Shown here piece after piece: positions 1-64,000 of a stretch of DNA of 64,000 nucleotides. Under the pieces are notes generated by a model that did no database searches, was not told where the DNA came from, and worked only from the letters and a program-made list of their open reading frames with translations. Location of the stretch: the IMG/VR virus record IMGVR_UViG_3300017963_000188, positions 248,001 through 312,000 of that record. The stretch is one strand, 5' to 3'. Numbering within the stretch: position 1 is the stretch's first letter; every line of letters starts with the position of its first letter. The position numbers were made by a program, and so were the translations under genes.

Positions 1-1
1 T

Positions 2-55
2 TCAGATATTGTAGAGGGTTTTGAGGTAGAGACCCCGAACATAGGGAGAAAATAA
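2..55 (+). CDS. 3' end of an upstream ORF (partial; by position possibly a tail assembly chaperone)
   Basis: Open frame from base 2 (SDIVEGFEVETPNIGRK*) ends at TAA 53-55, which overlaps the ATG of the next gene (TAATG coupling). The function guess rests on position only. Confidence 0.45.
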   Translation, partial: SDIVEGFEVETPNIGRK

Positions 56-3000
56 TGCCTGCGGTTGAAAAAGAGATTTATGAACAGATATATAAGCTGT
101 CTACTGAAGGTCATGATAAGGTTCTCAATAATCTTGGTGATATTCATAAGGCAGTTTTGGGTATTGCTGAAGATGTAGCTTTTAAACCATTAGGTTTCAA
201 AACTCTCATATCAGAAGCAAAGAAAGCTAAAGCTAGTGTTGATGGCATTTCCAAGTCATTGCAACAGATTCCGAAAAATATTGCAGGTACTATCAAGAAA
301 GATTTCGCTGAAGGTTTTCGTGGGTTACGTAAGGATATAGCAAAAGAAGCTAAAGCAGCAAGTTCGTTTTGGGGTGAAGCTTTTTCAGGAAAATCAGTGG
401 GGAAAATAAGCCCTGCTGTTCAAGCTGCTATTCAAGATGCTACAGAAAAAGGTTTAAAAGAAGGTGTTGATGATAGTGCTGCTTCTATAAGTAAGGCTCT
501 TGAGACTCTCTTAAAACATGCTCCTACTATAAAGCCTGAGTTTGACCCTAAAGCTATGGGTCTTCCTTCTATTGAAGTGCAACCAGATATAGAGACTGCT
601 ACGATGATTGAGCAGTTTGAAGTTTTTAAGGATATGGCAGCTACTGGAGGAAAGGAATTCCAAGAAAATTTAGAGGATGCTTTTCAAAGAGGTGAAGACC
701 TTATCGAAGATATGAAGAATGCAACTGTTAATGATAAGAACCTAGTTGGCTTACAGAGATCTTTTAGGGATACTGTAAAAGGCATTCAAAAATCATTCGA
801 AAAGGGTTCTGAAGGAACCACTAAGGATTTGAAAGATGAAGTGCCTAAGATTATGAAGGGTGGTTCTGATTTCATATATGATGCCTTCCATGCCTTAGAA
901 AGTCCAGAAGCTTTTTTCCAAGGTATTGGTAAAGCTGGTGAATTTTTACAGAAGAAAGTTCCTGCTGGACTTGAAAAATGGTCTCGTTCTCTTGACAAGA
1001 AAGGTGGTTTGTTAGGTAAAGGAGCAAAAAAAGCTGCTGGTAAGGGTGCAGGAGCCGCAGCAGGTGGTGGTGGTGCTGGAGGTGCAGCTTTATCTGGTCT
1101 TGGTAAAGTAGCCATGGTTGCAGGTGCTGCATTAGCAGCAGTGGCAGCTATTGGAGCCCTAGTGAAGCTCTTGTTAGAAGCTGATTCTGCTATCAAAGAT
1201 TTTAACAAGTCTATGTTAAGTAATGTTGGTGCTGGTAATTTGATGGCAGCTACATTTTTGGAGGGTAAAGATGCAGCCAGTGCTTTTCACGATGGGTTAG
1301 ATACTCTTTATAAAGCAGGTAACGATTTTGGTTTCTTTTTAAGAACTGGGATTAAGCATGAAGAATTTGCAGCAGCTTTAGGTGCTATGTCAAAAGCTGG
1401 TTGGACATTTGCAGATGTTACAGGCCAGGCTGGAGATGATGCTAAAAACTTACAAGATGCTGTGAATTTAGCTAATGTGGCAAGTAAGAATTTTGGTATT
1501 GGTCTTACTGAAGGAGCTGAGACAATCGGTGATTGGAGAAAAAATCTTGGGATGTCTACTGAAGCAATTGCTATGACATTTGCTCAGATACAACAGGATG
1601 CTCTTGAAGCTAATATGGATGTTGGTAAATTTTTCAATACCGTGAAAAATGTGTCTTCTGATTTTGTTTTGTTTGGTGTTCGAGCCCATGAAGTTTCTGG
1701 TATGCTGGAACTTCTCGGTAAATCTGTTGGCCCAAAAAAAGCTGCTGAGATGATAGGTGGGCTCGTTGGTCAGATGAAAAATATGGGTGAGCAAGACCGT
1801 ATCCGTATTGTTGCTCTAGCTGGTCATAAGAAAACGTTAGATGCTTTACGTGGATCTCAAATGAGAGGTTTGAAGTCATTAAAGGATCAAAATGGTGCTT
1901 TCTTTGCCAGTGCTGGTAACCAAGACTTATATAATAAGGCTTTGCAAGGGAATGTTGGTGCTATAGAAGAACTTCAAAAGAAAGCTGCTGGCACAAAAGG
2001 TATGGATGAGGTAGCCAGAAGATTGTCAACCTTTGCAGAAGTTGCTAGAGAGGCCAAGGCAGGTCTTGTGGGGGCTGCTACAGGTATTGCTAGTGCTGAC
2101 CTTCAGGCACAGGTAGAAGTCCAATTCTCGGCTATTGAGCGTTTTACAGGGCCTATTGCTCAGGCATCTGGTATTCAAGCTATGGTTGCTCGTCAACAAT
2201 TAGGTCTTTCATTGGAACAGTGGAAGGCAATTAAGGGACTTGATGCTGGTATGCGTAGTGCTATGGAAAAACAAACAAAAGAAGCAGTTAAATATGGTGG
2301 TTCTTTAGCACAACTTCAAAAAGAGACAGGTATTAGGAATGAATATCTGAAAATAGGTAACACCCTTTATAAGCAAACTGCTGATGGGACTTGGAGGCAA
2401 GCTAAGAAGACTGATTTCATGTCTGATAAACTAAAAAAACAAGTCGCTAATATGGATACTCAGCAGACTGTGGCTGAAAAAGCTGCACAAGCTACTATTA
2501 GCATGTCGGAGGTAATGAAAGAAGGTTTCAAAAATGTCCTAAGGTCTTTAGGACATATGATCTCAATTATTTTGAGAGACCTTTTACCTCCGATTTTGGA
2601 TCTTGCTGGTGTGACTACACCTTACATGAAAGCTCAACAGAAGATCAAAGATGTGGGTAAGATTTTTGATGAAAAAATGGGAGGTTTTGCAGATCAAGGT
2701 GTGGTTAAAGATCTCAAAAAGGGTCTAATGACATCTGGAGCAGATGCTACCGATTCTGATATGATCACCAAAGGTGTCTCAGAGGCTTTAAAAGGTGCGG
2801 AGTTCTCCCCTCAAAAATTAGTTGATGTACTTACAGCTAGAGGTTGGGATGAAGAAGATATAGATGTAGGAGCATTTGATCGGTTGTTTGAAACTATGAA
2901 GAAAGGTGGAATTGAAGCTGAAAAAGCCAAAGATGAGTTTGCTAAATCTTTAGGTGATATGACCGAATCTGATTTGAAAGATTTCACATTTGCATTAAGT

Positions 3001-3852
3001 GCAGCCAGAAAAGAATCTAAGCTTCTAAAGAGTATGAAAGAAGAACCTGAGCGCAGTAAAAAAGAAGCTAAAAAGATGCAGGATAAATACAAAGCTCAGT
3101 TTGAAGCAACTCATGGTAAAATTTATATGGGTAGAGGGGATACTGGTATACAAAGAGCACCAAAAGTAGTTATGCCAAAAGTTAAAGAGGAAACAAAGCC
3201 TTCAAAAAAATTGACACCAGCTCCTATTGAAAAGAAAGAACCTGTTGTAACAAAATCACCTGCTCAAGATCCTGTAACTGTAGCAAAGAATACATATAGG
3301 AATGCTCAGACACAATCAAAGACATTGAAAAAGATGGCTACTGATGGGATCAAATTAGTTTCTAAAGATAAGAAATCGTTTGCAGATGCAGTGTTTGATG
3401 GTTCTTTCAGGGCTTTGATGGCTTATGGTCTTTTGAAACAATTAGGTGCTGGTTTTGATGATGTCACTAACCTGAAAGAACGTTTAGGTTCTACTGAAAA
3501 GATGTTGAAGTGGACTATGAAAGGTCCAGCTTCGGCAATGTCTGGGGAACCTGCTACTCATGACATGTTGGTTTCAAAAACAGGGTATGTCAAGTTATCT
3601 GCTGGTGATATAGCATTCAATCCTTCAGAAGCTGCTCGTGGTATGAGAGCACCAGCAGGAGCTTTGGCAGGTAAAGCCATGGCTAGATTAGCTACTGCTG
3701 GGGGTGGTGTTGGGGGTGGTAAGCCAGTAAGTATCACTAGGAATCAAAGTAACACTTTCAATATACAAGGAGATCCTGCAAAGGTGAAGAAGGTAGTAAT
3801 GGATGCTTTGGCTGAAGATAAACGTCGAGAAGCTGAGTTGGGAAGAGGTTGA
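55..3852 (+). CDS. Tail tape measure protein
   Basis: 1265 aa, Ala/Gly/Lys-rich and helical in character, with a Gly/Ala linker and a hydrophobic stretch (AMVAGAALAAVAAIGALVKLLL). C-terminal HDMLVSKTGYVKLSAGD-type motif. Lies directly upstream of tube-initiator, hub and spike genes. SD GGGAG. Confidence 0.8.
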   Translation: MPAVEKEIYEQIYKLSTEGHDKVLNNLGDIHKAVLGIAEDVAFKPLGFKTLISEAKKAKASVDGISKSLQQIPKNIAGTIKKDFAEGFRGLRKDIAKEAKAASSFWGEAFSGKSVGKISPAVQAAIQDATEKGLKEGVDDSAASISKALETLLKHAPTIKPEFDPKAMGLPSIEVQPDIETATMIEQFEVFKDMAATGGKEFQENLEDAFQRGEDLIEDMKNATVNDKNLVGLQRSFRDTVKGIQKSFEKGSEGTTKDLKDEVPKIMKGGSDFIYDAFHALESPEAFFQGIGKAGEFLQKKVPAGLEKWSRSLDKKGGLLGKGAKKAAGKGAGAAAGGGGAGGAALSGLGKVAMVAGAALAAVAAIGALVKLLLEADSAIKDFNKSMLSNVGAGNLMAATFLEGKDAASAFHDGLDTLYKAGNDFGFFLRTGIKHEEFAAALGAMSKAGWTFADVTGQAGDDAKNLQDAVNLANVASKNFGIGLTEGAETIGDWRKNLGMSTEAIAMTFAQIQQDALEANMDVGKFFNTVKNVSSDFVLFGVRAHEVSGMLELLGKSVGPKKAAEMIGGLVGQMKNMGEQDRIRIVALAGHKKTLDALRGSQMRGLKSLKDQNGAFFASAGNQDLYNKALQGNVGAIEELQKKAAGTKGMDEVARRLSTFAEVAREAKAGLVGAATGIASADLQAQVEVQFSAIERFTGPIAQASGIQAMVARQQLGLSLEQWKAIKGLDAGMRSAMEKQTKEAVKYGGSLAQLQKETGIRNEYLKIGNTLYKQTADGTWRQAKKTDFMSDKLKKQVANMDTQQTVAEKAAQATISMSEVMKEGFKNVLRSLGHMISIILRDLLPPILDLAGVTTPYMKAQQKIKDVGKIFDEKMGGFADQGVVKDLKKGLMTSGADATDSDMITKGVSEALKGAEFSPQKLVDVLTARGWDEEDIDVGAFDRLFETMKKGGIEAEKAKDEFAKSLGDMTESDLKDFTFALSAARKESKLLKSMKEEPERSKKEAKKMQDKYKAQFEATHGKIYMGRGDTGIQRAPKVVMPKVKEETKPSKKLTPAPIEKKEPVVTKSPAQDPVTVAKNTYRNAQTQSKTLKKMATDGIKLVSKDKKSFADAVFDGSFRALMAYGLLKQLGAGFDDVTNLKERLGSTEKMLKWTMKGPASAMSGEPATHDMLVSKTGYVKLSAGDIAFNPSEAARGMRAPAGALAGKAMARLATAGGGVGGGKPVSITRNQSNTFNIQGDPAKVKKVVMDALAEDKRREAELGRG

Positions 3853-3855
3853 TAG

Positions 3856-4419
3856 ATGACAAATATCCCAGGAGCTTTTACAAAAAATGAACGACGTATT
3901 GACAGGATACCTGTGATCTTTGGGATTATGTTACCTACCGGTGATCCTTTGACGAGTTTCTTTTTGATTTCTCATGTTAATCCAACTACTCTTGAAGAGA
4001 GGATGGTCCAAAAAATTGAAAGGATACAGACAAAAGGGGGTTGGGTAGAACAGCATTGGGGTCGTGAGATGGATGAAATATCAGCATCTCAAAGTACAGG
4101 AGCTTTCATGGATGTCAATTATGGATTGACAGGTGAAAGTCTTTATCGACGTAATGCTATAGCTTATGATAAATTTAAAGATTTGCTTGAATTATATAGA
4201 AATAATGGTAGTTTTTATGATGCTAATGGGCAAATCCTTTTTCAAGGACGTGTCATTATTAATTACTCTAGTGCTGAAAGGGCTGAGAAAAGATTTGAAG
4301 GGTATTTCATTAACTTCAATGTGAGTGAAGATGCTACTAAACCATGGGCATTTGAACTTTCATGGTCTTTCAAAGTGGAAAAAAGTGAAAGAAGTGTTGG
4401 TTATCAGGAGTTGAAATAG
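3856..4419 (+). CDS. Tail tube initiator-like / baseplate-tube junction protein (gp48/gp54-like), paralog 1
   Basis: 187 aa. Pattern VNPTTLEE...GGWVEQHWG...FEGYFINFNVSEDATKPWAFELSWSFKV is typical of tube-fold proteins after a TMP. Homologous to the next ORF. Confidence 0.6.
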   Translation: MTNIPGAFTKNERRIDRIPVIFGIMLPTGDPLTSFFLISHVNPTTLEERMVQKIERIQTKGGWVEQHWGREMDEISASQSTGAFMDVNYGLTGESLYRRNAIAYDKFKDLLELYRNNGSFYDANGQILFQGRVIINYSSAERAEKRFEGYFINFNVSEDATKPWAFELSWSFKVEKSERSVGYQELK

Positions 4420-5249
4420 TGGCTAATAAACGAGACTTTAATCCATCTATACTTAAAAGTCTTGAGGAGTTGCTCCCCAAGCCTATGAACAACTATGGTA
4501 ATTTCATTGTTGTAGAGGATGAGTCTATATATCCACTTAAAGGTAGTGTTCCATCTATAGCTCCTATGGTTTTTGCTTTGGTCCCACCAGATATACCTTC
4601 AACTAAACCACCATCAAATATTGAAAACTGGGTGAAAGATAGCAAAGCAGATCAGGATAAAAGACGTACACAGTTTGAGATAGATGAAGTGAAAAGTAAT
4701 GCTGAAGAGTCATTGAAAAATTTGAGATCAAGTAGAGATAATATTGATAAGATCACAAAAAAAATGAGTGAAGTACCTCCTCTTGTATTGTTGATAAACC
4801 CATCTACTTTTAGTCATGATATGTCTAAGTTGATTATAGATGGGTCTTTTACACGGTCAGGGTATGTTCGTGAGCATTGGGGGGAGAATCTTGATACTGT
4901 GAGTTGTGATGGTACAATAGGTGGTTTTTATGGTATTCAAATGCAAGGGGGGAACCTTAAGCATCAAGTAATGATTACTCGTTCACATAAGAAAGCATCA
5001 CTTTCATTTCAGAATTTAATGTCTCTAATTATGATATACGAGAATAATGGTCGAGTGTATTCTGACCTTTACGACCGTAGGAGGGTTGTTTTGGTTGGTT
5101 CTGTTATGATGTTTTGGGATGGGAATGTGTATATTGGGAATTTCAATAATTTTACTGTTTCTGATCGTGAAGAAAATCCATATAATACTCCATACTCGTT
5201 TGAATTTGCTGTGAGTTCAATAATTGACGCTTATGGGCGAGGTAACTAA
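4419..5249 (+). CDS. Tail tube initiator-like protein, paralog 2
   Basis: 276 aa, GTG start overlapping the previous TAG. INPSTFS...SGYVREHWG...YIGNFNNFTVSDREENPYNTPYSFEFAV aligns by eye with the previous ORF. Confidence 0.6.
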   Translation: MANKRDFNPSILKSLEELLPKPMNNYGNFIVVEDESIYPLKGSVPSIAPMVFALVPPDIPSTKPPSNIENWVKDSKADQDKRRTQFEIDEVKSNAEESLKNLRSSRDNIDKITKKMSEVPPLVLLINPSTFSHDMSKLIIDGSFTRSGYVREHWGENLDTVSCDGTIGGFYGIQMQGGNLKHQVMITRSHKKASLSFQNLMSLIMIYENNGRVYSDLYDRRRVVLVGSVMMFWDGNVYIGNFNNFTVSDREENPYNTPYSFEFAVSSIIDAYGRGN

Positions 5250-7858
5250 TGGGTGTAGGATGGGAAAGACCCCCTTTATTTAAGGGGACATATAGATCAA
5301 AGAAGATAGTTAGGGTAGCTCCAGATGCTTTTGTACGCATCAATGGTAAAATAGATCTTGCTCAATGTGTCAAATGTGAACGTAGCTTTGATATAAATCC
5401 ATATGTGAATAGTATTTCTATTGATCTCAATATTGATTCAGTTCCAGGTAGTGCTTCGATATCCCTTTCTATACCAAGGCATGACATTAATAATTTCTAC
5501 GGTGATGGTCATTTCTTGATTACAGAAATGATGGAAGTTGAAATTTTTATGAAAGGATACTTCAACGTATATGGGGTGCCTCAATACTACCCTGTTTTTT
5601 GGGGTCTTATCACTCAGGTATCTGAAAGTTACAGTTCTGGTGAACATTCTATTAGTTTGTCTTGTGCAGATATTTTGAAATGGTGGGAAAAGACAAGGTT
5701 GAATGTGACTCCTCATCTTTTTGAAGCTGGTATGACTAGAGCAGGGTACATACCATTGCTTGGTAATATCTTTGCTGGTGCTAATCCATATGATATCATT
5801 TTTTCATTGTCTCGAAATGTGACTGGGGATTTGTTTTTAGGTCAAAGGTCATTGCAATCTGGTCCTATTGATGCTTTCTCTCAGAAAGGTCAAATGGCAG
5901 TAGCTTCTATTATGAAGTATTGGAGAGAAAGGTTTGCTCGGTTTAAGAAATCTCTTGTTTTATATGGTATTAATGGTGCTAATTTGAGACCTTCAGCTTT
6001 ATATGAAGCTGCTGACAAGTTAGAACAAAAGATGGCTACGACTAAGAATAAAAGGTTGAGATCAAAACTCAGTAAAGAATATCGTAGATTAGCTAGTGAT
6101 GCATTACATAAGTTGAAAAACGAAGATACCAACAAAAATTTCTTGGACCCTACTAGTCCTGAAATAGTTGGTTGGAAAAATATGTTCACACAGGCTGGGC
6201 AAGTGAACCTGTGGGAATCTGAATATATGAGTAAGTTAGAAATAGCAAATCATATCAAAGATGTGATAAACTATGAATTCTTTATGGATACTACTGGAGA
6301 TATCGTATTCAAGCCACCTTTTTGGAATCTTGATGTTCGAGGAAATTACCCTATAAGTTGGATTCAAGATATTGACGTGATTGATTGGGATTTTACTTCG
6401 TCTGAATCTGAAGTATATACAATGCTAACTATGAAAGGGTCTTATAGTTCCAGATCAGAATATGGTATTGCTTCAGAGATTTGTCCTTCGTGTACTGTGA
6501 CTGATTATAAGTTACTATCCAAATATGGTTTAAGGGCACATGATTACACTTCAGAATGGATCACAAGTCCAAAAGCATTATTCTTTCATGGCTTAGATGT
6601 TTTAGATCATGCCAATGCAAGAAGGTGTACTGGTTCTGTTACAATCCCACTTAGACCTGAGCTGCGAATGGGGTTCCCTATCTATATTGAGTCACGAGAT
6701 GAGTTTTGGTACGTATCTGGTATTTCTCACACCATATCATTTGGTGGTAGAGCTACAACTACATTGTCTCTTATGCAAAAAAGAGGTAAATTCATAGCTC
6801 CAAAAGATTTTGCTACTAGTGTTCCAGAACTTGAGAAAGCAAAGACCACTACTTATCAAAATAGAAGTTCTGATACTCCTAGAGATTCAAAGACTGGTCG
6901 TATTGAAGGGCATAAAAACATTGTGATGGTATATCATAAAGGTGCTCATGAAATTCCAGATAAAGAATTTGAGGCTATGCTAGGAGGCCAGACTAAAACA
7001 AAAAAAGGAAAGAAAGTATCATCATCGGTATTTGCTAAGCATGCAAAAGCAATATACAACCTTAGCTTAGAAGATATGTCTAAAGAAGATGCTATGGAGT
7101 TTTTGCATTCCTGGGGTAATCCAGGTTTAGGACAATATGTTTATGCTCAGGTAAAGTCTGATTTAGCAAAACAAGCTGGTACTGTGAATATTGATTTGGC
7201 TCTTGATGGTCGTGAAACAGATGGGAAGCCACGTAAAAATGTGAAAGCTAAGAATGAACTTCCGGCAAGAAAGAAAGCTGTTCGACTTGTATTTCCTGTG
7301 TCAGATAATTATGGGTATGAACATATTGGTAATTACTCCTATGGAAGAGGATTGACTTTGAGTGGTGGTGGGATACGAGAGCCTTCTGGAGGTATTTCTT
7401 TGGGGCAAACAGAAACACCAGATCTGTCAAGATTTTCTGATGTCATCAATTCAAGGGGGCTTGAGAATTTTCTCACTATGTCCCCTAGTAGTGATACTGA
7501 TTTGGAAAGTAAACAAGCTTCAAGGAGAGATGTTGGGACTCAGGGTGTGTCTACTTATACTATTGATGATCCACTCACTGTTGAAGTGGATTCTGTGTCT
7601 AAGGGTGTGGCATATACCAATTTGAATCCAATACAAGAAAAAGAAACTCTTTGTGATTGCACCTTAAGTAGAATGGAACTTGATTTCATATCTCTTCTAT
7701 CAAATCGTGAAGGAGAGGGGGATTGGCAAAAAGTACGTGGAAGAGCTTCTACTAAAAGAGGTATGTCCGAATTATTAAGAGACATTTTTGCAGAAGATGA
7801 TGCTCATTGGGATGAGCATGCTAAGTACGAAAAAGATATACGGAGTAGTGATAAATGA
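5249..7858 (+). CDS. Baseplate hub protein (gp27/GpD-like) with long C-terminal extension
   Basis: 869 aa. Hub-like segments (SISIDLNIDSVPGSASISLS, FWGLITQVSESYS, YEFFMDTTGDIVFKPPFWN, IPLRPELRMGFPIYI, WYVSGISHTISFGGRATTTLSL). Lies between the tube initiators and the spike. Confidence 0.7.
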   Translation: MGVGWERPPLFKGTYRSKKIVRVAPDAFVRINGKIDLAQCVKCERSFDINPYVNSISIDLNIDSVPGSASISLSIPRHDINNFYGDGHFLITEMMEVEIFMKGYFNVYGVPQYYPVFWGLITQVSESYSSGEHSISLSCADILKWWEKTRLNVTPHLFEAGMTRAGYIPLLGNIFAGANPYDIIFSLSRNVTGDLFLGQRSLQSGPIDAFSQKGQMAVASIMKYWRERFARFKKSLVLYGINGANLRPSALYEAADKLEQKMATTKNKRLRSKLSKEYRRLASDALHKLKNEDTNKNFLDPTSPEIVGWKNMFTQAGQVNLWESEYMSKLEIANHIKDVINYEFFMDTTGDIVFKPPFWNLDVRGNYPISWIQDIDVIDWDFTSSESEVYTMLTMKGSYSSRSEYGIASEICPSCTVTDYKLLSKYGLRAHDYTSEWITSPKALFFHGLDVLDHANARRCTGSVTIPLRPELRMGFPIYIESRDEFWYVSGISHTISFGGRATTTLSLMQKRGKFIAPKDFATSVPELEKAKTTTYQNRSSDTPRDSKTGRIEGHKNIVMVYHKGAHEIPDKEFEAMLGGQTKTKKGKKVSSSVFAKHAKAIYNLSLEDMSKEDAMEFLHSWGNPGLGQYVYAQVKSDLAKQAGTVNIDLALDGRETDGKPRKNVKAKNELPARKKAVRLVFPVSDNYGYEHIGNYSYGRGLTLSGGGIREPSGGISLGQTETPDLSRFSDVINSRGLENFLTMSPSSDTDLESKQASRRDVGTQGVSTYTIDDPLTVEVDSVSKGVAYTNLNPIQEKETLCDCTLSRMELDFISLLSNREGEGDWQKVRGRASTKRGMSELLRDIFAEDDAHWDEHAKYEKDIRSSDK

Positions 7859-9924
7859 GTGTTCAGCCACGATCTTCTAAATTTCTTACCGATGCAAGAT
7901 CCAAATATGAGTTCTTACGTATTGGTCAGATCGTTAGAGTAGATTATGAGACATTACTGGCTGACATTGAATTTGTAGATGCCTCTGGTACTCGTTCTGA
8001 AGTGCCATTGTCTCAACCTATGGCTGGAGCCCGTTCTTTCTTGGGTGGTATCCCCGAAGTAGGGAGTATTGTAGTAGTTGGATTTAAACGATTCGTAAGT
8101 GGTCATGGTACTCCTATGATACTTGGGTATTTACCTAAGGGGTACTTGTCACAATTGAATTATGATCCTGTGGCTGTAGCCAATCCTAACGAAGCTCCCC
8201 TAGAAGACTTTCCAGCATTGTTTGGTACTACTAGATATAAACTCAGGAAAATATATCCTGGAAACATACTAGCTAGTTCCAGTCAAGGATCTGACCTTGT
8301 GCTAGATCGGAATGTGAGGCTTTATTCTGCTGCTGGTGATGAGGTATTTCTTCGAGCTGATGATCACACATTCCATGTTAATACTCTTAATTTCAATGAA
8401 GCTTTAGCATCAGGTAGAAGATATAGTGGGCTTATTTCTCGTAGTAAGTTATTACTTCCTGCTGATATATTTGATGAAGATGGTATGGTAAATACATCAC
8501 ATCCTGCATTTGATATACTAGATGATTGGGATTGGTTTGATGATGATTACAATCTTCTTCCAGAGGTGAATTTCAAAGAATTCCCCACCTGTGTTCTTCC
8601 AAATGGTAAACGGTACTATGTGGTTCCAGCGTCTACAGACTACAATTCACCTTATGACAAACAGACTTTTTCTTATGTGGAAGATCGTCTTGAAATAAAT
8701 CATACTTCTGACGGAATACTCCAAGTTTCAGAAGGGGTAGATGGTATAGAAGTTGACTACGATTATCCTCTCATCGAAAGAGTATATGGTACATATGTAG
8801 GGAACAGTATCTATACAGATAAAGATCGAGTCAATTATGGAAAGGTCCTAAGACCAATTCTGTTTGGTGGTAAAGATTCTGTTCCTGGTGATATCACTCC
8901 TTCTCTTGTGCCATGTGCAAGAGGTACAGATAATGAAGATGAGAGACTAGCAGCAGCATTCGTATATCGTCTTATTCGTCCTGACCAAAGAGGTGAAATC
9001 TTTATTGCTCATGATAAGGGTGGGCATGCCTTCTATCACTATCCTGCAACCACAAGTGCTCATCCATTAGGTGAGGGAAAGTCTGTTTCTTTTAACACTC
9101 ATGGTAATGTGAAGGCTGTCATAGGCAAGGATGGTGAGGGTGCAAAGAGCCTTGATATAACTACAGGTGGGTCAATTGACCTGAATCTTGGTAAAGATGC
9201 TGCTGGGTATAGTTTCAATCAAACCCTGACTGGATCAGCAAATATTGAGATTCGAGGTAAGGACAATGATGGTAACGGGTACCGATTTGTCTGTGAAGGT
9301 ACCTGCGTTGAAAGTTTGAGAGGTGGGAAGTTTTCCACTGTGTTTGGGAACTTCAAGGAAGAAGTCAGTGGTACGAAAGATGAGCGTTACAATAAAATAA
9401 CCCAAAAAGTGATAGGTGAGCATTCAACTTTTGTGGGTGAAAAGAAAAGTGTTACTGTTAAAGGTAATGTGGAAGCTACATATGCTGAAGGCATAAAGGA
9501 AACTATAATAGAAGGAGATTTTGAACGAGAAAATCTGATTGGGAATTCAAAATTAACCCTAGTCGCTGGAGACCAAATAGCACTCCTCACCTTAGGGAAC
9601 CTTAAAGAGACTTTGACTGCTGGGGATCGAGTCACAGAAATTGTAGCTGGTAATTGGAAAGTAAGTGTCACAACAGGAAGTGTTGCTATTAATGTCACTT
9701 CAGGTAATATAGATATCAAGACATTAGCTGGTAATGTGACATTGGATGGTTTACAAGTGAATGTGGTAGGAAAAGTAAAAGTAGTGATAGATGCCCCACT
9801 GGTCGATATTGGTAAGGTATTAGCAGGTGGTGTGGTTTCTGGTACAGGCCCACCCAACCCAGGAGGTCATCTTGATTATATGACGGGTATGCCACTTATG
9901 GGCTCCCCAACTGTAAAGGTGTGA
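7855..9924 (+). CDS. Baseplate central spike (gp5/gpV/VgrG-like)
   Basis: 689 aa. N-terminal OB-fold-like segment (RIGQIVRVDYETLLADIEF...GGIPEVGSIVVVGF) and C-terminal Gly/Val/Thr-rich beta-repeat region (about aa 400-660) typical of trimeric beta-helix spikes. Confidence 0.7.
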   Translation: MSVQPRSSKFLTDARSKYEFLRIGQIVRVDYETLLADIEFVDASGTRSEVPLSQPMAGARSFLGGIPEVGSIVVVGFKRFVSGHGTPMILGYLPKGYLSQLNYDPVAVANPNEAPLEDFPALFGTTRYKLRKIYPGNILASSSQGSDLVLDRNVRLYSAAGDEVFLRADDHTFHVNTLNFNEALASGRRYSGLISRSKLLLPADIFDEDGMVNTSHPAFDILDDWDWFDDDYNLLPEVNFKEFPTCVLPNGKRYYVVPASTDYNSPYDKQTFSYVEDRLEINHTSDGILQVSEGVDGIEVDYDYPLIERVYGTYVGNSIYTDKDRVNYGKVLRPILFGGKDSVPGDITPSLVPCARGTDNEDERLAAAFVYRLIRPDQRGEIFIAHDKGGHAFYHYPATTSAHPLGEGKSVSFNTHGNVKAVIGKDGEGAKSLDITTGGSIDLNLGKDAAGYSFNQTLTGSANIEIRGKDNDGNGYRFVCEGTCVESLRGGKFSTVFGNFKEEVSGTKDERYNKITQKVIGEHSTFVGEKKSVTVKGNVEATYAEGIKETIIEGDFERENLIGNSKLTLVAGDQIALLTLGNLKETLTAGDRVTEIVAGNWKVSVTTGSVAINVTSGNIDIKTLAGNVTLDGLQVNVVGKVKVVIDAPLVDIGKVLAGGVVSGTGPPNPGGHLDYMTGMPLMGSPTVKV

Positions 9925-9925
9925 T

Positions 9926-10519
9926 ATGCCCCTGACTCCTCCAGGACTTATGGGGCTATTGTCCCCTCTTATGAGTGGTGCTGGGTTTGCTGGCACAATG
10001 GCTCAACCTATGGCATTGGCTATTTCCAATGCTGTCACAACTTATCTTCTATCTCTTCAAGTGAAAACAACTGATGTTGGTACTTTTGGGACTGGTGTTG
10101 GTACAGGGAAAGTGATAATCACTCCACCTCAACTTGTGGGTCCCCTTCTTGGTGCTGCTACAGCAAACAATTTGAAGGGTACATCAACTCCTGGGCTCAT
10201 GACAGCTATCGGGAATGCTGTGGCTTCTTTCATAGCTTCAATGGCTATTGTGCAGACACAACATCCTACTGTAGCTGTGGGGTCAGGGATAGGGCAGTTA
10301 TTGATTATAGGAGGACCAGCCCCTTTACAGGGGCAGCTAATGGGTATGCTTTCAGCAGGGGGTTTTGCGGGACAATCTACACCCTCTTTTGCAACTGCCG
10401 TGGCTCAAGGATTGACACAAGGGTTAGCTACTGCTCAGATAATTCAGGTGATTGCTGGATCTCCAGTTGTACCTCCACCAGTACCATCATCTGGAGTTGG
10501 AATTGGGAAAATGTTATGA
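9926..10519 (+). CDS. Small virion protein made of three ~63 aa internal repeats
   Basis: 197 aa, rich in Pro/Gly/Ala/Thr. Repeats at aa 1-63, 64-125 and 126-197 (TPPxLxG...GFAG...AIxNAV...GxGxGK). Confidence 0.75.
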   Translation: MPLTPPGLMGLLSPLMSGAGFAGTMAQPMALAISNAVTTYLLSLQVKTTDVGTFGTGVGTGKVIITPPQLVGPLLGAATANNLKGTSTPGLMTAIGNAVASFIASMAIVQTQHPTVAVGSGIGQLLIIGGPAPLQGQLMGMLSAGGFAGQSTPSFATAVAQGLTQGLATAQIIQVIAGSPVVPPPVPSSGVGIGKML

Positions 10520-13500
10520 GTGCTATTGAATTAAATCTTTCAGGATGGGTGCTAAGAAAACCCAAGGTGGCAGAATCGAATTCTCCAAATACCTCTGCAC
10601 CTGATACACAGGAACTTTCAGGGTTCAGTCCTACGGAACGAGCTGATTATATGGTAGCAGCTCTTAACAATGGCTGGATGCATGAAATAGAGTTTGCTTG
10701 GGTAGCAAACAAGGACCGTGGTCAGTTTGGTTTTTCTGATGCAGATCAGAGATGGACACCTTTACCTGGACGTTCCCCTCTTTCGTTGGGATCATTGTCA
10801 AATACTGAAAGGTTGGTTGCAGCTCCTATCCCTACTGATACTTATCCGTATCGATTTTACATTTCAGATCCTAGCAGTTCAGATTTGACTACTTTCAATG
10901 TAGTTTCCTCTTTCACATCTCCAGCTTCTCTTGCAGCAGGGACTGTTGAGATCCATGATACTTCAGGTGAGTTGAATTTTTCTCAGGATGATGTAGATGA
11001 TTTTGAAGGGGATGCAGTTTATTATCAGACTGAAGGATTTGTGAACTATGGGGATGAGAGTAAATACCGTTTAGGGGCTTTAGAAGACCCTCTAGACGCT
11101 TATCGTCTTGCTCTTAATCCCATTCCTTCCCCTACACAGTTTCCAATCATTAGAATTGGAAATAGACTTCCTCTTACCCCTGTAGCTGTGAACACAGAGG
11201 CTAATTTTACTAGTCCTAGTGCTGGTACTGTGCAATGGGCAAAAGACAAGGGAACTTTGAATTTTAGTTCTACAGATATCACTAATTACGAAGGTGATAT
11301 GGTGTATTACTGGGGGGCTTATGATTCTTTTGATAGTCCTGGATCACCTGGATTGAGTGCTAAAACGTATAGTCTTGGTACTATTGACATTTCAAATCCC
11401 GCTAATCCTACTACTACTGGTTCTATGCCTCCTAGTGCTGTGCCTTCCAGTGGTGGAGATGTCATAATTTATTTCACTTTTGCCACAGCTTATCGTCGAG
11501 TCACAGAGACTAATATTGTGTCAAGTTTTTCTACTACGGTGAAATATGGAGAAGTAGAACTCAAAACTGATGGTACTATCAAGTTCAATTATGCTGAGGC
11601 AAGACGATATAAGATTCCTTTATCCTGGAATGTTTATGCTGTGGTCTGTGATTATGATTTGAGTAGTGAAGATGTTGGGGTGCGGTATTTCCGTAGTTTA
11701 GTCAATAAGGATGGTTCTGATTCTGATGTTACAGATCTTAATTGTCTAGTCACTGTAGAAGATCAGACTCTGATTTCAGGTCTTATTGCATCTCCTATTC
11801 AAGCATTGCCAGTATCCCCTATAGAACCACCTCTTTCAGCTCCATACAAAAACCCTTCATTTAGAATTGAGGGAAAGGGGATCACAACATTACAGGACCT
11901 CAAAACTAGTTCTAGTGCTGGTGTGGGTTTTTTGCTTGATTATGAGACAAAAGAATTGACTCTTGCTTACAGGAGGAAGTTTGATATCAGTCTTGACACA
12001 GATGCTTCATTTTACAACTTTGAGGATGTTGGGATTGTTCAGTACGGTTTTGTGTTAAGAGATGGTCCTGAGGCTGGTCCAAATACGGACATGTCAGAAG
12101 GAGATGATTATCTCTTAGAATCTAATGGTGGAGCAATATTCTTTATCAATCGATTTGGTAAGACTCTTGACACTGGAACAAAGGGTCAAGTCACATCGGC
12201 AACAACATTTAGAGATACTACGGCTGATTTCACAGGGTTTGCTGGGAAACAATTAGTGATCTTATCAGGTCCAAATAAGGCTTCCTACCTTATTGATTCA
12301 ATTACTAGTAGTGTTGAATTAGAAATCGAAAGTAGTATTCCATTTCCTTCTACAGGTACTCGTATCGCTTATGAGATATGGGATGAACCAGAGATATTGG
12401 GAGATAGAGTCTGGGAAGAGCTTCAATTGCCTGAAGATTATTTCAAGTTGAAGAAACTTTTTCCTATTGGCACAATATCAAATAGTCCTAGAAGAACAAT
12501 TCCTATTGTAGACATTTCAGCTCGTGTTGAATTTCAGCTAGATGCTGATACTATTGATATTTCCTGGGTTGAAACAAATGGTGATTTTGGAACTCCCAGT
12601 GCTGGTACTGCTGAAGTCTCAAAAGAAACTGGGGATGTAAATTTCTCAGCAGCAGACCTCACTACTTATAGTGGTCAGACAGTATGGATCTCATGGTGGT
12701 TATATCCTTCAGATTACATGGTAAATTCTGGTAATGGAGGTATATATCTCAACACACCTCTATTGAATTGGGAAAGACTGAAGGCTTTTTACTACACAGA
12801 AGAGGGTGGCGATTTACAAGAGGAACACCTTGTAGTTCGTATTTGGGATGAGATTTGTGTGATCACCCCTGGTTCTGTGGATGTGCCATTTAATCCTGAT
12901 GATCGAGAAACAGATTCCAGTTTTGGCATTTTGGTGTACCGAGGTGATGTTACCAGTGGTGTTGGGAGATTCTACAAGTTATCTGATACTGAAACCAGTG
13001 AAAAAGTATCTGTTGATTGGGATACGAATACCCTAACATTCATAGATCCTTTGGCAGGAGATGATGAAGTCACTGTAGAATACTATATCATTGATCCTGT
13101 TGGGGGTGAAAAGTCATTCACTTTATCTACCTACCCAATATTTTTCCCAAGCTATGATTTCGAGGTAGGTACAAATGAATTCATAGCCTGGGGAGATGTG
13201 TCTTCAGTTTTTGTAGCAGATCAGTTTGTGTTTCTGGGTGGGAACGACATTTATAGAGTTTCAAGCTCATCATATGCATCAGGTAAGACCACAGTGACTT
13301 TGGCTTCTTATCTTCGTAAAACATACAAAGTACCAACATTTTTGGTATCAAGCCAACCCCTGGATTCAAATTACTTTGAGCCTGTAACTGAGCGTTTTGA
13401 GAAAACTCAGAAAGGAAGCTATGCTCTAAATTTCAAAACTATTGTGACTGGTATCAGTGTTGGTACTATCCTGACTCTGGGTGGCGATGACTATTTGGTT

Positions 13501-16500
13501 TTGGGTGTAGCTATTGAAGATAACCGTACTGTAGTTCAAGTTGGTTCCAAGTTCCCTTCAGAATATTACTACACACCAGGAGCTTTGGAGCGATCTATCC
13601 GACCTGTGTTTCCAGATCAGACAACAGAATTTGTGACAAGTCTCCCATTGGTTACCACAGAGCCATTTACTCTTCGTCTCAGGAATAAAAATGCCGGTAC
13701 TGTTGAGGAACTAGTTTTGGATACTGATTTGAGTGTATCTGAATCAGGTGCCCTTTTACTACTAACCAAGGCATTAGGTTCCAATGATATTCTTGAATTC
13801 AATTACGCTGGTAGAGAAACGTATGATGAAGACCATGAATTCTCAGGAGAGTATATTTACAGATATGTGCCTGATGATTCAAATCAGTTCTTGGGGGCTT
13901 CTATTATTGCCTCTTATACCGTCTATAACCCAGATACACTGTATTTCAGGGTAGAGCCTTTCAATACCATTGCTCTTGAAGTTTCATCTGCCCTGGGGGA
14001 AGCTGCGGCTTCTCAAGCACCTTCTTCAGGTCCTCCTGGCCCACCACCCCCACCACCAGCTCTAAATGAGAAAGGGAAGAGCACTTTCTACTGGGATTAT
14101 GGTGATACTGTAGACAGTGATGCCGTGGCAAGAAGGTATTTGTTATATTACAATGATGTCTGCAATTTGATAGAAGACCTTTTGGCATATTTTGATGGTA
14201 GAGTTGTGGGGGATATTCACGGGAAGTTCCTTTTTACAGACAGTCTTTACACAACTCCTGTTGAACCAAGTGCTGCTGTGAATCATATCGATAGCATTAT
14301 CTATATTTCACCAGCTTGGCCTGCATTCCCATCCCCTCCTTTCCCACCTGGATTCCCACCACGTCGTTCACAGGCAATGTGGAAGGGTTCAAGATATAGT
14401 CGTCTATATCCTGAATATGGTAAATTCTTTGGTGCTAGCTCTCCTACAGAAGGGGCTGGTCCTGGTTATTCATTCCCTGATGAATTTTTGAAAGAGATTT
14501 ATGAAATTGGTCGTGAGAATTTAGCAAGTATTTCAGGTGTGAAAGACCGTCCAGCTCGAACCAAACTTCTCAATTCAATAGCTTCAGGAGAAAGTTCAGC
14601 TACATTAGAAGTAGAGAGTGCTTCTGAAGATGGTGAGGAATTCATGGTTCCTGGGTTTGCTGTTGATGATGAGGTGATGATAGGACGTACCTCAAATCCA
14701 TATCTTGTGGCTGGGATAGTTACAGCAGTAGATACAGGGTCCACTCCGAATACAATCACTGTTGATTTCGTTTCATATAGCCTTACCCCCACATTACCAC
14801 CCCCCAGTGGTACTACATGCCCTGCTCTTTTACCTAATGACACGGTATATCATAATCCATTTTGGTGGGAAGATGATGGTGGCGGGAACCCAATTGGTCA
14901 TTTCCAAACATATAAGACAGGGCTTGATTTTGCAGTGGATATGAAAGCTGGGAATCTTATCAATATGGGGTTCCCATTCCCACTTCCAGGTCAGACTCCA
15001 ATTCAACCATTGTCTTACCTAGAAGGTAAGATTAGTTACGGCAATGCCCTTACAGAACCATACCGATTCCCAGCTTTGGATGGGCAAGTATACAATGATT
15101 GGAATGACAGAGAAATTCCATTCAAGATCAATGCAACAGCAAACTTTGATTTTGTATTTGAGGGTGAAGAAGATCTTATAGATGCTATTACGGCAAATAC
15201 TCTTGAGGGTGTTCGAGATACTGATGGTGATATTTTGTCAGATCGTCAGACTTTTGAGGGAGATATTGCTGGATACAATCTTGAAGTTAATGATGAGCTG
15301 ATTCTTCTTACAGGTTCAAATACAGGTCGTTATCTTATCACATCTTTTCCAACTTCTGTGCAAGCTAAGGTAGCAGCATTTAAACATCGTCAAGATGGTA
15401 CTGTTGATTATGAGATCTGGGATTCTACTGAAACAACTCTTAGGACCAGTGGGACTACAGCTAATATCCAAACTGACCTTCTGACACTTCAAGACACGGG
15501 TAAAAATTTCCCCGTAGCTGGAGTTATTGTTGGGGATAAACTTATCGTTAATTCAACTTCTGGGTACTACAATAACGGGACATATTGGATACAGACGGTT
15601 GCTACTACCACAGTTTCGGTGCGAGCCTTTAGTACCTCAGAGACTGGTGTTTCATTCGATATCAAACGAGGTACAAGCACTACTGGTCGGGCTTCTGGTG
15701 ATACAGGGTATTTTGACACCACTACGGTTTTCATTGATCCTAATGCTACATGGGAAACAGATGAATTGGTGAAGGGAGATACTCTGGTAATCCCTGAAGG
15801 GAAGAATCGGGGGAACTGGAGAATCAATAGTATTGATAGTGAAACTCAAATGACTCTTCAGGATGCTGTCCGAGTTGCTGAGGATGGGACAGGTGGTAGT
15901 CTAACTGACACAGGGGCAAATGATCGTCTTGATGTTTCTGGCACAGTATTTCAAAGTAGTGATGTGGGTCGTAAAATAACCATCACAGGTACTTCTAACG
16001 GAAATGATGGGACATATACTATTCTATCTTTTATTGATAGCAACAGTATCACAATTAGTGGAAGTTTCCCAGGGACCCTCCCTGATACAGGGAATTGGGC
16101 TCTATGCGTTGATTACAAAGTTGATGATGTGAGACGTGAATCTCAATATATAGCAGATTGGAGAACAAAACTTCTAGAAGAACAGTCTGAACTTCAAGAT
16201 GTTACTTTCCAAGGTATTTTGGATGACCTTTTTGATACTCTATATGATACATCAGCCTTTGTTTCTGGGACTTCCGGTGCGGTGACTGGGGCTCAAACTT
16301 TCCAAGACACTTCAAAAGATTTTGAAGTTCTAGGTGTAGTGAAGGGAGATATTCTAGAAATATCTTCAGGTGTAAATGCTGGTATGTGGTGGGTAGAAGA
16401 AGTCAGTGGAGATACCATTACTATTCCAAGTACAGATGCTTTTCCAAGTACAGATACTGGTCTATCGTATGATGTCTGGCAAGGAAATACTCGATTTTCA

Positions 16501-16863
16501 GAGGATATGCGTAGAACTCTTATGGACTTTTTGAACCTTATCAATGGGGCTCTTAATGACATCACTGCTACTCTGCCATACTCTCAAATCGATACCAACC
16601 CTGATTATGGAGATCCCACAGACACGTTTTTAGGTAATCGTCAGGATGATGTCCAAGATTTCAGAACAGAACTTGCTGAATTCCCAGAGAGATTTGAGAC
16701 AGCTTTACAATATATAGATAAATTGTATGACAAGAGATTTTCTTGGATTGATTATAGAGTAAATCTAGAACAAGGGACTTTACCCACCAAAGAACGGTTA
16801 TTGAATGAAAAAGAGAAGAATGAACGGGATTTAATTAAGAAATTATTAATGGTCCAGGGGTAG
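10516..16863 (+). CDS. Very large baseplate-associated virion protein with two classes of internal repeats
   Basis: 2115 aa, acidic and beta-rich. Repeat A: FxSPxAGTV...GxLNFS. Repeat B: F...GD.L.I..G.N.G.Y.I. Also Pro-rich linkers and a helical C-terminus. Function inferred from position in the baseplate module. Confidence 0.6.
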   Translation: MSAIELNLSGWVLRKPKVAESNSPNTSAPDTQELSGFSPTERADYMVAALNNGWMHEIEFAWVANKDRGQFGFSDADQRWTPLPGRSPLSLGSLSNTERLVAAPIPTDTYPYRFYISDPSSSDLTTFNVVSSFTSPASLAAGTVEIHDTSGELNFSQDDVDDFEGDAVYYQTEGFVNYGDESKYRLGALEDPLDAYRLALNPIPSPTQFPIIRIGNRLPLTPVAVNTEANFTSPSAGTVQWAKDKGTLNFSSTDITNYEGDMVYYWGAYDSFDSPGSPGLSAKTYSLGTIDISNPANPTTTGSMPPSAVPSSGGDVIIYFTFATAYRRVTETNIVSSFSTTVKYGEVELKTDGTIKFNYAEARRYKIPLSWNVYAVVCDYDLSSEDVGVRYFRSLVNKDGSDSDVTDLNCLVTVEDQTLISGLIASPIQALPVSPIEPPLSAPYKNPSFRIEGKGITTLQDLKTSSSAGVGFLLDYETKELTLAYRRKFDISLDTDASFYNFEDVGIVQYGFVLRDGPEAGPNTDMSEGDDYLLESNGGAIFFINRFGKTLDTGTKGQVTSATTFRDTTADFTGFAGKQLVILSGPNKASYLIDSITSSVELEIESSIPFPSTGTRIAYEIWDEPEILGDRVWEELQLPEDYFKLKKLFPIGTISNSPRRTIPIVDISARVEFQLDADTIDISWVETNGDFGTPSAGTAEVSKETGDVNFSAADLTTYSGQTVWISWWLYPSDYMVNSGNGGIYLNTPLLNWERLKAFYYTEEGGDLQEEHLVVRIWDEICVITPGSVDVPFNPDDRETDSSFGILVYRGDVTSGVGRFYKLSDTETSEKVSVDWDTNTLTFIDPLAGDDEVTVEYYIIDPVGGEKSFTLSTYPIFFPSYDFEVGTNEFIAWGDVSSVFVADQFVFLGGNDIYRVSSSSYASGKTTVTLASYLRKTYKVPTFLVSSQPLDSNYFEPVTERFEKTQKGSYALNFKTIVTGISVGTILTLGGDDYLVLGVAIEDNRTVVQVGSKFPSEYYYTPGALERSIRPVFPDQTTEFVTSLPLVTTEPFTLRLRNKNAGTVEELVLDTDLSVSESGALLLLTKALGSNDILEFNYAGRETYDEDHEFSGEYIYRYVPDDSNQFLGASIIASYTVYNPDTLYFRVEPFNTIALEVSSALGEAAASQAPSSGPPGPPPPPPALNEKGKSTFYWDYGDTVDSDAVARRYLLYYNDVCNLIEDLLAYFDGRVVGDIHGKFLFTDSLYTTPVEPSAAVNHIDSIIYISPAWPAFPSPPFPPGFPPRRSQAMWKGSRYSRLYPEYGKFFGASSPTEGAGPGYSFPDEFLKEIYEIGRENLASISGVKDRPARTKLLNSIASGESSATLEVESASEDGEEFMVPGFAVDDEVMIGRTSNPYLVAGIVTAVDTGSTPNTITVDFVSYSLTPTLPPPSGTTCPALLPNDTVYHNPFWWEDDGGGNPIGHFQTYKTGLDFAVDMKAGNLINMGFPFPLPGQTPIQPLSYLEGKISYGNALTEPYRFPALDGQVYNDWNDREIPFKINATANFDFVFEGEEDLIDAITANTLEGVRDTDGDILSDRQTFEGDIAGYNLEVNDELILLTGSNTGRYLITSFPTSVQAKVAAFKHRQDGTVDYEIWDSTETTLRTSGTTANIQTDLLTLQDTGKNFPVAGVIVGDKLIVNSTSGYYNNGTYWIQTVATTTVSVRAFSTSETGVSFDIKRGTSTTGRASGDTGYFDTTTVFIDPNATWETDELVKGDTLVIPEGKNRGNWRINSIDSETQMTLQDAVRVAEDGTGGSLTDTGANDRLDVSGTVFQSSDVGRKITITGTSNGNDGTYTILSFIDSNSITISGSFPGTLPDTGNWALCVDYKVDDVRRESQYIADWRTKLLEEQSELQDVTFQGILDDLFDTLYDTSAFVSGTSGAVTGAQTFQDTSKDFEVLGVVKGDILEISSGVNAGMWWVEEVSGDTITIPSTDAFPSTDTGLSYDVWQGNTRFSEDMRRTLMDFLNLINGALNDITATLPYSQIDTNPDYGDPTDTFLGNRQDDVQDFRTELAEFPERFETALQYIDKLYDKRFSWIDYRVNLEQGTLPTKERLLNEKEKNERDLIKKLLMVQG

Positions 16864-16875
16864 TAGAGGTGATTC

Positions 16876-17082
16876 ATGAATGAACAGGAAGAGAACATTG
16901 CTGAAGAGGTAGAAGAACCAAAGAAGGAGCCTTTCAAGTGGAAGCATAACAATGACATTATGCAGAATATGGCTAGTAAGTTCATAGGTCCTTTGGGAAT
17001 GCTCAAAGATGCTTTGGTAGAGGAAAGAAACAAGCTAGTAAAGAATCGTAACGAATGCAGGAAGCGTAATTTAAATGGCTGA
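16876..17082 (+). CDS. Small hypothetical protein
   Basis: 68 aa, SD GAGGTG upstream, overlaps the next start. Confidence 0.6.
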   Translation: MNEQEENIAEEVEEPKKEPFKWKHNNDIMQNMASKFIGPLGMLKDALVEERNKLVKNRNECRKRNLNG

Positions 17083-18934
17083 GTGGAAAAGCACATTAAA
17101 CTTGATGCCCGAGGTTGTGCTCGAATCGGCAGATCAAGTATCAAAGGTTCTGAAGAAATTTAGAACCGTGCTCAATATCATTCTGACAATATTAGAGACT
17201 GCCAAGATGTTCCTTATTGACCTTGGAAATCCTTTAAAGGTCATTCTGGAAGGTATTGTGGAGTTTATTGTTGGTATTTTGAATGATTTGAATCAGAGTG
17301 TTGGTATCTATATATTGTTGGTAGGACCTGTTATTCAAGGTCAAAAATTTCTTGATATCAAAGGTGGTATAGCCAATTTCAATCAGAAGTTTGCAGCAGC
17401 TCTTTATGATTCAGCAGATGGTAACCGACCACAATTCACAGATACCTCTGAGGTGCATTCTTTCGTTATAGTTCTAGATTCTGGTAATCTTGCTGGTATT
17501 GTTGAGCAGTTTGTTAAGTTGATAATAGCGATTGGGGAGAGTATCACTCAAAACCTCCCACCCCCAGACAATGTTCGAGCTACCCCTATTGACAAGGATG
17601 ATGGGTTATTAGTGAGTAACCTATCAGTAATGAAACGAGAGGCTGTTGGAGTCCAGATTGATTGGACTCTTGGTGGTGCTGGGGGTACAAATATAGCTGA
17701 TTCGTTTGTACCTTCAAAATGGAGGATTGAACGGTCTAAGACTAGGGCTGGAGAACCTTTTCTGATTGATGAGGAGGTTTACAATGCGGCTGGAGAGAAG
17801 ACCACTATAAAGAAACATGTCTTTGATACCTTTGGTCGTCCCGTATATATTTGGGAGCATGTAGAAGATATCACAGCTAGTGATGCTACGTTCTGGGGTG
17901 GTGTATTTGCTGGGTCTTATACCTACAAAGACAAAACAGTAAATCCAGGGGAAACTTGGTTTTATCGTATCAGGTCAATGATTGGGGACCCTCCCACTAC
18001 GGTTAGTGAAAGTGATGTTAAGGATGGTGTTCTGACTACAAAGGGTCTTCTTGGGACTCCTTGTTCCCCTGTTGAGGTTTACGTGCCAAAGAAAGCAGAT
18101 GGTATGGGAGCTACTGATGATCCAGTAGCTGCTTTAAGTGATACCATTTATGCTGCTCTTATATTGGGATTCCATGTCCCATATAAAGGGACTCCAGCAT
18201 TTCCTGGTCATGGTAGTTTGTATAAGTCCTATCCATGGGTATATCAATATCTGTCAGCACCTGTTGGTATGTACTTTTATGAACTTCGTCTACTCTATGC
18301 TATAAAGTTGGCTGATGTGATTGCAATGTCAATCACCAGATCAAAAGAAATGTTTCAGAGTTTTTGGGATACATACCAAGATAAAAAAGGTTCTGTGAAG
18401 ACAGTCCTAAATTATCAGGGTTCCACTGTTTCTCATCCTTATTTATCTGAAGCTTCTTCATTAGATACATTACAGAATGATGTCTATGCTATAATCATTT
18501 CATTCATGGGAGCCCTAGCTACCAGAGGAGACCCACCCAACTGGATAGCATTCAGAGTGTCCAATCTGATTCCTGCCCCTGTATTTGGTGTAATTCGTAA
18601 GATAGAGGCTGAGATTCGAGGTCTTCTCGAAGCTTATGAAGGTATTGTGAAGGATATCATTTCTTTCATAGAACTGTTAGAGGCTAGGATTGTAGCATTG
18701 AATGACCTTATAGGCTTTGTTGAAGAGATAATTGAAGTTCTGAAGAACTTAACATTCCCTTCTGCGAGTACAGTTTTGGTTCATGGTTCAGGTCTTGGTG
18801 GTATGTTAAATGAGTATCTTGCAGCAACGGGTGGGCCAGAACCTAACGATGATAATTATACCGTAGGTGCTGTGCTGTTGTTTGCAATTCCAGGTCTTGC
18901 ACCTCTTTTTGAATTATTGCAAGGAGGGGATTGA
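17075..18934 (+). CDS. Virion-associated protein with a central fibronectin type III-like domain
   Basis: 619 aa. Amphipathic helical N- and C-termini. Central PPPDNVRATP...VQIDWT...YTYKDKTVNPGETWFYRIRS matches the FN3 pattern. Confidence 0.55.
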   Translation: MAEWKSTLNLMPEVVLESADQVSKVLKKFRTVLNIILTILETAKMFLIDLGNPLKVILEGIVEFIVGILNDLNQSVGIYILLVGPVIQGQKFLDIKGGIANFNQKFAAALYDSADGNRPQFTDTSEVHSFVIVLDSGNLAGIVEQFVKLIIAIGESITQNLPPPDNVRATPIDKDDGLLVSNLSVMKREAVGVQIDWTLGGAGGTNIADSFVPSKWRIERSKTRAGEPFLIDEEVYNAAGEKTTIKKHVFDTFGRPVYIWEHVEDITASDATFWGGVFAGSYTYKDKTVNPGETWFYRIRSMIGDPPTTVSESDVKDGVLTTKGLLGTPCSPVEVYVPKKADGMGATDDPVAALSDTIYAALILGFHVPYKGTPAFPGHGSLYKSYPWVYQYLSAPVGMYFYELRLLYAIKLADVIAMSITRSKEMFQSFWDTYQDKKGSVKTVLNYQGSTVSHPYLSEASSLDTLQNDVYAIIISFMGALATRGDPPNWIAFRVSNLIPAPVFGVIRKIEAEIRGLLEAYEGIVKDIISFIELLEARIVALNDLIGFVEEIIEVLKNLTFPSASTVLVHGSGLGGMLNEYLAATGGPEPNDDNYTVGAVLLFAIPGLAPLFELLQGGD

Positions 18935-18935
18935 T

Positions 18936-19760
18936 ATGGCTTTTGATTTTCTAGGTACATTTACATCTGGTCAATATATGCGACTAGAGGAATTCCTTGA
19001 ACTTCAACAAGGAGACATACAAGGTCGCATAAATTATCTTCAAGGTGAAATTCGTCGCACAGGTGTCTTAGTGGTTACTTTTGATATCAACACTGGATAT
19101 ATAGAATCTATAGAAGCTAGTCCTGACAAGAGTCTCATAGGGAAATTGTTTTCAGCTTACATTCTTCAGGGAGGTGAGCCTGAAAAAGAACTACCAATAC
19201 GATCTTTTAATGATCCTATATATTTACCACAGGGATCTGCTCAGGCAATGCCAACAGAATTCAGTAATAAGAGACAGATTCGAGAATCATATAGATATGA
19301 TTCTTATATGTCTTTAATTATTCATTCTTTAAAGGAATGGGTATTGGAGAGCATAAAGTTCAAAAGAGAAGATTTAGAGTTCAAAATGAAGAAGTTAATG
19401 GATTGGTCAGATCAGTGTGCATTTGAAGCGATCACATTAGGTGTTGTTGGAGATATCAAGGTAGAAGAGCAGAGTGAGGAAGAAATAGATAAGAAGGTTC
19501 CAGATGGAGCCCAGGATTATTATATGGAGAAATATGCTCAGATAGCTCAGGCTGAATCAGAAGATCCAATGAAGAAAATGGTGGTTCTGTCATCCTTGAC
19601 TGCAATGATAGAAGAGGCCAATACAGAAGTTTATTCTGGAGACCATGGTAGTGTAACGATAGAAGATGGTGATGTATTTGGGTTGACGGCTGGTAAGATT
19701 AGGAAGACCATGGAATCTGATAAGGATGTAGAGGATGATATCCCAATAGTAGGTGCATAA
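18936..19760 (+). CDS. Hypothetical baseplate-region protein
   Basis: Track ORF starts at 18867, but ATG 18936 (MAFDFLG) follows SD GGAGGGG and the previous stop, so it is the likely start. Confidence 0.6.
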   Translation: MAFDFLGTFTSGQYMRLEEFLELQQGDIQGRINYLQGEIRRTGVLVVTFDINTGYIESIEASPDKSLIGKLFSAYILQGGEPEKELPIRSFNDPIYLPQGSAQAMPTEFSNKRQIRESYRYDSYMSLIIHSLKEWVLESIKFKREDLEFKMKKLMDWSDQCAFEAITLGVVGDIKVEEQSEEEIDKKVPDGAQDYYMEKYAQIAQAESEDPMKKMVVLSSLTAMIEEANTEVYSGDHGSVTIEDGDVFGLTAGKIRKTMESDKDVEDDIPIVGA

Positions 19761-20833
19761 TGAGTTATGATTTCAGATTAGATGCTATTTGCCCACACCA
19801 GGTTGTGTTTGAGGAACTTGGTCTTGTGGACTATCAGTATCTTCATCCTATTAGTCCTATATCTACATCGAAAGTAAAGGTGTTTGTAAATGAAATGGAA
19901 GTGCCTAAAGAAGGTCTCCATTCTAGGGCACATTCATTTTTCACCCATACCGGATTTTCATCTATTGTGTCTGGCACTAATGATGTAATCAAATTGGCTG
20001 TAGATTCTGGGTCTGAGCAAACAATTATTCTTGAATCTGGGGTGTTGACAATAGAACAAATAGCTCAAGATTTGAAAAACAAAGTTAGTAATGTAGATAT
20101 AGAGGTGAGTAAAGGTTATTTGAGTATTACTTCAAAAACATATGGTTCAGGGTCAAAACTTATATGGGGGGATGGAACAGCACATTCAACTTTGGGTGTG
20201 CCTGTTGATAGAATTTATACAGGTAAAGAATTGTATCCTGGATGGGACTTAGTTGTTGATGAGAACTCTGTAGGGTTACGAATGGTGTCATTCAATAGTC
20301 CTTTCATGAGTTCAGATAATATCATTGAGATGACATATTTCACTTCATCTCAATATTGTCGTCGATGCCAGGGTTTGAAAATTGAAAATGACTTCAGGTT
20401 TGATACTCTGGGAAGAAAAATTAAGGTCAGAGATGAGAATCTACTACAACAAGAAATAAACAAGATTCTTCTTACCATCAAAAAATCAAATCTTTTCCAT
20501 CCTTGGTACGGAACAAGATTGAGTTCTTTGCCTGGATCTAAGTATATTGATTTTATAAAATCTGAGATTCTATCTGAAGTAAAAAGTGCTTTGGATAATA
20601 TGCGAGATATAAAGTTGCAGCAGGCTCGGTTGCAAGAAGTGACTCCTGGGGAATTTCCAGAATCGTTATCTGTGACAAAGTTTTCACAGCCTGATAATGA
20701 CCCTACAATACTAGATCTAGAAATAGATGTTTTGAGTAGGCAGGGAAGGAAAGTAACAATCAATCAGTTGATACGACTACCCAAACCTGAAGTGATTAAT
20801 CAATTACCTCAAGGTTTTTCTAGAAGAGGTTAG
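19760..20833 (+). CDS. Baseplate wedge / sheath initiator, gp25 (GPW)-like, with N-terminal extension
   Basis: 357 aa. C-terminal LLQQEINKILLTIKKSNLFHPWYGTRL...ILDLEIDVLS is gp25-like. Precedes the baseplate J-like gene. Confidence 0.7.
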   Translation: MSYDFRLDAICPHQVVFEELGLVDYQYLHPISPISTSKVKVFVNEMEVPKEGLHSRAHSFFTHTGFSSIVSGTNDVIKLAVDSGSEQTIILESGVLTIEQIAQDLKNKVSNVDIEVSKGYLSITSKTYGSGSKLIWGDGTAHSTLGVPVDRIYTGKELYPGWDLVVDENSVGLRMVSFNSPFMSSDNIIEMTYFTSSQYCRRCQGLKIENDFRFDTLGRKIKVRDENLLQQEINKILLTIKKSNLFHPWYGTRLSSLPGSKYIDFIKSEILSEVKSALDNMRDIKLQQARLQEVTPGEFPESLSVTKFSQPDNDPTILDLEIDVLSRQGRKVTINQLIRLPKPEVINQLPQGFSRRG

Positions 20834-20835
20834 AT

Positions 20836-23800
20836 ATGGCTATAAGTGCTCCAGAGATATATTTACCAGATGGGTCAGAAACCTCGACCTATATTGTATT
20901 TTCTTCTAATGTGAGAGAGCATTTTTTTGAAGGTTTTGTTGATCCCAACACAATTGATGTTCAGGTGCAGATAAGAGGTGGTGGTTTTGTTTCTGATCCT
21001 ACTTTAGTCTATTTGGATCTTCCTAATTTTACAATCCCAAATCCTGCTAGTTATCCAGATGGTCTTTCTTTACTACCTGGTGAAAATCGTATTGATATTC
21101 GAGCTATTGATGTTGGTGGTAATACTAGTTCTGTGTCTTCAATTCTTGTCACGTATGTTACTGATAAAGAACTTTCTCTTCAAGTCACAGCTCCTACGGG
21201 TATCACTGTATTCCGACACAAAGATAAGGTCACATTAGCTACTACTCAGAACCCAGAATCAGAAGTGGTAGGGTATAACTTTTATGCTTCTAGGGAGAGT
21301 GGTGGTACTGTTACAGGTTATTTCAAACTTAATGATGAGTTAGTCACAGATAGTTATCTTGAGACTGAGGATGTAGATACTCATGATGAGGAAATTTCCT
21401 TCACACATGAAAATAATTTCCTCAGGATAACGGTGCAAGAAGAAGATGAAGATGGTGTCTTGGTACGAGAAATTTCAGATTCTGTTGTTGATATGGCAGA
21501 TGCTATTCCAGACCAGATTCTTTCTCTTGACCTCACTGGTAAGAAATCTGCCCAGCATTTCTATTTTGACCATGACCGGTTGGCTGAAGAAGCAGATGGC
21601 ACAATAAATAATGATCAGTTCCTCGATATCCCTGATGATCAACCTCTGTATTATGTTATTACGGCAGTTGGTTATGATTCGAGATATCGTGAGTATGTAG
21701 AGAGTAAGTATAGTTCTGAATTGGTAGGGTTACCTCTGATCATTGACACTACTATCAAGGATATGACCCCCAGGACAAGTCAGGACATTATCCTTTCTGA
21801 GATAGAGCAAATCCAGAAGCATGATCCTTCTGTTAGCTTGATACCTGGTTCATCTACTAGAGATATACACTTAGATCCACCTGCTACTGAGATAGAACGT
21901 GTGAGTTTCATAGCAGACTTCATTCATAGGTCACAGAGCTTCTTAACATTGATGGCTCTTGATGATGCTGATGGGGATGGTATCAGTGATGATGTGAGTG
22001 TCTCACCATATAAGAGAGCTTTGAAGAGTGCTCTTCTTTTGGATCGTGATGAGGATGTTCAGATCATCATTGATGATGCATTTGATAAAAAAGCTGGTGA
22101 CTATTACGTCACTAGACAAGGGGCTATTAGATCTATAGGACAGGCTGTTTTTTACCTTACCACTAAACCCACTAGAGACCTGGTGGTTGAACGTGGTGCT
22201 ATTATAGCAACTACTCCTGATGAGGAATTAGGTATCCCAGCTTTCTCATATGAAGTGACAAGTCAAGTCACTATGGCTATTGATAATGTAGATTCCTATT
22301 ATAATGCTTCAAGAAGACGCTGGGAAATTGTTGCTAATATCAGGGCTCTAGATTCAGGTTCAGATGGCAACCGTCCCGCTAACCAGATCAACAAGGTAGT
22401 ATCAGGAGCTTCTGGCTTCTCTGTGATCAACCTTGAGCCGACCCAATGGGGTTCTGATATTGAGAGTAATAGTTCTCTTGCAGAACGATCTATGTTAGCT
22501 CTTGTGTCTGTGGACTCTGGTACAACAGGTGGTTATTTGGCTACTGCTAACAAAACTCCTGGTGTGCAAGAGGCTTTGATAATCGAAGCTGACAATGATC
22601 TGATGATGCGTGATTGGGATGATGTTAGAGACAAGCATATTGGTGGCAAGGTTGATATTTGGATCAAAGGTCTAAATGAACAGGAAGTTACAGATACATT
22701 TGCATTCCTGTTTGATATAAAAGAGAATCAGGCTTTTGATATTATTGATGCTGTGAACCTTGTTTTCAGATCTACTGATAGCAATTTGTCTGAAGATAAT
22801 CCAATATCTGAAATGCTTGATGACCCTTCAAAAGGATGGGGTTTCAGAAATATCACTAAAGGGACTGACTTTGATTTGGCTGGAGTAACCATCCAGGATT
22901 ATAGAACCATCCAATTGGATAATGGTATCAGCCAACCAACATTCGATGTAGATGATGTGATTGTTGGTGATTATCGATTCCAGTCTACAAATACCTTCAC
23001 ACCGACTCGACAACCTGTGAGAAGAATTGTGAGTGTTGTGGGTGAGGTATCAGGGACTTTGGATGCTACAAATGGGTATGAATTGTATAAGTTAGATGAC
23101 CCTCTTCTTTATGGTGAGAGTACCAAGGCAAATGATTATGTTAAGGTTATCCCATATGGTGGACTTCCATCAGGTGCTGTTATTTCAGTGAATGATGAAT
23201 CTCATATCTTGGTTGGTACTAGACATGAGCCGTTAGATTCAATTGGTGTGGACATCACATCTATTCGGGTATTCAACGTAGCCAGAACTATTGAGTATGA
23301 TGGTCCTGAATCTTCGAGTCCAGATTATTTGATTTCACCAGGGTCTTCAACTGAGCCAACAACTATTGTGAGGGTGTCTTCTGGAACTATTGCTAATGGT
23401 CAGGAAGTAAGTGTTGACTATCAACATGACGAGAATTTTGAGGTTCGTTATGTAGTGAATGACCTGATTCGTCAGGTGCAAGAAAACATATCTGTGAAGA
23501 AACATACTACAGCAGATGCTTTGGTAAAACAGGCTATAGAGAATTCCATCAATATTGAAAACACAGTTATTCTTGAGTACGGTGTGGATCGACCACAAAC
23601 AGATTCAAAGATAAGAACCAGGGTTGCTCAAGAAATTAATAGTCGTCCAATTGGTGGTGGTATCAGGCAAAGTGATGTGATCCATGTTGAGGAGGCTGTT
23701 TCAGGAGTTGATTATGTGATCGTTCCATTTTCTCAAATGGTTTGGGCTGACGGTTCTCAGATTCTCAGGAATCCATTGCTGAGTAACTATGTAGAACTTT

Positions 23801-24264
23801 CTTCCCTGCATGCTGGTACAAATAAAGCTTATATTCTTATCACAGCTCTGAATGCATCAACAACAGATGGTGGTGGAGCAACTTCACGGCATAGAGGTGT
23901 TTTCCAAGATGATCAGCCAATGGAGTTGGTGACTACTTTAGCTAATGTGACAACTTCTCCCGATCAATCCTTTATAATTGGTAAGGATGGGGCTTCAATC
24001 ACAGGGTATTCAGACGATGCCACTCTTATCAGTGAAGGGTATACTGATGCAGATGAGATTGAGGAAGAAAGAAAGAACCGAACAGGTAATAGAGTGGTTG
24101 TTTCTTTGACCTCCATACCTGAAGATGACTTACCAACAGACCATACATACACTTGCTCATATGTTGTGAGTGGTGACTCTGGAGCAAGAGATTTGACAGC
24201 CAATAAGCTGGAATCTATTACGGTAGGTAACTTCAATATTATCTACAGTGAGGAATCATTATAA
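20836..24264 (+). CDS. Baseplate J-like (gp6-like) wedge protein with N-terminal Ig/FN3-like domains
   Basis: 1142 aa. J-like motifs SLIPGSSTRDIHLDP, ANIRALDSGSDGN, GSDIESNSSLAER, GGYLATANKTPGVQEALI. N-terminal LSLLPGENRIDIRAIDVGGNTS (Ig-like) and APTG...VVGYNFY...YYVITAV (FN3-like). Confidence 0.75.
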   Translation: MAISAPEIYLPDGSETSTYIVFSSNVREHFFEGFVDPNTIDVQVQIRGGGFVSDPTLVYLDLPNFTIPNPASYPDGLSLLPGENRIDIRAIDVGGNTSSVSSILVTYVTDKELSLQVTAPTGITVFRHKDKVTLATTQNPESEVVGYNFYASRESGGTVTGYFKLNDELVTDSYLETEDVDTHDEEISFTHENNFLRITVQEEDEDGVLVREISDSVVDMADAIPDQILSLDLTGKKSAQHFYFDHDRLAEEADGTINNDQFLDIPDDQPLYYVITAVGYDSRYREYVESKYSSELVGLPLIIDTTIKDMTPRTSQDIILSEIEQIQKHDPSVSLIPGSSTRDIHLDPPATEIERVSFIADFIHRSQSFLTLMALDDADGDGISDDVSVSPYKRALKSALLLDRDEDVQIIIDDAFDKKAGDYYVTRQGAIRSIGQAVFYLTTKPTRDLVVERGAIIATTPDEELGIPAFSYEVTSQVTMAIDNVDSYYNASRRRWEIVANIRALDSGSDGNRPANQINKVVSGASGFSVINLEPTQWGSDIESNSSLAERSMLALVSVDSGTTGGYLATANKTPGVQEALIIEADNDLMMRDWDDVRDKHIGGKVDIWIKGLNEQEVTDTFAFLFDIKENQAFDIIDAVNLVFRSTDSNLSEDNPISEMLDDPSKGWGFRNITKGTDFDLAGVTIQDYRTIQLDNGISQPTFDVDDVIVGDYRFQSTNTFTPTRQPVRRIVSVVGEVSGTLDATNGYELYKLDDPLLYGESTKANDYVKVIPYGGLPSGAVISVNDESHILVGTRHEPLDSIGVDITSIRVFNVARTIEYDGPESSSPDYLISPGSSTEPTTIVRVSSGTIANGQEVSVDYQHDENFEVRYVVNDLIRQVQENISVKKHTTADALVKQAIENSINIENTVILEYGVDRPQTDSKIRTRVAQEINSRPIGGGIRQSDVIHVEEAVSGVDYVIVPFSQMVWADGSQILRNPLLSNYVELSSLHAGTNKAYILITALNASTTDGGGATSRHRGVFQDDQPMELVTTLANVTTSPDQSFIIGKDGASITGYSDDATLISEGYTDADEIEEERKNRTGNRVVVSLTSIPEDDLPTDHTYTCSYVVSGDSGARDLTANKLESITVGNFNIIYSEESL

Positions 24265-25064
24265 TGACAAATATGCTCCAAAGTCCATATCCATTGGTAG
24301 ATGATGGGAAGCAGTATCGTACCAGATTGAAAGCTGAGGCAGACCAGATTTTATCAAATCTGTTAGCTATGCTTCCTTCATATTACATGTCGGAGACTCC
24401 ATCTACAAATTATGCTTTGGAACTTCGAGCTTTTGCAATAGAGCTAGCGAAAATCAAAATTACATTGGATGACATTTCAACAGATGGTAATTTTATAAAT
24501 ACACGTTCAGAGTTTCTATATCAAATCATTGGGTACTTGATTTTCTTGAATGGTCAACTTCCCACTACTGAATTTAATGACCATGAATTCAAAGAGTTTC
24601 TATTAGCTATCATCAAGATCTATTTTCAAGGTTCTACCACTCAATCTATTCAAGATGGTATCCAGTTATTTACTGATCGTGTTGTGACTATTGTGGAGAA
24701 TTACTTAGAAGTGGAAGCTGGTGCTGAAGGATATGATATCAGTGACCAGTTCACGTTTGGTGTGAATTTTGAAATAGAGGGTGAAGAGATCCCTCAAGAC
24801 TTTGTGACTCTTGATGCAAATATTAACTTGATACTTAGGATCATAAAACCTGCACACACACTGTTTCGGATCAGATATATATTTTCTGATGATTTTGACA
24901 CTACAGATCCCGTTGATGGGGTCTCTGATGAGTATCGGTTTGAATTGAGCGATTATCATTATGATGATGTAAGGAAGAACTGGTTTGGTCTCAAAGATAA
25001 AGACCGACTAGGAGCAAAGGAAGAAGAGAGTGTGATTGGGGAAGATGTTTCGTACCAATTTTAA
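24264..25064 (+). CDS. Baseplate wedge protein, gpI/DUF2313-like
   Basis: 266 aa. LRIIKPAHTLF (KPAH motif). Directly follows the J-like gene with TAATG coupling. Confidence 0.65.
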   Translation: MTNMLQSPYPLVDDGKQYRTRLKAEADQILSNLLAMLPSYYMSETPSTNYALELRAFAIELAKIKITLDDISTDGNFINTRSEFLYQIIGYLIFLNGQLPTTEFNDHEFKEFLLAIIKIYFQGSTTQSIQDGIQLFTDRVVTIVENYLEVEAGAEGYDISDQFTFGVNFEIEGEEIPQDFVTLDANINLILRIIKPAHTLFRIRYIFSDDFDTTDPVDGVSDEYRFELSDYHYDDVRKNWFGLKDKDRLGAKEEESVIGEDVSYQF

Positions 25065-25074
25065 TGAGTGAGAT

Positions 25075-28000
25075 ATGACTACTTATGACACAACTGGGAA
25101 CCCTATTTTACCTGCTGGGGTAGAAGAATTTTTAGATGGGAACCCCTCTACTTTCATAGACCGATTCATTCGCACTAGGTTTGGACCTATTGTTAAGGGT
25201 GATGGCGAGGGGAAGATTGCAGATGATCCTTCAGATGTGACTGTCCTGGTGAATAGTACCCCAGCTACTGTAAAGGCTGTACTAGGTCTTATCGGTATTG
25301 TGGTTTTGGAGGATGCACCATTACCAACTGATACAGTAAAGATTTGGTATGATCATTTAAGTCGTCCACGAGTTGAGTTTAGGCGTTTGAATTCAGTTGA
25401 GTTTGTCTTAAATGCAGATGGTAATAGAGCTTGGGGTTATCAGCGATATCTTTATGAGAATGTGTTGATAGATCCTTCTATTGACAATCCTCTTGGTTTC
25501 CAAGGAGGTGCTGTAGGTACTGATCCAGAGCTTTTTGGATACTTCTATCGAGCCTATGAAAGAGCATATTCCATAGCTCTGAATGACCCAAATCTGTTGT
25601 TGTTGAATTCACCACACCATCGTATCGCATATCCTCCATTTTCGAGAGGTCTTTACGAGACTTTGGTGAGCTATGATGGTAATGTTCTTCCAGAGAATCA
25701 TGTCACTTATCCATGGGATTCTGCTGGTTCAGGGATATCTTCTGTAGATGGTCGTTTGACCATTGAAGATAACAGTAGTGGAGCTTTTCCCACAGGGAAA
25801 GGTTACTATTACTATCGTCCAGAAGACCTTTCATTTCAGTATACAATGTCGTTTTCATATCGTTCAAAAGTGACATCTTATACTTTGACAGGTTGTTTTT
25901 CAGGGGTGGCTTCTGGGTTCATTGATGGTAGGAATCTTTGTCTCATAGCATGTATAGAAGATTCTGGTACAAAATATATTGGCATACTGAAAAAAGGTGG
26001 CGATGAAACAATATTTTCATCTTATGAAAGTTATGAGTTGGATTGGAGTGAGTATCATATCTTCAGACTATATCGTACCATTGATCAGGTGCGTCTTTAT
26101 GTAGATGGTGGTGCTGCACCAATACTTACTGTTTCCACTTCTGACTTAGCTGATCCCAATGAATTAGAACTCCAGATTGACTTTATAACGGGAACATTTT
26201 TTGGGAGTATGAGCCGGAATTCAGTCAATGTTTCTGAATGGGATTATCTAAGATATCTGATTACTCCTATCTCTCCAAGTGAGTCGGCTCATTATGTTAA
26301 TGTCTTGTATGAGGCAAATTCTCTTCCTACTGAGGCAGGTTCACCTTGGTTTAAGATAGGGGCATTTGGAACTGAGAGATTACTTGGTATCGAAACTCTT
26401 TTGTTGAACAAGATATCAGCTTCTGAAGAGCCATATTCTTCTGAGGGAGGTTTAATTTCGGGGGAAGTGTTTGGGTATCATCGACCCGAACCATTCCTCT
26501 CATCTCAATCTGTGCTCGCTTTAGACTGGAAAGTGAGAGGGTATAGTTGGACTCATGGTGTTTCTGAGAGATCTCTAGGTGTATTTGCAAATGATTATGA
26601 TAGGCTATTAGCTATATCATTCTTCTCAGATGTTGAATTACCATTGTTATCATATAATGGGCAAGTTACTCCTGATACTGATCCAGAAACTCCTTGGACA
26701 CCAACTGGAACAGCTACAATTGAGGTGGTAGATAATATCCTCAATATAGATGATAGTTCTGATACTGGAGGTATCTTATATGGCAGAGAAGATGTAGCTA
26801 ATAATATTCTGGGGCATGATCAGAATTATATCTATGAATTCAGAGCAAAGGTAAATTCATATTCAGCAGATCCTTCTGGGTTTATAGGTGTCTTGACTGA
26901 AATTTTTGATGGTGTGCCTGGTACTGACTCTGGTCCTTTGATTGCTAGTCTCACAGATCTTCCTGTATCAGATAGTTTGACAGTTACAGGGCTGTTTAGT
27001 CCTGATGATGTAGATAAATATGTTACAGTCACCAATTCGACTCAAGGTAATAATGGTACTTATCAAATTGTAAGTTATATTTCAGCAGATCAGGTTCAGG
27101 TATCACCTTCATTCCCAGGTACAATTCCTGAGACAGGAACTGGTGTTCGAGCAAATATGTTAGGGGGGTATCCTGGTCGTAACATACAAGTGATGTTGAG
27201 AGAAGAAGGTGGTGGGACCAAGGTAATTTCATTCGCTTCTGAAGGCACTGTTTTATCTTCTATAGCTTTTACTTGGAACGATAGTGAATTTCATACCTAT
27301 CGAGTCATTGTCAATCAAGATAGTGACCTAGTAATGCTTATGGTTGACGGTCTTTCAAAGGGAACATTGGCCTATACTTCTTTCACTGAGAGTGCTGGTG
27401 ATACTGCTTATTTTGAGTTTGGATCTTCTGGTCCTTCATCTGATGAGTCCATTTCTAATGTTGATTGGGATTATTTCAATTCATATCCCATAAGAAGTTC
27501 GAGTAATGAATATGTTGGTATTTACAAGGGTGGTGATGTCACCGATATAGATAATTATGAGAAAGTATCTGTAGATTTCTCTTCTTATCATGAATATAGA
27601 GTAGTCAGAGATCCTAATGGCTCAGTTAGTCTTTTCATTGATGGGGCTTTAGCTATTTCATTTTCTTATCTGGATTTGCCGGATGCTTATGGCACATTCT
27701 TTGATATTGAAGGTGGGGCTGGATCTGGGGTGTATTGGGGTTCTTTTGACGAGTCAGCTCTTGTTTTAAGTGAGTGGGATTATCTCAGATTCACTATTGC
27801 TGGTGCTAAGGGATTTGATGTCATAGCACCTCACCATGAAATCTTGAATCAACAGAATGTCATTGCAAGTCCAGATCATATTTATGGTGATGTGGCAGAT
27901 CATAGCCATACCAATTTCTTGTCTTCTTCTACTGGTATCCCCACTCCTATAGAAGATTATTATGATAAAAAAGAAGTGATTGATGCTTACACTCAGTTGA

Positions 28001-30051
28001 ATCAAGACACACCTCCTGTGCCATTGACAGAAGAGGCGTTTCTTACAAAAGTTGAGTCTTTTATTGTAGTTCTTAATGACCCATTGTTTGTACTTAATGA
28101 CTTTAAGTTCTTAATCAATGATGCTTCTAAATCAGTTGAACTGCAAGTCAACGAACGAGGGCTTTACAATGCTCTTGATCTTAGGTCAAAGACTACAGGA
28201 AATATTGACGACCATATCTACCCAGCTTTTGACAAGGGTTTGGGAGAGATGGAAATTGATTTCACTGGCACTCTTTGTTTTGAGTATGATGGTACTGTTG
28301 TACCTGAAGATACAGTTTATCCAAGTGGAGTTCCAGATTGGGGGTTAGAAGGGACTAGTGACTACCAATCATATGCTTCTGATGGTAAATTGACATTTTC
28401 AAGTTGGGGTTCTGGAACAAAGAGTTACGTAAATTACAACCCTATATTTGGAGCTAGGTTCCCAGTTGACCTTGAATTTTCATTAAAGGTTACACAAGAT
28501 ATTTCTTCTGGAGCTGGGGACACTCTGATTAGATTTGAGCTGCGAAACGATGTGTTTCCGATTCGATTTGGTTTGGCAACATCTCCATTAGGAGAGAAAC
28601 TTGTAAAACTGTTTAGTGTGTCTCTTCCAAGTGAAGAGGAATCTATCATCGGTAATATTAGTTTCAATTGGGATGATGGTAGTGCTCATATCTTCAAACT
28701 TCACATTAATCCTTATTATGAAATGATAAAGATCTTTATTGATAATGGTGAAAGATCTTATATGGACATACCATTTTCAAGGCTAGAAGAGTTCCCATCA
28801 AGCATTACAGACACTACTTCTTTGAGATTTACACCAAAAGTAGATGTTGCAAATCTGAATCTTTCAGAAATTGAGATTGACTATATCAATTTCTGTGTGG
28901 CTAGAAATGATAGTTATGAAATACCAGTTCCTATAGATCCACGATTCTTTTATCTCAATGCCTATGATGATTTCACATATTCAGGTGGTTCTGGATATAC
29001 TGTCTTGGCTAAGAGTCTCATGAATTCTACTGATTCAATTATGTACCCAGGTTCTAAATTCAGTGAGGCTTTTCCATCGACTAGTATTGATGGTCAGATA
29101 GAAGAGATTTATGATGCTATTGATGACTTTGTGGTTCAAGATGAAGTCGTTTTGACATATCCCTTTGGTGGCAACCGTATGAATGACCCAGATAGCACTA
29201 TGGAATTAGATATGGTTACTGGGTTCTTGTTGAATGATGCTACACCAGGGTATTCTGAATATCCTCTTGTTTTAAATCCTTTGATTGATGATGTTTGGTT
29301 TGATTCTATAACAATTGATGGATCTGGTTTGATATATGGTTCTCCCAATGGTGATCATGGGACTCATAGTGTAATCATCACTGGAGATGGGGCTCGGACC
29401 TTGACTGGCCCAGATATCATATCTGGTGGTGGTACATGGACAGACACTCAGATTTACATACCAAATTCATTGGTTCCAGGGATTAATATTGGATCTACTG
29501 ATGTGAAAGTTATCATTGGTAGTTATGAGAGTAATGTTGAAGTATTGAAATCAAGGATTGTTCCCGCTGCTGATCCAACTTCAGATGTCTCCAGTGGATC
29601 GTATGACTCAGCTCAAAGTGTCACCTTATCAACTACAACTCCTGGAGTAGATATTTGGTACACTCTTGATGGTAGTGATCCTGTTCCTACTACCAATGGT
29701 ATTCAATACACAACACCTATTGATTTGCCTGGTGACTATAACCCAGGTGAAAGTTACGTCTTAAAGGCTATCACAGCGGGTGATGGTGTTGATTATTCTG
29801 ATAGTAATATCGTTACTTGGAATATTGATATCCTTCTCCCTGAATATGTGGAATTCAGTGCTTCATATAATGACACTGGAGGTGAGCTAGAATCCTTTGA
29901 AGAAACAGCAGATGATACTGGTGATGCTTGGTATTGTCCTTATCTACGGATTCCTGGACTATATACCAGCGATGACCCGCCTGGAGCTTGGGATTTTGCT
30001 ACAGTGACTCAGGGTGATGTTGAAGACTTTGAGACTGGTTGGAGTTTGTAA
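25075..30051 (+). CDS. Large appendage protein with tandem concanavalin A-like domains, IPT/TIG-like and chitobiase/FN3-associated C-terminal domains
   Basis: 1658 aa. Four repeats of W/F..H.YR......V.L.VDG. WTDTQI (IPT/TIG-like). SGSYDSAQSVTLSTTTPGVDIWYTLDGSDP (CHB_HEX_C_1/Fn3-associated pattern). Confidence 0.6.
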   Translation: MTTYDTTGNPILPAGVEEFLDGNPSTFIDRFIRTRFGPIVKGDGEGKIADDPSDVTVLVNSTPATVKAVLGLIGIVVLEDAPLPTDTVKIWYDHLSRPRVEFRRLNSVEFVLNADGNRAWGYQRYLYENVLIDPSIDNPLGFQGGAVGTDPELFGYFYRAYERAYSIALNDPNLLLLNSPHHRIAYPPFSRGLYETLVSYDGNVLPENHVTYPWDSAGSGISSVDGRLTIEDNSSGAFPTGKGYYYYRPEDLSFQYTMSFSYRSKVTSYTLTGCFSGVASGFIDGRNLCLIACIEDSGTKYIGILKKGGDETIFSSYESYELDWSEYHIFRLYRTIDQVRLYVDGGAAPILTVSTSDLADPNELELQIDFITGTFFGSMSRNSVNVSEWDYLRYLITPISPSESAHYVNVLYEANSLPTEAGSPWFKIGAFGTERLLGIETLLLNKISASEEPYSSEGGLISGEVFGYHRPEPFLSSQSVLALDWKVRGYSWTHGVSERSLGVFANDYDRLLAISFFSDVELPLLSYNGQVTPDTDPETPWTPTGTATIEVVDNILNIDDSSDTGGILYGREDVANNILGHDQNYIYEFRAKVNSYSADPSGFIGVLTEIFDGVPGTDSGPLIASLTDLPVSDSLTVTGLFSPDDVDKYVTVTNSTQGNNGTYQIVSYISADQVQVSPSFPGTIPETGTGVRANMLGGYPGRNIQVMLREEGGGTKVISFASEGTVLSSIAFTWNDSEFHTYRVIVNQDSDLVMLMVDGLSKGTLAYTSFTESAGDTAYFEFGSSGPSSDESISNVDWDYFNSYPIRSSSNEYVGIYKGGDVTDIDNYEKVSVDFSSYHEYRVVRDPNGSVSLFIDGALAISFSYLDLPDAYGTFFDIEGGAGSGVYWGSFDESALVLSEWDYLRFTIAGAKGFDVIAPHHEILNQQNVIASPDHIYGDVADHSHTNFLSSSTGIPTPIEDYYDKKEVIDAYTQLNQDTPPVPLTEEAFLTKVESFIVVLNDPLFVLNDFKFLINDASKSVELQVNERGLYNALDLRSKTTGNIDDHIYPAFDKGLGEMEIDFTGTLCFEYDGTVVPEDTVYPSGVPDWGLEGTSDYQSYASDGKLTFSSWGSGTKSYVNYNPIFGARFPVDLEFSLKVTQDISSGAGDTLIRFELRNDVFPIRFGLATSPLGEKLVKLFSVSLPSEEESIIGNISFNWDDGSAHIFKLHINPYYEMIKIFIDNGERSYMDIPFSRLEEFPSSITDTTSLRFTPKVDVANLNLSEIEIDYINFCVARNDSYEIPVPIDPRFFYLNAYDDFTYSGGSGYTVLAKSLMNSTDSIMYPGSKFSEAFPSTSIDGQIEEIYDAIDDFVVQDEVVLTYPFGGNRMNDPDSTMELDMVTGFLLNDATPGYSEYPLVLNPLIDDVWFDSITIDGSGLIYGSPNGDHGTHSVIITGDGARTLTGPDIISGGGTWTDTQIYIPNSLVPGINIGSTDVKVIIGSYESNVEVLKSRIVPAADPTSDVSSGSYDSAQSVTLSTTTPGVDIWYTLDGSDPVPTTNGIQYTTPIDLPGDYNPGESYVLKAITAGDGVDYSDSNIVTWNIDILLPEYVEFSASYNDTGGELESFEETADDTGDAWYCPYLRIPGLYTSDDPPGAWDFATVTQGDVEDFETGWSL

Positions 30052-30052
30052 T

Positions 30053-30820
30053 ATGGCAAAGGCAGATTGGTCTCATTTTTGGACCCCCGGATTTATAGGT
30101 ACTGGTTCTCAAAACTATACTTTTGCAGGTAGAACCAATCTTATAGCACCTGGAGCAGGGTCTTCTAATATAGCTTTTTCAACTGGTAAAGGAGCCTCCC
30201 CAGCAATAGCTGGTTTTCTATATGATGGACCTACAATATCAAAATTCCCAGTTCAGGATGGTATTATCAGTTTTGCTGTCCGTAATGGTGAAAGTGACTA
30301 TATAGTAGGTACAAGCATTATTGGTGGATTGTGTAGATTCCAAGGTCTTTATTCTGGGCAATACTCTGGGACAGATCAAGTGTTGGGGTATATTGTTGGA
30401 ACCAAAATGGCTCAGACTGTCTTCCGTAGCACAACAGCAACAGCAATTTACAAGCTAGTTGGTAGCTCGTCGGCAACACTTGTTGCCGATGCTTTAGCTG
30501 TTTCTACCATTGATGATGGTACTACATATTACATCCAAACAGAGTTTGCATTGAAAAATAATGGGGGTAATGTTGAATTTTACCAACGAAATAATAATAC
30601 AAATACAGGTGTTTTAGGTCCAGAGGATGCTGGATGGTCGTCTTGGAATTTGGTTGCTACTGACACTTCTCCAGGAGCGTTGATAAATCCTGGTTATTGG
30701 GGTTTTGGAGTGTATATGCATACTGGATCAATGACTAGTAGCTCTCGGAATTTTGATAATATCAGGTTTGATGATGTTAGAATAAAGATTGATAATTTAG
30801 GTGATATTGGTGGAGATTAA
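30053..30820 (+). CDS. Beta-rich hypothetical virion protein (remote paralog of next ORF)
   Basis: Likely start ATG 30053 (MAKADWSHF) right after the previous TAA. Aromatic/Gly-rich. Ends FDDVRIKID. Confidence 0.55.
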   Translation: MAKADWSHFWTPGFIGTGSQNYTFAGRTNLIAPGAGSSNIAFSTGKGASPAIAGFLYDGPTISKFPVQDGIISFAVRNGESDYIVGTSIIGGLCRFQGLYSGQYSGTDQVLGYIVGTKMAQTVFRSTTATAIYKLVGSSSATLVADALAVSTIDDGTTYYIQTEFALKNNGGNVEFYQRNNNTNTGVLGPEDAGWSSWNLVATDTSPGALINPGYWGFGVYMHTGSMTSSSRNFDNIRFDDVRIKIDNLGDIGGD

Positions 30821-30825
30821 TAGCA

Positions 30826-31602
30826 ATGTCTCAAAGTGATTGGATATGGGTAGCTTGTGAACCAAGCGGTACTTTTGAGCAAAGTATTGTTGCAAGTAGT
30901 CCTCCTAACTATAGTGGTGGGACAGATTATGGTGCTAATACATTAAGATTCCATGCTGACTTGGCTTCTGCAAGTGCTAATCAATTTTATGGTTATCGTT
31001 ATAATGGGTCTGAAAGTGGTAGACATCATATAGCTCTTTGTGATTTTGCTGTCCGAAAAGAAGGTTTGATGGGTCAGCATGTGTTTCCTGGGTTTTTAAT
31101 CACATATGAGGCTCTATCTGGTAGTGTGGCTCGTGCTGATGTAAAAGGTATTTGGGCAGGTTTGGGGTATTCAGGTAGTGATAATAGATGGATGATGGAT
31201 ATCATTGACAATTGTTATCCATCATCTACATCAATAGCTTGGACAGAACGGTGGGCTTACAATTCAACTGATAATGGTTGGTTTCAAGGGCAGTTTTTGT
31301 TCAGTGCCCATCCAAATGCTTATGGTAAGGTTGGTGGAATACAAGTATTGTTTCGGTATAATGATGCTGCTGGTGGCCCAATCACAGAGCCTGGTAGTGC
31401 AGGTTGGGAAGTGTGGAGAAGATTTGGGTATATTGATTTCTCTCTTTCTAATTTCAGTTCGTTCTATGATTCAGTAGCAAATCTATTGAATAGTGGGTTT
31501 TATGTGTATTTTGGTGCAATTCGTTATGGCTCATATAGCAATACTGGGAGTCATTACATCCAATTTGATCGAGTTCGTATACAATTCCCTTCATTCTCTT
31601 AA
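30826..31602 (+). CDS. Beta-rich hypothetical virion protein
   Basis: 258 aa. Shares MxxxDW start, PxxAGW motif and FDxVRI end with the previous ORF. Confidence 0.55.
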   Translation: MSQSDWIWVACEPSGTFEQSIVASSPPNYSGGTDYGANTLRFHADLASASANQFYGYRYNGSESGRHHIALCDFAVRKEGLMGQHVFPGFLITYEALSGSVARADVKGIWAGLGYSGSDNRWMMDIIDNCYPSSTSIAWTERWAYNSTDNGWFQGQFLFSAHPNAYGKVGGIQVLFRYNDAAGGPITEPGSAGWEVWRRFGYIDFSLSNFSSFYDSVANLLNSGFYVYFGAIRYGSYSNTGSHYIQFDRVRIQFPSFS

Positions 31603-31611
31603 AGGTACGTC

Positions 31612-32169
31612 ATGGAAGCAAAGCAGTTATATAATGGTGAGTGGATTAATTTGGTGAGTTGGAACAACTATGAGTTTGTCGATGAAGCTTCAATCGTGTT
31701 AGTTGTTCTGATCCGTAAGGATTCAGAAGAAGTTTTATATGGGATTCGAGAAGAGTATTGCCCACCATATTTCTATGATTCAGAATCTCCTGACAGTGCA
31801 ACAGAAGAACTTTACTATACCCTCATCACTGGAGGTATCGAAGAAGGAGAGGATGCAGAGGATGCTCTTTATAGAGAAATTGAAGAAGAGGCTGGTATCC
31901 AAATTGTACCTGGACAATCTCAGATAATTGCTCTGAGTGGTTCTATTCCAATGGTGAAATTTGCTTCCACACAAGTCTATCCTTTTGTAGTAAATCTAGA
32001 ACCAGGATCTTTCAAGGTTGTAGAAGCTATTGGTGATGGTACAGAAAATGAAAAGAAGAGCAAAACTTCATGGGTCACTGCTGAGGAAGTAAATCACATC
32101 ATAGAAGAAGGTAGAAATTTTGATTTTTTCTTTCTTTTTTTGAAATATCTTATAGAATATCCAAGATGA
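31612..32169 (+). CDS. Nudix hydrolase
   Basis: Complete Nudix box GX5EX7REUXEEXGU = GGIEEGEDAEDALYREIEEEAGI. Confidence 0.9.
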   Translation: MEAKQLYNGEWINLVSWNNYEFVDEASIVLVVLIRKDSEEVLYGIREEYCPPYFYDSESPDSATEELYYTLITGGIEEGEDAEDALYREIEEEAGIQIVPGQSQIIALSGSIPMVKFASTQVYPFVVNLEPGSFKVVEAIGDGTENEKKSKTSWVTAEEVNHIIEEGRNFDFFFLFLKYLIEYPR

Positions 32170-32206
32170 TGCTTCATTGATCTTTTTGTATATAGGGGAT
32201 ACTGAT

Positions 32207-32866
32207 ATGATCGTAAGAGAATTTTATAGAGGACCAATCGAGGGTGCAAAAATGAGACTTCAAACCAATGACCAGACTAATGGCCCCACAGGAGATTTCT
32301 GGGGGTTTATGGGTCCTGATTTAGGAGCTGATGCTTCTTTAAAGAATTTTCTAGAAAGTCCTGACCATAAGTTGGTATACGAGAAGAGGAATCTTATTGT
32401 CAAAGACATGTCAATTCTTTTGGCTCGTTTGGTGAAGGACAATCAGGAACCACCTCAGGGAGCCTATGTCCTTGCTGTAGGGACTGGAGATACTGGTTGG
32501 GACCCTATGAACCCCCCAGCAGCTACAGATGAGCAAAGGGCTCTAGAAAATGAGATTGAACGTAAGACATTTGCTGACACTCAATTCATTGATTCTGGTG
32601 GTTCTCCAGTAGCGTATCCAACAAAAATTGTAGACTTTATCACTACATTTTCAGAATCAGAAGCTGTAGGACCTCTGGTAGAAATGGGTCTTCTTGGTGG
32701 GAACATTTCGACTAACTTGTCTATCAAGAATCCTGTTCCTGCTGGAGCTTATGATGATACTGTTGACCTGACTAGCTACGAAACCATGTTAAATTATTTA
32801 ACATTTCCGGTAATAAACAAACCTGCGACAGCTACGTTGACTTGGGTTTGGAGGCTTACTTTTTAA
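32207..32866 (+). CDS. Tail fibre attachment / collar-like protein
   Basis: Likely start ATG 32207 (SD AGGGG) rather than TTG 32177. Motifs LAVGTGDTGW, LENEIERK, EMGLLGG and FPVINKPATATLTWVWRLTF resemble the N-terminal baseplate-binding domains of myophage fibres. Confidence 0.6.
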   Translation: MIVREFYRGPIEGAKMRLQTNDQTNGPTGDFWGFMGPDLGADASLKNFLESPDHKLVYEKRNLIVKDMSILLARLVKDNQEPPQGAYVLAVGTGDTGWDPMNPPAATDEQRALENEIERKTFADTQFIDSGGSPVAYPTKIVDFITTFSESEAVGPLVEMGLLGGNISTNLSIKNPVPAGAYDDTVDLTSYETMLNYLTFPVINKPATATLTWVWRLTF

Positions 32867-32878
32867 TAAGGATGCGTC

Positions 32879-35455
32879 ATGGATAAGAATTTTGATGGTT
32901 CTGTTTCGGGTTATCTAGATCCTGAAGAAAGAGCCTGGGAAACAATAGTTTACCAAAGCTCAAAGCCAATCTTGGATGTGGAGCAAAACTTACTTCAAGA
33001 TGCAAATTTTGAAGCTGCTCTTCGTAGGGTATCAGTTCCCAGTGGTTGGTTAAAGGGTGATTTCCTTGGTGGGAATATTGATTTTGAATACAGTAGCTCT
33101 ACAGCTAATGAATTCAAGTTGGTCAATAAACCAGTAGCTTTGGTGAATGGTTGGAAAGTAGTTGTCGAGTATACTGGCACTGATACAGCAAAAGAAAATA
33201 TACTTTCATTGTCAGCACCTCCAGCTACAGGTTGGAGAACAGACTTCGTGTTTTTAGAGGTCTGGAGGGCTTTGTTGAGTGCTAGTCCAGACACAACCAA
33301 TAAATCTGCTGGTGGTCGTGTCTATAGACATGGTAATGTAGGTATTGATCCAGCTCATGACGCTACTTTGAACTTTACAGATGATATTTTGCAGACTCCT
33401 CCTGGAGCTGAAACTTCTAAGAGAGTTCAGATTCAATATCGAATCAGAGTTGTAGATGGGATCAATATTAGTAGTTTCCCAATGGGTATGAACGATCCAA
33501 ATGTTGAGGCTCAGGGCACACAAGGATCTCCTGTAGGCACCTATACTTTTACTAACATGGGAGCTACTGCTGGTGATTATGGTCTATGGAGAGCCGGTGC
33601 TGGTGATACAGCGTCTCAGACAGCTCTTGGGACTGTGGATGGGTATAGTTATGCTATCCCCATTGCTGCTGTGTTTAGACGGAATACAACTGCTTTCTCA
33701 CAGTCTACTAATCATAATGGTGGTGTCCTGATAAGTGCTGGTACAAGTGACCGTCCAGATGATTTGTTTTCTGATGAGATTTCAAATGGTGATGTCCTTG
33801 ATATGAGACAGGGTACATCTCTTGTGGGTTGGGACCTTGATGAAATCTTGGAAACAAGCTTTTCAGCTTTGCTTGATAATACTTTATCTCAGGTAGAACA
33901 GAACACTAATAGTGTTCCTGGTTACACCTATGGGATGGTAGGGACTACTGTTCTACATGCTGATGAGATTGGTCCTGCTGGTACAGGTGGTTTGGGAGGT
34001 ATGAATATAGGGGAGCAGGATGCTGTCAGAAGGCGTTTCTCTGATAGAGCTATAGTAGAGCATCCCATAGTCATAAAAACCCCTACAGGAGCAACCTGGG
34101 TGAGTGACGAGGTTGTTACAATCAATCTTGGTAACTTCAATCCATATCCATTTGATGAGGGTTCAGGGTTTGACCTTGCATCAATGAGCCCTGCAAATAC
34201 GGTCATTACCGATATTCGATCTGCCTATTTTGATCATCCAAATACAACTACTGGTAAGGTCAAGGCATTTTTCAGTGAGATAAAGGGTATTGGTTCAAAT
34301 ATTGTCACATTGACTCTTGCGGATGGGGTGTGGACAGGTAATAGTCCTGATCTATGGCTCGAAGTTGAAATATCCTACCCACCTGGGAATGGTTTGACTG
34401 CAACTCCATCCAATGATTTTGGAGATACTTGGAATTCTGGTGCAGGTGGACCATTTACTTTGGAAGATGACCCCGCTGGTAGTCGTCCCGCTGACTTCAA
34501 TGACTTTGTAAATCTTGAAGTGGTGAAAAATAACCGTGAAGTTCAGGTTTTGTATGAGACAACAGATAAGACACTAGATGTATATGCTAAGGATGTGAAC
34601 ACTATAGTCCTTCCAGATCGTGTTGGTTCTGTGACAAGTGTAACAGAAGATCCATTGGGCACACCTGTTGGTCATTCATTTACTTTTACAGCAAATGATC
34701 CAGATAGGGAGATTTCAACATCTGTTGATCCACTTTCAGATCCAGATGCTTTAGTCAGAGTGGTCTATAAAGCTCTTAGACCTATTCCAAATACAGTAGG
34801 GTACTATCAAACAGTTTTTTATCAATCCAGAGCATTACAGCCTGTGAAAGATAGTATGCTGCCGAATAGTTTATTGTATCGTACCTTGTATGTGAGCCCA
34901 TATATATACGCTTTGACTGGTGGGACGGGATCATTTGGAGCTACTTATCCATATGAAGTTCCTCATGTCCACATCCCTGTATATATCAATGGAGCAGCTC
35001 CATATGTATTCAATGGGGAACATGAATTAGACTCTCCTCTTGACACCTTTACTGATGACTTTGATGCTGCTTCGGGATTTTTAAGAGTTTCTCAGAATAT
35101 ACCTCTTGTTCCGATGGCTTCAGCAGAATTACAACGGACTGCTGTGACTGATGTTGATCCTGAACAACGGGCTTTTTACCCAGAAGTACCAACATCAGAA
35201 TATCGACCCGCAGCATTTGGTAAGAACCTTTCTTTCCCACAGCGGCATAAAGTGTTCTTTCCAATTATAGCAGAACTTTTAGATGACTATGATTTCGGTA
35301 ACAAAGGCACATTGGTAATGATTGTCTTTATCCGATGGGCTGAAAATGACAATGAGAACAATGTCAGATTCGTAGATACTCCTGCTGATGATACTAGTTG
35401 TGCTGCTGTTTACCGACTCAAGGGGAATCTGTTACTGAATAGACGGAGTGTCTAA
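32879..35455 (+). CDS. Tail fibre/baseplate appendage protein, family A paralog 1 (DUF4815/DUF6519-like N-terminus)
   Basis: 858 aa. IVYQSSKPILDVEQN, DFVFLEVWRA, ETSKRVQIQYRIRV and GLWRAG...DGYSYAIPIAAVFRRN are shared with ORF 55380-59384. Confidence 0.6.
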   Translation: MDKNFDGSVSGYLDPEERAWETIVYQSSKPILDVEQNLLQDANFEAALRRVSVPSGWLKGDFLGGNIDFEYSSSTANEFKLVNKPVALVNGWKVVVEYTGTDTAKENILSLSAPPATGWRTDFVFLEVWRALLSASPDTTNKSAGGRVYRHGNVGIDPAHDATLNFTDDILQTPPGAETSKRVQIQYRIRVVDGINISSFPMGMNDPNVEAQGTQGSPVGTYTFTNMGATAGDYGLWRAGAGDTASQTALGTVDGYSYAIPIAAVFRRNTTAFSQSTNHNGGVLISAGTSDRPDDLFSDEISNGDVLDMRQGTSLVGWDLDEILETSFSALLDNTLSQVEQNTNSVPGYTYGMVGTTVLHADEIGPAGTGGLGGMNIGEQDAVRRRFSDRAIVEHPIVIKTPTGATWVSDEVVTINLGNFNPYPFDEGSGFDLASMSPANTVITDIRSAYFDHPNTTTGKVKAFFSEIKGIGSNIVTLTLADGVWTGNSPDLWLEVEISYPPGNGLTATPSNDFGDTWNSGAGGPFTLEDDPAGSRPADFNDFVNLEVVKNNREVQVLYETTDKTLDVYAKDVNTIVLPDRVGSVTSVTEDPLGTPVGHSFTFTANDPDREISTSVDPLSDPDALVRVVYKALRPIPNTVGYYQTVFYQSRALQPVKDSMLPNSLLYRTLYVSPYIYALTGGTGSFGATYPYEVPHVHIPVYINGAAPYVFNGEHELDSPLDTFTDDFDAASGFLRVSQNIPLVPMASAELQRTAVTDVDPEQRAFYPEVPTSEYRPAAFGKNLSFPQRHKVFFPIIAELLDDYDFGNKGTLVMIVFIRWAENDNENNVRFVDTPADDTSCAAVYRLKGNLLLNRRSV

Positions 35456-38400
35456 TGCCGACTAAAGTAGACCCAGGCACATTAGCCATTGGGAATGGTA
35501 AAGCAGCACAGGATTCTGTGTCTGTATCTTCCCTTGACTTTGCTCATGTAGTGGATTTCCAGGCTGCTCTATCAGGGCATCTCAATGATCCAATAGGTGC
35601 TCATCCAGCCACAGCTATTTCAACTCAGGATACCTATGGTAAATTCGATTGGACCCATGTCGAAGGGTCTTTGAATGAATTATCAGATCTCATGCCAGAT
35701 CTGATCAATACTTTGGGACAAGAGCAAGAGGGAGTCCCAAATAGTGGTGTGCCTTATTGGGGTACATTGGAAGATACTTACGATAGAATTGGAACCACTC
35801 AATCAGGTGGTTTTACTTGTACTACAGCAAATCATGCTCATGCTTCATGGAGTGGTGGGAATCAGGGGGGTACTCCTGGTAATTGGTTAGTAGAGACTCA
35901 TTGTTTACTTCAAAGTTCTATCACTACCTTTGATCTTTCTGGTATTTTGTACCCTGCTGACAGAGGGTATTTAGTATTGCTATATGCAAAGAATGGTGTC
36001 TTTGATAATACTGTGAATACAATTGAAGTTGGGGAACTTGATCTAGAAGCTAATTTCAGTGAGTCTTATAGACGTGTTCCCAATTATCAACAACCTAATT
36101 ATGTGGGTGTAGATACACATGATTCTGGGCCTGATATTTTCACACTAACATATCGACTCCCAGCTCTTAAGGAGTACAGTGCAGGAACACCTTATGAGCC
36201 ATATGATTTCAATTATCTGCAATTTCAGTTGGCTTATTTCAGTGTATCTATTGATCTCACATTATCACCATTCAATATTGGGGTTGATGTAGATTTTGGT
36301 TCTTTGAAACTGTTTCATTTCAAGACCTACAGTAATGTTGCTACAGCAGACTATAGTGCTTCAAATCTGTATGGGTCTCATGGTAAGTATGATATCTATA
36401 GTGAAGTCGATCCTGGACTGCCTGTTATTGGGACTCCTGGGACTGATTATATAGTTGAACCTACTTTTCCAGTTGGTACTGAAACACCTCCTGGTGGTAG
36501 TTATAACTGCGATTTGGCATCTCCAAATGATTTCACAAGTGCTTCAGCAGTCTTTGCAGGAGATGCTACTGATAGAGGGAAGATACTTACAGTCACAGGA
36601 TCAGTGAATGGTAACAATGGGGACTACCAAATATTAGTCGAAGATACGACTACTCATGTCAAGGTATATCCTGATTTTCCGGGGTCTCTTCCAGAAACCA
36701 CATTGAATTTTAGTATTTCTGCTCCAAATATTTTCAGATTGTCTGGTATATATCACTATGGTTCTGATAATGGATTTTGGTTGAAGTCAAGTATTGCAGG
36801 AGCAGTTTCTGGACTATGGAATCTCTCATATCTTACTGGGGTAGAATCAGATAGTAAGGTTTCTTCTGGATATCTTAGTGATAAATCTCCTTTGAAATAT
36901 GACCTTACAGATTTTGGTGCTGGGACTAGAGAAATCCCATATCATTTGTTAGATAATAATGATGCTATCAATCCTACTGATGGGTGGGATTTGAGTAAGG
37001 GAAATGGTCCAGGGCAGAGTGATGATGCAGAATACATAGGGGTTCTCATCAGCGGATCATCAGGTGGTGGTGTGAGTGACGATGCAAAAGTAAAAAATAC
37101 AATACGCACACCTTTTGCTTTGACAGAACTCGATGCAATCACTCAAACTGGTAATAAAATTCTGACAAATGCTTATGAACAGATTATAACTGGTAGATCA
37201 CAGATCGAAGATTTCACTACAGAGTTATTCAGGTATCATTTTGATGTGGCTCAAGATGAAAACACAGATTTGTTTGAACATGAGAGATACCCTTTAGTTC
37301 CTTATACTAGAGCTACTCCCAATATTGGTAATGATGGGGTGGTTTCTTCTACCAACACACTTACTTCTGCTACTGCAAATTTCACCAGTGGTGATACTGG
37401 GCGCACAATATTGATTTCTAGTGTGAAACTTTATTGGTCTGATAGTACAGCAAACAAAATACAAAGGTCCAACATTGATGGTTCGAGTGTTGAGGATGTT
37501 GTCACTGGTATTGGAGATGCTGCTGGTTTAGCACTCGATATTAATGGTGGGAAAATATATTGGGCCAATGCAACGGATCAGAAAGTACAACGAGCTAATT
37601 TTGATGGTTCAAGCATTGAAGATTTGGTGACTGGTCTTGGCACTAAGGTGTTTGCTGTTGCTTTAGATTTAGCTGTTGGGAAAATGTACTGGGCAGATTC
37701 GGATGCTGATAAAATACAACGATCTAATTTAGATGGGTCTGATGTTGAAGATGTTGTTTTAACGGGGGTAGGTAATCTTCAAAGCCTCGCTTTAAATCAC
37801 AATCTCCAAAAAGTATACTGGTCTGATCAAGGGACTTCAAAAATACAACGAGCCAATTTTGATGGTTCTGATGTTGAAGATGTTATCACAGGTGCTTCAG
37901 GTCCTAATAATATTGCTTTTGATTATACTGAAGGGAAGATGTACTGGACTGAGACAGCAGGTAACTCTATACGGAAAGCGAATTTTGATGGTTCAAGTGC
38001 AGTAAATGTCCTTACAGGATTGTCATGGCCAAGAGGTATGGCAATAAATGTTGAAGAAAGGAAGATTTATTGGTTTGACGGGAGCACCAACAATTTAAGG
38101 CAAACAGATTTCGATGGTAGCTACCTTTTGACTTTGAATTCAGGGATTTCGAATATGCCTCATATAGCATATTATGATAATCCTGTGTACGATGGTAGTT
38201 ACAAAGCTACATATGTTAGTTCTACTCAAATTACAGTGGAACCTGATTGGCCTACTCATATAGAAACTTCTGTGTCTTGGTACTTCCCAACAGTCTGGGA
38301 TTCTGATCTTGCTTTAGGATCACATATCCAGAACGAGCTTCAAGTTTTGGATGGTAAACTTGTTTACCCACAGACTAATTTCACTGCTGGGTATTACCCT

Positions 38401-39597
38401 AGTAATGGTCAGCAAAATTACGCTACGTTGTTTGCTGCTGATGTTGCTAATACAATTCGATGGTATACTCGACTTATTGACACACAATCTCCAGCAAATA
38501 GTGGTAAAATTCGTATCAAAGGTATTTCTGATTCTGCTTTTGCTGCTGGTGTTTACACAGGGGATTTGGTAGCAGACCATTCAGGTGGGGCTGTGGTTTT
38601 GATGAAAGTTCCTGGTGTGACAGGGTGGCTTGATTTGGGTCGTTATGATGGAGATCCAAATTCTGATAAGACTCAAGATTACTATGGTTGTTTAACATTT
38701 GCTTTTTACACTCAGGATATACAAACAGGGGTAGGTACCACATATGGTATAGCTCTTGATACTGATTCTGAAAAGATATATTGGGCTGATAGTAGTAGTG
38801 GGGATATTAAACGATCTGATTTTGATGGTAGTAACATTGAAACCATTCATACAGGACTTGGATCTCTTCGAGGTATTGCCATTGATGCAAATGGTGGAAA
38901 ACTCTATTGGGTTGATTTCACTGGTTTCATCTATCGTTCAAATATAGATGGATCAAATATTGAGACAATAATCTCAGGGTTGTCTTTTCCCAGATGTCTT
39001 GCTCTAGATATAGATGCAGGTAAGTTGTATTATGGGGGTAATGGTGGGATAAAACGATCCAATCTGGATGGCTCTGATATTGAAGATATTATCATTATAG
39101 GGACTGTAGGTGGGTTGTCTCTAGATACAAATGCCGAGAAAGTGTATTGGTTTGATATTCTTGGCACAAAGAAAATCCTACGAGCCAATCTTGATGGTAG
39201 TTCGGTGGAGGTTCTTGTAGATTATGGGATTGACCCTACTGGTATTGCTGTTGATGCTGCTGGAGGGAAAATATATTGGGTTGATACTACAGGCACAGAT
39301 TATGTTAAACGTGCTAACCTAGATGGTTCTGATATTGAAGATGTTATAGGTCTAGGGAGTCAGAACCCTACTGCTATAGTTTTAGATGTTTCTGATAATA
39401 TTATGTATTGGGCAGAGGATTCCAGTAGTAAGATCCGAAGAGCCAACATGGATGGTTCAGGTATTTATAGTTATAACACTGAATTCTACACTCAAGATAA
39501 TGGTGATGGGGGATGCCCTATTGCTATTAGGATAGGTTTCATCAAAGATGGTACGGGTGAAAACCATGAGGTTGAATCCATTGAATGGTTACCATAA
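35455..39597 (+). CDS. Virion appendage protein, family B paralog 1, with two six-bladed LDLR class B (YWTD) beta-propellers
   Basis: 1380 aa. HLNDPIGAHPATAIS fibre-type motif. Twelve KxYWxD...IxRxNxDGS repeats (about 37423-38175 and 38718-39462). KVPGVTGWLDLG C-terminal scaffold. Confidence 0.8.
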   Translation: MPTKVDPGTLAIGNGKAAQDSVSVSSLDFAHVVDFQAALSGHLNDPIGAHPATAISTQDTYGKFDWTHVEGSLNELSDLMPDLINTLGQEQEGVPNSGVPYWGTLEDTYDRIGTTQSGGFTCTTANHAHASWSGGNQGGTPGNWLVETHCLLQSSITTFDLSGILYPADRGYLVLLYAKNGVFDNTVNTIEVGELDLEANFSESYRRVPNYQQPNYVGVDTHDSGPDIFTLTYRLPALKEYSAGTPYEPYDFNYLQFQLAYFSVSIDLTLSPFNIGVDVDFGSLKLFHFKTYSNVATADYSASNLYGSHGKYDIYSEVDPGLPVIGTPGTDYIVEPTFPVGTETPPGGSYNCDLASPNDFTSASAVFAGDATDRGKILTVTGSVNGNNGDYQILVEDTTTHVKVYPDFPGSLPETTLNFSISAPNIFRLSGIYHYGSDNGFWLKSSIAGAVSGLWNLSYLTGVESDSKVSSGYLSDKSPLKYDLTDFGAGTREIPYHLLDNNDAINPTDGWDLSKGNGPGQSDDAEYIGVLISGSSGGGVSDDAKVKNTIRTPFALTELDAITQTGNKILTNAYEQIITGRSQIEDFTTELFRYHFDVAQDENTDLFEHERYPLVPYTRATPNIGNDGVVSSTNTLTSATANFTSGDTGRTILISSVKLYWSDSTANKIQRSNIDGSSVEDVVTGIGDAAGLALDINGGKIYWANATDQKVQRANFDGSSIEDLVTGLGTKVFAVALDLAVGKMYWADSDADKIQRSNLDGSDVEDVVLTGVGNLQSLALNHNLQKVYWSDQGTSKIQRANFDGSDVEDVITGASGPNNIAFDYTEGKMYWTETAGNSIRKANFDGSSAVNVLTGLSWPRGMAINVEERKIYWFDGSTNNLRQTDFDGSYLLTLNSGISNMPHIAYYDNPVYDGSYKATYVSSTQITVEPDWPTHIETSVSWYFPTVWDSDLALGSHIQNELQVLDGKLVYPQTNFTAGYYPSNGQQNYATLFAADVANTIRWYTRLIDTQSPANSGKIRIKGISDSAFAAGVYTGDLVADHSGGAVVLMKVPGVTGWLDLGRYDGDPNSDKTQDYYGCLTFAFYTQDIQTGVGTTYGIALDTDSEKIYWADSSSGDIKRSDFDGSNIETIHTGLGSLRGIAIDANGGKLYWVDFTGFIYRSNIDGSNIETIISGLSFPRCLALDIDAGKLYYGGNGGIKRSNLDGSDIEDIIIIGTVGGLSLDTNAEKVYWFDILGTKKILRANLDGSSVEVLVDYGIDPTGIAVDAAGGKIYWVDTTGTDYVKRANLDGSDIEDVIGLGSQNPTAIVLDVSDNIMYWAEDSSSKIRRANMDGSGIYSYNTEFYTQDNGDGGCPIAIRIGFIKDGTGENHEVESIEWLP

Positions 39598-39609
39598 TGA
39601 GGTATTTCG

Positions 39610-42600
39610 ATGCCAACTAAAGTAGATCCAGGTACTCTTGCCATAGGTAGTGGTAAGGCTGCTCAAGATAGTATTTCAGTATCTTCTCTTGATTTTGCTC
39701 ATTTGATTGATTTTCAAGCAGCTTTGTCAGCTCACGTCAATGACCCTGATGGGGCTCATCCAGCTTCTGCTATTTCGGTGCAGGATGTTTACGCAAAATA
39801 TGATGGTGTGAATGCTGAAATCGTGTTTGATGAAATTTCTGATCTTGTTCCAGATTACCCTAATGCTATTGGTGAAAGTCGATCAGTTCCAAATTCGGGA
39901 GTGCCTGATTGGGGTGTTTTGGATACATACTCTAAGACAGGTGGTTTCACTTGTGATACAGCAAATCATGGTCATACATCGTGGGGTGGTGGGAATCAAG
40001 GAGGCACCCCAGGGGATTGGATAGCAGAGACTCATTGTTTGATTCCTGATACAGTCACAGGCTGTGTAATTACAGGTACACTGTACCCTGCTGATAGAGG
40101 ATACCTTGTGCTATTGTATGCTACAAAGGGTGTGTTTGATAATAGTGGGGATACAATAGAAGTTGGAAAGCTGAATCTAGCTTCTAATTTTGATGAGCTT
40201 CGTAGACGAAACCCTGCTGTGGGATACCAACAACTTGATTACACAGCTTCTGAAAATCATTGGGACCCTGGCACAGATATATTTTCACTAACGTATCGTC
40301 TTCCAATGCTAAAGGAATATGATGCTGGAGTACCTTATACTACATATGATTTCAATTATCTTCAGTTCCAATTAGCTCGATACACAGCCACATTGGATTT
40401 GACGGCTACTCCATTTGATATTGGTACTGATGTAGATTTTGGATCTCTTAAATTGTTCCATTTCAAGTCATATACAAATGTGGCTGGAGCTAATTACAGT
40501 GCTTCAAATCTGTATGGGTCACATGGGAAATTGGATATTTATTCTGACACTTCACCAGCAGCTCCAACTTTAAATGAAGCTGGTGGTGAGGTATTAATCA
40601 ATGCTGCATATCCTTTGGGTACAGAAACAACGTCAGTAGTAGCAAATGCTGACCTCACAACTCCGAACAATCTGGCTGCTGGTACAGCAATCTTTGCTGG
40701 AGATTCTACAGACCGTGGCAAGATACTTACCATTACAGGTTCTAGTCAGGGGAACAATGGTACTTACCAAGTTTTGAATGAGGTAGACGCCTCGAATGTC
40801 AAGGTATACCCTAATTTCCCTGGCACATTGCCTGATACAGTGACACCACAAGTGCAGATAGAAGGTGCTAATGTAGTACGTCTTTCAGGAATAGCACATT
40901 ATGGTCCTGATAATGGTTTTTATGTAGACCAGACTTTTATCACCACTCCAGATTTTTGGAATAATTCATACCTAACCAGTGATGTGGCTGATCCAAAAGT
41001 GTCTTCGGAGTATTTAAGTGATAAGTCACCTCTGAGTTATGACTTTAGTGATTTCGGAGTTGTTGTAAAAGACATACCTTACCATTTGGATCTTTCTTCT
41101 GTTAGTTTGAGTAAAGGAGATGGACCAGCAATAGATACTTCTGCTAGTCATCGAGCTACATTCATAAGTCAAGAATCTTTAGTAGTAAGAAAGGGTGGTA
41201 GTTCCTATTTGTCTAGAGTATCACATATAGTACGTTCTCCTTTCACCACAATGCAAGATTACAGCTCAAATCCAGTTGGTATCCTTTTGGTAGACGTTTA
41301 TGGGCAAGAAATATCTAGTAAAATGAAAGAAGAATTTTACACAGAGCAGTATAGATATGATCTTGGTACAGATCTCTTAGAGTTCATCAAGTATCCAATA
41401 ATTCCTTATGATCGTAGTGCTCCAAATTTTGGGGATGATGGTGTTGTTTCAGGGTCAAATACCTTTACTTCAGCTACAGCTAGTTTTACTTCAGCAGATA
41501 CTGGTAGAATAATAAATATTGCTAAAAGGCCAAAATTATATTGGACTGACCGTCAGGATGACCAAATTCAAAGATCTAATCTTGATGGAGCATTTGTCGA
41601 GACCGTGTATTCATGGGGACAGAATCCAAATGGTATAGCTTTAGATACTGTTAATGGTAAAATTTACTGGGCTGATTTTAATTACCAAGAAGTAAAGAGA
41701 ATGAATTTTGATGGTAGTGGTTTTGAGACAGTATGGTCGGGACAGCAAGTATATAAAATAGCACTTGATGTAGATGCTGGTAAAATTTATTACTCAGACA
41801 GAGGAGACCATTGGATAAAACGAGCAAATATGTCAGATGGTTCTAGTAAAGAAAGTCTTATTAATTATGATGATGTCGATTGTGTGTTTCTTGATATCGA
41901 TGCAGGTAAAATATACTATACTACAGGAAGCCCAGGATTAAATACCATCTCTAGAGCTAATATGTCTGATGGTTCTAGTATTGAAGTTTTGTATACTGTA
42001 ACCAGTCCTGAATGGATACCTGATTTTGCTTTTGACTTAATACATGGATATATTTATTTTACAGTTATTGGTCCTTCAGGTAGAATTATGCGGTGTGATT
42101 TGGATGGTTCAAATGATGTCACAATAACACCATCAGTAATGGCTTACAATATTGAAATTGATGTTGATGGTGGTAAGTTATATTGGAGTGATGTGACTTC
42201 CAATGTCATTAAATGGAGTGACTTGGATGGTTCTAATATTGAAAGTATTATTTCAGTGACATCAGGGTCCGAATCTGTGAGGGATATGGCTCTGATGTTG
42301 GAATCTTCTTTTGAGAGTTATACTGCTACTTATGTCAATGGTACTGAAATAAGTGTGAGTCCCGATTGGCCTTCAGTAGATGGTGTTATGCGGGAATGGA
42401 GATTTCCAGTGCAATTTGATTCAGATGCAGATCTTTCAACATTCACACAAAAAGAACTTCAAGTTGCATCTGGGCAATTAGTAGTGCCAGAAAATGATTA
42501 CACCGCAGGTTGGGCTTTACCAAGTGCTGGTCAGTTTGATTATAGTGGTTTAGCAGGTGGGGACCCTGCTGATACAATTCGATGGTATACAAGACTTTTT

Positions 42601-43773
42601 GACACTGGAGGACCTACTAATGTAGGTAGATTCCGAATTAAAGGTATACATCAAAAAGATTTTGGAGTGACTGGGCCTTTCACTGGTGATTTACCTACAG
42701 ATCATGAAGGTGACACTATATCTGGTGAGGGTGGATCAGTAGGGGGTGGTGTAGTTGTTTTGGTGAAAATACCTGGTGTGACAGGTTGGTTGGATCTAGG
42801 TCGTAGTAATGGTGATCCTAACATTGATAAGACAAAAGATTACTATGGATGTCTGGTTCAGTCTAACCAAATTGAGAATCTGGTAGATGGTCTTACAGAT
42901 TCAAATGCCATAGCTCTTGATATAAATGCTAGTAAGATGTATTGGACTGACACAGTAACTTCAAAAATACAACGATCTGACCTTGATGGATCGAATGTTG
43001 AAGATATTTACACAGCATCAGATGCTTGGGGTATTGCTCTGGATACTAATGCTGATAAAATGTACTTCACTAGTCCAGGCGCAAATAAGATTAGAAAAGC
43101 AGACCTAGATGGTAGTAATGTAGAAGATTTAGTAGATACTGGGTCAGGATTGCCTACAAGTATTGCTTTGGATATCAATGCTGGTAAAATGTATTGGATC
43201 AGTTTTGGACCTCCAAATCATATCTATCGAGCAAATTTAGATGGCTCAATGGTAGAAACTCTTGTATCAAATATTGGTGCTAATCCTTATGGTATAGCAT
43301 TAGATGTGGATGCTGGATATATGTATTGGTCTGATACAGCAGAGAGTTATATTAGACGAGCTGATTTGGATGGTTCTTTTGTAGATATCGTGGTGGAAGA
43401 TGCTTTGAGTCCAAATGGAATAGCTCTTGATCTAGAAGAAGGGAAGATTTATTGGCAAGGTCTGAGTCAAATCAATAGATGTGACCTTGATGGTTCTAAT
43501 AGGGAAGATTCTATAACACCCAGAGGATTGACTAAAGGGAAAGGTTTGGCTTTGGATACGGATTCTCGTAAGATATACTGGACCAATTATAATCACCATA
43601 AGATACAAAAGACAAGTATGGATGGTATGAGCATATATACTTACACTACAGATTATTACACTCAAGATAACGGTTTGGGAGAGTATCCCATTGCTATTAG
43701 GATAGGTTTAATAAAAGATGGTTATGGTTACTGGAATGACGTGGTAACTATCGAATGGCTACCGTATACATAA
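39610..43773 (+). CDS. Virion appendage protein, family B paralog 2, with two YWTD beta-propellers
   Basis: 1387 aa. Collinear full-length paralog of the previous gene (MPTKVDPGTLAIG start, EWLP end). Twelve YWTD-type repeats (about 41530-42300 and 42871-43626). Confidence 0.8.
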   Translation: MPTKVDPGTLAIGSGKAAQDSISVSSLDFAHLIDFQAALSAHVNDPDGAHPASAISVQDVYAKYDGVNAEIVFDEISDLVPDYPNAIGESRSVPNSGVPDWGVLDTYSKTGGFTCDTANHGHTSWGGGNQGGTPGDWIAETHCLIPDTVTGCVITGTLYPADRGYLVLLYATKGVFDNSGDTIEVGKLNLASNFDELRRRNPAVGYQQLDYTASENHWDPGTDIFSLTYRLPMLKEYDAGVPYTTYDFNYLQFQLARYTATLDLTATPFDIGTDVDFGSLKLFHFKSYTNVAGANYSASNLYGSHGKLDIYSDTSPAAPTLNEAGGEVLINAAYPLGTETTSVVANADLTTPNNLAAGTAIFAGDSTDRGKILTITGSSQGNNGTYQVLNEVDASNVKVYPNFPGTLPDTVTPQVQIEGANVVRLSGIAHYGPDNGFYVDQTFITTPDFWNNSYLTSDVADPKVSSEYLSDKSPLSYDFSDFGVVVKDIPYHLDLSSVSLSKGDGPAIDTSASHRATFISQESLVVRKGGSSYLSRVSHIVRSPFTTMQDYSSNPVGILLVDVYGQEISSKMKEEFYTEQYRYDLGTDLLEFIKYPIIPYDRSAPNFGDDGVVSGSNTFTSATASFTSADTGRIINIAKRPKLYWTDRQDDQIQRSNLDGAFVETVYSWGQNPNGIALDTVNGKIYWADFNYQEVKRMNFDGSGFETVWSGQQVYKIALDVDAGKIYYSDRGDHWIKRANMSDGSSKESLINYDDVDCVFLDIDAGKIYYTTGSPGLNTISRANMSDGSSIEVLYTVTSPEWIPDFAFDLIHGYIYFTVIGPSGRIMRCDLDGSNDVTITPSVMAYNIEIDVDGGKLYWSDVTSNVIKWSDLDGSNIESIISVTSGSESVRDMALMLESSFESYTATYVNGTEISVSPDWPSVDGVMREWRFPVQFDSDADLSTFTQKELQVASGQLVVPENDYTAGWALPSAGQFDYSGLAGGDPADTIRWYTRLFDTGGPTNVGRFRIKGIHQKDFGVTGPFTGDLPTDHEGDTISGEGGSVGGGVVVLVKIPGVTGWLDLGRSNGDPNIDKTKDYYGCLVQSNQIENLVDGLTDSNAIALDINASKMYWTDTVTSKIQRSDLDGSNVEDIYTASDAWGIALDTNADKMYFTSPGANKIRKADLDGSNVEDLVDTGSGLPTSIALDINAGKMYWISFGPPNHIYRANLDGSMVETLVSNIGANPYGIALDVDAGYMYWSDTAESYIRRADLDGSFVDIVVEDALSPNGIALDLEEGKIYWQGLSQINRCDLDGSNREDSITPRGLTKGKGLALDTDSRKIYWTNYNHHKIQKTSMDGMSIYTYTTDYYTQDNGLGEYPIAIRIGLIKDGYGYWNDVVTIEWLPYT

Positions 43774-43785
43774 GGATGTTTAGGC

Positions 43786-46700
43786 ATGGCAACATTCAAC
43801 GACCATTTCAAAGATCTCTTAAATCTTGTTGCCAAGAGAGTTTTGGGTCGGGAGCACACTTCTGATATTCCTATTGACTTGGAAGGAGCCTATCGTCCCT
43901 ACAATCAAATAACTCCATTTGATAAGATTGAAGATACAGGTCTTAGTGAATTTAAGTATACTTCTGGTATCAGGAAGTCAAACGCTACTCAGCCAGAAGT
44001 TAATCTTTTCAGTTTTTCTGATAATATTTCTGATAATGCTCAAGGACGTATTGCTACTATTTACGGTATTAAAGAAGTAAGCTATTCAGATACTGATGGT
44101 AGTGACGTTGGGTATGTAGCTGATAACTACAGATTCATTCACAGGACGTTTGATTTCCCTGACCAGGGGGTCAGTGCTGGGGATGTTATGTTTGTGCCTC
44201 TGACAGGTAGATTCTACGTCTCAGATGCAGTTATTACAGGAGATCCACCTAATACTGGACTTCAATTTCCTGTAGATACTTTTTCAGAGCCTACATTCAC
44301 ATTTGGTTCAGATATTGATGTTCTGATTCTTCAGAGAAATGCTGTTCAACTTTTCACTGTATCTGGACCCAATGTAGAAGTAGGTCGAGAACAAACCTTT
44401 TTTATGGTTACTCCTGATGTGGTTCAAAACCCAAGTCCTTATCTTGCTGACTTAAATTTGCTATCTCCAAAACGTCTACGTCCCTTGATGCCTCATAGGA
44501 AGAGTACCAAGATTGATTCAATCTTCACAAAAGGAGTGTTGGGTCTCAAATCAGATTGGGATTTTATGCTGGTTCTTTATCCAGATGATGGTGCTGGAAA
44601 TCCAGATTACACAAAACCAATCATAGGACCGAGACCTATAATCGATAGCTCTATCTCTGATGAACAGGAAATGATTATTGACCATATGAATGGTTCTGTT
44701 CATTTTACAGTGCCTCCACGTCCAGGAGATGAAATCAATCCAAATGCTGTGACCGGAGCACCCCTGAAACTGTGGGCTATCTTTGCTACCATAACAATGG
44801 GCACTAGTGTATCTCAGACAAATTCAAATAGTCTTGTTCGAGGTGTCAGTGATTTCAACCCAGTATTGGTTGATGATAAAACAAGCACCCCTTCATATTT
44901 CAGATATGACCAGAATAGAAAGATTTGGTCGTTATTTTCAGGAGAAAAATATCTAGAAACAGATCCAGCAAATCAACCAGCTCAAGGGTTTGAGGTTGGT
45001 GAGCTAGGAGTAGAGAAAACCAACAGAGCAGGTTTCAGATTAAATCCAGAGAATGAAACTTGGGAAGTGTGTTCTATCCCTTCTGATTCTGATTTCATAC
45101 CGTTACGACTCACTTCAGGAGAAGTTGGGGGTACTCATCCTGGTATCAGTGTGGACGCTCCAGGATATACAGGTGGTTTCTTTTATAACAGTGGTGAAGA
45201 TAGATGGGGTTTGGATAAAGACCTATACATGGTTACTGCTGTTGAGGAATTAGGTTCTGATTCTTTACCTAATAGTTCGAATGTGAAAGTGGCTGTGTCT
45301 GGTAATTTTGCATATATTATCAGGAATGTGTCTGGTGATGGGTTCCTTTATGTATATGATATATCAGATCCTAATGCTATTGTTATGAGAGATTCTGAAG
45401 TTGTTGCAGGTCGTGAATTTCTAGACATAGATATATCTGGAACCAATGTTTTTGTCCTTATAACAAATGAAATTCAAGTCTACAATGTTTCAAATCCAGA
45501 TAGTATCTCATTGACAGATGGGTACCCTGCTGGTTCAGATGTGTATTTCCAAAGATTAAAAGTAATTGGTGATTATGTTTATGTTGTTGTACTATCATAC
45601 TTTACAGAATTATTCAATTGGGGATCTAGTCTATGGGTTCTTGATTTTAATGTGACAACGGCAGATGAACTCACTTATAGAGATGATGCTAATGTTCTTG
45701 GTCCACATGATCCACCTGGTCCTGGTTATGTGTCAGTGACAACAACTGATGTTTCTATAATAGCTACTATGATGTATAAAGAAGTTTTGTATACAATTGA
45801 TGTCACAGATCCAGATTCTGTATCTGTTCTTGATAGCGTTGTTGTTACAGATGGAACAGAAGTTGATGTTGAAAGAGACATAGTTGCAGTGTTATGTCCT
45901 GATGAATCTATAGATACTTTGAGGTTGTTTGATATTTCCAATCCGTCTTCCATACAAGTTAGAGATACTACAACATCTGGTTTGGATTCACCTGTTGATG
46001 TGATTGTTTCTCGTGGATATGTTTGGGTAGCTAATAGTGGTGATATGACACTTCTCAAATTTAGTGCTGTGAATCCTCTTAATATTGTGTTAGATAATTC
46101 ATATATCCAAACAGGTAATGGATTACTAGATCTAGATCTTAATAATAGTAAATTAGCTGTGTTAACAAGTAGTCCAACTACTGATATTCTGAAAATTTAT
46201 AATGAAATAAATACACAAGTACAGTTCCATCAAATAATATCTTCTTCAATTGATACTGATTATCTTGATTCTGAAACGGCAGTCATTGAAGATTTGACTG
46301 CAACAATAGTCAGGACAAATACTATTGATGGTGGCAGTTCTTTATTGTCTGTAGATGCTAATACTGAAATAACAGGTTCACTAATAACTAATGGTGTGAC
46401 CAATTCTGGTATTGTGCGGAGTTCTGATTCTAATATACCAATCCAAGGAAGTGCTACTGGGTCATATTCATCTAGTCAGATAGTAGGTTCTCAGCTCGCT
46501 CCTTGGGGTGTTGATATCGATTACACTACTGGTAAAGTCTATTGGGCCAGTTATGGTAGATCTTCTGGGCAAGATATCATTCAAAGAGCTAATCTAGATG
46601 GGACGAATGTTGAAACAATAATTGGTGGCTTGCAGCAACCATATGCTTTAGAGTTAGATGTTCCTGGAGGAAAAGTCTATTGGTCTGATATGTTTACCAA

Positions 46701-47415
46701 TGGTATTCATAGAGCTGATCTTGATGGGTCAAATACTGAACAAATAATAACAGGACAAGATGAACCTCGTGATATAGCTCTTGATTTAGTTGGGGGAAAG
46801 GTGTATTGGACAGAATCTGCTGGGAATGTAGTGAGAAGAGCTAATCTTAATGGTTCTTCTGTTGAAACTCTTGTCTCAGGTCTTTCGCAACCACAAGGGA
46901 TAGCGGTAGATCCAGCAAATGGTAAGATGTATTATTCTGATGAAACTCTTGCAAAGATAGTGCAGGCCAATTTGGATGGTTCTTCACCTGTAGATATTTT
47001 AACAACTATAGATGCTCGTAATCTTGTTGTTAGGCATAATAAATTATTTATTTCGGAGTATGTTTCTGATCGTATTAGAATGTCTAATTTAGATGGTTCT
47101 AATCTTGTATATATTAAATCAGGTGTGAATCTGACTCCATGTGGTATTGGTGTGAGAGACCATTTATTGGTTTGGACATCAACATATAATGATAATGTAA
47201 GTAAAATACCATTAGTTGTGTCAGGTATTTTAGGTGAGGCAGAAGATGGTTATGGTGGATACTTTTTTGGGACAAGTACCAGAGCACCTATCCATGTTGA
47301 AGGTATGAGTGCTTTACCATCAAGTGCAATGCAAGGTGATATTGCAGTTAGAGATAGTGATAACACCGTACATATATACCTGAATAGTGCTTGGAGACAG
47401 TTCACTGTCACATAG
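43786..47415 (+). CDS. Tail fibre-like protein, family C paralog 1, with LVIVD-like and YWTD propellers
   Basis: 1209 aa. N-terminal ~480 aa shared with the next two ORFs. LVIVD-like repeats (VAVSGNFAYI, LYVYDISDP, LRLFDISNP) at about 45230-46205. Six YWTD-type repeats at about 46480-47215. Confidence 0.75.
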   Translation: MATFNDHFKDLLNLVAKRVLGREHTSDIPIDLEGAYRPYNQITPFDKIEDTGLSEFKYTSGIRKSNATQPEVNLFSFSDNISDNAQGRIATIYGIKEVSYSDTDGSDVGYVADNYRFIHRTFDFPDQGVSAGDVMFVPLTGRFYVSDAVITGDPPNTGLQFPVDTFSEPTFTFGSDIDVLILQRNAVQLFTVSGPNVEVGREQTFFMVTPDVVQNPSPYLADLNLLSPKRLRPLMPHRKSTKIDSIFTKGVLGLKSDWDFMLVLYPDDGAGNPDYTKPIIGPRPIIDSSISDEQEMIIDHMNGSVHFTVPPRPGDEINPNAVTGAPLKLWAIFATITMGTSVSQTNSNSLVRGVSDFNPVLVDDKTSTPSYFRYDQNRKIWSLFSGEKYLETDPANQPAQGFEVGELGVEKTNRAGFRLNPENETWEVCSIPSDSDFIPLRLTSGEVGGTHPGISVDAPGYTGGFFYNSGEDRWGLDKDLYMVTAVEELGSDSLPNSSNVKVAVSGNFAYIIRNVSGDGFLYVYDISDPNAIVMRDSEVVAGREFLDIDISGTNVFVLITNEIQVYNVSNPDSISLTDGYPAGSDVYFQRLKVIGDYVYVVVLSYFTELFNWGSSLWVLDFNVTTADELTYRDDANVLGPHDPPGPGYVSVTTTDVSIIATMMYKEVLYTIDVTDPDSVSVLDSVVVTDGTEVDVERDIVAVLCPDESIDTLRLFDISNPSSIQVRDTTTSGLDSPVDVIVSRGYVWVANSGDMTLLKFSAVNPLNIVLDNSYIQTGNGLLDLDLNNSKLAVLTSSPTTDILKIYNEINTQVQFHQIISSSIDTDYLDSETAVIEDLTATIVRTNTIDGGSSLLSVDANTEITGSLITNGVTNSGIVRSSDSNIPIQGSATGSYSSSQIVGSQLAPWGVDIDYTTGKVYWASYGRSSGQDIIQRANLDGTNVETIIGGLQQPYALELDVPGGKVYWSDMFTNGIHRADLDGSNTEQIITGQDEPRDIALDLVGGKVYWTESAGNVVRRANLNGSSVETLVSGLSQPQGIAVDPANGKMYYSDETLAKIVQANLDGSSPVDILTTIDARNLVVRHNKLFISEYVSDRIRMSNLDGSNLVYIKSGVNLTPCGIGVRDHLLVWTSTYNDNVSKIPLVVSGILGEAEDGYGGYFFGTSTRAPIHVEGMSALPSSAMQGDIAVRDSDNTVHIYLNSAWRQFTVT

Positions 47416-47425
47416 GAATAGATTT

Positions 47426-50400
47426 ATGGTAGATTTCAATGAACATCTTAAAGATCTGTTAGACCTAACCTCAAAGAAGGTTTTGGGTCGTGAGCATACT
47501 TCAGGAGATCTTTCTCCTGAACTTGAACAGATCCGTCGCCCATATAATCAAATCACACCATATGATTATGTTAAAAATACAGGTCTTGAGAACCTTAGCT
47601 ACACAAGAGGTATTAGGAAACCATCTGGTCAAAATCCACAAAAGAATTTGTTTAACTTTTTGAAAAACTCCGGTTCAGATGCCATTGGTCGAATTGCTAC
47701 CATAGTTGGGATAGAAGAACTAGGTTCTTCAGATGTGGATGGAGCTAGCAAAGCTCAATTCTTGAGTGGTCCTGATAGATTGGTGCATGACACTGCAAGT
47801 TATTTCTCAAACCAAGGAGTGACGGCAGGAGACTATTGTTACTTCCCATGGAATAGGAAGTTTTATCGTATCTTCAGTGTGGCTGCCGATACAATTCAGT
47901 TTGATGGTACTCCTCTTAGTGATAGTGGGTTTGTTGCTTCTACATATTATGATGCCCTGATCCTTACATTACAGCCTGAAAAATTATATACGGTTCCTGG
48001 CATCCTTGGACAAGAACAGACATACTTCATGATGAGACCTGATAGTCCTCCAATCATTAATTCAGGAGATTATGCTTCAGATCCTCACGAGTTGGAAGAA
48101 TATCGGTTACGACCATTGATGCCATATCGAAAGCCTGTTCGAATTGATGCTATCTTCAATGAGGCTTTAGGAAGTGAAGATTTAAAAGAGAATTGGGATT
48201 TCCAGATTGTACTATTTCCCGATGATGGATCAGGTTCTCCTGATCTTACAAAGCCTATTGTAGAGGGTCCTGTTGTTATAGACAGTGAGAAATCACTAGA
48301 TGAACAGGCTATGATTGTGGATCATGCTAATGGTTCTGTTCGGTTTACAGTACCCCCTCAACCTGGAGATGCTATAAATCCAACTTCTATCACTGGTCAA
48401 TCTTTGAAGCTTTGGGCTGTATATGCTGTTATCACACCAGATCCAACTCATTTTTCAAATGGTGATGTGTCTGGATATAGTAATATAGCAAGAGGTCTGA
48501 CAGATTATCCTGCAATTGATGTTGAGTCAGGTCTATATGATTACCCTTCATATTTTCAATATGATCGTAATCGTAAAATCTGGTCACTATTTTCTGGATC
48601 TAAATATCTAGACCCAAATTCTGAGGACCAACCAGTCCAAGGTTTTGAGATTGGTGAAATGGGTAGGGGAAAAGATAATAGTCCTGGATTCAAGTTAGAC
48701 CATGTGAATGGTAGGTGGGAAGTTAGATCAAAAGCATTAGATGCTTCTGAGGACATTACTCTATTTCTAAGTTCTGGTGAAGATGGTGTATCACAACTTG
48801 GGATTGGTGCTCTTCAAAATGGATCAAAGTTAAGTGACTTTGGATATGATGAGTCTGATGATAGATGGTCTTTAACAAGTAATTTGAGATTGAAAAAATC
48901 TCTTGATGCATTCACTCTACAGACATTGGGATCAGATAATTTGGATACATTTGCTGATCCTGATATGATTCGTATTTATAACAGTAATTGCATTTTAGCA
49001 TTGAGAAACAAAGGTACTTATACAGCAGAAATTGGTTTGTTTCATGCCGCAGACCTTGATACAAATTCAGTGACTCTTAAGGATACCATTACAGTTCCGA
49101 ATGCAGTGAGTTTTGTATTTGCGAATTGGAATGGTTATAGACTGTATGTTGCTTTAAGCAATGGTGATATTGCTAGATATAATATTCTTCCAACTATATA
49201 TGATGCTGGAGCTACGTTTAGTTATGTTACCACATATACAACAATACCTTATGGATATACAGTTGTTGAGGTGAAAGATATTCAGTATGAAGGGACACCT
49301 AGACCTCCAAGTGATCCAGATCCTTTTGGAGAATCATTTCATAGAGTATTGGTTTCTGTTATTATAGATGATGCAGGGGATCATAAACTTACTTTTGGTG
49401 GTGTTGAGCTTCAAGTTGGTGGTGGTGATTACATACCAACCACTGTTTTCCGTACCTTTGGTGCTGTCCTAACTTCAGATACTGATCCAGTTGGACAATA
49501 TATATTTGTAGATGGGCTTTCAAATGATTATTCACATGAAGACAATGACCATATCTATGCTATAACAAATAATGGTGTTGATTGGTATACATCCACAGAT
49601 TTCCCTGATTCTACAGATTTTATTGTTGGGTATCGTGATTTTGAATCTATATCAAATGTAATAGCTCAATGCTATTATGACCGAGTTTTGTATGTAGTTT
49701 CATCTACAGCATTACGTGTCGTTGATGTTCCTGATGATGAGACATACACTTTTATAACCAGGGGATCAACTACAGATGGTATTGAGACTCCAATAGATAT
49801 TACTATTGATGGGCCAAATTCTATTGTTTACATTTTGAATTCAGATTCAACAGTGTCTATCTATGATGTGTCAGATCCTGATACACCTACATTCCTTAGG
49901 ACTCGTCCAGTTAATTTCTCCTCAACTCCACGTCAGATAGAGTTCTTTGATTACACTGGTAATGCTTTAGCATTAGAGCAAGGTGATGATAATGGTGGTG
50001 TGGTTTCTTTGATTGGTGATGAGACGTATCTATCAACTATCGATAATTTACGTTCCAGCTCTATAAATACAGATGTTATAAGTACAGACTTATTAGAGTC
50101 AAATGACCCTACTGATATTTTGAAATTGAATGTAGCAAAAATTATGTCAGGGGAGTTTGTAACTATCGGAGATGGTACCAATACATTTGGGCATTACAAT
50201 GGTACTGATGAAACTCCATTTTCAGATGCTGTGACAAAACTCCCAAATGGTGGGACTATATTTGTTTTTCCTGGGACATATACTTTTGGTAGTAATGTCA
50301 ATTTACCCAATGGTGTAAATTTGATTGGATCTGATCCAAACAATTGTGTTATAGAAATTGGTTATAATGGTTCTTGTTTCACAGGGCTAGGTGACCAATC

Positions 50401-52294
50401 ATTTAAAAATCTAACCTTCGATTTGAATTATGCATTGACTTCTATAGTTTCAATTTTACAATGTTCTGGAGACACTATAATAGAAAACTGTGTTTTCAAA
50501 ACAACTGTAACTTCCATCACTGGGGCTTGTCGTCATGTGGAATTTTCTAGTGTTTGGAACATAGTTATTCGAGATTGTAAGTTTATTGATTCTTCAAGTT
50601 ATGTCAGAGATATTTATGTGTATTATTGCAATAATGTCATGATTGATAATTGCACTTTTGCATATAGTACAGGTAATCCAAGTCAACAGGGGATTTATTT
50701 AGAAAACTCTAATAATGTTGATGTTCGTAATTGTTACATTGATGCAGAGTATGCTAGTGGTGGTGACTGGATATTCATTTATAATTGTACTATGGTTAAT
50801 GTGCTGCACAACCATGCTCATACAGATTTCAGTGACTGTTTTGTTGAATTAGCTGGTACTTGTAGTGATGTGAATATAATTGGTAATAGATGTCAATATA
50901 CAGCATCTTCTACGGCTATCAATACATTGTTCTCACAGGCTAATTTGACCAGAGTAAACATTAGTGACAATTCTTTTGTGACTATTACATTCTGGGGTGG
51001 TACTCTTTCTAAAGTACACATTAAAAGTAATGATTTAAGAGGTTTGTATGACACCTCCAATATTTATGTCAGTGCTTCTGTAACTTCAGCACAAGAGGTT
51101 TTTATTCTAGATAATGACATATATAGTGCTCAGGATGGGAGTTTTGGTGCTCTCTCTCTTCGTGGTACAGGGGTCAGAGACAAGTTCTTCATAGTAGGTA
51201 ACCGTGTGCAGACTACACATTATTATGCTCATGGTATAGAAATAGGGTATGATTTTGATAATACTGTGATTCGAGGAAATGATATACGATTTGTTATTTC
51301 AAATACGAGTTCTTTTGGTGGTTCCGGTATTTATATTAAACCTGAGAGTTCATCAGCTACTACAACTATGATTATTGAAAACAATGTAGTTGCTGGTAAT
51401 TATCGATACGGTATGTTTTTGAGTAGTCTTAGATATGGTTCTGTTAAAGATAATGAGGTGTCTGGTTGGAAAGAGAAAGGTATATACTGGGAAAATTCTA
51501 GTGCTGAGGGTTTTGTGATCGGTAACAATGTGCATAGTAATGTGGGTTCAGTAACATCCGGTGACTTAGTGGCAGGATTAGATATTTTGTATCAAGAAAG
51601 AATGATAGTTTCTGATAACCAAGTACATAATTTATCTCATATTGGTGGTGGTGGAAGTCTATATGGTATTCGAGCATATTTTACAGAATTTACATGTGAA
51701 GTGAAAAGGAACCGTCTTTATGATTTTACTATGAGTGGTACTGGTGAAACTAGATGTATTGATGTTGATAGTGGGGTGGTAAGTTCTAATCATGTTTCAA
51801 AAATAACATCCACGGGTGGGGGGTCTGTTTATGGGTTGAATGTTTTTCCCACAGGGGATACTACACATATTACTGATAATTTCATATCCCAATTATCTAC
51901 AGCAAGTGATGGGTATGGTATCACTATTGGTATCAGTTTTGGTTCTGTAGGTATGATTGTTTCTGGTAATAAGGTGCAAATTACAGAAACAGGGAGTGGT
52001 ACAGCTCGTGGTATAGCTATATCATTTTTAGCTTCTACTACACTTTTAGCTATAACCAATAATGTATGTAGTGCTGGTCCTACTGGAAGAGCATTGGAAT
52101 TTTTTGGCACTTTAACCAATATTTCAGATTCTATTTGCAATAGTAACATTTTCAATGGTTCTACTTCAGTGTATAAAGGCACAGGAGTTGTAGATATGTT
52201 GTTTATTGGTAATTGGGCTCAAACTATATCTGGTGGTGGATCATTTGCAGACTTTGCCGCTGGTGATGGTGGTCACTACCATAGGGAATCATAG
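47426..52294 (+). CDS. Tail fibre/tailspike-like protein, family C paralog 2, with propeller and pectin-lyase-like right-handed beta-helix
   Basis: Likely start ATG 47426 (MVDFNEHLKDLL, matching the paralog's MATFNDHFKDLL). Propeller-like region at about 48910-50020 (VSIYDVSDPDTPTF). GGTIFVFPGTYTF...LPNGVNLIGS followed by Asn-ladder repeats (I.NN.I, VSDNQVHN) at about 50200-52200. Confidence 0.75.
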   Translation: MVDFNEHLKDLLDLTSKKVLGREHTSGDLSPELEQIRRPYNQITPYDYVKNTGLENLSYTRGIRKPSGQNPQKNLFNFLKNSGSDAIGRIATIVGIEELGSSDVDGASKAQFLSGPDRLVHDTASYFSNQGVTAGDYCYFPWNRKFYRIFSVAADTIQFDGTPLSDSGFVASTYYDALILTLQPEKLYTVPGILGQEQTYFMMRPDSPPIINSGDYASDPHELEEYRLRPLMPYRKPVRIDAIFNEALGSEDLKENWDFQIVLFPDDGSGSPDLTKPIVEGPVVIDSEKSLDEQAMIVDHANGSVRFTVPPQPGDAINPTSITGQSLKLWAVYAVITPDPTHFSNGDVSGYSNIARGLTDYPAIDVESGLYDYPSYFQYDRNRKIWSLFSGSKYLDPNSEDQPVQGFEIGEMGRGKDNSPGFKLDHVNGRWEVRSKALDASEDITLFLSSGEDGVSQLGIGALQNGSKLSDFGYDESDDRWSLTSNLRLKKSLDAFTLQTLGSDNLDTFADPDMIRIYNSNCILALRNKGTYTAEIGLFHAADLDTNSVTLKDTITVPNAVSFVFANWNGYRLYVALSNGDIARYNILPTIYDAGATFSYVTTYTTIPYGYTVVEVKDIQYEGTPRPPSDPDPFGESFHRVLVSVIIDDAGDHKLTFGGVELQVGGGDYIPTTVFRTFGAVLTSDTDPVGQYIFVDGLSNDYSHEDNDHIYAITNNGVDWYTSTDFPDSTDFIVGYRDFESISNVIAQCYYDRVLYVVSSTALRVVDVPDDETYTFITRGSTTDGIETPIDITIDGPNSIVYILNSDSTVSIYDVSDPDTPTFLRTRPVNFSSTPRQIEFFDYTGNALALEQGDDNGGVVSLIGDETYLSTIDNLRSSSINTDVISTDLLESNDPTDILKLNVAKIMSGEFVTIGDGTNTFGHYNGTDETPFSDAVTKLPNGGTIFVFPGTYTFGSNVNLPNGVNLIGSDPNNCVIEIGYNGSCFTGLGDQSFKNLTFDLNYALTSIVSILQCSGDTIIENCVFKTTVTSITGACRHVEFSSVWNIVIRDCKFIDSSSYVRDIYVYYCNNVMIDNCTFAYSTGNPSQQGIYLENSNNVDVRNCYIDAEYASGGDWIFIYNCTMVNVLHNHAHTDFSDCFVELAGTCSDVNIIGNRCQYTASSTAINTLFSQANLTRVNISDNSFVTITFWGGTLSKVHIKSNDLRGLYDTSNIYVSASVTSAQEVFILDNDIYSAQDGSFGALSLRGTGVRDKFFIVGNRVQTTHYYAHGIEIGYDFDNTVIRGNDIRFVISNTSSFGGSGIYIKPESSSATTTMIIENNVVAGNYRYGMFLSSLRYGSVKDNEVSGWKEKGIYWENSSAEGFVIGNNVHSNVGSVTSGDLVAGLDILYQERMIVSDNQVHNLSHIGGGGSLYGIRAYFTEFTCEVKRNRLYDFTMSGTGETRCIDVDSGVVSSNHVSKITSTGGGSVYGLNVFPTGDTTHITDNFISQLSTASDGYGITIGISFGSVGMIVSGNKVQITETGSGTARGIAISFLASTTLLAITNNVCSAGPTGRALEFFGTLTNISDSICNSNIFNGSTSVYKGTGVVDMLFIGNWAQTISGGGSFADFAAGDGGHYHRES

Positions 52295-52303
52295 AGGATT
52301 GTC

Positions 52304-54400
52304 ATGGAATCATATTATCAGAATTTACTCTTGAAGGCTCTTAAAGCTACTCAGGGAAAGATTCAAATATCTAGTGGAGCTTTGATAGGTCAAGAAGGTC
52401 TTACGATTCCTGTGAGCCAATCTGTGCCTTTTGGGAATGAGTTTGGACATGCCTTAACGGATCTCGAAGTTCAAGCTACGTTCAGAAAACCATGTAGTAC
52501 ACAAGCTCTCAAAAATCTGTTTACTACCTTTGAGGGAGAGTCTTCATATGGTTATAAAGGTCGGTTAGGAACTTACTATGGTATCCAGGAATTGTCTTAT
52601 TCAGATCGTGATACAGCCGATTATGCTACGATTACAGCTACCAATCAGTTGACTCATCAGACCTTTAGTTGGGGTGATGATGTTACTGCTGGTGATATGC
52701 TTATTGTTTCTGATCTCAATCCCGTATCAGGTACAAAAACTGGTGTGAGACGTATTTCTGGAGGTGCTGCAACTGTTATCAGCACATATTCAGGACTTGG
52801 AGTCTCCACTAATCAAGTAGATGCTTCTGTACTTAGACTTAAGCCAGTGCAACTTTTCACAGTACCTAGTCCAAATGGAGCAGGCACTGAACAGTTGTTT
52901 TTGACTGTTGATCCTAATAGTGATGCTGTGTCCAACCCTGAATATTTATCCAATTTGGGGCTGGTCAATGAACATCGTGTCTATCCTTTAATACCACCTA
53001 GAACTGGGGAAGAACGGGCTGATGGTATTTTCTATAGGATTTCGGATTTAAAAGGTATGGGGGAGAATGACCTCAGGGCTGATGAGTGGGGTTTTAGGAT
53101 AATTCTGTATCCTTCCAATAGTGGTGGGACCAGTCCAGATCTCACAAAACCAATTGCTTCTCTTAATCCTGTTATAGATAGCACTAAACCATCTGATGAG
53201 CAAGATATGCTCATTGATTATGCTACTGGTTCGGTGTATTTCACTACCCCACCTCGACCTGGAGATGCTATCAACCCAAATAGCTATACAGATGGTCCTA
53301 TCAAGTTATGGGCTGTATTTGCTGCATTTAGTCTTGAATCAGAAACAGGGGATTCTACGGTTCATAATACAGCTCGTATGATTATGGATCTACCATCTGG
53401 TGCTGATGCTGTATATGACCATCCTTCGTTCTTGAAATATAACAAGACCAAAAAGTTGTGGGGATTCTATTCAGGAAAAGGGGCTTTGAAAACAGCAGCA
53501 GGAGACCAACCTGTCCAGGGGTTCGAGTTTGGGGATGATGTTGCTACTGAAGAAACAGTTCGTATGATATTGGACCAAGTAAATGGTAGGTGGGAAATTT
53601 GTTCAGTTCCTACAACATCAGCAAATTATCAAGGTCTGTTCCTTTATTCAGGTGTTAATGGTGGTCAAAACCCTGGTTTAGGTTTCAATATTGGTGGTAC
53701 AGAATATGGCCTACGGATTGATAATTCTACTTTGGGTTGGACTTTTGATGGGGCAAGTTTTGTCTTCAATCAAGGTGCTTCTGGTAACATTGCCATTTCA
53801 ATAAAGGGTGATGGTATAGCTCATGGTATGACTGGGCATGTGCCAACTGATGTGTTTGGGATCATTACTCGACAGCATTCAACAGAAGGTGGGTTGATGG
53901 TAGCAGCATGGTCCAGTGGCACACGATCATTGGAGTTAACTGGTTCTTCTACCACTGCTGATACATCAACATCAATTTCAGCAGCAGCTCCAATCCAACT
54001 TTCAGGCCAAAAAAGAGACACTACTACTATCCAAGCATTAGCAGACACTGAAAATGTAGTGGTAATGCAGAATTTCTTCTCTTCCAAATGGATTCTAAAA
54101 GGCAATGGAGATCAATATATTACTGGGGCTTATGCTAATTACGATTCTGAATCAGATGCTTTAGCCTGTCAAGATCTTGCTTATGAATTGTCTGGCTTGA
54201 CAGATAAGGTGATTCAATATAATCGTAAGAAGTTGGAGAAAATCGGTGTGATGAAAAATGGTTTCATTCACCTTAACAATATGCTAGGATTGCAACTTGG
54301 AGCTATTGGTGAAGTATTCCAGATAGTTGAGATTTTATGTGACAAAATGGGTCTAAGTTATGAAGAACTACGACAAATGATTCGTGGTCAGGAGATGTGA
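52304..54400 (+). CDS. Tail fibre-like protein, family C paralog 3 (no propeller insert)
   Basis: 698 aa. PDLTKPI...DEQDMLIDYATGSVYFTTPPRPGDAINP...KLWAVFA and QPVQGFE are shared with the two preceding ORFs. Helical C-terminus, possibly chaperone-like. Confidence 0.7.
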   Translation: MESYYQNLLLKALKATQGKIQISSGALIGQEGLTIPVSQSVPFGNEFGHALTDLEVQATFRKPCSTQALKNLFTTFEGESSYGYKGRLGTYYGIQELSYSDRDTADYATITATNQLTHQTFSWGDDVTAGDMLIVSDLNPVSGTKTGVRRISGGAATVISTYSGLGVSTNQVDASVLRLKPVQLFTVPSPNGAGTEQLFLTVDPNSDAVSNPEYLSNLGLVNEHRVYPLIPPRTGEERADGIFYRISDLKGMGENDLRADEWGFRIILYPSNSGGTSPDLTKPIASLNPVIDSTKPSDEQDMLIDYATGSVYFTTPPRPGDAINPNSYTDGPIKLWAVFAAFSLESETGDSTVHNTARMIMDLPSGADAVYDHPSFLKYNKTKKLWGFYSGKGALKTAAGDQPVQGFEFGDDVATEETVRMILDQVNGRWEICSVPTTSANYQGLFLYSGVNGGQNPGLGFNIGGTEYGLRIDNSTLGWTFDGASFVFNQGASGNIAISIKGDGIAHGMTGHVPTDVFGIITRQHSTEGGLMVAAWSSGTRSLELTGSSTTADTSTSISAAAPIQLSGQKRDTTTIQALADTENVVVMQNFFSSKWILKGNGDQYITGAYANYDSESDALACQDLAYELSGLTDKVIQYNRKKLEKIGVMKNGFIHLNNMLGLQLGAIGEVFQIVEILCDKMGLSYEELRQMIRGQEM

Positions 54401-54693
54401 TGGGAATTTCTAGAGTTCTAGATTTTACTAGTCAGGAAGCAGGAGAATTTTTAGAGAATTTACTTGAAGGACCTGCACCGGATAATTTTTCAGAGGTAGA
54501 AATTGATGCTCTAAACAGCATCAAACAGGTTCGAGTCAAGTCTGACAAGATAAAACAGAGTATATTACAACACAAAAAAGAGATTGGAAATCTAGAAAAA
54601 GAGATCCAATTTCTCGAAGGTCAGTTCAATGCCTACTTTAATCTATTAGTATCTGCTGAGAATAGGCGTAGAAATGAAATAACGGAGAGCTAA
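54397..54693 (+). CDS. Small coiled-coil protein (possible fibre assembly chaperone)
   Basis: 98 aa heptad-like sequence, coupled to the preceding fibre gene by a 4-nt overlap. Function inferred from position. Confidence 0.5.
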   Translation: MMGISRVLDFTSQEAGEFLENLLEGPAPDNFSEVEIDALNSIKQVRVKSDKIKQSILQHKKEIGNLEKEIQFLEGQFNAYFNLLVSAENRRRNEITES

Positions 54694-54694
54694 G

Positions 54695-55366
54695 ATGCGA
54701 TTTGTTGTGGATAGATTTGATAAGAGAATAAAGGGAGCATATCCTGAGGTGGATTTCCCTATCAATGGGAATTTCATCGTCAAGATACCTTCTACAGTAA
54801 GTGTTGACATTGAGCCAGATATGGACCTCGATGATCTTCAAGATAAGAAATCAATCGGAATCTTAGCTTACTACCCCAGTTTTTCTGATATCATTTTTGA
54901 GGATTTCCTTAACAGTTCTGGTGTTGAAGTACCTGGAAGTCCAGACCCAACTGTGTTATTTGCTGGTATAGGAGACACCTCTCCTGTAGGTTTTTCCCCT
55001 CATTCCAATATTCTACTACCTTATGATGGGACCAATTATGGTCTCCTCACTTCTACTGGTGTAGATATGGGTGGTATGCCAGCCAATAATGATGTGATTG
55101 TGATTTGGGAATGCTTTGAAATCACCAGTGCTGAATCAGATGTTGATGGGGTGTCTACAATATTTTTCAATGAGTTAGATCCTGATGTTGTGAAATGTGA
55201 ACTCTCATTTGATGATAACGTAACTCCTAGTTGGGAACAGGTATATCATAATTCTTTTCATCAGATGACTCCTACAGGTCAGTGGGCTCGTATTAGGTTC
55301 ACAAATAATCTTACATACTCAGACAAAAAAGTATGGCTAGGATCATACTCTATTTTGCATAATTAA
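54695..55366 (+). CDS. Hypothetical virion protein
   Basis: 223 aa, acidic and beta-rich, within the structural operon. Confidence 0.55.
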   Translation: MRFVVDRFDKRIKGAYPEVDFPINGNFIVKIPSTVSVDIEPDMDLDDLQDKKSIGILAYYPSFSDIIFEDFLNSSGVEVPGSPDPTVLFAGIGDTSPVGFSPHSNILLPYDGTNYGLLTSTGVDMGGMPANNDVIVIWECFEITSAESDVDGVSTIFFNELDPDVVKCELSFDDNVTPSWEQVYHNSFHQMTPTGQWARIRFTNNLTYSDKKVWLGSYSILHN

Positions 55367-55379
55367 GAGGTGAATAGCT

Positions 55380-58300
55380 ATGTCAGAAAATTTTGGAAGT
55401 GGTGTTTCTAGGACCCTTGAAGCTAAAGATCGTCAGTATAGTACCGTTGTGTGGCAGAAAGGAAAGCCACCTCTCGATAGTGAGTTGAATCTGATTAGCC
55501 AGATCATCCAAGAGACATATGATAAGCTCTCTGAGGCTTCAACTCCATCTGGATGGGTTGGAGATCCTATTCGTATCACAGAAGACTTTATCACTAATTC
55601 TTCATGGTCAAACCGATTCAGATTTGGTACTCAGAGAAACAGTGAAAAGAGAGGTTTTCCAATCGCTGTGGTGAATGGTTGGGTAGTCCCTGTTGTAGCT
55701 ACCAGGGTAGGTGACCCACCGACTTCTCCAAATGATACTGATTTCTTCAATCAAATTGATCTTGATCCACCTCCCAGTGGTGTAGGTGACTTCAGAACTG
55801 ATTTTGTTTTCTTGGAGGTTTGGAGAGCACAGTTGAGTCCTGGAGGGACAACTTCCAAACCTACAGCAACTGAAATATACAAGTTTGGTAACACTGAACA
55901 TGGTGGGACAAACCTATCAGATGACATTCAAGACCCAGCAATTGGTTTTGAGACCACAGAACGAGTCCAGGTTCAATATCGTATACGAGTTGTTTCTGGT
56001 GTGAGTCTTTCAGGTCATAATGATGGGTTTGATGATTCTGCTGTGTTTGCTCGTGGGGCATCTAGCACCAACACAGCTTTCACTTTTGAAAATATGCGTG
56101 AAGAACTTGGTGATCCAGGTTTGTGGAGAGCAGGGGATGGTGATTACACCAACTCATTAGGTGCTGTAGATGGATATAGTTTTGCTATTCCTATTTGCAG
56201 TGTTTTCAGACGTAACTCTCAAGCATATGCTGCTGATTCAAATCAGAATGGTGGGGTTAATAGAAATCTTGCTGCTACAACAAGGGATGATGCTACTGAA
56301 TTCATCAACACACCTACTCTAGATACAGCAATTGATGATGATGATGTGAGTTTGGATCTTGTGACTATCACCAGCACTGGTTTGCCAAATGTGCAAAGTG
56401 TGATTCGTATTGATGATGAAATCCTTACCTATGCTGGTATCACAAGTAATACCCTGACTGGTCTTGTGAGAGAGGCTTACAACTCTGCACCGCAGGAACA
56501 TAAAGCAGGGGCTACAGTCACATTGCTCCCAATGCGTCCTGATGGTTTGTTTTCAGATCAGGTGGCCAATAAGGACATTTTTGATCTGAGACATGTTGTG
56601 TCTCTTGAGTCAATGGACTTTCAACGTTTGTTATCTCACAATTTCACCAAGCTGTTAAGAGGTGAGTTGAAATCTACTTGGAAGAGATCCGGTGCTTCTG
56701 GTATTCGAGGTCCTGAGATTCTTTTCGTAGATAGATTAACTTCTACCTCCCCACCAGCAGGTGTCTCTGAACTAGATGATACAGATAATCATCGTATTAT
56801 CTTTTCTGATGCAGCTTTGATGCAACCTGGGAATATTTGCATGGTAGCACCCCCTGCCACAGATGGTAGTGAGCAATCAGCTACTTTAGCAGGTTTTGGT
56901 CTAGAGGTTACAGCTACTGCTCAGGTTGCTACAGCTAGTACCTGGACTGCGGGAGATTGGATCAGAATCCCTATATCTCAGTTCAAAAATGGGTTCCAGG
57001 GTGGGCATGATGACAGTGTTCGATTCCTTGCTGATTCTGAATTAGAGACTACTGTTAGAATCTACATTGATGGGGCAGAGACTGAATACACAGCAAATGG
57101 TGGTGGTAATGATTACTTCACTGCTGAAGCTTACACTGGTGGTGGTGTGCCTGATCCTGATGATGATTTAAAGATTACCTTTGGGGGTGATTGGCCTACT
57201 ACCGCAGATACTAATCTGATCATTTCATTTGTGCTTCAATATGGTCCAGGAAGAGGGTTGAGTAGGACTCCTAATTTCATGCACGAGATTAACTTCTCAA
57301 CCTCTACTACTGATATTCTGACTAGATACTTCAACAAATTGCATATGGAACCTATCCATCTTTGGGGTCGTATCAATCCTGAGGGGTATAGAGAAGAGCC
57401 AGTTAAGAACAGTGAAGCCTATATTGACCTTGGTTCTAAGACAGCAATCATTAGTCCTTGGCGTAGGTTGGGAGTACCTGACATCAAGGTTATTGACGGT
57501 TCTGGTTTCAACGGTGGTAGTGGTCTTATGCCTGTAGGGGCAGCTCCTAAGGATGAGGTAGATCCATTGGATCTGTTCAAGGGTAGTGATAATGGTGCTA
57601 CTCAGCATTGTGTGAGTTTCCCTCATGATTGGATCTGTTTCCCTCGGACAGGAGATGTGTATGTACCCATTCTTCATGAGACAGTAGGCAACTTCTATCG
57701 AGGTATCAACTTCTTCATGTCATGTTCTGAAGGTGCTCATGCTACGTTAGACGACAGTGAAAAGAATTATGTCAACACCTCATATGCTGACTCACAGCAG
57801 TTCTTCAGCACCTCAACTGATGGTTCTACCCCAGCAGCTTACAACCGTAAGATCACAACAGGTACTGGTGAAATTGCTGCCCATAGTGTAGCTGGGATGA
57901 GAAAATATAGTAGTGGAGATAGAGAAGGTTTAGAACTTCCACCATTCTATGGTGTAGCTCGTCTATTTGCTGTGTATGAAGGGGTTGATTTTGAAGCTAA
58001 TGGTTCTGCATTTGATACCACGACAAGAGCACCTCTTGCTGGTGGTGCTGTAAATCTTCTCCGACCAGAGTTTGATGGACCACCTATTTTCATCATAGAA
58101 GATGATGATGGGGATTGCACCTTTGTATTGAATGCAGAAGCCATTGACTTGAATCAGCTTGCTTCACCACCAGCATCTTTTGCTGATGGTGAGTATGTAC
58201 TTGAAGCTTCTGTGTTTGGTTTTGACCGTGGGTTCTTGACCGACAATTGTCGGTTGGTGCTCAGTCGAAGTGTGGCTCATGTGGTAGGGGACGATATTGA

Positions 58301-59384
58301 TTCTCCAAATTACATTCTTCAATCACCAGTATCGTCAACAGTAGATATTGACATTGCCTACTCAAGGACTCCATACCAAGGAGACCCATTTGGTAGTCAA
58401 GAAAATCATCTAGATCGTCTTTATAGACCTGGGTGCATGTCTAGTGCTGATGTTCGGAATATTCTGGATAACCCACTGGATTATGATACTTTGACTCTTG
58501 ACAATCAAAAGTCGTTTGAGGTGTTAGAAGGTCTTTCGTTTGCCACCACTTTGGGATCTGGTACCCTTTCATTCCCAAAGACATTCTATAGCAATAGTGA
58601 TGTTTTGGTGGGGTACGAGGAACCAACATCTTGGCCTCCTACATTACCCACTGATCCAAGACCTTTGGTTCAAATCAATGCTACAACCACTGGTTTTGAG
58701 ATTTCAAAACCATCTGATACAAACATCATTGAACGGTTGCCATTAGGGTCTCTGTTTAGAGACAAAGATTTCCTTGGTATGCTGATGGAATCTCTCAATG
58801 GTTCTATATCTAGTAACTTCCGTCTCTGGCATTTCATGCCTGAACATAGAGTTTTGGTGGAACTTCCTCGTTCAAGTCAGTTTTTGAATGATGGAGAGAA
58901 TGTTACTGGTCATGAGTATAACAATTTTGATGGTGTTGGTTCTTATCTCACCTTGGTTGATGGGATCATTGATGACCTATCAAGCACCACAAAATTCAAG
59001 ACAGAACGAGGTGGTTCTGCTTATGTTTCCTCTCGACCAATTCCAGGTGGGCCTATTGAGAATTATCTGGGTATTTTGGATCTCACAGCGGCAAAAAGTA
59101 GTGTCATGATAGGTCATGCCTTGTTGGTGAGGTCTTATCCTGAAGAGGTATCTGGGAATGAAGTAACTGCTGGAGATGAGCTTCAGATGGTGGTAATGAC
59201 ACATTGCTACAAGCCTTCACAGATCTCTTCTTCAGCAGAAGTTTCTATTATGAACTCTCCTACAGGTACTGGTGAAGGATACTCAGCAGTGGACAGGTTC
59301 CGATTGGAAGGACACCCATTGATTCTGAATAGGACTCGTTACGAGCCTGATACCAGTGCCGTGACATTAGCTAAGAAGGTGTGA
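55380..59384 (+). CDS. Tail fibre/baseplate appendage protein, family A paralog 2
   Basis: 1334 aa. VVWQKGKPPLDSELN, DFVFLEVWRA, ETTERVQVQYRIRV, RPDGLFSD and C-terminal RFRLEGHPLILNR parallel ORF 32879-35455. Extra IRIDDEILTY...EHKAGATV domain. SD GAGGTG. Confidence 0.65.
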   Translation: MSENFGSGVSRTLEAKDRQYSTVVWQKGKPPLDSELNLISQIIQETYDKLSEASTPSGWVGDPIRITEDFITNSSWSNRFRFGTQRNSEKRGFPIAVVNGWVVPVVATRVGDPPTSPNDTDFFNQIDLDPPPSGVGDFRTDFVFLEVWRAQLSPGGTTSKPTATEIYKFGNTEHGGTNLSDDIQDPAIGFETTERVQVQYRIRVVSGVSLSGHNDGFDDSAVFARGASSTNTAFTFENMREELGDPGLWRAGDGDYTNSLGAVDGYSFAIPICSVFRRNSQAYAADSNQNGGVNRNLAATTRDDATEFINTPTLDTAIDDDDVSLDLVTITSTGLPNVQSVIRIDDEILTYAGITSNTLTGLVREAYNSAPQEHKAGATVTLLPMRPDGLFSDQVANKDIFDLRHVVSLESMDFQRLLSHNFTKLLRGELKSTWKRSGASGIRGPEILFVDRLTSTSPPAGVSELDDTDNHRIIFSDAALMQPGNICMVAPPATDGSEQSATLAGFGLEVTATAQVATASTWTAGDWIRIPISQFKNGFQGGHDDSVRFLADSELETTVRIYIDGAETEYTANGGGNDYFTAEAYTGGGVPDPDDDLKITFGGDWPTTADTNLIISFVLQYGPGRGLSRTPNFMHEINFSTSTTDILTRYFNKLHMEPIHLWGRINPEGYREEPVKNSEAYIDLGSKTAIISPWRRLGVPDIKVIDGSGFNGGSGLMPVGAAPKDEVDPLDLFKGSDNGATQHCVSFPHDWICFPRTGDVYVPILHETVGNFYRGINFFMSCSEGAHATLDDSEKNYVNTSYADSQQFFSTSTDGSTPAAYNRKITTGTGEIAAHSVAGMRKYSSGDREGLELPPFYGVARLFAVYEGVDFEANGSAFDTTTRAPLAGGAVNLLRPEFDGPPIFIIEDDDGDCTFVLNAEAIDLNQLASPPASFADGEYVLEASVFGFDRGFLTDNCRLVLSRSVAHVVGDDIDSPNYILQSPVSSTVDIDIAYSRTPYQGDPFGSQENHLDRLYRPGCMSSADVRNILDNPLDYDTLTLDNQKSFEVLEGLSFATTLGSGTLSFPKTFYSNSDVLVGYEEPTSWPPTLPTDPRPLVQINATTTGFEISKPSDTNIIERLPLGSLFRDKDFLGMLMESLNGSISSNFRLWHFMPEHRVLVELPRSSQFLNDGENVTGHEYNNFDGVGSYLTLVDGIIDDLSSTTKFKTERGGSAYVSSRPIPGGPIENYLGILDLTAAKSSVMIGHALLVRSYPEEVSGNEVTAGDELQMVVMTHCYKPSQISSSAEVSIMNSPTGTGEGYSAVDRFRLEGHPLILNRTRYEPDTSAVTLAKKV

Positions 59385-59385
59385 T

Positions 59386-59571
59386 ATGGGACAAAGAACT
59401 CTTTCTAAAACAGCTCTGCCAAAAGAGGCTCGTCTTAGTGGTCTGAGCATTGAAGTAAATCGAATCAAGAATCTTCTCTTGAATCCAGCCTTAGGTTCTA
59501 CTGAACGAGATAGTCTTCAGACCAAGCTGGAATCGTTGCTTCAAGAAAAACGTGATGTTGAACAGGAGTAG
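59386..59571 (+). CDS. Small hypothetical protein
   Basis: 61 aa, helical, fills the gap between two coupled genes. Confidence 0.55.
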   Translation: MGQRTLSKTALPKEARLSGLSIEVNRIKNLLLNPALGSTERDSLQTKLESLLQEKRDVEQE

Positions 59572-59577
59572 ATCCTT

Positions 59578-60000
59578 GTGCTACAGATCAGAAAAATAGC
59601 CTACTCTGTAGCGTCACGTATCCCTATATATGAAGACCTCCAACCAATCAAATTAGACAAGTCGTATACTGAAGAAGAATTGATCCGTATGGATACTGAA
59701 GACCTCGATATGATGGCTTTTGGGTTCCATTCAGGTGATTTGCTTGAGGTACATCCAGAAAGTCTTACTGTAATCTATGATGATGACCTTGAAAACGCTA
59801 GGGACCAAGCTGAAAGGGAAGGATGGGAATTATGGGCTAAAAAAGTTGACCTTTCAGATCCAATTGAAGTAAAGTTGAAGCACGGAAGATTGCAAATAGA
59901 GGATGGTCATCATAGGTATTTGGCAGCCAAGATTTTGGGATCTTCACTCTTAGCTATCGTAGAGATATGGGATAATCCCATAGAGAAAATACTTATGTAG
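59578..60000 (+). CDS. ParB/sulfiredoxin N-terminal-like domain protein
   Basis: 140 aa, GTG start. PIEVKLKHGRLQIEDGHHRYLAAKILG carries the DGHHR motif. Confidence 0.7.
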   Translation: MLQIRKIAYSVASRIPIYEDLQPIKLDKSYTEEELIRMDTEDLDMMAFGFHSGDLLEVHPESLTVIYDDDLENARDQAEREGWELWAKKVDLSDPIEVKLKHGRLQIEDGHHRYLAAKILGSSLLAIVEIWDNPIEKILM

Positions 60001-60009
60001 GAGACTATT

Positions 60010-60432
60010 ATGTGGTGGGACAAAGTAAAGACGTTCTTCTGGGCTTTTGTAGCCGGTGTTGGGGCTGTGTTGGTGTTTCTTTTCATTCGTCATACCCAAA
60101 AAGAAACAAAGGTTGTGAATGACATTCCAGATGATCGAGTAGATGATAATGGTAACCCAATTCCTATTGGTGAAGAAGATGATAAAGGTTTCACCCAATG
60201 GGAAGTGAAAGAGTTTGATGTTGGTATCACTAAAGGTCAGGCTTCTTCTGTTACCGTTAAAGGAGATGATGGTAAAAAAGAACGTATTAACCTTCCAAAG
60301 GGTGTGAAGGCAAAGGATGTGAAACATGTGATTCAAGTAGAACCAAACACTCTTGTTGTATCCGTAAAGGATAAAACAGGTGTGGATGCTGGTTCAATCC
60401 TTGATGTGTTGGAAGGTAAAAAAGATGCTTAA
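60010..60432 (+). CDS. Membrane-anchored protein (N-terminal signal-anchor)
   Basis: 140 aa. Hydrophobic FFWAFVAGVGAVLVFLFI followed by a hydrophilic domain. SD GGAG. Confidence 0.65.
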   Translation: MWWDKVKTFFWAFVAGVGAVLVFLFIRHTQKETKVVNDIPDDRVDDNGNPIPIGEEDDKGFTQWEVKEFDVGITKGQASSVTVKGDDGKKERINLPKGVKAKDVKHVIQVEPNTLVVSVKDKTGVDAGSILDVLEGKKDA

Positions 60433-60991
60433 TATCATATTGATTTCAATGCTTCTTACCGTAGATGGTAATACGGATCAAAAGTGCATCCCAAAAAAGA
60501 CTTTTGATGAAATAGTTACGGTAGTGAAGAACTATAAATGTCTGCAAGAGAACAAACCCAGTATCAAGATAGATGAATGGGTGGTACTTGTAGATGAAGA
60601 GGGTCGTATCTTCAGCGGTCCAAGTGATGGGAGCACAGACATTGGTGGGAAGATAACCTGGTGCCCATTCGAAGTGGACTTCAAATTCAAGCCTAAACTC
60701 CAAATGCACACCAAAAAGAAACCAAAAGGTGGGTTTCGGTTCCGATTCAAAGCTTATGTATACGGAAAATTTATCTATATAAAAACCCCCAAAGAAATTC
60801 TAGATGCTGGGATAGGTATAGATTTTCTGTATTACAAGAGATTCAATGTCCAAGTTATTACGGGTATCTTGTCTGTGGGTATTGCTATAGGCTGGGATAT
60901 CACTAAGAACTTTGGGGCAGTTGTGGGGATGACAAATCCTTGGTGGGAATTCCGACTATCTCCGATGGCTGGTCTATATTTTGGTTTCTGA
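60425..60991 (+). CDS. Secreted protein with C-terminal amphipathic beta-strands (outer-membrane-like)
   Basis: Likely start ATG 60425 (MLNIILISMLLTVDG), overlapping the previous stop. Alternating hydrophobic strands ending AGLYFGF. Confidence 0.55.
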   Translation: MLNIILISMLLTVDGNTDQKCIPKKTFDEIVTVVKNYKCLQENKPSIKIDEWVVLVDEEGRIFSGPSDGSTDIGGKITWCPFEVDFKFKPKLQMHTKKKPKGGFRFRFKAYVYGKFIYIKTPKEILDAGIGIDFLYYKRFNVQVITGILSVGIAIGWDITKNFGAVVGMTNPWWEFRLSPMAGLYFGF

Positions 60992-60994
60992 TCT

Positions 60995-61022
60995 TTGTAA
61001 CAAAAATAAATCATGGTAAAGT
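60995..61022 (+). promoter_or_regulatory. Possible sigma70-type promoter for the replication module
   Basis: TTGTAA (60995-61000), 16 nt spacer, TAAAGT (61017-61022) preceded by TG-n (extended -10). Lies in the longest intergenic gap of the window. Confidence 0.3.
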
Positions 61023-61037
61023 ATCGTTACTTACTTC

Positions 61038-61076
61038 GGAGGGGGTATTAGTCTACTGATCTGATTAAAACCCTCC
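61038..61076 (+). other. Imperfect inverted repeat / RNA hairpin upstream of the SNF2 gene
   Basis: GGAGGG (61038-43) pairs with CCCTCC (61071-76). Inner ATTAG-TC-[TACT]-GA-T-CTGAT pairs with one G-U and a bulge. No U-tract. Confidence 0.4.
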
Positions 61077-61090
61077 AGACAGGATTGGAT

Positions 61091-62710
61091 ATGGCTTTGC
61101 AAATACCTAAGGTTTACAATCATTTAAAGGATATTAGAGGTAGATCCAAAGTTGAGTTGAAGCCAACTTCATTACTAAAAAGTGAAATTGTAAATGAATC
61201 TGGGGACACTGTAGAATTTAAACTCCGTAATTACCAATCAATTGGAGTTTACAACCTTTTGACCATGAAAAGGTTTATCCTTGGTGATGATACTGGCTTG
61301 GGGAAAACTATTGAGACATTGACGACTCTTTCATATCTCTGGGAAAAGGAAAAGGGTTTCAAGACCATTATCGTCGCACCTAAAAGTGCATTGATGCAAT
61401 GGCAAAAAGAGATGTCTCGTTTCTTGGTGGGCCTCAAAGGTATAGTAGTGAAAGGTTCTGCAAAGAACCGCTACAAGATATATGAATCTTTCTTTTTGAA
61501 ACAAGATCATTTCGCTCTCATAATGAATTACCACATCTTAGCTAGAGACTGGGATGCAATTCGATATTGGATCGTTGATGAAGAAGAAATAAAAGAAAAA
61601 GGAAAGAAAAAGAAGGTCTATAAAGTCAAGATGCGTATGGCTACTATCTTTGATGAAGCTACGGCTTTCAAAAATACTCGCACCAAGACTCATGATGTGT
61701 GCTACCAATTATCAAAGCTCTCAGATCGAGTCTATGGTTTAACTGCTACATTGCTCAAGAACAATCTTATGGAAGGTTTTGGGATATTCCGAGTCATTGT
61801 TCCAGGGCTCTTCAGGACCAAGACAGGGTTCATGAAAGAGTTTTGCCATACCCAGTTACAACATGTGGGGAGAGGTAGAAAAATACCTATTGTGGTGGGA
61901 TACAAGAACTTGAAGAAATTTAGATCTGACATAGACCCATATTTCCTGGGACGACCAAAGACAGAAGTTTCAGAAGAGTTACCTGAAGTCATTACAAAGA
62001 AGGTGCATCTAGAGTTCACGAAGATCCAGAGGGACAAGTATGCAGAGGCATTATCTGGATTACTCCTTCTGGAAGATGACGAGAAAGAAACCACCAAGCT
62101 CACATCTATGATTTATTGTCAACAGATCGTAGACAGCCCACATCTTATAGAAATACCTGGTCCATCTAACAAAGAAGAGGAACTGTTCCGTATCTTAGAG
62201 GATGAGCTGGACAAAGAAAAAGTGATTATTTACTCCAACTTTAGGAAAATGGTGGATCGTCTGGGGGTACTTCTAGAGGAAAAAGGTATCCCTTATACAA
62301 GAATCACAGGTGCTGAGAATAAAGATGTGGTGAGGGAGCAGAACCGAAGTCGATTCCAAGATCCAGAAAGTGGTGTAAATATAATGCTGATCACGAATGC
62401 AGGATCAGCAGCCATTAATCTTCAGGCAGCTTCAGCTCTGATTTTCTATGATTCTCCCTGGAGCTATGGTGATTATAAGCAATTATTGGGTCGTATGGTA
62501 CGTATAGGGTCCAAGCATACAACGGTCTTGGCTCTTCATTTGGTAGTTGAGGGGTCGATTGATATGCACGTTTTAAAGACGTTGAAGAAAAAGAAAGGGC
62601 TGATTGATCCTATCTTGGGTGGCTCAGAAGAGACCTTGAGTTTTGACAGTGAGTCCGAGATCGATGATGTGTTTAGAGCACTAAAAGAAGATGCTAGGAG
62701 AAGACGGTAG
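61091..62710 (+). CDS. SNF2/SWI2-family (superfamily 2) helicase
   Basis: Motif I LGDDTGLGKT, Ia IIVAPKS, II IFDEAT, III LTAT, IV KVIIYSNF, V AINLQAA...FYDSPW, VI QLLGRMVRIG. Likely start ATG 61091. Confidence 0.9.
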   Translation: MALQIPKVYNHLKDIRGRSKVELKPTSLLKSEIVNESGDTVEFKLRNYQSIGVYNLLTMKRFILGDDTGLGKTIETLTTLSYLWEKEKGFKTIIVAPKSALMQWQKEMSRFLVGLKGIVVKGSAKNRYKIYESFFLKQDHFALIMNYHILARDWDAIRYWIVDEEEIKEKGKKKKVYKVKMRMATIFDEATAFKNTRTKTHDVCYQLSKLSDRVYGLTATLLKNNLMEGFGIFRVIVPGLFRTKTGFMKEFCHTQLQHVGRGRKIPIVVGYKNLKKFRSDIDPYFLGRPKTEVSEELPEVITKKVHLEFTKIQRDKYAEALSGLLLLEDDEKETTKLTSMIYCQQIVDSPHLIEIPGPSNKEEELFRILEDELDKEKVIIYSNFRKMVDRLGVLLEEKGIPYTRITGAENKDVVREQNRSRFQDPESGVNIMLITNAGSAAINLQAASALIFYDSPWSYGDYKQLLGRMVRIGSKHTTVLALHLVVEGSIDMHVLKTLKKKKGLIDPILGGSEETLSFDSESEIDDVFRALKEDARRRR

Positions 62711-63454
62711 ATGGAGAGAAACAGACATGCTAACCCAAATTGTCCAAAATGTAAGGGCAAAGGAAGCATTTATCAGTATGACGCTGATACGAATACTGAA
62801 GAATTCAAAGAGTGTGTCTGTGTGTATCGTAGTATGATAGTGTCCAAACTGAAACGTATACATCCAGATCTATTATCATGTGGCTCTGATATTGATAGAA
62901 CCTCTCTTTTTGATATGCGGGACGATGACGGTAATATAAAAAATTTGGTGGTGATGGGAGATTACAATCAAGTTCTTAGACACATCAGGAAATTCTTGAT
63001 CCAAACGTATACTAACATAGACATAGAGTTTAATTGCAGATTTATAGATGATTTGGATGTTACAAATAAACGATTTTCTCATAATCGTGCAGAAGGTGAG
63101 GATGAGTTTCTAGACTCTCTAAAAATACCAGACCTATTAGTTATTCTTGCTGACCGAGTACACCATAAAAACTCATTGCTTCCAGATTATTTTTTGGAGG
63201 CACTCAAAAAAAGACCACGAATGCATGGTACTTGGGTTTATTTGCCACGACCTCTTAGTAACAGAAATCATTTTTTCAGTACAGAATTAAGAGAGCATCT
63301 ATACAAATATTTTGAAGAATATAAGATTACTTCCACTATGGCTGTAGTAAAAAATGAAGAAACTGGTGAAGTTATGGAAACTAACAGTGGAAGTGCTAAT
63401 GTGAAGAAGGTTATATCTAAATCTAGTATTCTGGATGGATGTCCAGATGTTTGA
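62711..63454 (+). CDS. Zn-finger protein resembling a DnaC/IstB-type helicase loader with degenerate ATPase
   Basis: CPKC-x~20-CVC N-terminus and later DLLVIL strand. No recognisable Walker A. Directly upstream of the probable DnaB-like gene. Confidence 0.5.
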   Translation: MERNRHANPNCPKCKGKGSIYQYDADTNTEEFKECVCVYRSMIVSKLKRIHPDLLSCGSDIDRTSLFDMRDDDGNIKNLVVMGDYNQVLRHIRKFLIQTYTNIDIEFNCRFIDDLDVTNKRFSHNRAEGEDEFLDSLKIPDLLVILADRVHHKNSLLPDYFLEALKKRPRMHGTWVYLPRPLSNRNHFFSTELREHLYKYFEEYKITSTMAVVKNEETGEVMETNSGSANVKKVISKSSILDGCPDV

Positions 63455-63464
63455 CGGTTAGTAT

Positions 63465-64000
63465 ATGAAACGTATTGTAAGATCCATAATTAACGTACCC
63501 GATAAGAATGGGTATGCTTCAATTCCTGAAGAGGAATTAATACGTAACTATGCTGTGTTACGTGATTCAGGTTTTGAGTTCAATACTGAAGAAGATCAGA
63601 AAATTTTAGAGTGGGTTACTTCATACTTTTATCGATACACCGAGATACCAAATCTTAATAGCACATTAGATTTTTTCGAGGCAAATCAAGAACAAGCAGT
63701 TGTAGATCGTGTTGAAGATGTAAAACATACTAATCCTTATATGAAGGCTGACTTTGAGAATCTTCTCAGAGATTTGGTATCTAAACAGAAAGATCTCAAG
63801 TGTAGGGACATATTACATACCGCTGCTGAAATTCTACACCAGGGAGTGACAATATCAGCAGGGAAAAGCAAGACATTCAAGAAAGGTATGCGAGATGCTC
63901 TTACCTTTGTGATGAGCGAATCTGATAAACTACTCAGCCCAGAATTGGGTAATACTAGGTTGAGGGGTGATGTCAGGGATGATAGGCAAGAGCTAGAGCA
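63465..64000 (+). CDS. N-terminal part of a probable DnaB-like replicative helicase (truncated by the window end)
   Basis: Not in the ORF track. I translated it by hand from ATG 63465: MKRIVRSIINVPDKNGY...QKILEWVTSYFYRYTEIP...RLRGDVRDDRQELE, open to the window end. The helicase call rests on a helical N-domain and synteny. The ATPase motifs would lie beyond the window. Confidence 0.5.
   Translation, partial: MKRIVRSIINVPDKNGYASIPEEELIRNYAVLRDSGFEFNTEEDQKILEWVTSYFYRYTEIPNLNSTLDFFEANQEQAVVDRVEDVKHTNPYMKADFENLLRDLVSKQKDLKCRDILHTAAEILHQGVTISAGKSKTFKKGMRDALTFVMSESDKLLSPELGNTRLRGDVRDDRQELE

What the first reader, a model, noticed from the sequence alone, without database searches (positions are those of the whole stretch)
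12200..53000. One ~50 aa module recurs across at least seven structural genes
Seen: pattern (T)FxD...F...(G)VxxGD/DxGxxLxIxGxNxGxYxI...xVxPxFPG. It occurs about six times in the 2115-aa ORF (about 12205, then 15240-16480), once in the 1658-aa ORF (about 26970-27150: NSTQGNNGTYQIVSYISADQVQVSPSFPGTIPETG), and intact plus split copies in each family B paralog (about 36530 and 40670). Partial versions (DFPDQGVSAGDVMF, YFSNQGVTAGDYCY, SWGDDVTAGDMLIV) occur in the three family C proteins. Inference: a small beta-barrel used as a general building block or protein-protein connector across this virion.
Basis: seen in the sequence. Interest (0 to 1): 0.6.

Follow-up and report, generated by a model that had tools for sequence, protein, structure and literature searches.

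The report
Reused small beta-barrel in phage tail genes
A roughly 70-residue beta-barrel domain with no entry in the curated family libraries is reused 11 times in four giant baseplate/fibre genes of a 358-kb phage, twice with a whole beta-propeller inserted into one of its loops, and the same domain turns out to be widespread in large metagenomic proteins, the ones I could place being phage-like.

The parts
12181..12399 (+). Module copy A1 (type I), aa 556-628 of the 2115-aa ORF 10516-16863
   Evidence: HMM hits (foreign-only profile i-E 1.5e-16); genome scan
15229..15435 (+). Module copy A2 (type I), aa 1572-1640; first of a tandem run of five
   Evidence: i-E 5e-7 with the foreign-only profile
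15469..15681 (+). Module copy A3 (type I, longer hairpin loop), aa 1652-1722
   Evidence: i-E 1.3e-14
15709..15900 (+). Module copy A4 (type I), aa 1732-1795
   Evidence: i-E 4e-14
15907..16131 (+). Module copy A5 (type II), aa 1798-1872. This is the copy that BLASTP links to the other three genes.
   Evidence: BLASTP 40-51% identity to ORFs 25075, 35455 and 39610; type II HMM 3e-17; foreign-only profile 1.4e-11
16279..16491 (+). Module copy A6 (type I), aa 1922-1992; the copy that was folded
   Evidence: Best HMM score (4e-20); AlphaFold2 model me9eb92825b99, pLDDT 92.9
26962..27189 (+). Module copy B1 (type II), aa 630-705 of the 1658-aa ORF 25075-30051
   Evidence: 2.7e-12
36517..36750 (+). 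Module copy C1 (type II), aa 355-432 of the family B ORF 35455-39597
   Evidence: 7e-16
37327..37425 (+). N-terminal half (strands 1-3) of split module C2, aa 625-657 of ORF 35455-39597
   Evidence: Foreign-only profile positions 2-31, i-E 6.9e-7; genome scan 4.9e-6; aligned to the intact module of P0002
37426..38187 (+). YWTD (LDL-receptor class B) beta-propeller nested in the beta3-beta4 hairpin of module C2, aa 658-911
   Evidence: Pfam Ldl_recept_b 1.2e-41; absent from ortholog P0002 at exactly this point; about 41% identical to the family's C-terminal propellers
38188..38304 (+). C-terminal half (strands 4-7) of split module C2, aa 912-950
   Evidence: Foreign-only profile positions 34-67, i-E 1.2e-4; genome scan 7.6e-4; stitched halves versus the type II profile give probability 91%, P 1e-6
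40663..40893 (+). Module copy D1 (type II), aa 352-428 of the family B ORF 39610-43773
   Evidence: 9.8e-12
41431..41523 (+). N-terminal half of split module D2, aa 608-638 of ORF 39610-43773
   Evidence: Foreign-only profile i-E 1.9e-6; genome scan 1.5e-5; alignment to P0002
41524..42309 (+). Nested beta-propeller of module D2, aa 639-900
   Evidence: BLASTP to the family's other propellers at 35-39% identity; aligns with the inserted propeller of ORF 35455 and with a gap in P0002; weak NCBIfam propeller hit at aa 639-735. The Pfam best stretches for this ORF lie in the C-terminal propeller.
42310..42429 (+). C-terminal half of split module D2, aa 901-940
   Evidence: Seen only by alignment to ORF 35455 and P0002 and in the stitched profile; not significant on its own by HMM
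44113..44238 (+). Candidate diverged partial module in family C ORF 43786-47415, aa 110-151
   Evidence: hhalign best location; single-sequence P 0.097, seventh best of 28 proteins; family-level profile probability 76%, P 2.3e-5. Probable, not proven.
47783..47926 (+). Candidate diverged partial module in family C ORF 47387-52294, aa 133-180
   Evidence: HMM i-E 0.069; hhalign P 0.027; family-level profile
52631..52834 (+). Candidate diverged module in family C ORF 52304-54400, aa 110-177
   Evidence: HMM i-E 0.0034 over profile positions 3-69; its ortholog in relative L008 gives 0.0049 at the same place; family-level profile

Best explanation
The pattern is a real, independently folding domain of about 70 residues: a small closed beta-barrel of seven short strands. 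It belongs to a large sequence family that is absent from Pfam, NCBIfam and PHROGs. That family occurs mostly as head-to-tail arrays in large metagenomic proteins, phage-like where I could check, and in some giant bacterial adhesin-like proteins. In this 358-kb jumbo myovirus it is present 11 times in four genes of the baseplate/fibre block, and probably in degenerate form in three more. I take it to be a promiscuous structural or decoration module. It adds rigid, self-contained beads to very large baseplate-periphery and fibre proteins. Its exposed beta3-beta4 hairpin (G-x-N-x-G) tolerates insertion, so in the two family B fibres one copy serves as the socket that carries a whole YWTD beta-propeller, a likely receptor-binding head. 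Shown here: homology of the copies, the fold class (as a prediction), the nested insertion, and the breadth of the family. Inferred: virion location, and the passive scaffold or weak-adhesion role rather than a specific binding function.
Confidence: 0.65

Rival explanations
1. Connector code. The modules, above all the four similar type II copies in four different giant proteins, are docking domains. They would tie these proteins to one another or to a common baseplate partner, as the N-terminal OB domains of the F2-pyocin side fibre ring the central fibre, or as gp10-like domains link branched tailspikes.
Against: Copies lie at internal, not terminal, positions and in tandem runs of five. Type II-like copies are a widespread subfamily in unrelated metagenomic proteins, so their likeness here need not reflect a shared local partner. 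No conserved surface signature was seen. The PDB sequence hit is above the usual significance line and covers only half the module. No complex prediction was run.
Confidence: 0.2
2. Glycan-binding adhesin or carbohydrate-binding module. Each barrel would bind host surface polysaccharide weakly, and arrays would give avidity for reversible first attachment, as proposed for Ig-like and OB-type decorations of phage tails.
For: Structural neighbours include barrels of polysaccharide-degrading tailspikes: phi92 endosialidase and colanidase, a K1 capsule lyase and Solidus gp83. The module co-occurs with adhesin-type Ig and cadherin domains in giant bacterial proteins. Tandem multiplicity suits avidity.
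Against: Conserved positions are core and turn residues, with no conserved aromatic or polar patch. No CBM or lectin family is matched in Pfam. Fold matches are weak and generic.
Confidence: 0.15
3. Not a shared domain at all: a chance or compositional beta-hairpin motif, or a patch spread recently among the genes by recombination.
For: A five-copy type I HMM alone recovers the type II copies only at E 0.02-0.5. The L-x-I ... G-x-Y-x-I motif also resembles a common Ig strand motif (Hoc, E 0.48).
Against: A foreign-only profile recovers every copy at 5e-7 to 4e-20, against a reversed null of 0.38. Profile-profile comparison links the subtypes (P 5.7e-6). A deep alignment folds confidently. DNA of the type II copies in different gene families shares only ~30-nt patches at about 80% identity, and the two family B paralogs align at 73% over 141 nt in line with their 48% overall protein identity, so the sharing is old rather than recent recombination.
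Confidence: 0.02

Closest known systems
OB-type 'decorating' barrel of siphophage tails: C-terminal domain of T5 Dit pb9 (4JMQ) and N-terminal OB domain of F2-pyocin side fibre PyoF13 (25VE)
   Different: Similarity is below the level that shows homology. Those domains occur once per protein at a terminus, whereas here the copies are internal, in tandem arrays and in several genes. The ring-forming or anchoring role of PyoF13 is not shown here.
Promiscuous Ig-like decoration domains of phages (Big_2, FN3, I-set; Fraser et al. 2006, cited from my own knowledge)
   Same: It works alike: a short all-beta module scattered over tail, fibre, sheath and head proteins of unrelated phages, often tandem, dispensable-looking, and shared with bacterial surface proteins.
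   Different: A different fold (closed barrel, not a two-sheet sandwich) and no sequence relation. No Ig family in Pfam is matched.
FCCH domain of ubiquitin E1 (Uba1) and the wider class of six-stranded barrels (EF-Tu domain 2, ferredoxin-reductase FAD-binding domain, riboflavin synthase)
   Different: No sequence similarity, an unrelated biological context, and scores in the range expected for any small barrel. This is a fold analogy only.
Nested domain insertions in phage proteins, e.g. the I-domain barrel inserted in P22-like coat proteins (weak profile hit to chains deposited as 'Putative coat protein', 6MNT and 8SKG, E 0.18 and 1.2; assigning these to P22-like I-domains is from my own knowledge)
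   Same: One domain lies inside a loop of another, and a small barrel is involved.
   Different: Here the barrel is the host and a 260-aa YWTD propeller is the guest. The sequence hit is not significant.

Membership tests
The uncurated barrel-repeat family defined here (alignment A3; 1,119 cluster representatives) | Significant match to a profile built from family members other than the sequence under test | tested here: met
   A profile of 110 foreign copies recovers all 9 intact window copies at 5e-7 to 4e-20 and 3 of the 4 half-copies at 1.2e-4 to 7e-7; the reversed null is 0.38
The uncurated barrel-repeat family defined here | Membership of the three family C proteins | tested here: inconclusive
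   HMM E 0.0034, 0.069 and >1. The six-sequence family profile gives probability 76%, P 2.3e-5, over only the N-terminal 42 columns. The three proteins rank 5th to 7th of 28 by single-sequence hhalign.
Any curated family (Pfam-A, NCBIfam, PHROGs) | Score above the curated or usual threshold on the module | tested here: not met
   The 2115-aa ORF with six copies has 0 families in Pfam, PHROGs and NCBIfam. Scanning each copy alone gives no family shared by more than one copy. Seven of ten foreign multi-copy proteins have no Pfam hit.
OB-type decorating/anchoring domain | Mediates fibre attachment by oligomeric ring formation | not tested
   No complex prediction or experiment was done; the precedent is described in PMC13455828
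FCCH domain of E1 enzymes | Barrel inserted in an E1 adenylation domain, with sequence relation to E1 | tested here: not met
Ig-like phage decoration domains | Two-sheet beta-sandwich matching Big/FN3/I-set profiles | tested here: not met
   No such Pfam hits. Fold searches return barrels. The Hoc hit at E 0.48 is a strand motif only.
YWTD / LDL-receptor class B beta-propeller (the inserted guest domain) | Repeated Ldl_recept_b blades above the Pfam threshold | tested here: met
   Ldl_recept_b at 1.2e-41 (ORF 35455, best stretch aa 742-771, inside the insert) and 5.7e-30 (ORF 39610). Inserted propellers are 35-42% identical to the family's C-terminal propellers.

The most novel reading that the evidence does not exclude
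The module is a hitherto undescribed, very widespread 'phage barrel repeat'. Its type II form would act as a shared docking code that assembles four different giant proteins into one branched baseplate-fibre network. Its hairpin would be a natural insertion site by which phages graft new receptor-binding heads (here a duplicated propeller) into existing fibres.
Probability: 0.15. Interest if true: 0.6.

Novelty: new member of a known kind. Interest (0 to 1): 0.4.

Why it matters
It gives a name and a model to a domain that no curated library annotates, although it occurs in over a thousand protein clusters, many of them giant proteins and those examined phage-like. A profile of it would immediately improve annotation of jumbo-phage structural genes. 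The propeller nested in the barrel's hairpin, with an uninterrupted ortholog for comparison, is a clean natural example of how fibres gain extra binding heads. It also marks a loop that could be used to engineer display on phage fibres. It does not overturn anything: small accessory barrels on phage tails are a known theme.

Tried and rejected
- Folding the five-module region (421 aa) without an alignment gave pLDDT 32 and was useless.
- DNA megablast and tblastn of the array against GenBank phages found nothing.
With the type II and family C alignments it returned only contigs of this same phage.
- The word search with the module region found only one relative, so the exhaustive profile search was used.
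- The ESM-Atlas feature search of the array gave scores of 0.87 or less and no named family.
- PDB sequence search with the nine-copy profile gave only E about 0.5-1.5 hits to Hoc and spectrin SH3, which I treated as strand motifs.
- Family D (ORFs 32879 and 55380) was tested for a hidden copy and has none (P 0.35).
- Recent recombination as the source of the type II similarity was rejected on DNA identity.
- I sent no complex-prediction job, because I do not claim binding.
Full report
**Setting**

The window is bases 248001-312000 of a 358,038-bp IMG/VR virus record rated complete. All large ORFs lie on the + strand. Recognisable genes are a hub/lysozyme-like protein (7855-9924), a sheath-initiator-like protein (19760-20833) and a Baseplate_J/gp6-like protein (20836-24264). 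The finding therefore lies in the baseplate/fibre block of a jumbo myovirus. Most proteins there match nothing in PHROGs or Pfam.

MAFFT aligns nine copies cleanly.

- Six copies lie in the 2115-aa ORF: aa 556-628, then 1572-1640, 1652-1722, 1732-1795, 1798-1872 and 1922-1992.
- One lies in the 1658-aa ORF (aa 630-705).
- One lies in each family B paralog (aa 355-432 and 352-428).

An unbiased all-against-all BLASTP links A5, B1, C1 and D1 across four otherwise unrelated ORFs at 40-51% identity, E 1e-11 to 5e-5.

The copies fall into two subtypes. Type I is A1-A4 and A6, with a short G-x-N-x-G hairpin. Type II is A5, B1, C1 and D1, with a longer hairpin and a conserved proline-rich loop before the last strand.

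- A type II HMM finds A5 at 3e-17.
- A five-copy type I HMM finds the type II copies only at E 0.02-0.5.
- Profile-profile comparison links the subtypes (probability 85%, P 5.7e-6).

The strongest test used a profile built only from 110 foreign copies. These were themselves found with a window-derived profile, but no window or ortholog rows were used in building it. It recovers all nine window copies at 5e-7 to 4e-20. The best hit on reversed sequences is 0.38. A scan of the whole 358-kb genome finds only these copies and the half-copies described below, all in the same four genes.

**The split copies**

In both family B proteins, the first third of the profile matches just before a YWTD beta-propeller. 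For ORF 35455 the remaining part also matches just after the propeller; for ORF 39610 that C-terminal half is seen only by alignment. Stitching the halves together gives probability 91%, P 1e-6 against the type II profile.

The decisive evidence is comparative. P0002 is a 1109-aa ortholog from another metagenome. It aligns end to end with both paralogs but has an uninterrupted type II module (aa 620-697) exactly where they carry about 260 extra residues of propeller.

On the fold model the break falls in the beta3-beta4 hairpin. The relative's locus L008 is syntenic, with one family B gene and two family C genes against two and three in the window. The inserted propellers are 35-42% identical to the C-terminal propellers of the same family, and 37% identical to each other.

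The simplest history is as follows. The fibre's own propeller was duplicated into the hairpin of module 2. The gene was then duplicated in the window's lineage.

**Family C**

The three proteins share a 480-570-aa N-terminal region and differ downstream: a propeller in ORF 43786, a right-handed beta-helix in ORF 47387, and neither in ORF 52304. The evidence for a module copy here is mixed:

- By HMM they are not significant: 0.0034, 0.069 and >1.
- The ortholog of ORF 52304 in L008 gives the same full-length weak hit, 0.0049.
- In a scan of all 28 proteins by hhalign, these three rank directly after the four true carriers, all at the same place.
- With six family C sequences, the region matches the foreign profile at probability 76%, P 2.3e-5, over the first 42 columns; the reversed control gives 0.57.

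I rate a diverged or partial copy as probable, not shown. Family D (ORFs 32879 and 55380) has none.

**What the module is**

- No Pfam, NCBIfam or PHROG model covers it.
- The exhaustive profile search of 1.84 billion representatives finds 1,119 proteins at E<=1e-3 and 237 at <=1e-10. These typically have 2-13 stretches in proteins of 400-7,800 aa. Spacing between copies peaks at 60-99 aa, meaning head-to-tail arrays.
- Seven of ten top hits have no Pfam domain at all.
- Two contexts I examined are gene arrays with almost no Pfam hits, which I read as phage-like.
- Weak PHROG links go to tail sheath, tail fibre, major tail protein with Ig-like domain, head protein and a tailspike N-terminus.
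- Some carriers are giant proteins with Big_1/Invasin_D3 or Big_9/cadherin-like domains. One of them is a named Desulfatibacillum protein.
- Both subtypes, and intermediates between them, are common among the foreign copies.
- The conserved columns are core hydrophobics and turn Gly/Asn residues.

**Fold**

Without an alignment the array did not fold. With 126 aligned copies, module A6 folds at pLDDT 92.9, pTM 0.81, into seven short strands.

- Foldseek against the PDB gives nothing at E<=1e-3. Its best rows are phage tailspike domains (phi297 gp61, LKA1 gp49, phi92), tail-tube and tail-tip decorations (Mystique, Chi), Uba1 FCCH (TM about 0.6) and ATPase N-terminal barrels.
- BFVD neighbours are tail fibre, tail tip, baseplate-J-like and sheath proteins.
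- ESM-Atlas neighbours reach TM 0.70-0.82; five of the six rows shown are 79-100% viral and one is a eukaryotic acyltransferase cluster.

The fold class is therefore a generic small closed barrel already seen on phage tails. The scores are too low to assign a superfamily.

The deep profile touches the F2-pyocin side fibre at E 0.016. The OB domain of that fibre anchors it to the central fibre (PMC13455828). T5 Dit carries an OB extension (PMC7291167).

**How it most likely works**

Several lines fit a self-contained structural or decoration bead:

- the conservation pattern, which is core and turn residues only;
- the tandem arrays;
- internal positions within the proteins;
- co-occurrence with stalk-type domains;
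- an array preserved in a 56%-identical ortholog, with modules neither more nor less conserved than the rest.

Such a bead would lengthen and stiffen giant peripheral proteins, and its hairpin can carry a guest domain. This is functionally analogous to Ig-like decoration domains, though the module is not a member of that group.

Two rivals stay open. One is specific docking, suggested by the likeness of the four type II copies and by the PyoF13 precedent. The other is weak glycan binding, suggested by the tailspike neighbours and by the avidity that arrays would give. Neither was tested. Chance and recent recombination are excluded.

**Verdict**

The corrections are the domain size, the existence of two subtypes, and four certain genes plus three probable ones. 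This is a new, uncurated but widespread member of a known kind (accessory beta domains of phage tails), with a neat nested-propeller variant. Interest is moderate.

Noticed in passing
window 43786-54400 (ORFs 43786-47415, 47387-52294, 52304-54400): Family C is a cassette series. It has a shared N-terminal region of about 480-570 aa (35-42% identity) followed by different C-terminal heads: a YWTD propeller, a right-handed beta-helix (Beta_helix/NosD, depolymerase-like), and a shorter tail with no Pfam match. This looks like swapped receptor-binding or enzymatic heads on a common anchor.
   Followed up: partly
window 47387-47426: The listed GTG start of ORF 47387-52294 overlaps the previous gene. 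The alignment with its paralogs begins at Met14, and the database protein is 1622 aa, so the true start is probably nt 47426.
   Followed up: partly
L008 (JGI 3300033153, 16.8 kb) versus window 32177-59384: A related phage has the same gene order but one family B gene (without the nested propeller) and two family C genes. The window phage has expanded both families to two and three genes.
   Followed up: yes
window 32879-35455 and 55380-59384: Another paralog pair (family D) shares its first ~300 aa at 39% identity and brackets the family B/C block. It has no module copy.
   Followed up: partly
L001, L003, L004, L006, L007 (IMGVR_UViG_3300017971_000194, 186 kb) and L002 (IMGVR_UViG_3300028840_004170, 90 kb): Two other IMG/VR contigs, from other samples, are 100% identical to the window over the stretches compared. 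The same phage was therefore assembled from several metagenomes.
   Followed up: partly
window 29590-29802 (aa 1506-1576 of ORF 25075-30051): The 1658-aa module-bearing protein ends with a CHB_HEX_C_1 / Fn3_assoc domain (E about 3e-11), a carbohydrate-enzyme-associated accessory domain.
   Followed up: no
window 3856-5249: Adjacent ORFs 3856-4419 and 4419-5249 are distant paralogs (24% identity over 151 aa, E 1e-10).
   Followed up: no
window 16132-16278 (aa 1873-1921 of ORF 10516-16863): The gap between modules A5 and A6 is predicted helical, in a low-confidence single-sequence model. It interrupts the otherwise contiguous five-module run.
   Followed up: no
window 1-64000: All ORFs of 150 aa or more except one nested antisense ORF are on the + strand, with positive GC skew throughout. 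There are no tRNA genes. An SNF2-family helicase at 61085-62710 marks the end of the structural block.
   Followed up: no
P0006 / P0155 (Desulfatibacillum aliphaticivorans, 3667-3708 aa): A chromosomal bacterial giant protein with Big_1 and Invasin_D3 arrays carries seven module stretches. The domain is therefore not confined to phages.
   Followed up: partly

What the first reader, a model, noticed from the sequence alone, without database searches (positions are those of the whole stretch)
35455..47415. Five complete LDL-receptor-type (YWTD) beta-propellers on phage virion proteins
Seen: 30 YWTD-like repeats (consensus GIALDxxxGKxYWxD...IxRANLDGSxxE) in five groups of exactly six. Two groups are in ORF 35455, two in ORF 39610 and one in ORF 43786. 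Established: six LDLR class B repeats form one propeller, the ligand-binding module of metazoan LDLR/LRP/nidogen. It is also known from some bacterial surface proteins. Inference: this phage displays a multivalent array of protein-binding propellers on its tail appendages, either as receptor-binding heads or for adhesion to surfaces or eukaryotic matrix. Such a load in a tail module looks atypical to me and is the best candidate for an undescribed adsorption system here.
Basis: partly seen in the sequence, partly recalled or inferred. Interest (0 to 1): 0.82.

Follow-up and report, generated by a model that had tools for sequence, protein, structure and literature searches.

The report
YWTD propellers inserted in jumbo-phage tail proteins
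Three neighbouring tail-module genes of an uncultured marine jumbo phage carry five real LDL-receptor-type (YWTD) six-bladed propellers, each inserted into a loop of a conserved phage protein and most similar to bacterial surface proteins; they probably help the phage stick to its host, a use of this domain not seen in any deposited phage genome or paper searched.

Summary
ORFs A (35455-39597), B (39610-43773) and C (43786-47415) hold 6+6, 6+6 and 5+1 (degenerate) YWTD repeats. Pfam Ldl_recept_b is the top family in all three. LRP2/4/6, LDLR and nidogen are the best solved relatives by sequence and by fold.

The genes lie in a same-strand block downstream of the baseplate genes (gp25-like, Baseplate_J) of a 358-kb IMG/VR jumbo myophage, and that gene order recurs in a distant 485-kb phage. 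C shares its N-terminal ~500 aa with a beta-helix protein (D) and with a third paralogue (E).

- The propellers are nested insertions in loops of conserved scaffolds, not terminal heads. Close homologues of each scaffold lack them.
- Their nearest relatives are bacterial T9SS/dockerin multi-propeller surface proteins (46-52% identity), not animal receptors.
- Copy number in this module runs 0, 0, 1, 5 across related phages, and the propellers diverge faster than their scaffolds.

At least 18 other IMG/VR contigs carry YWTD-like propellers in unrelated large proteins. None of 50,697 GenBank phage records does, and no paper searched describes this. Binding and virion presence are untested.

The parts
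35455..39597 (+). ORF A, 1380 aa: conserved phage scaffold carrying two inserted YWTD propellers
   Evidence: scaffold HMM 514.6 bits
37408..38172 (+). A propeller 1 (aa 652-906), six YWTD repeats, inserted in the turn of a ~75-aa small beta domain
38734..39474 (+). A propeller 2 (aa 1094-1340), six YWTD repeats, inserted between 'DYYGC' and 'YSYNTEFYTQDNG' of the C-terminal beta-sandwich domain
39610..43773 (+). ORF B, 1387 aa: paralogue of A (48% identity overall) with the same two insertion sites
41518..42300 (+). B propeller 1 (aa 637-897), six repeats; the most diverged of the five
42895..43647 (+). B propeller 2 (aa 1096-1346), six repeats
43786..47415 (+). ORF C, 1209 aa: a different scaffold. 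N-terminal ~500-570 aa shared with D and E, then LVIVD repeats, one inserted YWTD propeller and a conserved 50-aa C-terminal tail
45283..46185 (+). LVIVD-repeat region of C (aa ~500-800), a second propeller-type repeat
   Evidence: PF08309, 23.2 bits, cut-off 20.2
46495..47235 (+). C YWTD propeller (aa 904-1150): five clear repeats plus one degenerate sixth. Absent from the 48%-identical homologue P0249, which aligns to C 1-776 and 1158-1208
47426..52294 (+). ORF D: paralogue of C (42% identity over the N-terminal ~570 aa) with a right-handed beta-helix. Its likely true start is ATG 47426
52304..54400 (+). ORF E: third paralogue sharing the N-terminal domain of C and D
32879..35455 (+). 858-aa protein always found immediately upstream of the A-like gene (window, L045, L046, L047, LR745208). 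Its N-terminus is paralogous to 55380-59384
19760..24264 (+). Baseplate genes that anchor the module: sheath-initiator (gp25-like) 19760-20833 and Baseplate_J / wedge subunit 20836-24264
36487..36711 (+). Uninterrupted copy of the ~75-aa small domain (A aa 345-419). Its second copy hosts propeller 1. The domain also occurs in 10516-16863 and 25075-30051

Best explanation
A, B and C are peripheral baseplate or tail-appendage proteins of an uncultured marine jumbo myophage, and they serve host adhesion.

Each protein is built on a conserved phage scaffold. In A and B this is a ~720-840-aa multi-beta-sandwich protein. In C it is an N-terminal domain shared with the beta-helix protein D and with E. 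The N-terminal part of each scaffold presumably docks to the baseplate.

Complete six-bladed YWTD propellers have been inserted into surface loops or hairpins of the distal domains of these scaffolds. This is possible because a propeller's two ends lie side by side. The propellers belong to a lineage common in bacterial cell-surface proteins (T9SS or dockerin-anchored, with several propellers each). They were most likely captured from bacteria, then multiplied within the phage and diverged.

Mechanism (inferred): the propellers act as non-enzymatic binding modules whose top faces recognise a component of the host envelope, either glycan or protein. Five different propellers on three proteins, each probably present in many copies around the six-fold baseplate, would give avid and possibly multi-specific reversible adsorption. 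The neighbouring beta-helix paralogue D would supply a depolymerase-type activity.

Shown here: the domain identity, the insertion architecture, the module position, the bacterial affinity, and the copy-number change among relatives. Inferred: virion location, binding function and ligand.
For: Domain identity:
- Pfam Ldl_recept_b scores 141/104/66 bits.
- PDB phmmer gives LRP2, LRP4, LRP6, LDLR and nidogen as best matches, with no SGL or lactonase enzyme at E<=1e-3.
- The AF2 model has two 24-strand units. Its top 38 Foldseek hits in the PDB are all LRP6, LRP4 or LRP2, at E 1e-35 to 1e-28.

Insertion architecture:
- In alignment A1, P0004 (839 aa) lacks both propellers and P0003 (1109 aa) has only the C-terminal one. 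In P0003 the small domain reads through uninterrupted ('ILISGTSNGNDGTYRV') where A and B carry 255 aa.
- P0249 aligns to C 1-776 and 1158-1208 and skips the propeller.
- The scaffold family has 127 representatives, typically ~720 aa. No Pfam family matched the seven further family members scanned with Pfam; only the window's close kin (P0001-P0003) carry YWTD.
- In the P0004 model, insertion site 2 falls at or next to a predicted beta-hairpin (E781-791/E794-800), placed by eye from the A1 alignment and not computed.

Tail-module context:
- gp25-like, Baseplate_J, hub/lysozyme-like and tail-protein hits lie upstream on the same strand.
- The same order (gp25-like, J..., 858-aa homologue, A-like gene) occurs in the 485-kb phage LR745208.
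- C, D and E share an N-terminal domain and differ in their distal parts, one of which is a beta-helix.
- The scaffold fold matches full-length uncharacterised proteins of the phages CcrColossus, Atu_ph07 and PTm1 at E 1e-15 to 1e-7.

Bacterial affinity: 46-52% identity to multi-propeller proteins with dockerin, FlgD_ig, CARDB and T9SS domains, found in Anaerolineae, Planctomycetes, Caldilineaceae, Poribacteria, Lewinellaceae, Latescibacterota and Gemmatimonadaceae.

Fast divergence:
- A against B is 66% identical in the N-terminus, 52% in the middle part and 66% in the C-terminus, but only 37% and 41% in the propellers. The same pattern holds against P0003.
- The window propellers are long branches, 1.0-2.0 against a median of 0.33.

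Turnover: YWTD count in this module is 0 (LR745208, L047), 1 (L045/L046) and 5 (window).

Precedent: the RBP of phage phi11 uses a five-bladed propeller platform proposed to bind GlcNAc of teichoic acid (PMC4901313).
Against: - There is no direct evidence that A, B or C are in the virion. PHROGs gave no family for them.
- PDB fold matches of the scaffold to a solved baseplate (phi812) are weak, at E 5e-4 and TM ~0.1.
- The BFVD structural relatives are unannotated, and one of them (CcrColossus) is, to my recollection, a phiCbK-like phage with a non-contractile tail.
- No ligand can be inferred from sequence.
- The oligomeric state and copy number per virion are unknown.
- SGL and Vgb_lyase models also score above or at their cut-offs, so an enzymatic role is not formally excluded.
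- The propeller tree is unresolved. Neither the donor nor the number of acquisitions is shown.
Confidence: 0.6

Rival explanations
1. The propellers are enzymes of the SGL / SMP-30 / Vgb-lyase / arylesterase type. They would act as depolymerases or modifying enzymes on a host surface polymer and not as passive binders.
For: Pfam SGL scores 54.1 and 53.1 bits (cut-off 26.3) in A and B. Vgb_lyase scores 50.2 (cut-off 50) in B. Arylesterase gives a weak hit. n-bladed propellers are a recognised phage depolymerase fold (PMC11326577).
Against: Ldl_recept_b scores two to three times higher. The SGL matches cover only part of the profile (positions 122-241 of 246). PDB phmmer returns no lactonase, lyase or esterase at E<=1e-3, only LDLR-family receptors, nidogen, designed or NHL propellers, ROS1 and an S-layer protein. 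All top structural hits are LRP receptors. The innermost-strand motif (P-x-G-I-A-L-D) repeats near-symmetrically in all blades, without the blade-specific Glu/Asn/Asp metal ligands typical of SGL enzymes. That last point is my reading of the alignment and was not formally tested.
Confidence: 0.12
2. The propellers mediate adhesion to something other than the host cell, such as particles, biofilm matrix, mucus or a eukaryotic surface. This would enrich phage where hosts live, in the manner of capsid Ig-like domains.
For: The phage occurs in sediment and seawater metagenomes. Related bacterial propellers occur in surface-attached and symbiotic lineages, including Poribacteria. YWTD propellers of animals bind matrix and protein ligands (established knowledge).
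Against: The genes sit in the baseplate-proximal module next to a beta-helix paralogue, which is the usual place for host-recognition proteins. The nearest relatives are bacterial, not animal. Nothing here speaks specifically for a eukaryotic ligand.
Confidence: 0.1
3. The propellers are structural protein-protein interaction hubs that cross-link neighbouring tail proteins during assembly and never touch a receptor.
For: Propellers are common scaffolding modules. The scaffolds A/B and C lie among many large paralogous proteins that must assemble together.
Against: Close relatives assemble the same module with one or no propeller. The propellers evolve faster than the scaffolds. Both points are the opposite of what is expected for conserved assembly interfaces.
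Confidence: 0.08
4. A, B and C are not virion components. They could be secreted or ejected proteins, or non-structural genes that merely lie in the late operon.
For: No PHROG or PDB sequence match assigns them to a tail part. A NUDIX hydrolase gene also lies inside this block.
Against: The genes are tightly packed on one strand with 1-nt overlap or 12-nt spacers and SD motifs. Their position after the baseplate wedge genes is conserved in a distant phage. C shares its N-terminal domain with a beta-helix protein. Protein-atlas neighbours are all viral, some with tail-fibre families, though only as weak leads.
Confidence: 0.06

Closest known systems
YWTD (LDLR class B, Pfam PF00058 / SMART LY) six-bladed beta-propeller of LRP6, LRP4, LRP2, LDLR and nidogen
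   Same: Six ~42-aa repeats per unit. Y-W-x-D in strand 2 and I-x-R-x-x-L-DG in strand 3. A 24-strand propeller. Best sequence and fold matches in the PDB.
   Different: No flanking EGF modules and no cysteine-rich context. The propellers are nested inside phage beta-sandwich domains instead of being strung between EGF repeats. Only part of the sequence aligns to animal propellers (best single stretch 56 bits), against 46-52% identity to bacterial ones.
Bacterial multi-propeller surface proteins (DUF5050/Ldl_recept_b with dockerin, FlgD_ig, CARDB, DUF11 and T9SS C-terminal sorting domains), e.g. 'T9SS type A sorting domain-containing protein [Gemmatimonadaceae]'
   Same: Closest sequence relatives of every one of the five propellers, at 180-244 bits (B1 162) and 46-52% identity (B1 40-42%). 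Extracellular display is presumed.
   Different: The bacterial proteins carry tandem propellers plus secretion or anchoring domains. The phage proteins have none of those domains, and each propeller is inserted singly into a phage scaffold. The function of the bacterial proteins is itself uncharacterised, as far as I know.
Staphylococcus phage phi11 receptor-binding protein Gp45 (five-bladed propeller platform); also PRD1 P2, phiKZ gp131C and the phage endosialidases
   Same: A beta-propeller displayed on a baseplate-attached protein for host recognition (PMC4901313).
   Different: Different propeller families and blade numbers (5, 7, or the sialidase type). One propeller per chain, arranged in series with the other domains. 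No YWTD repeats, and no sequence relation was detected.
Multi-RBP branched adsorption systems of large myophages, with a conserved N-terminal anchor and swapped distal domains (for example the CBA120 tailspikes; recalled from memory, not tested here)
   Same: C, D and E share an N-terminal domain and differ in their distal parts (YWTD, beta-helix, other). A/B and 32879/55380 are further paralogous pairs.
   Different: No sequence or fold link to the gp10-like anchor domains of those systems was found or tested. The distal module here is a YWTD propeller inserted in a loop.

Membership tests
YWTD / LDLR class B beta-propeller (PF00058) | Score above the Pfam gathering threshold, and the best-scoring family among propeller families | tested here: met
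   141.3, 104 and 65.7 bits against a cut-off of 21. Higher than DUF5050, SGL, Vgb_lyase and NHL.
YWTD / LDLR class B beta-propeller (PF00058) | Six consecutive ~40-45-aa repeats per unit | tested here: met
   Own HMM: 6+6, 6+6 and 5. The sixth blade of C is degenerate and was seen only in the alignment.
YWTD / LDLR class B beta-propeller (PF00058) | Six-bladed, four-stranded propeller fold closest to solved YWTD domains | tested here: met
   AF2 gives two 24-strand units with pLDDT 80-97. The top 38 Foldseek hits in the PDB are LRP6, LRP4 or LRP2. PDB phmmer E is 1e-97 to 1e-14 for LRP2, LRP4, LRP6, LDLR and nidogen.
Metazoan LDLR-family EGF-precursor homology domain | Propeller flanked by EGF-like modules | tested here: not met
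   No EGF or other cysteine-rich Pfam family in A, B or C. The flanks are phage scaffold sequence.
NHL-repeat propeller (PF01436) | Score above the gathering threshold | tested here: not met
   Seen only in C, at 16.9 bits against a cut-off of 20. Pizza and PknD NHL structures score below the LDLR-family ones.
SGL / SMP-30 / gluconolactonase-type enzymes (PF08450) | Full-length match and catalytic metal ligands | tested here: inconclusive
   Above the cut-off in A and B, but only profile positions ~122-241 of 246 are matched. No such enzyme appears among PDB hits at E<=1e-3. Catalytic residues were not formally mapped.
Phage receptor-binding / tail-appendage proteins | Encoded in the tail/baseplate module, with conserved synteny | tested here: met
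   Downstream of gp25-like and Baseplate_J on the same strand. The same order is found in LR745208, L045, L046 and L047.
Phage receptor-binding / tail-appendage proteins | Conserved anchoring part with variable or exchangeable distal part | tested here: met
   C, D and E share an N-terminus and differ in their distal domains. The A/B scaffolds are 52-66% identical against 37-41% for the propellers. Propellers are present or absent among homologues.
Phage receptor-binding / tail-appendage proteins | Physical presence in the virion and binding to a host receptor | not testable with these tools
   The phage is uncultured. No proteome or structure is available.

The most novel reading that the evidence does not exclude
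YWTD propellers are a so far undescribed class of phage host-recognition module. They would have been captured from the surface proteins of the bacterial host lineage itself, so that the phage uses the host's own envelope- or polymer-binding domain to find that envelope. They are spread by a 'propeller-in-loop' mechanism that lets a phage raise its valency stepwise, seen here as 0, then 1, then 5 copies among related phages. The same domain recurs in unrelated giant structural proteins of other uncultured phages.
Probability: 0.3. Interest if true: 0.7.

Novelty: new variant of a known kind. Interest (0 to 1): 0.5.

Why it matters
Receptor-binding proteins decide phage host range, and for uncultured jumbo phages they are almost entirely unannotated.

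This locus adds a domain family, the YWTD propeller, to the set of phage adhesion modules. It shows how such a module is installed: as a nested insertion into loops of a conserved scaffold. It also gives a natural series (0, 1 and 5 propellers in otherwise collinear modules) in which gain, duplication and fast divergence of binding domains can be studied.

The locus also links a large, uncharacterised group of bacterial multi-propeller surface proteins to phage biology. If a ligand is found for either side, it will probably inform the other.

Practically, PF00058 or DUF5050 hits in tail modules could be used to flag candidate RBPs in metagenomic phages.

Tried and rejected
- megablast of the 12-kb region against GenBank phages found no match.
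- PHROGs gave no family for A, B or C, or for the scaffold relatives.
- PDB sequence searches with the scaffold P0004, with D, with the 858-aa protein and with Baseplate_J gave no hits.
- The PDB fold search of the scaffold model gave only weak hits: phi812 baseplate chains at E 5e-4 with TM ~0.1, and CBM-like sandwiches. I do not rely on these.
- The protein-atlas look-ups scored below 0.9, so they are leads only.
- Phylogeny of 62 propellers (5 window, P0003, 6 viral, 50 bacterial; 6 very divergent rows left out) was star-like, with the window propellers as long branches. No donor could be named. A single clade of the five plus P0003 is not rejected (p-AU 0.86), but long-branch attraction cannot be excluded. 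Animal sequences could not be added, because no tool returned them as usable records.
- I tried to locate the Atu_ph07 structural homologue (BFVD A0A2L0UZW9, 712 aa) in its genome, so as to use the published virion proteome (PMC6102473). One 50-kb stretch held no 712-aa gene and no scaffold-HMM hit, and I stopped there.
- The first genome-contig scan with the five-propeller alignment failed for lack of a conserved stretch. It was repeated with one propeller.
- P0187 looked like an A-type protein by length and Pfam content, but it is a tandem multi-propeller protein without the scaffold.
- Microdiversity could not be assessed. The two sample contigs differ at 2 of 24,140 positions, both outside the propellers, and only assembled contigs are held for the runs.

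Full report
**What the window is.** All large ORFs lie on the + strand. Protein A is 100% identical on two IMG/VR viral contigs, UViG_3300017963_000188 (358 kb) and 3300017971_000194 (186 kb). The two copies differ at 2 of 24,140 bases. Public runs holding the sequence are a sediment and a seawater metagenome.

Upstream of the finding lie several tail and baseplate genes:
- a tail-protein-like gene and a hub/lysozyme-like gene (5249-9924);
- a gp25-like sheath initiator (19760-20833);
- a Baseplate_J wedge protein (20836-24264).

The nearest deposited phage is the 485-kb uncultured phage LR745208 (Baseplate_J 34% identical over 98%). More distant hits are Tunturiibacter phage Tunturi_5 and Bacillus phage G. 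The window is therefore part of the tail module of a jumbo contractile-tailed phage. A SNF2 helicase closes the block at 61085.

**The observation.** ORFs A, B and C have exactly the coordinates given. Pfam puts Ldl_recept_b first in all three (141.3, 104 and 65.7 bits; cut-off 21). It is ahead of DUF5050, SGL, Vgb_lyase, Arylesterase and NHL.

A motif scan finds 12, 12 and 5 copies of I-x-R-A-N-L-DGS. An HMM built from them finds 6+6, 6+6 and 5 repeats at 34-66 bits each, and nothing elsewhere in any frame of the 64 kb. The sixth blade of C is degenerate but alignable.

phmmer against the PDB gives LRP2, LRP4, LRP6, LDLR and nidogen as best matches. Designed or NHL propellers score lower, and there is no lactonase-type enzyme.

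An AlphaFold2 model of A 590-1380 shows two units of 24 strands with pLDDT 80-97. Its 38 best Foldseek matches in the PDB are all LRP6, LRP4 or LRP2.

**Anatomy: insertions, not heads.**

*A and B.* These are paralogues, 48% identical over the full length. A word-index search and an exhaustive HMMER search with the scaffold found:
- P0003 (1109 aa), which has only the C-terminal propeller;
- P0004 (839 aa), which has none;
- a family of 127 representatives, mostly ~720 aa. Seven further members scanned with Pfam matched no family.

In alignment A1 the first insertion splits a ~75-aa small domain at its turn. P0003 reads 'ILISGTSNGNDGTYRV', whereas A reads 'ILISS' + 255 aa + 'GSYKA'. The second insertion lies between 'DYYGC...' and '...YTYTTDFYTQDNG' of the C-terminal domain. 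In the model of P0004 that domain is a confident beta-sandwich (pLDDT ~90). By eye from the A1 alignment, the site falls at or next to a predicted hairpin, E781-791/E794-800.

*C.* This is a different scaffold. [quoted passage not shown] C then has LVIVD repeats, then the YWTD unit. Its last 51 aa match the last 51 aa of P0249. P0249 is an 876-aa homologue that aligns to C 1-776 and simply lacks the propeller.

All five propellers are thus nested in proteins whose close relatives do without them.

**Comparative series.** Contigs L045 and L046 are sister phages, 60-72% identical in the flanking genes and in the same gene order. They carry one A-like gene with one propeller and a C-like gene with none. 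They have no B and no D. L047 (~40% identity) has an A-like and a C/D-like gene without any YWTD.

LR745208 keeps the order gp25-like, Baseplate_J..., 858-aa homologue, A-like gene. The A-like gene scores 168 bits (E 1.7e-50) on the scaffold HMM and has no YWTD.

The count in this module is 0, 0, 1 and 5. With LR745208 and L047 as the more distant relatives, gain and amplification in the window's lineage is the simpler reading. Loss in the others is not excluded.

**Where the propellers come from.** Each window propeller is closer to bacterial propellers than to any of its four siblings. The figures are 46-52% identity and 180-244 bits for bacterial ones (B1 only 40-42% and 162 bits), against 35-42% and 108-177 bits for siblings.

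The bacterial proteins are 0.9-2.4-kaa multi-propeller proteins with dockerin, FlgD_ig, CARDB, DUF11 and T9SS sorting domains, encoded on megabase contigs. Two are named as Gemmatimonadaceae proteins. A genome scan adds Anaerolineae, Planctomycetes, Caldilineaceae, Poribacteria, Lewinellaceae, Latescibacterota, Nitrospira and others.

A 62-row tree is star-like, with the window propellers on long branches. A single clade of the five plus P0003 is not rejected (p-AU 0.86). One capture followed by internal duplication is compatible with this, but it is not demonstrated.

By segment, A against B is 66%, 50%, 52% and 66% identical in the scaffold parts, but 37% and 41% in the propellers. Against P0003 the propeller is again the least conserved part. 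Faster change in the propellers fits a surface under receptor-driven selection. It would equally fit relaxed constraint.

**How common is this?** tblastn of two of the propellers against 50,697 GenBank phage records gave nothing, with one chance-level hit at E 0.8. PHROGs has no matching family. Full-text searches for YWTD or PF00058 together with phage terms found no description; the hits concern the unrelated B. subtilis gene ywtD or phage display.

A pattern-limited scan of IMG/VR found 18 further contigs with YWTD-like propellers in unrelated proteins of 292-5305 aa. At least five of these proteins have a full run of six repeats. In L006 the 2674-aa carrier follows a tail sheath and a baseplate hub gene. 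In L008 the carrier follows a terminase and a major head gene.

The domain is therefore rare but recurrent in uncultured phage structural modules. By these searches it is absent from cultured phages and from the literature searched.

**Most likely function.** The module position, the conserved-anchor and variable-distal pattern, the beta-helix paralogue next door, the loop display and the fast divergence all point to host-adhesion proteins at the periphery of the baseplate.

The phi11 RBP, whose five-bladed propeller platform is proposed to bind GlcNAc of teichoic acid, is the closest functional precedent. That paper lists only PRD1 P2, phiKZ gp131C and the endosialidases as other phage propellers (PMC4901313).

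I estimate about 0.6 for adhesion to the host envelope by non-enzymatic binding. The rivals are:
- an enzymatic role (SGL and Vgb_lyase partial matches; propeller depolymerases exist, PMC11326577);
- adhesion to non-host surfaces;
- a purely architectural role;
- non-virion proteins.

Each is listed with its test in the rival explanations.

**What remains unknown.** Virion presence, oligomeric state, ligand, host, and the direction and number of acquisition events are all unknown.

The scaffold fold has full-length matches to uncharacterised proteins of Caulobacter phage CcrColossus, Agrobacterium phage Atu_ph07 and Tenacibaculum phage PTm1, at E 4e-16 to 1.5e-7. Atu_ph07 has a published virion proteome of 131 proteins (PMC6102473).

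**Verdict.** It needs correcting on origin (bacterial, not animal-like), on architecture (loop insertions) and on uniqueness (a rare, recurrent, undescribed feature of uncultured phages). I rate it a new variant of a known kind, namely modular phage receptor-binding proteins, with moderate interest.

Noticed in passing
window 45283-46185 (C aa ~500-800): LVIVD repeats (PF08309, 23.2 bits, cut-off 20.2). Protein C therefore carries two different propeller-type repeat families in one chain.
   Followed up: partly
window 47387-47430: The listed GTG start of ORF D (47387) overlaps the end of C. The N-terminal alignment with C (MVDFNEHLKDLL against MATFNDHFKDLL) and an AGGA motif upstream point to ATG 47426 as the real start.
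   Followed up: yes
window 43786-54400: C, D and E are paralogues sharing ~480-570 N-terminal residues (35-42% identity) with different distal parts: YWTD+LVIVD, right-handed beta-helix (Beta_helix/NosD), and unknown. 32879-35455 and 55380-59384 likewise share ~300 N-terminal residues.
   Followed up: partly
window 38704-38718 and 39484-39498: An imperfect 15-nt direct repeat (13/15 identical, both copies encoding FYTQD) flanks propeller 2 of A. It is absent from B and from P0003. It could be an insertion or recombination scar, or chance.
   Followed up: partly
window 36487-36711; also within 10516-16863 (aa ~1941-2006) and 25075-30051 (aa ~617-690): A ~75-aa small domain ('F-x-GD-x-x-x-R-G-x-I-L-x-I-x-G-x-x-x-GNNG-x-Y-x-V...P-x-F/W-P') recurs in four tail-module proteins. 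A second copy in A and B is the host of propeller 1.
   Followed up: partly
window 31612-32169: A NUDIX hydrolase gene (Pfam 37.2 bits; PHROG nudix/MutT) sits inside the otherwise structural-looking tail block.
   Followed up: no
window, 30 predicted starts: Shine-Dalgarno-like motifs (GGAG, GAGG, AGGA or AAGG at -20 to -5) precede 22 of 30 starts, against 16% of random positions. From general knowledge this argues against a Bacteroidota host, despite the 39% G+C and the T9SS-type relatives of the propellers.
   Followed up: partly
P0039 (1204 aa) and about 60 other representatives: The N-terminal ~105 aa of A and B (MPTKVDP...HP.SAI...) forms a separate module shared by many 900-1250-aa proteins with other distal parts. 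One of them carries RCC1-type propeller repeats. This suggests a common adaptor with exchangeable cargo.
   Followed up: no
window 25075-30051: A 1658-aa protein following the baseplate genes has a CHB_HEX_C / Fn3_assoc domain near its C-terminus (aa ~1506-1576). In LR745208 its homologue is fused with the homologue of 24264-25064.
   Followed up: no
L005 (IMGVR_UViG_3300017963_000499, same sample set as the window): A different viral contig (46% G+C, 37 kb) from the same metagenome project encodes a 656-aa protein with ten YWTD repeats (6+4). The domain therefore occurs in more than one phage of that habitat.
   Followed up: no

What the first reader, a model, noticed from the sequence alone, without database searches (positions are those of the whole stretch)
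37357..38280. YWTD propeller inserted into the loop of a small repeated domain
Seen: the intact module elsewhere reads e.g. VFQSSDVGRKITITGTSNGNDGTYTILSFIDSNSITISGSFPG (2115-aa ORF). In ORF 35455 the same module is split: TLTSATANFTSGDTGRTILIS-[six YWTD blades]-NPVYDGSYKATYVSSTQITVEPDWP. The paralog is split at the same point: TFTSATASFTSADTGRIINIA-[propeller]-FESYTATYVNGTEISVSPDWP (about 41460-42375). Inference: the propeller is a domain insertion at the GxxxG turn. YWTD propellers close with their termini adjacent, so they suit loop insertion. The small domain would act as a mounting socket.
Basis: partly seen in the sequence, partly recalled or inferred. Interest (0 to 1): 0.78.

Follow-up and report, generated by a model that had tools for sequence, protein, structure and literature searches.

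The report
Propeller domain nested inside small barrel
Two neighbouring tail-fibre genes of a 358-kb phage carry a six-bladed YWTD propeller inserted into a hairpin loop of a small beta-barrel domain; relatives with an unbroken barrel show it is a real domain insertion, a neat but not unprecedented way for a phage to add a probable binding head.

Summary

- **The split.** In ORF 35455-39597 (1380 aa) the module is split after aa 655. A 253-aa six-bladed YWTD propeller follows (nt 37420-38178), and the module resumes at aa 909. The paralog 39610-43773 is split in the same loop.
- **Sequence evidence.** Profiles built only from intact modules match both flanks. MAFFT, unprompted, laid 45 intact modules across the gap.
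- **Natural series.** A syntenic metagenomic relative (P0003) has an unbroken module at exactly this position. A more distant relative (P0004) has no propeller at all.
- **Models.** AlphaFold models give the split and intact versions the same strand order. The propeller sits between strands β2 and β3 on 2- and 6-residue linkers.
A second propeller is nested in the C-terminal domain of both proteins.
- **Limits.** The module family is large (457 cluster representatives, no Pfam model), but no other split copy was found. "General mounting socket" is therefore not shown. The order of events is unresolved.
- **Function.** The setting is the baseplate and fibre block of a jumbo phage, so the propellers are most likely host-binding heads. 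This is inferred, not shown.

It is a new variant of a known kind, of moderate interest.

The parts
35455..39597 (+). Gene for a 1380-aa putative tail-fibre or receptor-binding protein with two nested YWTD propellers
   Evidence: ORF; Pfam Ldl_recept_b E 1.2e-41. It lies downstream of genes for a baseplate hub and a baseplate wedge in a 358-kb virus record.
36529..36699 (+). Intact copy of the small beta-barrel module in the same protein (aa 359-415)
   Evidence: profile hit at 61 bits, E 4.6e-18.
37324..37419 (+). Left half of the split module (aa 624-655: strands β0, β1, a short 3-10 turn, β2)
   Evidence: Profile positions 1-29, 24.9 bits, E 8.5e-7. Model strands at aa 624-630, 635-638 and 651-655, pLDDT 74-93.
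37420..38178 (+). Inserted six-bladed YWTD beta-propeller (aa 656-908). It begins at a KLYWSD strand and ends at an IAYY strand.
38179..38283 (+). Right half of the split module (aa 909-943: 6-residue linker, then β3, β4, β5)
   Evidence: Profile positions 38-66, 10.5 bits, E 0.027. Model strands at aa 914-922, 925-929 and 939-943, pLDDT 68-96.
38695..39462 (+). Second YWTD propeller (aa 1081-1336), nested in the C-terminal domain between YYGCL and IYSYNTEFYTQ
   Evidence: Alignment A1: P0004 has 12 residues here and P0003 has a propeller. Pfam matches at aa 1087-1298; coordinates.
39610..43773 (+). Paralogous gene (1387 aa), 58% identical over the 781 alignment columns filled in all four homologs, with the same two nested propellers
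41428..41523 (+). Left half of the split module in the paralog (aa 607-638)
   Evidence: Profile positions 1-30, 26.6 bits, E 2.5e-7.
41524..42309 (+). Inserted YWTD propeller of the paralog (aa 639-900), 36% identical to the one in ORF 35455
42310..42402 (+). Right half of the split module in the paralog (from aa 901)
42856..43632 (+). Second (C-terminal) nested propeller of the paralog (aa 1083-1341)
15925..16089 (+).
26974..27135 (+). Intact module in the 1658-aa ORF 25075-30051 (aa 634-687)

Best explanation
ORF 35455 and its tandem paralog ORF 39610 are fibre-like proteins of a jumbo phage's baseplate and fibre block.

Their second copy of a roughly 55-80-aa six-stranded beta-barrel module has taken up a complete six-bladed YWTD propeller in the β2-β3 hairpin. 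The propeller replaces the 6-8-residue G-x-x-x-G-N-x-G loop. It starts directly at a YWTD strand, 2 residues after β2. It ends with the innermost strand of the closing blade, 6 residues before β3. The barrel can therefore still close, and it carries the propeller on two very short linkers.

A second propeller is nested in the same way in a loop of the C-terminal domain.

- **Shown:** the split; homology of the flanks to intact modules; the existence of insert-free relatives; the propeller fold.
- **Inferred from models:** that the flanks form one barrel.
- **Inferred from context:** that the propellers are outward-facing host-binding heads added stepwise to an older fibre scaffold (0, then 1, then 2 propellers).
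For: **Split and homology**
- Searches give the coordinates and the profile scores against shuffles.
- 45 intact modules were aligned across the gap by MAFFT.

**Natural series**
- P0003 (1109 aa) has an intact module with the canonical loop at the same site, plus only the C-terminal propeller.
- P0004 (839 aa) has neither propeller.
- both relatives lie in syntenic fibre blocks.

**Structure**
- aa 620-944 have pLDDT 74-96, with 24 propeller strands between β2 and β3.
- the intact module has pLDDT 91.5 and the same strand order.
- the flanks given as separate chains score ipSAE 0.42 against 0.00 for controls.
- matches to LRP6, LRP4 and megalin propellers at E 1e-21.

**Direction of change**
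- The loop in P0003 matches the consensus of more than 350 modules. A precise deletion restoring that consensus is unlikely.

**Context**
- PHROG families for baseplate hub, baseplate wedge and tail proteins occur upstream and downstream.
- The record is a 358-kb virus.

**Fast-evolving heads**
- The propellers are 36-44% identical between homologs, against 58-61% for the scaffold.
Against: - No coordinates could be read. Barrel closure and closeness of the insert's ends rest on pLDDT, strand order and the complex score, which the tool itself rates as weak support.
- The AF2 alignment contained intact modules, so that model is partly guided by homology.
- Only two outside relatives exist. The three possible branching orders of the four proteins are all unrejected (AU p 0.31, 0.79, 0.15).
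- One insertion before the duplication, two insertions, and a loss in P0003 therefore cannot be told apart by the tree.
- No binding data and no host are known.
- Weaker Pfam matches to SGL/lactonase-type propellers leave an enzymatic role open.
Confidence: 0.85

Rival explanations
1. The ancestral fibre already carried the propeller in the module, and the P0003 lineage lost it by a precise in-frame deletion.
For: The best four-taxon tree groups ORF 35455 with P0003 (bootstrap 71%). That order would need a loss, or else two gains.
Against: - The P0003 loop (GTSNGNDG) matches the family consensus residue for residue.
- P0004, the most distant relative, also lacks the insert.
- The tree is not significant (AU p 0.31-0.79).
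Confidence: 0.07
2. The β2-β3 loop is a recurrent landing site. The two paralogs acquired or swapped their propellers independently (cassette exchange).
For: - The two inserted propellers are only 36% identical. The one in ORF 35455 is closer to a bacterial propeller (52%) and to the C-terminal propellers (41-42%) than to its paralog's.
- The propeller tree is a star.
- The four-taxon topology is unresolved.
Against: - The C-terminal propellers, present in all three proteins, are just as diverged (38-44%). Fast evolution alone explains the numbers.
- Both inserts share the same unusual phase, starting at the YWTD strand and ending at the blade's first strand, at the same loop position.
Confidence: 0.12
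3. The propellers are enzymes (lactonase/SGL-like or a depolymerase) rather than binding heads.
For: Pfam SGL (E 2e-14), Vgb_lyase and Arylesterase matches overlap the propellers.
Against: - Ldl_recept_b is far stronger (E 1e-41).
- The best structural matches are the non-catalytic LRP6, LRP4 and megalin propellers.
- The nearest sequence relatives are bacterial surface proteins with several propellers in a row plus dockerin or T9SS sorting domains.
Confidence: 0.15
4. The resemblance of the flanks to the module is chance or an assembly artefact.
For: The C-terminal half scores weakly on its own (10.5 bits).
Against: - The N half scores E 8.5e-7.
- The rejoined flanks score 22 bits against 9.6 in shuffles.
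- The orthologous intact module aligns on both sides.
- The paralog has the same architecture.
- One contig spans both junctions in two runs with no differences.
Confidence: 0.01

Closest known systems
YWTD (LDL-receptor class B) six-bladed beta-propellers of LRP6, LRP4, megalin and LDLR, and their bacterial surface-protein relatives
   Same: Six repeats of about 42 aa with the YWTD motif. Pfam PF00058 E 1e-41. Foldseek E 1e-21, rmsd 1.7-2.8 A over about 257 columns. 45-52% identity to bacterial multi-propeller proteins.
   Different: There are no flanking EGF modules. Here the propeller is cut open between the first and second strands of one blade and tied into a hairpin of another domain. 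It sits in a phage fibre. A full-text search found no paper describing YWTD propellers in phage tails.
Small beta-barrel domain of phage virion proteins: Carin-1 tail nozzle (PDB 8ck1_A, aa 583-675) and the phage Bridgette decoration protein (8eci)
   Same: The profile of 143 modules hits 8ck1_A at E 2.5e-5 and 8eci at E 0.042. They are also the best structural matches, Z 8.3 and 7.3.
   Different: Those copies are unbroken. The family has no Pfam model: 0 of 10 full proteins and 0 consistent hits in 143 modules.
Endosialidase tailspikes of phages K1F and phi92 (PDB 1v0e, 4hiz)
   Same: These are also a phage host-recognition protein that combines a six-bladed propeller with a small beta-barrel of similar fold by domain nesting (barrel at 4hiz_A aa 255-340, Z 7.1).
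   Different: From my own knowledge of those structures, the topology is the reverse: there the barrel is inserted into the propeller, and the propeller is a catalytic sialidase.
Known nested-domain cases: integrin alpha-I domain in a propeller loop, beta-I in hybrid in PSI, P22 coat I-domain, and carbohydrate-binding modules inserted in 'evolved' Dit proteins of siphophages
   Same: A complete autonomous domain is inserted in a surface loop of a parent domain that stays folded. In phages this is used to add binding functions.
   Different: Both partners differ. Here the parent is much smaller than the insert (about 60 aa against 253 aa). These comparisons rest on my own knowledge; only PMC12422189 (integrin alpha-I) surfaced in search.
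Ubiquitin E1 FCCH domain (PDB 2v31, 4p22)
   Same: Similar six-stranded barrel (Z 6.5-7.0). An AlphaFold DB cluster named FCCH-domain protein matches at TM 0.66.
   Different: No sequence relationship was detected. Z values below 8 are common background for this aligner (note).

Membership tests
YWTD / LDL-receptor class B propeller (Pfam PF00058) | Six tandem repeats of about 42 aa with the YWTD-type motif, above Pfam's gathering score | tested here: met
   141.3 bits against a cutoff of 21, E 1.2e-41. Six KxYW units are visible in the translation. DNA period is 126-129 nt.
YWTD / LDL-receptor class B propeller (Pfam PF00058) | Six-bladed, four-stranded propeller fold that superposes on solved YWTD propellers | tested here: met
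   24 strands, pLDDT 81-91. LRP6, LRP4 and megalin at E 1e-21 to 1e-19, rmsd 1.7-2.8 A.
YWTD / LDL-receptor class B propeller (Pfam PF00058) | Flanking EGF-like module packed on the propeller, as in animal LDLR-family receptors (a feature of the context, not of the domain) | tested here: not met
   No EGF family in the Pfam scan. The flanks are the two halves of the barrel module.
Small beta-barrel module of phage virion proteins (unnamed; 8ck1_A and 8eci relatives) | Sequence match of both halves to a profile built from intact modules | tested here: met
   N half E 8.5e-7, C half E 0.027, in order and with only the loop positions 30-37 missing. Rejoined flanks score 22.3 bits against 9.6 in shuffles. 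MAFFT split 45 modules across the gap.
Small beta-barrel module of phage virion proteins (unnamed; 8ck1_A and 8eci relatives) | Same order of secondary-structure elements as the intact domain | tested here: met
   β0, β1, 3-10 turn, β2, [loop or propeller], β3, β4, β5 in both models.
Nested (inserted) domain architecture | The parent domain is continuous in homologs that lack the insert | tested here: met
   P0003 aa 627-681 is intact at the aligned position. P0004 is also uninterrupted.
Nested (inserted) domain architecture | The insert is an autonomous domain found on its own elsewhere | tested here: met
   791 proteins with E <= 1e-10 to the propeller alone, mostly bacterial. There is an N-terminal propeller in genome ORF 151958-154162.
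Nested (inserted) domain architecture | The two halves of the parent fold together, and the insert's ends are adjacent | tested here: inconclusive
   Flanks have high pLDDT and linkers of 2 and 6 residues. Flanks as separate chains score ipSAE 0.42 against 0.00, formally 'weak support'. Coordinates were not readable, so no distance was measured.
Ubiquitin E1 FCCH domain (PF16190) | Sequence membership in the Pfam family | tested here: not met
   No such hit in 143 modules at E <= 1. There is only fold likeness, Z about 7.
Intein or other self-excising insert | Intein splicing blocks or a homing-endonuclease domain in the insert | tested here: not met
   Pfam finds only propeller families in the insert. 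The insert is retained as a folded domain in the model.

The most novel reading that the evidence does not exclude
The β2-β3 hairpin of this barrel module, and the equivalent loop of the C-terminal domain, could be reusable docking sites. Jumbo phages would insert and exchange propeller cassettes there, independently in paralogous fibres, giving a cut-and-paste route to new host specificities that leaves the fibre scaffold untouched.
Probability: 0.12. Interest if true: 0.65.

Novelty: new variant of a known kind. Interest (0 to 1): 0.42.

Why it matters
This is a clean natural example of how a large binding domain can be grafted into a hairpin of a much smaller domain. Relatives with 0, 1 and 2 propellers are preserved, so the steps can be seen.

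It points to loops in phage fibre scaffolds that tolerate a 250-aa insert on very short linkers. That is useful knowledge for engineering receptor-binding proteins.

It also flags two things that lack description. One is YWTD propellers as likely phage host-recognition heads. The other is a widespread small barrel module (457 cluster representatives) that has no Pfam model.

Tried and rejected
- **Combined alignments.** Alignments holding orthologs, module fragments and many external propellers (A3, A5, A6, A7) were misaligned by MAFFT in one part or another. I discarded them. Only A4, without external propellers, was clean and used for folding.
- **More relatives.** Scans of viral contigs and metagenome contigs with the family alignment returned only the window's own phage.
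- **Propeller tree.** The tree of seven phage and 17 bacterial propellers was a star and gave no origin.
- **Order of events.** The four-taxon tree and AU test could not order the events.
- **Naming the families.** PHROGs gave nothing for the fibre proteins. Source names for module-family proteins were all 'hypothetical'.
- **C-terminal host domain.** The ESM Atlas feature search scored only 0.71, which is uninformative.
- **Same nested architecture elsewhere.** The BFVD and Atlas shape searches found propellers in phage and bacterial proteins, but no protein with this architecture.
- **Foreign origin.** GC and third-position GC of the inserts equal those of the flanks, so there is no compositional trace of recent foreign origin.
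- **Insert-free variant.** The 'joints' in the laid contigs are secondary matches to the paralog, not forms lacking the insert.
- **Intein or mobile element.** Considered and rejected.

Full report
**Setting**

The window is bases 248001-312000 of a 358,038-base virus record. All large ORFs are on the + strand. PHROG profiles mark a baseplate hub with lysozyme (ORF 7855), a baseplate wedge subunit (ORF 20836) and tail or tail-fibre proteins (ORFs 5249 and 55380).

The finding therefore lies in the baseplate and fibre block of a jumbo myovirus-like phage. ORF 35455-39597 (1380 aa) and ORF 39610-43773 (1387 aa) are tandem paralogs. They are 58% identical over the 781 alignment columns filled in all four homologs.

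**Checking the observation**

- In ORF 35455 the left flank is aa 635-655, the insert aa 656-908 (nt 37420-38178), and the right flank aa 909-933.
- In the paralog the insert is aa 639-900 (nt 41524-42309).

The insert is a YWTD propeller on three counts:

- Pfam Ldl_recept_b scores E 1.2e-41 and 5.7e-30.
- The DNA shows units of 126-129 nt.
- The AlphaFold model has 24 strands in six groups of four and superposes on LRP6, LRP4 and megalin propellers (E 1e-21 to 1e-19, rmsd 1.7-2.8 A).

A single Logan contig covers nt 37365-38700, with both junctions, and has no differences in two public runs.

**Are the flanks really the two halves of the module?**

Four lines of evidence say yes.

1. A profile of four intact copies from this window scored the rejoined flanks 22.3 bits (ORF 35455) and 15.3 bits (paralog). 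The maxima in 500 shuffles were 9.6 and 8.7.
2. A profile of 143 modules from other proteins was run on the unmodified full-length protein. It hit aa 627-655 with profile positions 1-29 (24.9 bits, E 8.5e-7) and aa 914-942 with positions 38-66 (10.5 bits, E 0.027). Only the loop positions 30-37 were missing.
3. MAFFT was given the region together with 45 intact module fragments. It opened the 253-residue gap by itself, put every left half on the left flank and every right half on the right flank, and left about six loop residues in between.

**Homologs without the insert**

The large protein search found only two outside relatives.

- **P0003** (1109 aa) lies on a 16.8-kb metagenomic contig. 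Its gene order matches the window's ORFs 32177, 32879, [fibre], 43786-like, 52304, 54695, 55380. At the aligned position it has an unbroken module whose loop reads GTSNGNDG, which is the family consensus. It carries only the C-terminal propeller.
- **P0004** (839 aa, about 40% identical) has no propeller at either site. Where the C-terminal propeller sits in the others, it has 12 residues.

This gives a natural series of 0, 1 and 2 propellers on one scaffold.

**Structure**

The region aa 440-1085 was folded with the clean alignment A4. It gave a confident block at aa 620-944 (pLDDT 74-96), while the surrounding family-specific parts were poor.

The strand order in the confident block is:

- β0 (aa 624-630), β1 (635-638), a short 3-10 turn, β2 (651-655);
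- two linker residues;
- 24 propeller strands, beginning with KLYWSD and ending with IAYY;
- six linker residues;
- β3 (914-922), β4 (925-929), β5 (939-943).

The intact module of P0003 was folded with 143 sequences (pLDDT 91.5, pTM 0.80). It has the same elements in the same order, with a 7-residue β2-β3 loop.

I also gave the two flanks as separate chains, each with its own alignment, so that no sequence was altered. They were predicted to interlock: ipSAE 0.42 against 0.00 for the three controls, 134-138 contacts, and three runs in agreement. The tool's own verdict is 'weak support'.

Barrel closure and the adjacency of the insert's ends are therefore inferred, not measured.

One caveat matters here. 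A4 contains intact modules, so the AF2 result is partly a homology model.

The propeller is cut between the first strand of a blade (its last strand in sequence) and the YWTD strand (its first strand in sequence). By the usual propeller convention the A-B loops lie on the bottom face. From general knowledge, the canonical ligand face would then point away from the barrel. This is an inference.

**What the small module is**

The profile found 457 cluster representatives at E <= 0.001 among 1.84 billion proteins. They usually hold 4-9 tandem copies. No Pfam family matched ten of the full proteins or any consistent share of the 143 modules.

Solved relatives exist:

- the Carin-1 phage tail nozzle (8ck1_A, profile E 2.5e-5, structural Z 8.3);
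- the phage Bridgette decoration protein (8eci, E 0.042, Z 7.3).

Weaker fold likeness extends to the barrel domain of the phi92 and K1F endosialidases and to the E1 FCCH domain.

Only the two window proteins have a split copy. The module is therefore not a general socket, and the insertion is a rare event.

**History**

The propellers are much more diverged than the scaffold. The inserted ones are 36% identical and the C-terminal ones 38-44%, against 58-61% for shared scaffold columns. The propeller tree is a star.

The three possible four-taxon topologies are all accepted (AU p 0.31, 0.79, 0.15). The data cannot say whether there was one insertion before the tandem duplication, two insertions at the same loop, or a loss in P0003.

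- Against loss: the P0003 loop has the exact consensus.
- For a single event: both inserts have the same phase (YWTD strand first, blade strand 1 last) at the same loop position. The C-terminal propellers are cut in a different phase.
- GC and GC3 of the inserts equal those of the flanks.
- The nearest propeller relatives are bacterial surface proteins with several propellers plus dockerin or T9SS sorting domains, some from Gemmatimonadota. They are 45-52% identical.

**Function**

Nothing here is measured. Three things make a host-binding head the most likely role: the position in the fibre block, the fast-evolving propellers, and the likeness to non-catalytic YWTD propellers. Weaker SGL and lactonase-type Pfam matches keep an enzymatic role open at about 15%.

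**Comparison and novelty**

Nested domains are well known. So are binding modules inserted into loops of phage tail proteins. The endosialidase tailspikes even combine a six-bladed propeller and a similar barrel, but in the reverse topology. These comparisons rest on my own knowledge.

A full-text search found no description of YWTD propellers in phage tails. I rate this a new variant of a known kind.

Noticed in passing
window 38695-39462 and 42856-43632: A second YWTD propeller is nested in a loop of the C-terminal domain of both paralogs, between YYGCL and (I)Y(S/T)Y.T(E/D).YTQ. P0003 has it; P0004 has 12 residues there instead.
   Followed up: partly
window 38704-38719 and 39484-39499: A 16-nt direct repeat (14 of 16 identical) encoding FYTQD lies immediately before and after the second propeller of ORF 35455 only. 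It could be a recombination or duplication scar. About 0.1-0.3 such pairs are expected by chance in this stretch (my rough estimate).
   Followed up: partly
window 38112-38124 and 38190-38202: A 13-nt repeat, CGATGGTAG(C/T)TAC, encodes DGSY in the last blade of the inserted propeller and again in the right flank of the module. The blade motif DGS and the module motif (N)DG(T/S)Y share this microhomology.
   Followed up: no
window 43786-47415 (propeller about 46558-47235): ORF 43786 (1209 aa) has a YWTD propeller just before a roughly 50-aa C-terminal tail. That tail is shared with the 876-aa homolog on L008 (7933-10563), which has no propeller. This is a third propeller acquisition in the same fibre block. 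The first 480-570 aa or so are shared with ORFs 47387 and 52304.
   Followed up: partly
G000:C1:151958-154162 (outside the window; L003): A 735-aa open frame has an N-terminal YWTD propeller followed by two repeats of a roughly 150-aa domain. It is a free-standing use of the same propeller type elsewhere in the phage genome.
   Followed up: no
module family (alignment A8; for example window 36529-36699, 15925-16089, 26974-27135): The small barrel module has 457 cluster representatives at E <= 0.001, mostly in tandem arrays in unnamed metagenomic proteins. It has no Pfam model. Solved relatives are 8ck1_A and 8eci. It is a candidate for a new family definition.
   Followed up: partly
window about 35830-35850 (aa 127-132 of ORF 35455): An H-x-H-x-S-W motif (ANHAHASW) is invariant in all four homologs. 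It recalls the metal-binding His boxes of long-tail-fibre proteins. This comes from memory and was not tested.
   Followed up: no
window 32879-35455 and 55380-59384: The proteins flanking the fibre block share an N-terminal stretch of about 290 aa. The L008 orthologs of each hit both at about 40% identity.
   Followed up: no

What the first reader, a model, noticed from the sequence alone, without database searches (positions are those of the whole stretch)
38580..39597. Second propeller inserted inside the conserved C-terminal KVPGVTGWLDLG domain
Seen: both family B paralogs have VPGVTGWLDLGR.xGDPNxDKTxDYYGCL, then a six-blade propeller, then IYxYxTxxYTQDNGxGxxPIAIRIGxIKDG...IEWLP. The scaffold is nearly identical on both sides of the insert, while the blade sequences diverge strongly between paralogs (equivalent site about 42750-43773). 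Inference: a second independent insertion site, with conserved scaffold and variable cargo, as expected of receptor-binding cassettes under diversifying selection.
Basis: partly seen in the sequence, partly recalled or inferred. Interest (0 to 1): 0.65.

Follow-up and report, generated by a model that had tools for sequence, protein, structure and literature searches.

The report
YWTD propeller inserted in phage tail-protein tip
Two neighbouring tail-protein genes of an uncultivated 358-kb phage each carry a six-bladed LDL-receptor-type (YWTD) propeller spliced into a hairpin of their C-terminal beta-sandwich domain. That domain is uninterrupted in more than a hundred relatives, so this is a real nested domain insertion, probably an added host-binding module.

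Summary
ORF A (35455-39597) and ORF B (39610-43773) both read ...VPGVTGWLDLGR..GDPN.DKT.DYYGCL, then six YWTD blades, then IY.Y.T..YTQDNG...IEWLP.

A profile of the N-flank found 122 relatives among 1.84 billion representative proteins. In almost all of them the C-flank follows within about 25 residues. Only A, B and one metagenomic relative (P0004) carry the propeller, at identical junctions. AlphaFold models (pLDDT 91 and 82) place the insert at the turn of a beta-hairpin of a generic beta-sandwich. Foldseek matches the insert to LRP6, LRP4 and megalin propellers (E about 1e-19).

"Nearly identical scaffold" is overstated. The 29-residue motif is 83% identical, the N-flank 56% and the C-flank 64%, against 39% for the propeller. 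All remaining propeller identity is repeat consensus.

Diversifying selection is not shown. Synonymous sites are saturated, dN/dS is 0.5 or less in every segment, and the genome has no reverse transcriptase. Cassette swapping is neither shown nor excluded.

The gene lies in a contractile-tail baseplate and fibre module of a jumbo phage. A displayed adhesin is the best functional reading, and it is inferred. YWTD propellers gave no match in 50,697 deposited phage records or in PHROGs.

Verdict: a new variant of a known kind.

The parts
35455..39597 (+). ORF A (P0001, 1380 aa): tail/baseplate-peripheral protein of an unannotated family. Without its two propellers it is 869 aa.
   Evidence: lies downstream of the hub, gp25-like and Baseplate_J genes
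35455..37410 (+). A N-terminal part (residues 1-652). The first 40 residues are 90% identical to B, which suggests a shared attachment end (inferred).
37411..38178 (+). A propeller 1: six YWTD blades inserted in a small domain of about 65 aa. It starts at blade strand B and ends with strand A.
38254..38694 (+). A N-flank of the C-terminal beta-sandwich ('GWLDLG') domain, residues 934-1080. The conserved motif is at 38608-38694.
38695..39459 (+). A propeller 2: six YWTD blades (residues 1081-1335) inserted at the hairpin turn. It starts at blade strand D and ends with strand C.
39460..39594 (+). A C-flank of the same beta-sandwich (residues 1336-1380, three strands), followed by the stop codon.
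39610..43773 (+). ORF B (P0002, 1387 aa): tandem paralogue of A, 48% identical overall.
41518..42297 (+). B propeller 1
42373..42855 (+). B N-flank of the GWLDLG domain (residues 922-1082); motif at 42769-42855.
42856..43629 (+). B propeller 2 (residues 1083-1340)
43630..43770 (+). B C-flank of the GWLDLG domain (residues 1341-1387)
43786..47415 (+). ORF C (P0003, 1209 aa): an unrelated neighbouring protein that also carries a YWTD propeller near its C-terminus (about 46441-47235).

Best explanation
The interval encodes the C-terminal beta-sandwich domain of a tail or baseplate-peripheral protein of a 358-kb contractile-tailed jumbo phage. A six-bladed YWTD (LDL-receptor class B) beta-propeller of about 255 residues has been spliced into the turn of one beta-hairpin of that domain. 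The sandwich strand ending in ...YYGCL.. leads out into the propeller, and the chain returns into the partner strand IY.Y.T. The insertion happened once, in the common ancestor of A, B and the metagenomic relative P0004. A separate event placed propeller 1 in an upstream small domain. The gene was later duplicated in tandem. Since then the sandwich and the blade framework have been kept, while every loop position of the propeller has diverged to chance level. Both inserts are tethered through the face that carries the A-B and C-D loops. This leaves the B-C/D-A ('top') face, the usual ligand-binding face of such propellers, pointing away from the scaffold. Most likely the propeller is an added binding module displayed at the distal end of the fibre, so the phage carries several different adhesin heads. 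Shown: the insertion, its position, the fold class, its single origin in this clade, and the faster divergence of the cargo. Inferred: the distal location, the outward-facing top surface, the binding function and the ligand.
For: A profile of the N-flank found 122 relatives at E<=1e-3 and 45 at E<=1e-10. The tail after the 'YYGC' position is 44-66 aa in the closest ~50 relatives, but 289-305 aa in A, B and P0004. The distance from GC to NGxGxP is 24-25 residues when uninterrupted and 258-273 in A, B and P0004. In a 44-row alignment both flanks align to one contiguous domain. The AlphaFold2 model of A 934-1380 has pLDDT 91.4 and pTM 0.83. The model of the uninterrupted P0129 domain has pLDDT 82.5. 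Their secondary-structure elements match one to one, and the hairpin E149-158/E161-167 is the one that is opened. Foldseek matches the insert to LRP6, LRP4, megalin and LDLR propellers at E 7e-20 to 1e-14. Pfam PF00058 scores 141 bits. With propellers removed, A, B and P0004 are 869, 869 and 866 aa, against 879 aa for propeller-less P0129. A, B and P0004 form a 98/97-supported clade whose sister is P0129. The junctions are the same in all three. Gene order in L003 matches the window, with a single propeller-less gene at this position. Baseplate hub, gp25-like and Baseplate_J genes lie upstream. Identity is 83% in the motif and 56-64% in the flanks, against 39% in the propeller. Same-index blades of A2 and B2 are 0.39 identical and different-index blades 0.40, with identity near zero in the B-C and D-A loops.
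Against: No homology to any characterised receptor-binding protein was found. PHROGs and Pfam match nothing outside the propeller. The sandwich matches only generic CBM, Eph-LBD, MAM and phage-baseplate folds at Z<=6.9. I could not inspect model coordinates, so the packing of the flanks and the outward orientation rest on matched secondary structure, homology and blade topology. No ligand, host or expression data exist. Weaker Pfam hits to enzymatic six-bladed families (SGL at 54 bits, Vgb_lyase) leave an enzymatic role open.
Confidence: 0.75

Rival explanations
1. Cassette replacement. The propellers at this site in A, B and P0004 are not descendants of one insert, but were exchanged or re-acquired, for example from bacterial secreted proteins or from other propeller genes of the phage, at a fixed permissive site.
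For: The tree of the seven propellers is a star with no supported branch. Propellers at the same site (39-46% identical) are no closer than those at different sites (34-44%). Each phage propeller is closer to propellers of large bacterial proteins (44-59%) than to any other phage propeller. The same hairpin holds a different insert of about 84 aa in P0040, P0045 and P0047.
Against: The junction and blade register are identical in A, B and P0004. GC and GC3 of the inserts equal those of the flanks. No long or near-identical DNA repeats link the copies. Closeness to bacterial proteins is expected if those are near the repeat consensus. Saturation of unconstrained sites (pS 0.53-0.73) alone explains the loss of signal.
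Confidence: 0.15
2. The propeller is an enzyme, such as a lactonase, lyase or depolymerase-like six-bladed propeller that degrades a host surface polymer, rather than a binding module.
For: Pfam SGL (PF08450) scores 54 bits, above its cut-off of 26, and Vgb_lyase scores 36-50 bits. Catalytic six-bladed propellers are known in phage tailspikes, for example the K1F endosialidase (PMC12632334).
Against: The Ldl_recept_b score is far higher (141 bits). All top structural matches are non-enzymatic YWTD receptors. Loop positions are not conserved between paralogues, which does not fit a conserved active site. A separate beta-helix protein (47387-52294; Beta_helix and NosD hits) is the more usual kind of depolymerase candidate nearby.
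Confidence: 0.1
3. Ordinary linear multidomain protein. The segments before and after the propeller are independent domains, and nothing was inserted.
For: All three proteins of the closest clade carry the propeller.
Against: More than 100 relatives have the two segments contiguous, with a 24-25 residue spacing. The secondary-structure elements match a single predicted sandwich.
Confidence: 0.02

Closest known systems
YWTD / LDL-receptor class B six-bladed beta-propellers (LDLR, LRP4, LRP6, megalin, nidogen; Pfam PF00058)
   Same: Same repeat motif, same number of blades and same predicted fold. Foldseek E 7e-20 to 1e-14 with 19-26% identity. Pfam score is far above the cut-off.
   Different: Here it is viral, has no flanking EGF modules, and sits as an insert inside a hairpin of another domain. 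Its nearest sequence relatives are propellers of large secreted bacterial proteins from Gemmatimonadota and Phycisphaerales MAGs, not animal receptors.
Beta-propellers in phage host-recognition proteins: phi11 Gp45 (five blades), PRD1 P2 (distorted five blades), phiKZ gp131C (seven blades), K1F endosialidase (catalytic propeller)
   Same: A propeller carried by a tail or baseplate-peripheral protein and proposed, or for K1F shown, to contact the host surface (PMC4901313; PMC12632334).
   Different: Those propellers belong to other classes and are placed in series along the chain. This one is YWTD class and nested in a beta-sandwich hairpin. It occurs twice per chain and six times in the genome. 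No tblastn match was found in 50,697 deposited phage records and no PHROG match.
Carbohydrate-binding-module-like / jelly-roll beta-sandwiches at the ends of phage fibres and baseplate proteins (for example the phi812 baseplate protein 9euf_0)
   Same: The host domain is a two-sheet beta-sandwich at the C-terminus of a tail-module protein. Best VIA-align Z is 6.9, rmsd 2.9 A, 111 residues aligned.
   Different: The match does not stand out from dozens of unrelated sandwiches (Eph LBD, MAM, CBM35 at Z 5-7). There is no sequence relation to any solved chain, and homology is not established.

Membership tests
YWTD (LDL-receptor class B) beta-propeller, PF00058 | Repeat profile match above the curated cut-off | tested here: met
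   141.3 bits (A) and 104 bits (B) against a cut-off of 21
YWTD (LDL-receptor class B) beta-propeller, PF00058 | Six repeats of about 42 residues with a YW[TS]D-type strand and a ...DGS turn | tested here: met
   Six units per propeller, spaced 39-44 aa apart
YWTD (LDL-receptor class B) beta-propeller, PF00058 | Six-bladed propeller fold superposable on LDLR/LRP propellers | tested here: met
   AF2 pLDDT 91.4; Foldseek top hits LRP6, LRP4, megalin and LDLR, E down to 7e-20. This is a predicted model, not a solved one.
YWTD (LDL-receptor class B) beta-propeller, PF00058 | Followed by an EGF module, as in the animal receptors (typical context, not needed for the fold) | tested here: not met
   The chain returns directly into the sandwich strand IY.Y.T; there is no Cys-rich module
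Nested domain insertion | The parent domain occurs uninterrupted in homologues | tested here: met
   122 relatives; the tail after YYGC is 44-66 aa in the closest ~50; GC to NGxGxP spacing is 24-25 aa
Nested domain insertion | Both flanks are homologous to the two parts of the parent domain | tested here: met
   44-row alignment A2
Nested domain insertion | The flanks fold together as one domain | tested here: inconclusive
   Secondary-structure elements of A's flanks match those of the uninterrupted model one to one, with pLDDT above 90 and pTM 0.83. Coordinates could not be inspected and no structure is solved.
Phage receptor-binding protein / tail fibre | Gene lies in the tail/baseplate module | tested here: met
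   Hub-like, gp25-like and Baseplate_J genes at 7855-24264, and a beta-helix protein downstream. The same gene order is seen in L003 and L002.
Phage receptor-binding protein / tail fibre | Sequence or profile homology to a characterised RBP or fibre family | tested here: not met
   No PHROG and no Pfam match outside the propeller; no INPHARED match to the scaffold
Phage receptor-binding protein / tail fibre | Binds a host surface receptor | not testable with these tools
   Uncultivated phage with an unknown host
DGR (diversity-generating retroelement) target | Reverse transcriptase, with template and variable repeats, in the genome | tested here: not met
   No PF00078 match in the complete 358-kb record; no near-identical repeat pairs in 35455-47415
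Carbohydrate-binding-module-like beta-sandwich (host domain) | Structural match that stands clear of background | tested here: inconclusive
   Foldseek found none at E<=1e-3; VIA Z<=6.9 with many tied unrelated sandwiches; atlas TM<=0.46 by query

The most novel reading that the evidence does not exclude
The hairpin of the GWLDLG sandwich is a natural display site that has accepted unrelated domains in different phage lineages: a YWTD propeller here, and a domain of about 84 aa in P0040, P0045 and P0047. This jumbo phage would then have built an array of six different YWTD propellers, taken originally from bacterial secreted proteins. It would use them as a loop-randomisable, antibody-like adhesin scaffold that sets host range.
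Probability: 0.3. Interest if true: 0.7.

Novelty: new variant of a known kind. Interest (0 to 1): 0.5.

Why it matters
Host recognition of huge uncultivated phages is almost unknown. This locus gives a clean, comparatively dated example of how a tail protein gains a new head. A complete propeller, whose two ends lie next to each other, is dropped into a surface hairpin of the terminal domain. It is then kept while its loops drift freely.

The work defines an unannotated tail-protein family with at least 120 representative members, all labelled hypothetical. It also identifies a permissive insertion site that could be used to graft binding modules. Finally, it shows that the LDL-receptor-type propeller, best known from animal receptors, is used by phages. 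The six propellers in one genome are obvious candidates for expression and binding studies aimed at finding the host and receptor.

Tried and rejected
**dN/dS between A and B.** Synonymous differences are saturated (pS 0.53-0.73). The ratios (0.16-0.47) only show that no segment has dN above dS. They cannot separate positive selection from relaxed constraint.

**Propeller phylogeny and blade-by-blade comparison.** The tree is a star with no positional signal, so in-place divergence and cassette swapping cannot be told apart.

**Naming the host domain.** All of these gave nothing specific:
- PDB sequence search, single sequence and profile
- ESM Atlas by features
- Foldseek against PDB
- VIA-align wide search
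- atlas shape search
- Pfam and PHROGs on six to seven relatives

The result is only a generic beta-sandwich.

**Is the ~84-aa alternative insert the same as the small 'G.il.isG..GN.G.Y' domain?** BLASTP gave E 0.52. hhalign gave E 0.011 with probability 4%. Not established.

**Composition test for recent acquisition.** GC and GC3 of the inserts equal those of the flanks.

**DGR search.** No reverse transcriptase.

**Population variation.** The IMG/VR copy differs by only two SNPs, at 39917 and 44888. Neither lies in propeller 2.

The analysis was redone from stored files.

**Not used.** Complex prediction, because no binding partner is claimed.

Full report
**Context.** The window is bases 248001-312000 of a single 358,038-bp virus record, rated complete by CheckV. 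All large ORFs lie on the + strand. Upstream of the finding are a baseplate-hub/lysozyme-like protein (7855-9924), a sheath-initiator (gp25-like) protein (19760-20833) and a Baseplate_J/gp6-like wedge protein (20836-24264). Downstream is a 1635-aa protein with right-handed beta-helix repeats. The nearest deposited phages for the wedge protein are an uncultured 485-kb phage (LR745208.1, 34% identity), Tunturiibacter phage Tunturi_5 and Bacillus phage G. The locus is therefore the tail-fibre/baseplate-periphery module of a jumbo myovirus-like phage.

**The observation.**
- ORF A (35455-39597, P0001, 1380 aa) and ORF B (39610-43773, P0002, 1387 aa) are tandem paralogues, 48% identical overall.
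- Each contains two six-bladed YWTD propellers. Pfam Ldl_recept_b scores 141 and 104 bits against a cut-off of 21.
- In A the motif VPGVTGWLDLGR...DYYGCL is residues 1052-1080, the second propeller 1081-1335, and the closing segment GIYSYNTEFYTQDNG...IEWLP 1336-1380. B is collinear.
- A/B identity is 24/29 in the motif, 83/147 in the whole N-flank, 29/45 in the C-flank and 98/250 in the propeller.

**Is it an insertion?**
- A word search with the N-flank found only A, B and one other protein, P0004 (1109 aa, JGI metagenome). P0004 lacks propeller 1 but has propeller 2 at the same place.
- Because the claim depends on whether uninterrupted relatives exist, I ran the exhaustive profile search with an alignment of the three N-flanks (A1). 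It returned 122 proteins at E<=1e-3 and 45 at E<=1e-10.
- Rescoring locally, the sequence left after the profile end (…YYGC) is 44-66 residues in the closest ~50 relatives. It is 76-125 in more distant ones, and 289-305 only in A, B and P0004.
- The spacing between the conserved GC and the conserved NGxGxP is 24-25 residues in uninterrupted proteins and 258-273 in A, B and P0004.
- In the 44-row alignment both flanks of A align to one contiguous domain. P0129, for example, reads ...VPGISGWLDLGR...DYYGCLITQEVISSNQIIFTYATDFYTQNNG...IEWIAY.
- P0042 (839 aa) and P0129 (879 aa) are full-length homologues with neither propeller. With the propellers removed, A, B and P0004 are 869, 869 and 866 aa.

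**Structure.**
- AlphaFold2 on A 934-1380 with alignment A2 gave pLDDT 91.4 and pTM 0.83.
- The uninterrupted P0129 673-879 gave pLDDT 82.5 and pTM 0.79.
- Their secondary-structure elements correspond one to one. The hairpin E149-158/E161-167 of P0129 corresponds in A to strand 145-151 (P0001 1078-1084) and strand 403-408 (P0001 1336-1341), with the whole propeller between them.
- Foldseek matches the A model to LRP6, LRP4, megalin and LDLR propellers (E 7e-20 to 1e-14).
- The host domain alone matches only generic beta-sandwiches: phi812 baseplate protein, Eph ligand-binding domain, MAM, CBM35 and similar at Z<=6.9. Foldseek found none at E<=1e-3, and the atlas TM by query was <=0.46. I call it a beta-sandwich and nothing more specific.
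- I could not read model coordinates. That the flanks pack together rests on homology to a contiguous domain, matched elements and high confidence.

**Two independent sites.**
- Propeller 1 starts directly with a blade's strand B (K.YW.D) and ends with strand A.
- Propeller 2 starts with strand D and ends with strand C (…DGS).
- The registers differ, so these are separate events.
- In a four-stranded antiparallel blade the A-B and C-D loops lie on one face, and the B-C and D-A loops on the other. This is established propeller geometry. Both junctions therefore replace loops of the A-B/C-D face. The B-C/D-A face, the usual ligand-binding "top" face, is left free. This last step is inference.
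- Propeller 1 interrupts a small domain of about 65 aa that is intact in P0004 (residues 618-690) and recurs upstream in all family members.

**History.**
- A, B and P0004 form a clade (98/97 support) with propeller-less P0129 as sister. The order among the three is unresolved.
- The junctions of propeller 2 are the same in all three, so one insertion on the stem of this clade is the simplest account.
- Whether propeller 1 was gained in the A/B ancestor or lost in P0004 cannot be decided.
- The syntenic locus L003 has one propeller-less gene where the window has A, B and C. L002 has one gene, P0004.

**Divergence of the cargo.**
- All seven propellers compared are 34-46% identical pairwise. 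They are A1, A2, B1, B2, ORF C, a sixth in the genome at 151958-154165, and that of P0004. Their tree is a star.
- Blades of the same index in A2 and B2 are 0.39 identical, blades of different index 0.40, and blades within one propeller 0.40-0.42. Identity at B-C and D-A loop positions is essentially zero. What the paralogues share is only the repeat framework.
- pS is 0.53-0.73 everywhere, so dS is saturated. dN/dS is 0.47 for propeller 2, 0.32 for propeller 1 and 0.16 for the motif and C-flank.
- The cargo has thus evolved faster than the scaffold. Positive selection is not demonstrated, and relaxed constraint on loops would be enough.
- The genome has no reverse transcriptase. There are no near-identical DNA repeats among the copies; the best A/B DNA stretch is 79% over 108 nt, exactly at the motif. 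GC and GC3 of the inserts equal those of the flanks.

**Origin and rarity.**
- Each phage propeller is 44-59% identical to propellers of large multidomain bacterial proteins. These come from Gemmatimonadota and Phycisphaerales MAGs and carry dockerin, FlgD-Ig, CARDB and T9SS-sorting domains. That is closer than to any other phage propeller. None of those proteins has the scaffold or the family's N-terminus. This fits a bacterial source with near-consensus repeats, but does not prove repeated acquisition.
- tblastn of propeller 2 against 50,697 deposited phage records gave no match at E<=1e-5. PHROGs has no family matching P0001 or P0003.
- A degenerate-pattern scan of IMG/VR found 15 other viral contigs with YWTD-like propellers (26-41% identity) in other large proteins. 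None has this scaffold.
- Full-text searches found no paper linking YWTD propellers to phage tail proteins.
- Known propellers in phage host-recognition proteins are of other classes: phi11 Gp45, PRD1 P2 and phiKZ gp131C (PMC4901313), and the K1F endosialidase (PMC12632334).

**A permissive hairpin.** P0040, P0045 and P0047 carry a different insert of about 84 aa at the same hairpin. Its resemblance to the small domain that hosts propeller 1 is weak: BLASTP E 0.52, and hhalign E 0.011 with probability 4%. It is not established.

**Mechanism proposed.** The N-terminus is 90% identical between A and B over the first 40 residues. This fits a common docking site on the baseplate, with the variable modules lying distally. 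I propose that the propeller is a binding head displayed from the terminal sandwich, giving the virion several distinct adhesins. An enzymatic role (SGL and Vgb_lyase cross-hits) is a minor rival. Cassette exchange at a fixed site remains possible, at about 15%.

**Verdict.** The insertion is real and well supported. The selective interpretation is unproven. The case is a new variant of the known theme of modular phage receptor-binding proteins, sitting in an unannotated family of huge-phage tail proteins.

Noticed in passing
window 37411-38178 and 41518-42297; P0004 residues 618-690: Propeller 1 of A and B is itself nested in a small domain of about 65 aa (G.il.isG..GN.G.Y.i ... P.fPG). That domain is intact in P0004 and occurs again upstream at A residues ~353-425. 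Weak tblastn hits to the same motif lie at window 26920-27135 and 15955-16089.
   Followed up: partly
proteins P0040, P0045, P0047 (metagenomic relatives), residues ~680-790: A different insert of about 84 aa occupies exactly the same hairpin of the GWLDLG domain, so the site has been used at least twice. What the insert is remains unresolved.
   Followed up: partly
genome 151958-154165 (+), outside the window (about 96 kb upstream): A sixth YWTD propeller of this genome sits at the N-terminus of a 735-codon stop-to-stop frame. It is followed by two repeats of about 125 aa and a Pro/Ala/Thr-rich tail.
   Followed up: no
window 43786-47415 (ORF C), residues ~480-860: Upstream of its YWTD propeller, ORF C has a run of repeats with a '..vyDiSdP..i...d' motif. 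From memory these look like LVIVD-type propeller repeats. Pfam reported no such family, so this is unverified.
   Followed up: no
L002 4592-7921 (P0004), residues ~845-965: Blades 1-3 of the P0004 propeller are about 75% identical to one another, against about 40% among blades of A2 or B2. This suggests recent blade duplication or homogenisation within that gene.
   Followed up: no
window 35455-35574 and 39610-39729: The first 40 residues of A and B are 90% identical, and the same MPT..DP... start is kept in P0004 and P0042. This is likely a shared baseplate-docking end.
   Followed up: no
window 47387-52294: The next gene encodes a 1635-aa protein with right-handed beta-helix and NosD-like repeats. 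It is a typical tailspike or depolymerase candidate, conserved in the syntenic locus L003 (1687 aa).
   Followed up: no
window 39917 and 44888: These are the only two differences between the window and the IMG/VR contig IMGVR_UViG_3300017971_000194 over about 17 kb (T>A and C>T). The two records are the same phage.
   Followed up: yes
proteins P0134-P0251 (bacterial): The nearest sequence relatives of the phage propellers are large secreted multi-propeller proteins of Gemmatimonadota and Phycisphaerales MAGs. This is a possible clue to the donor or to the host phylum.
   Followed up: partly
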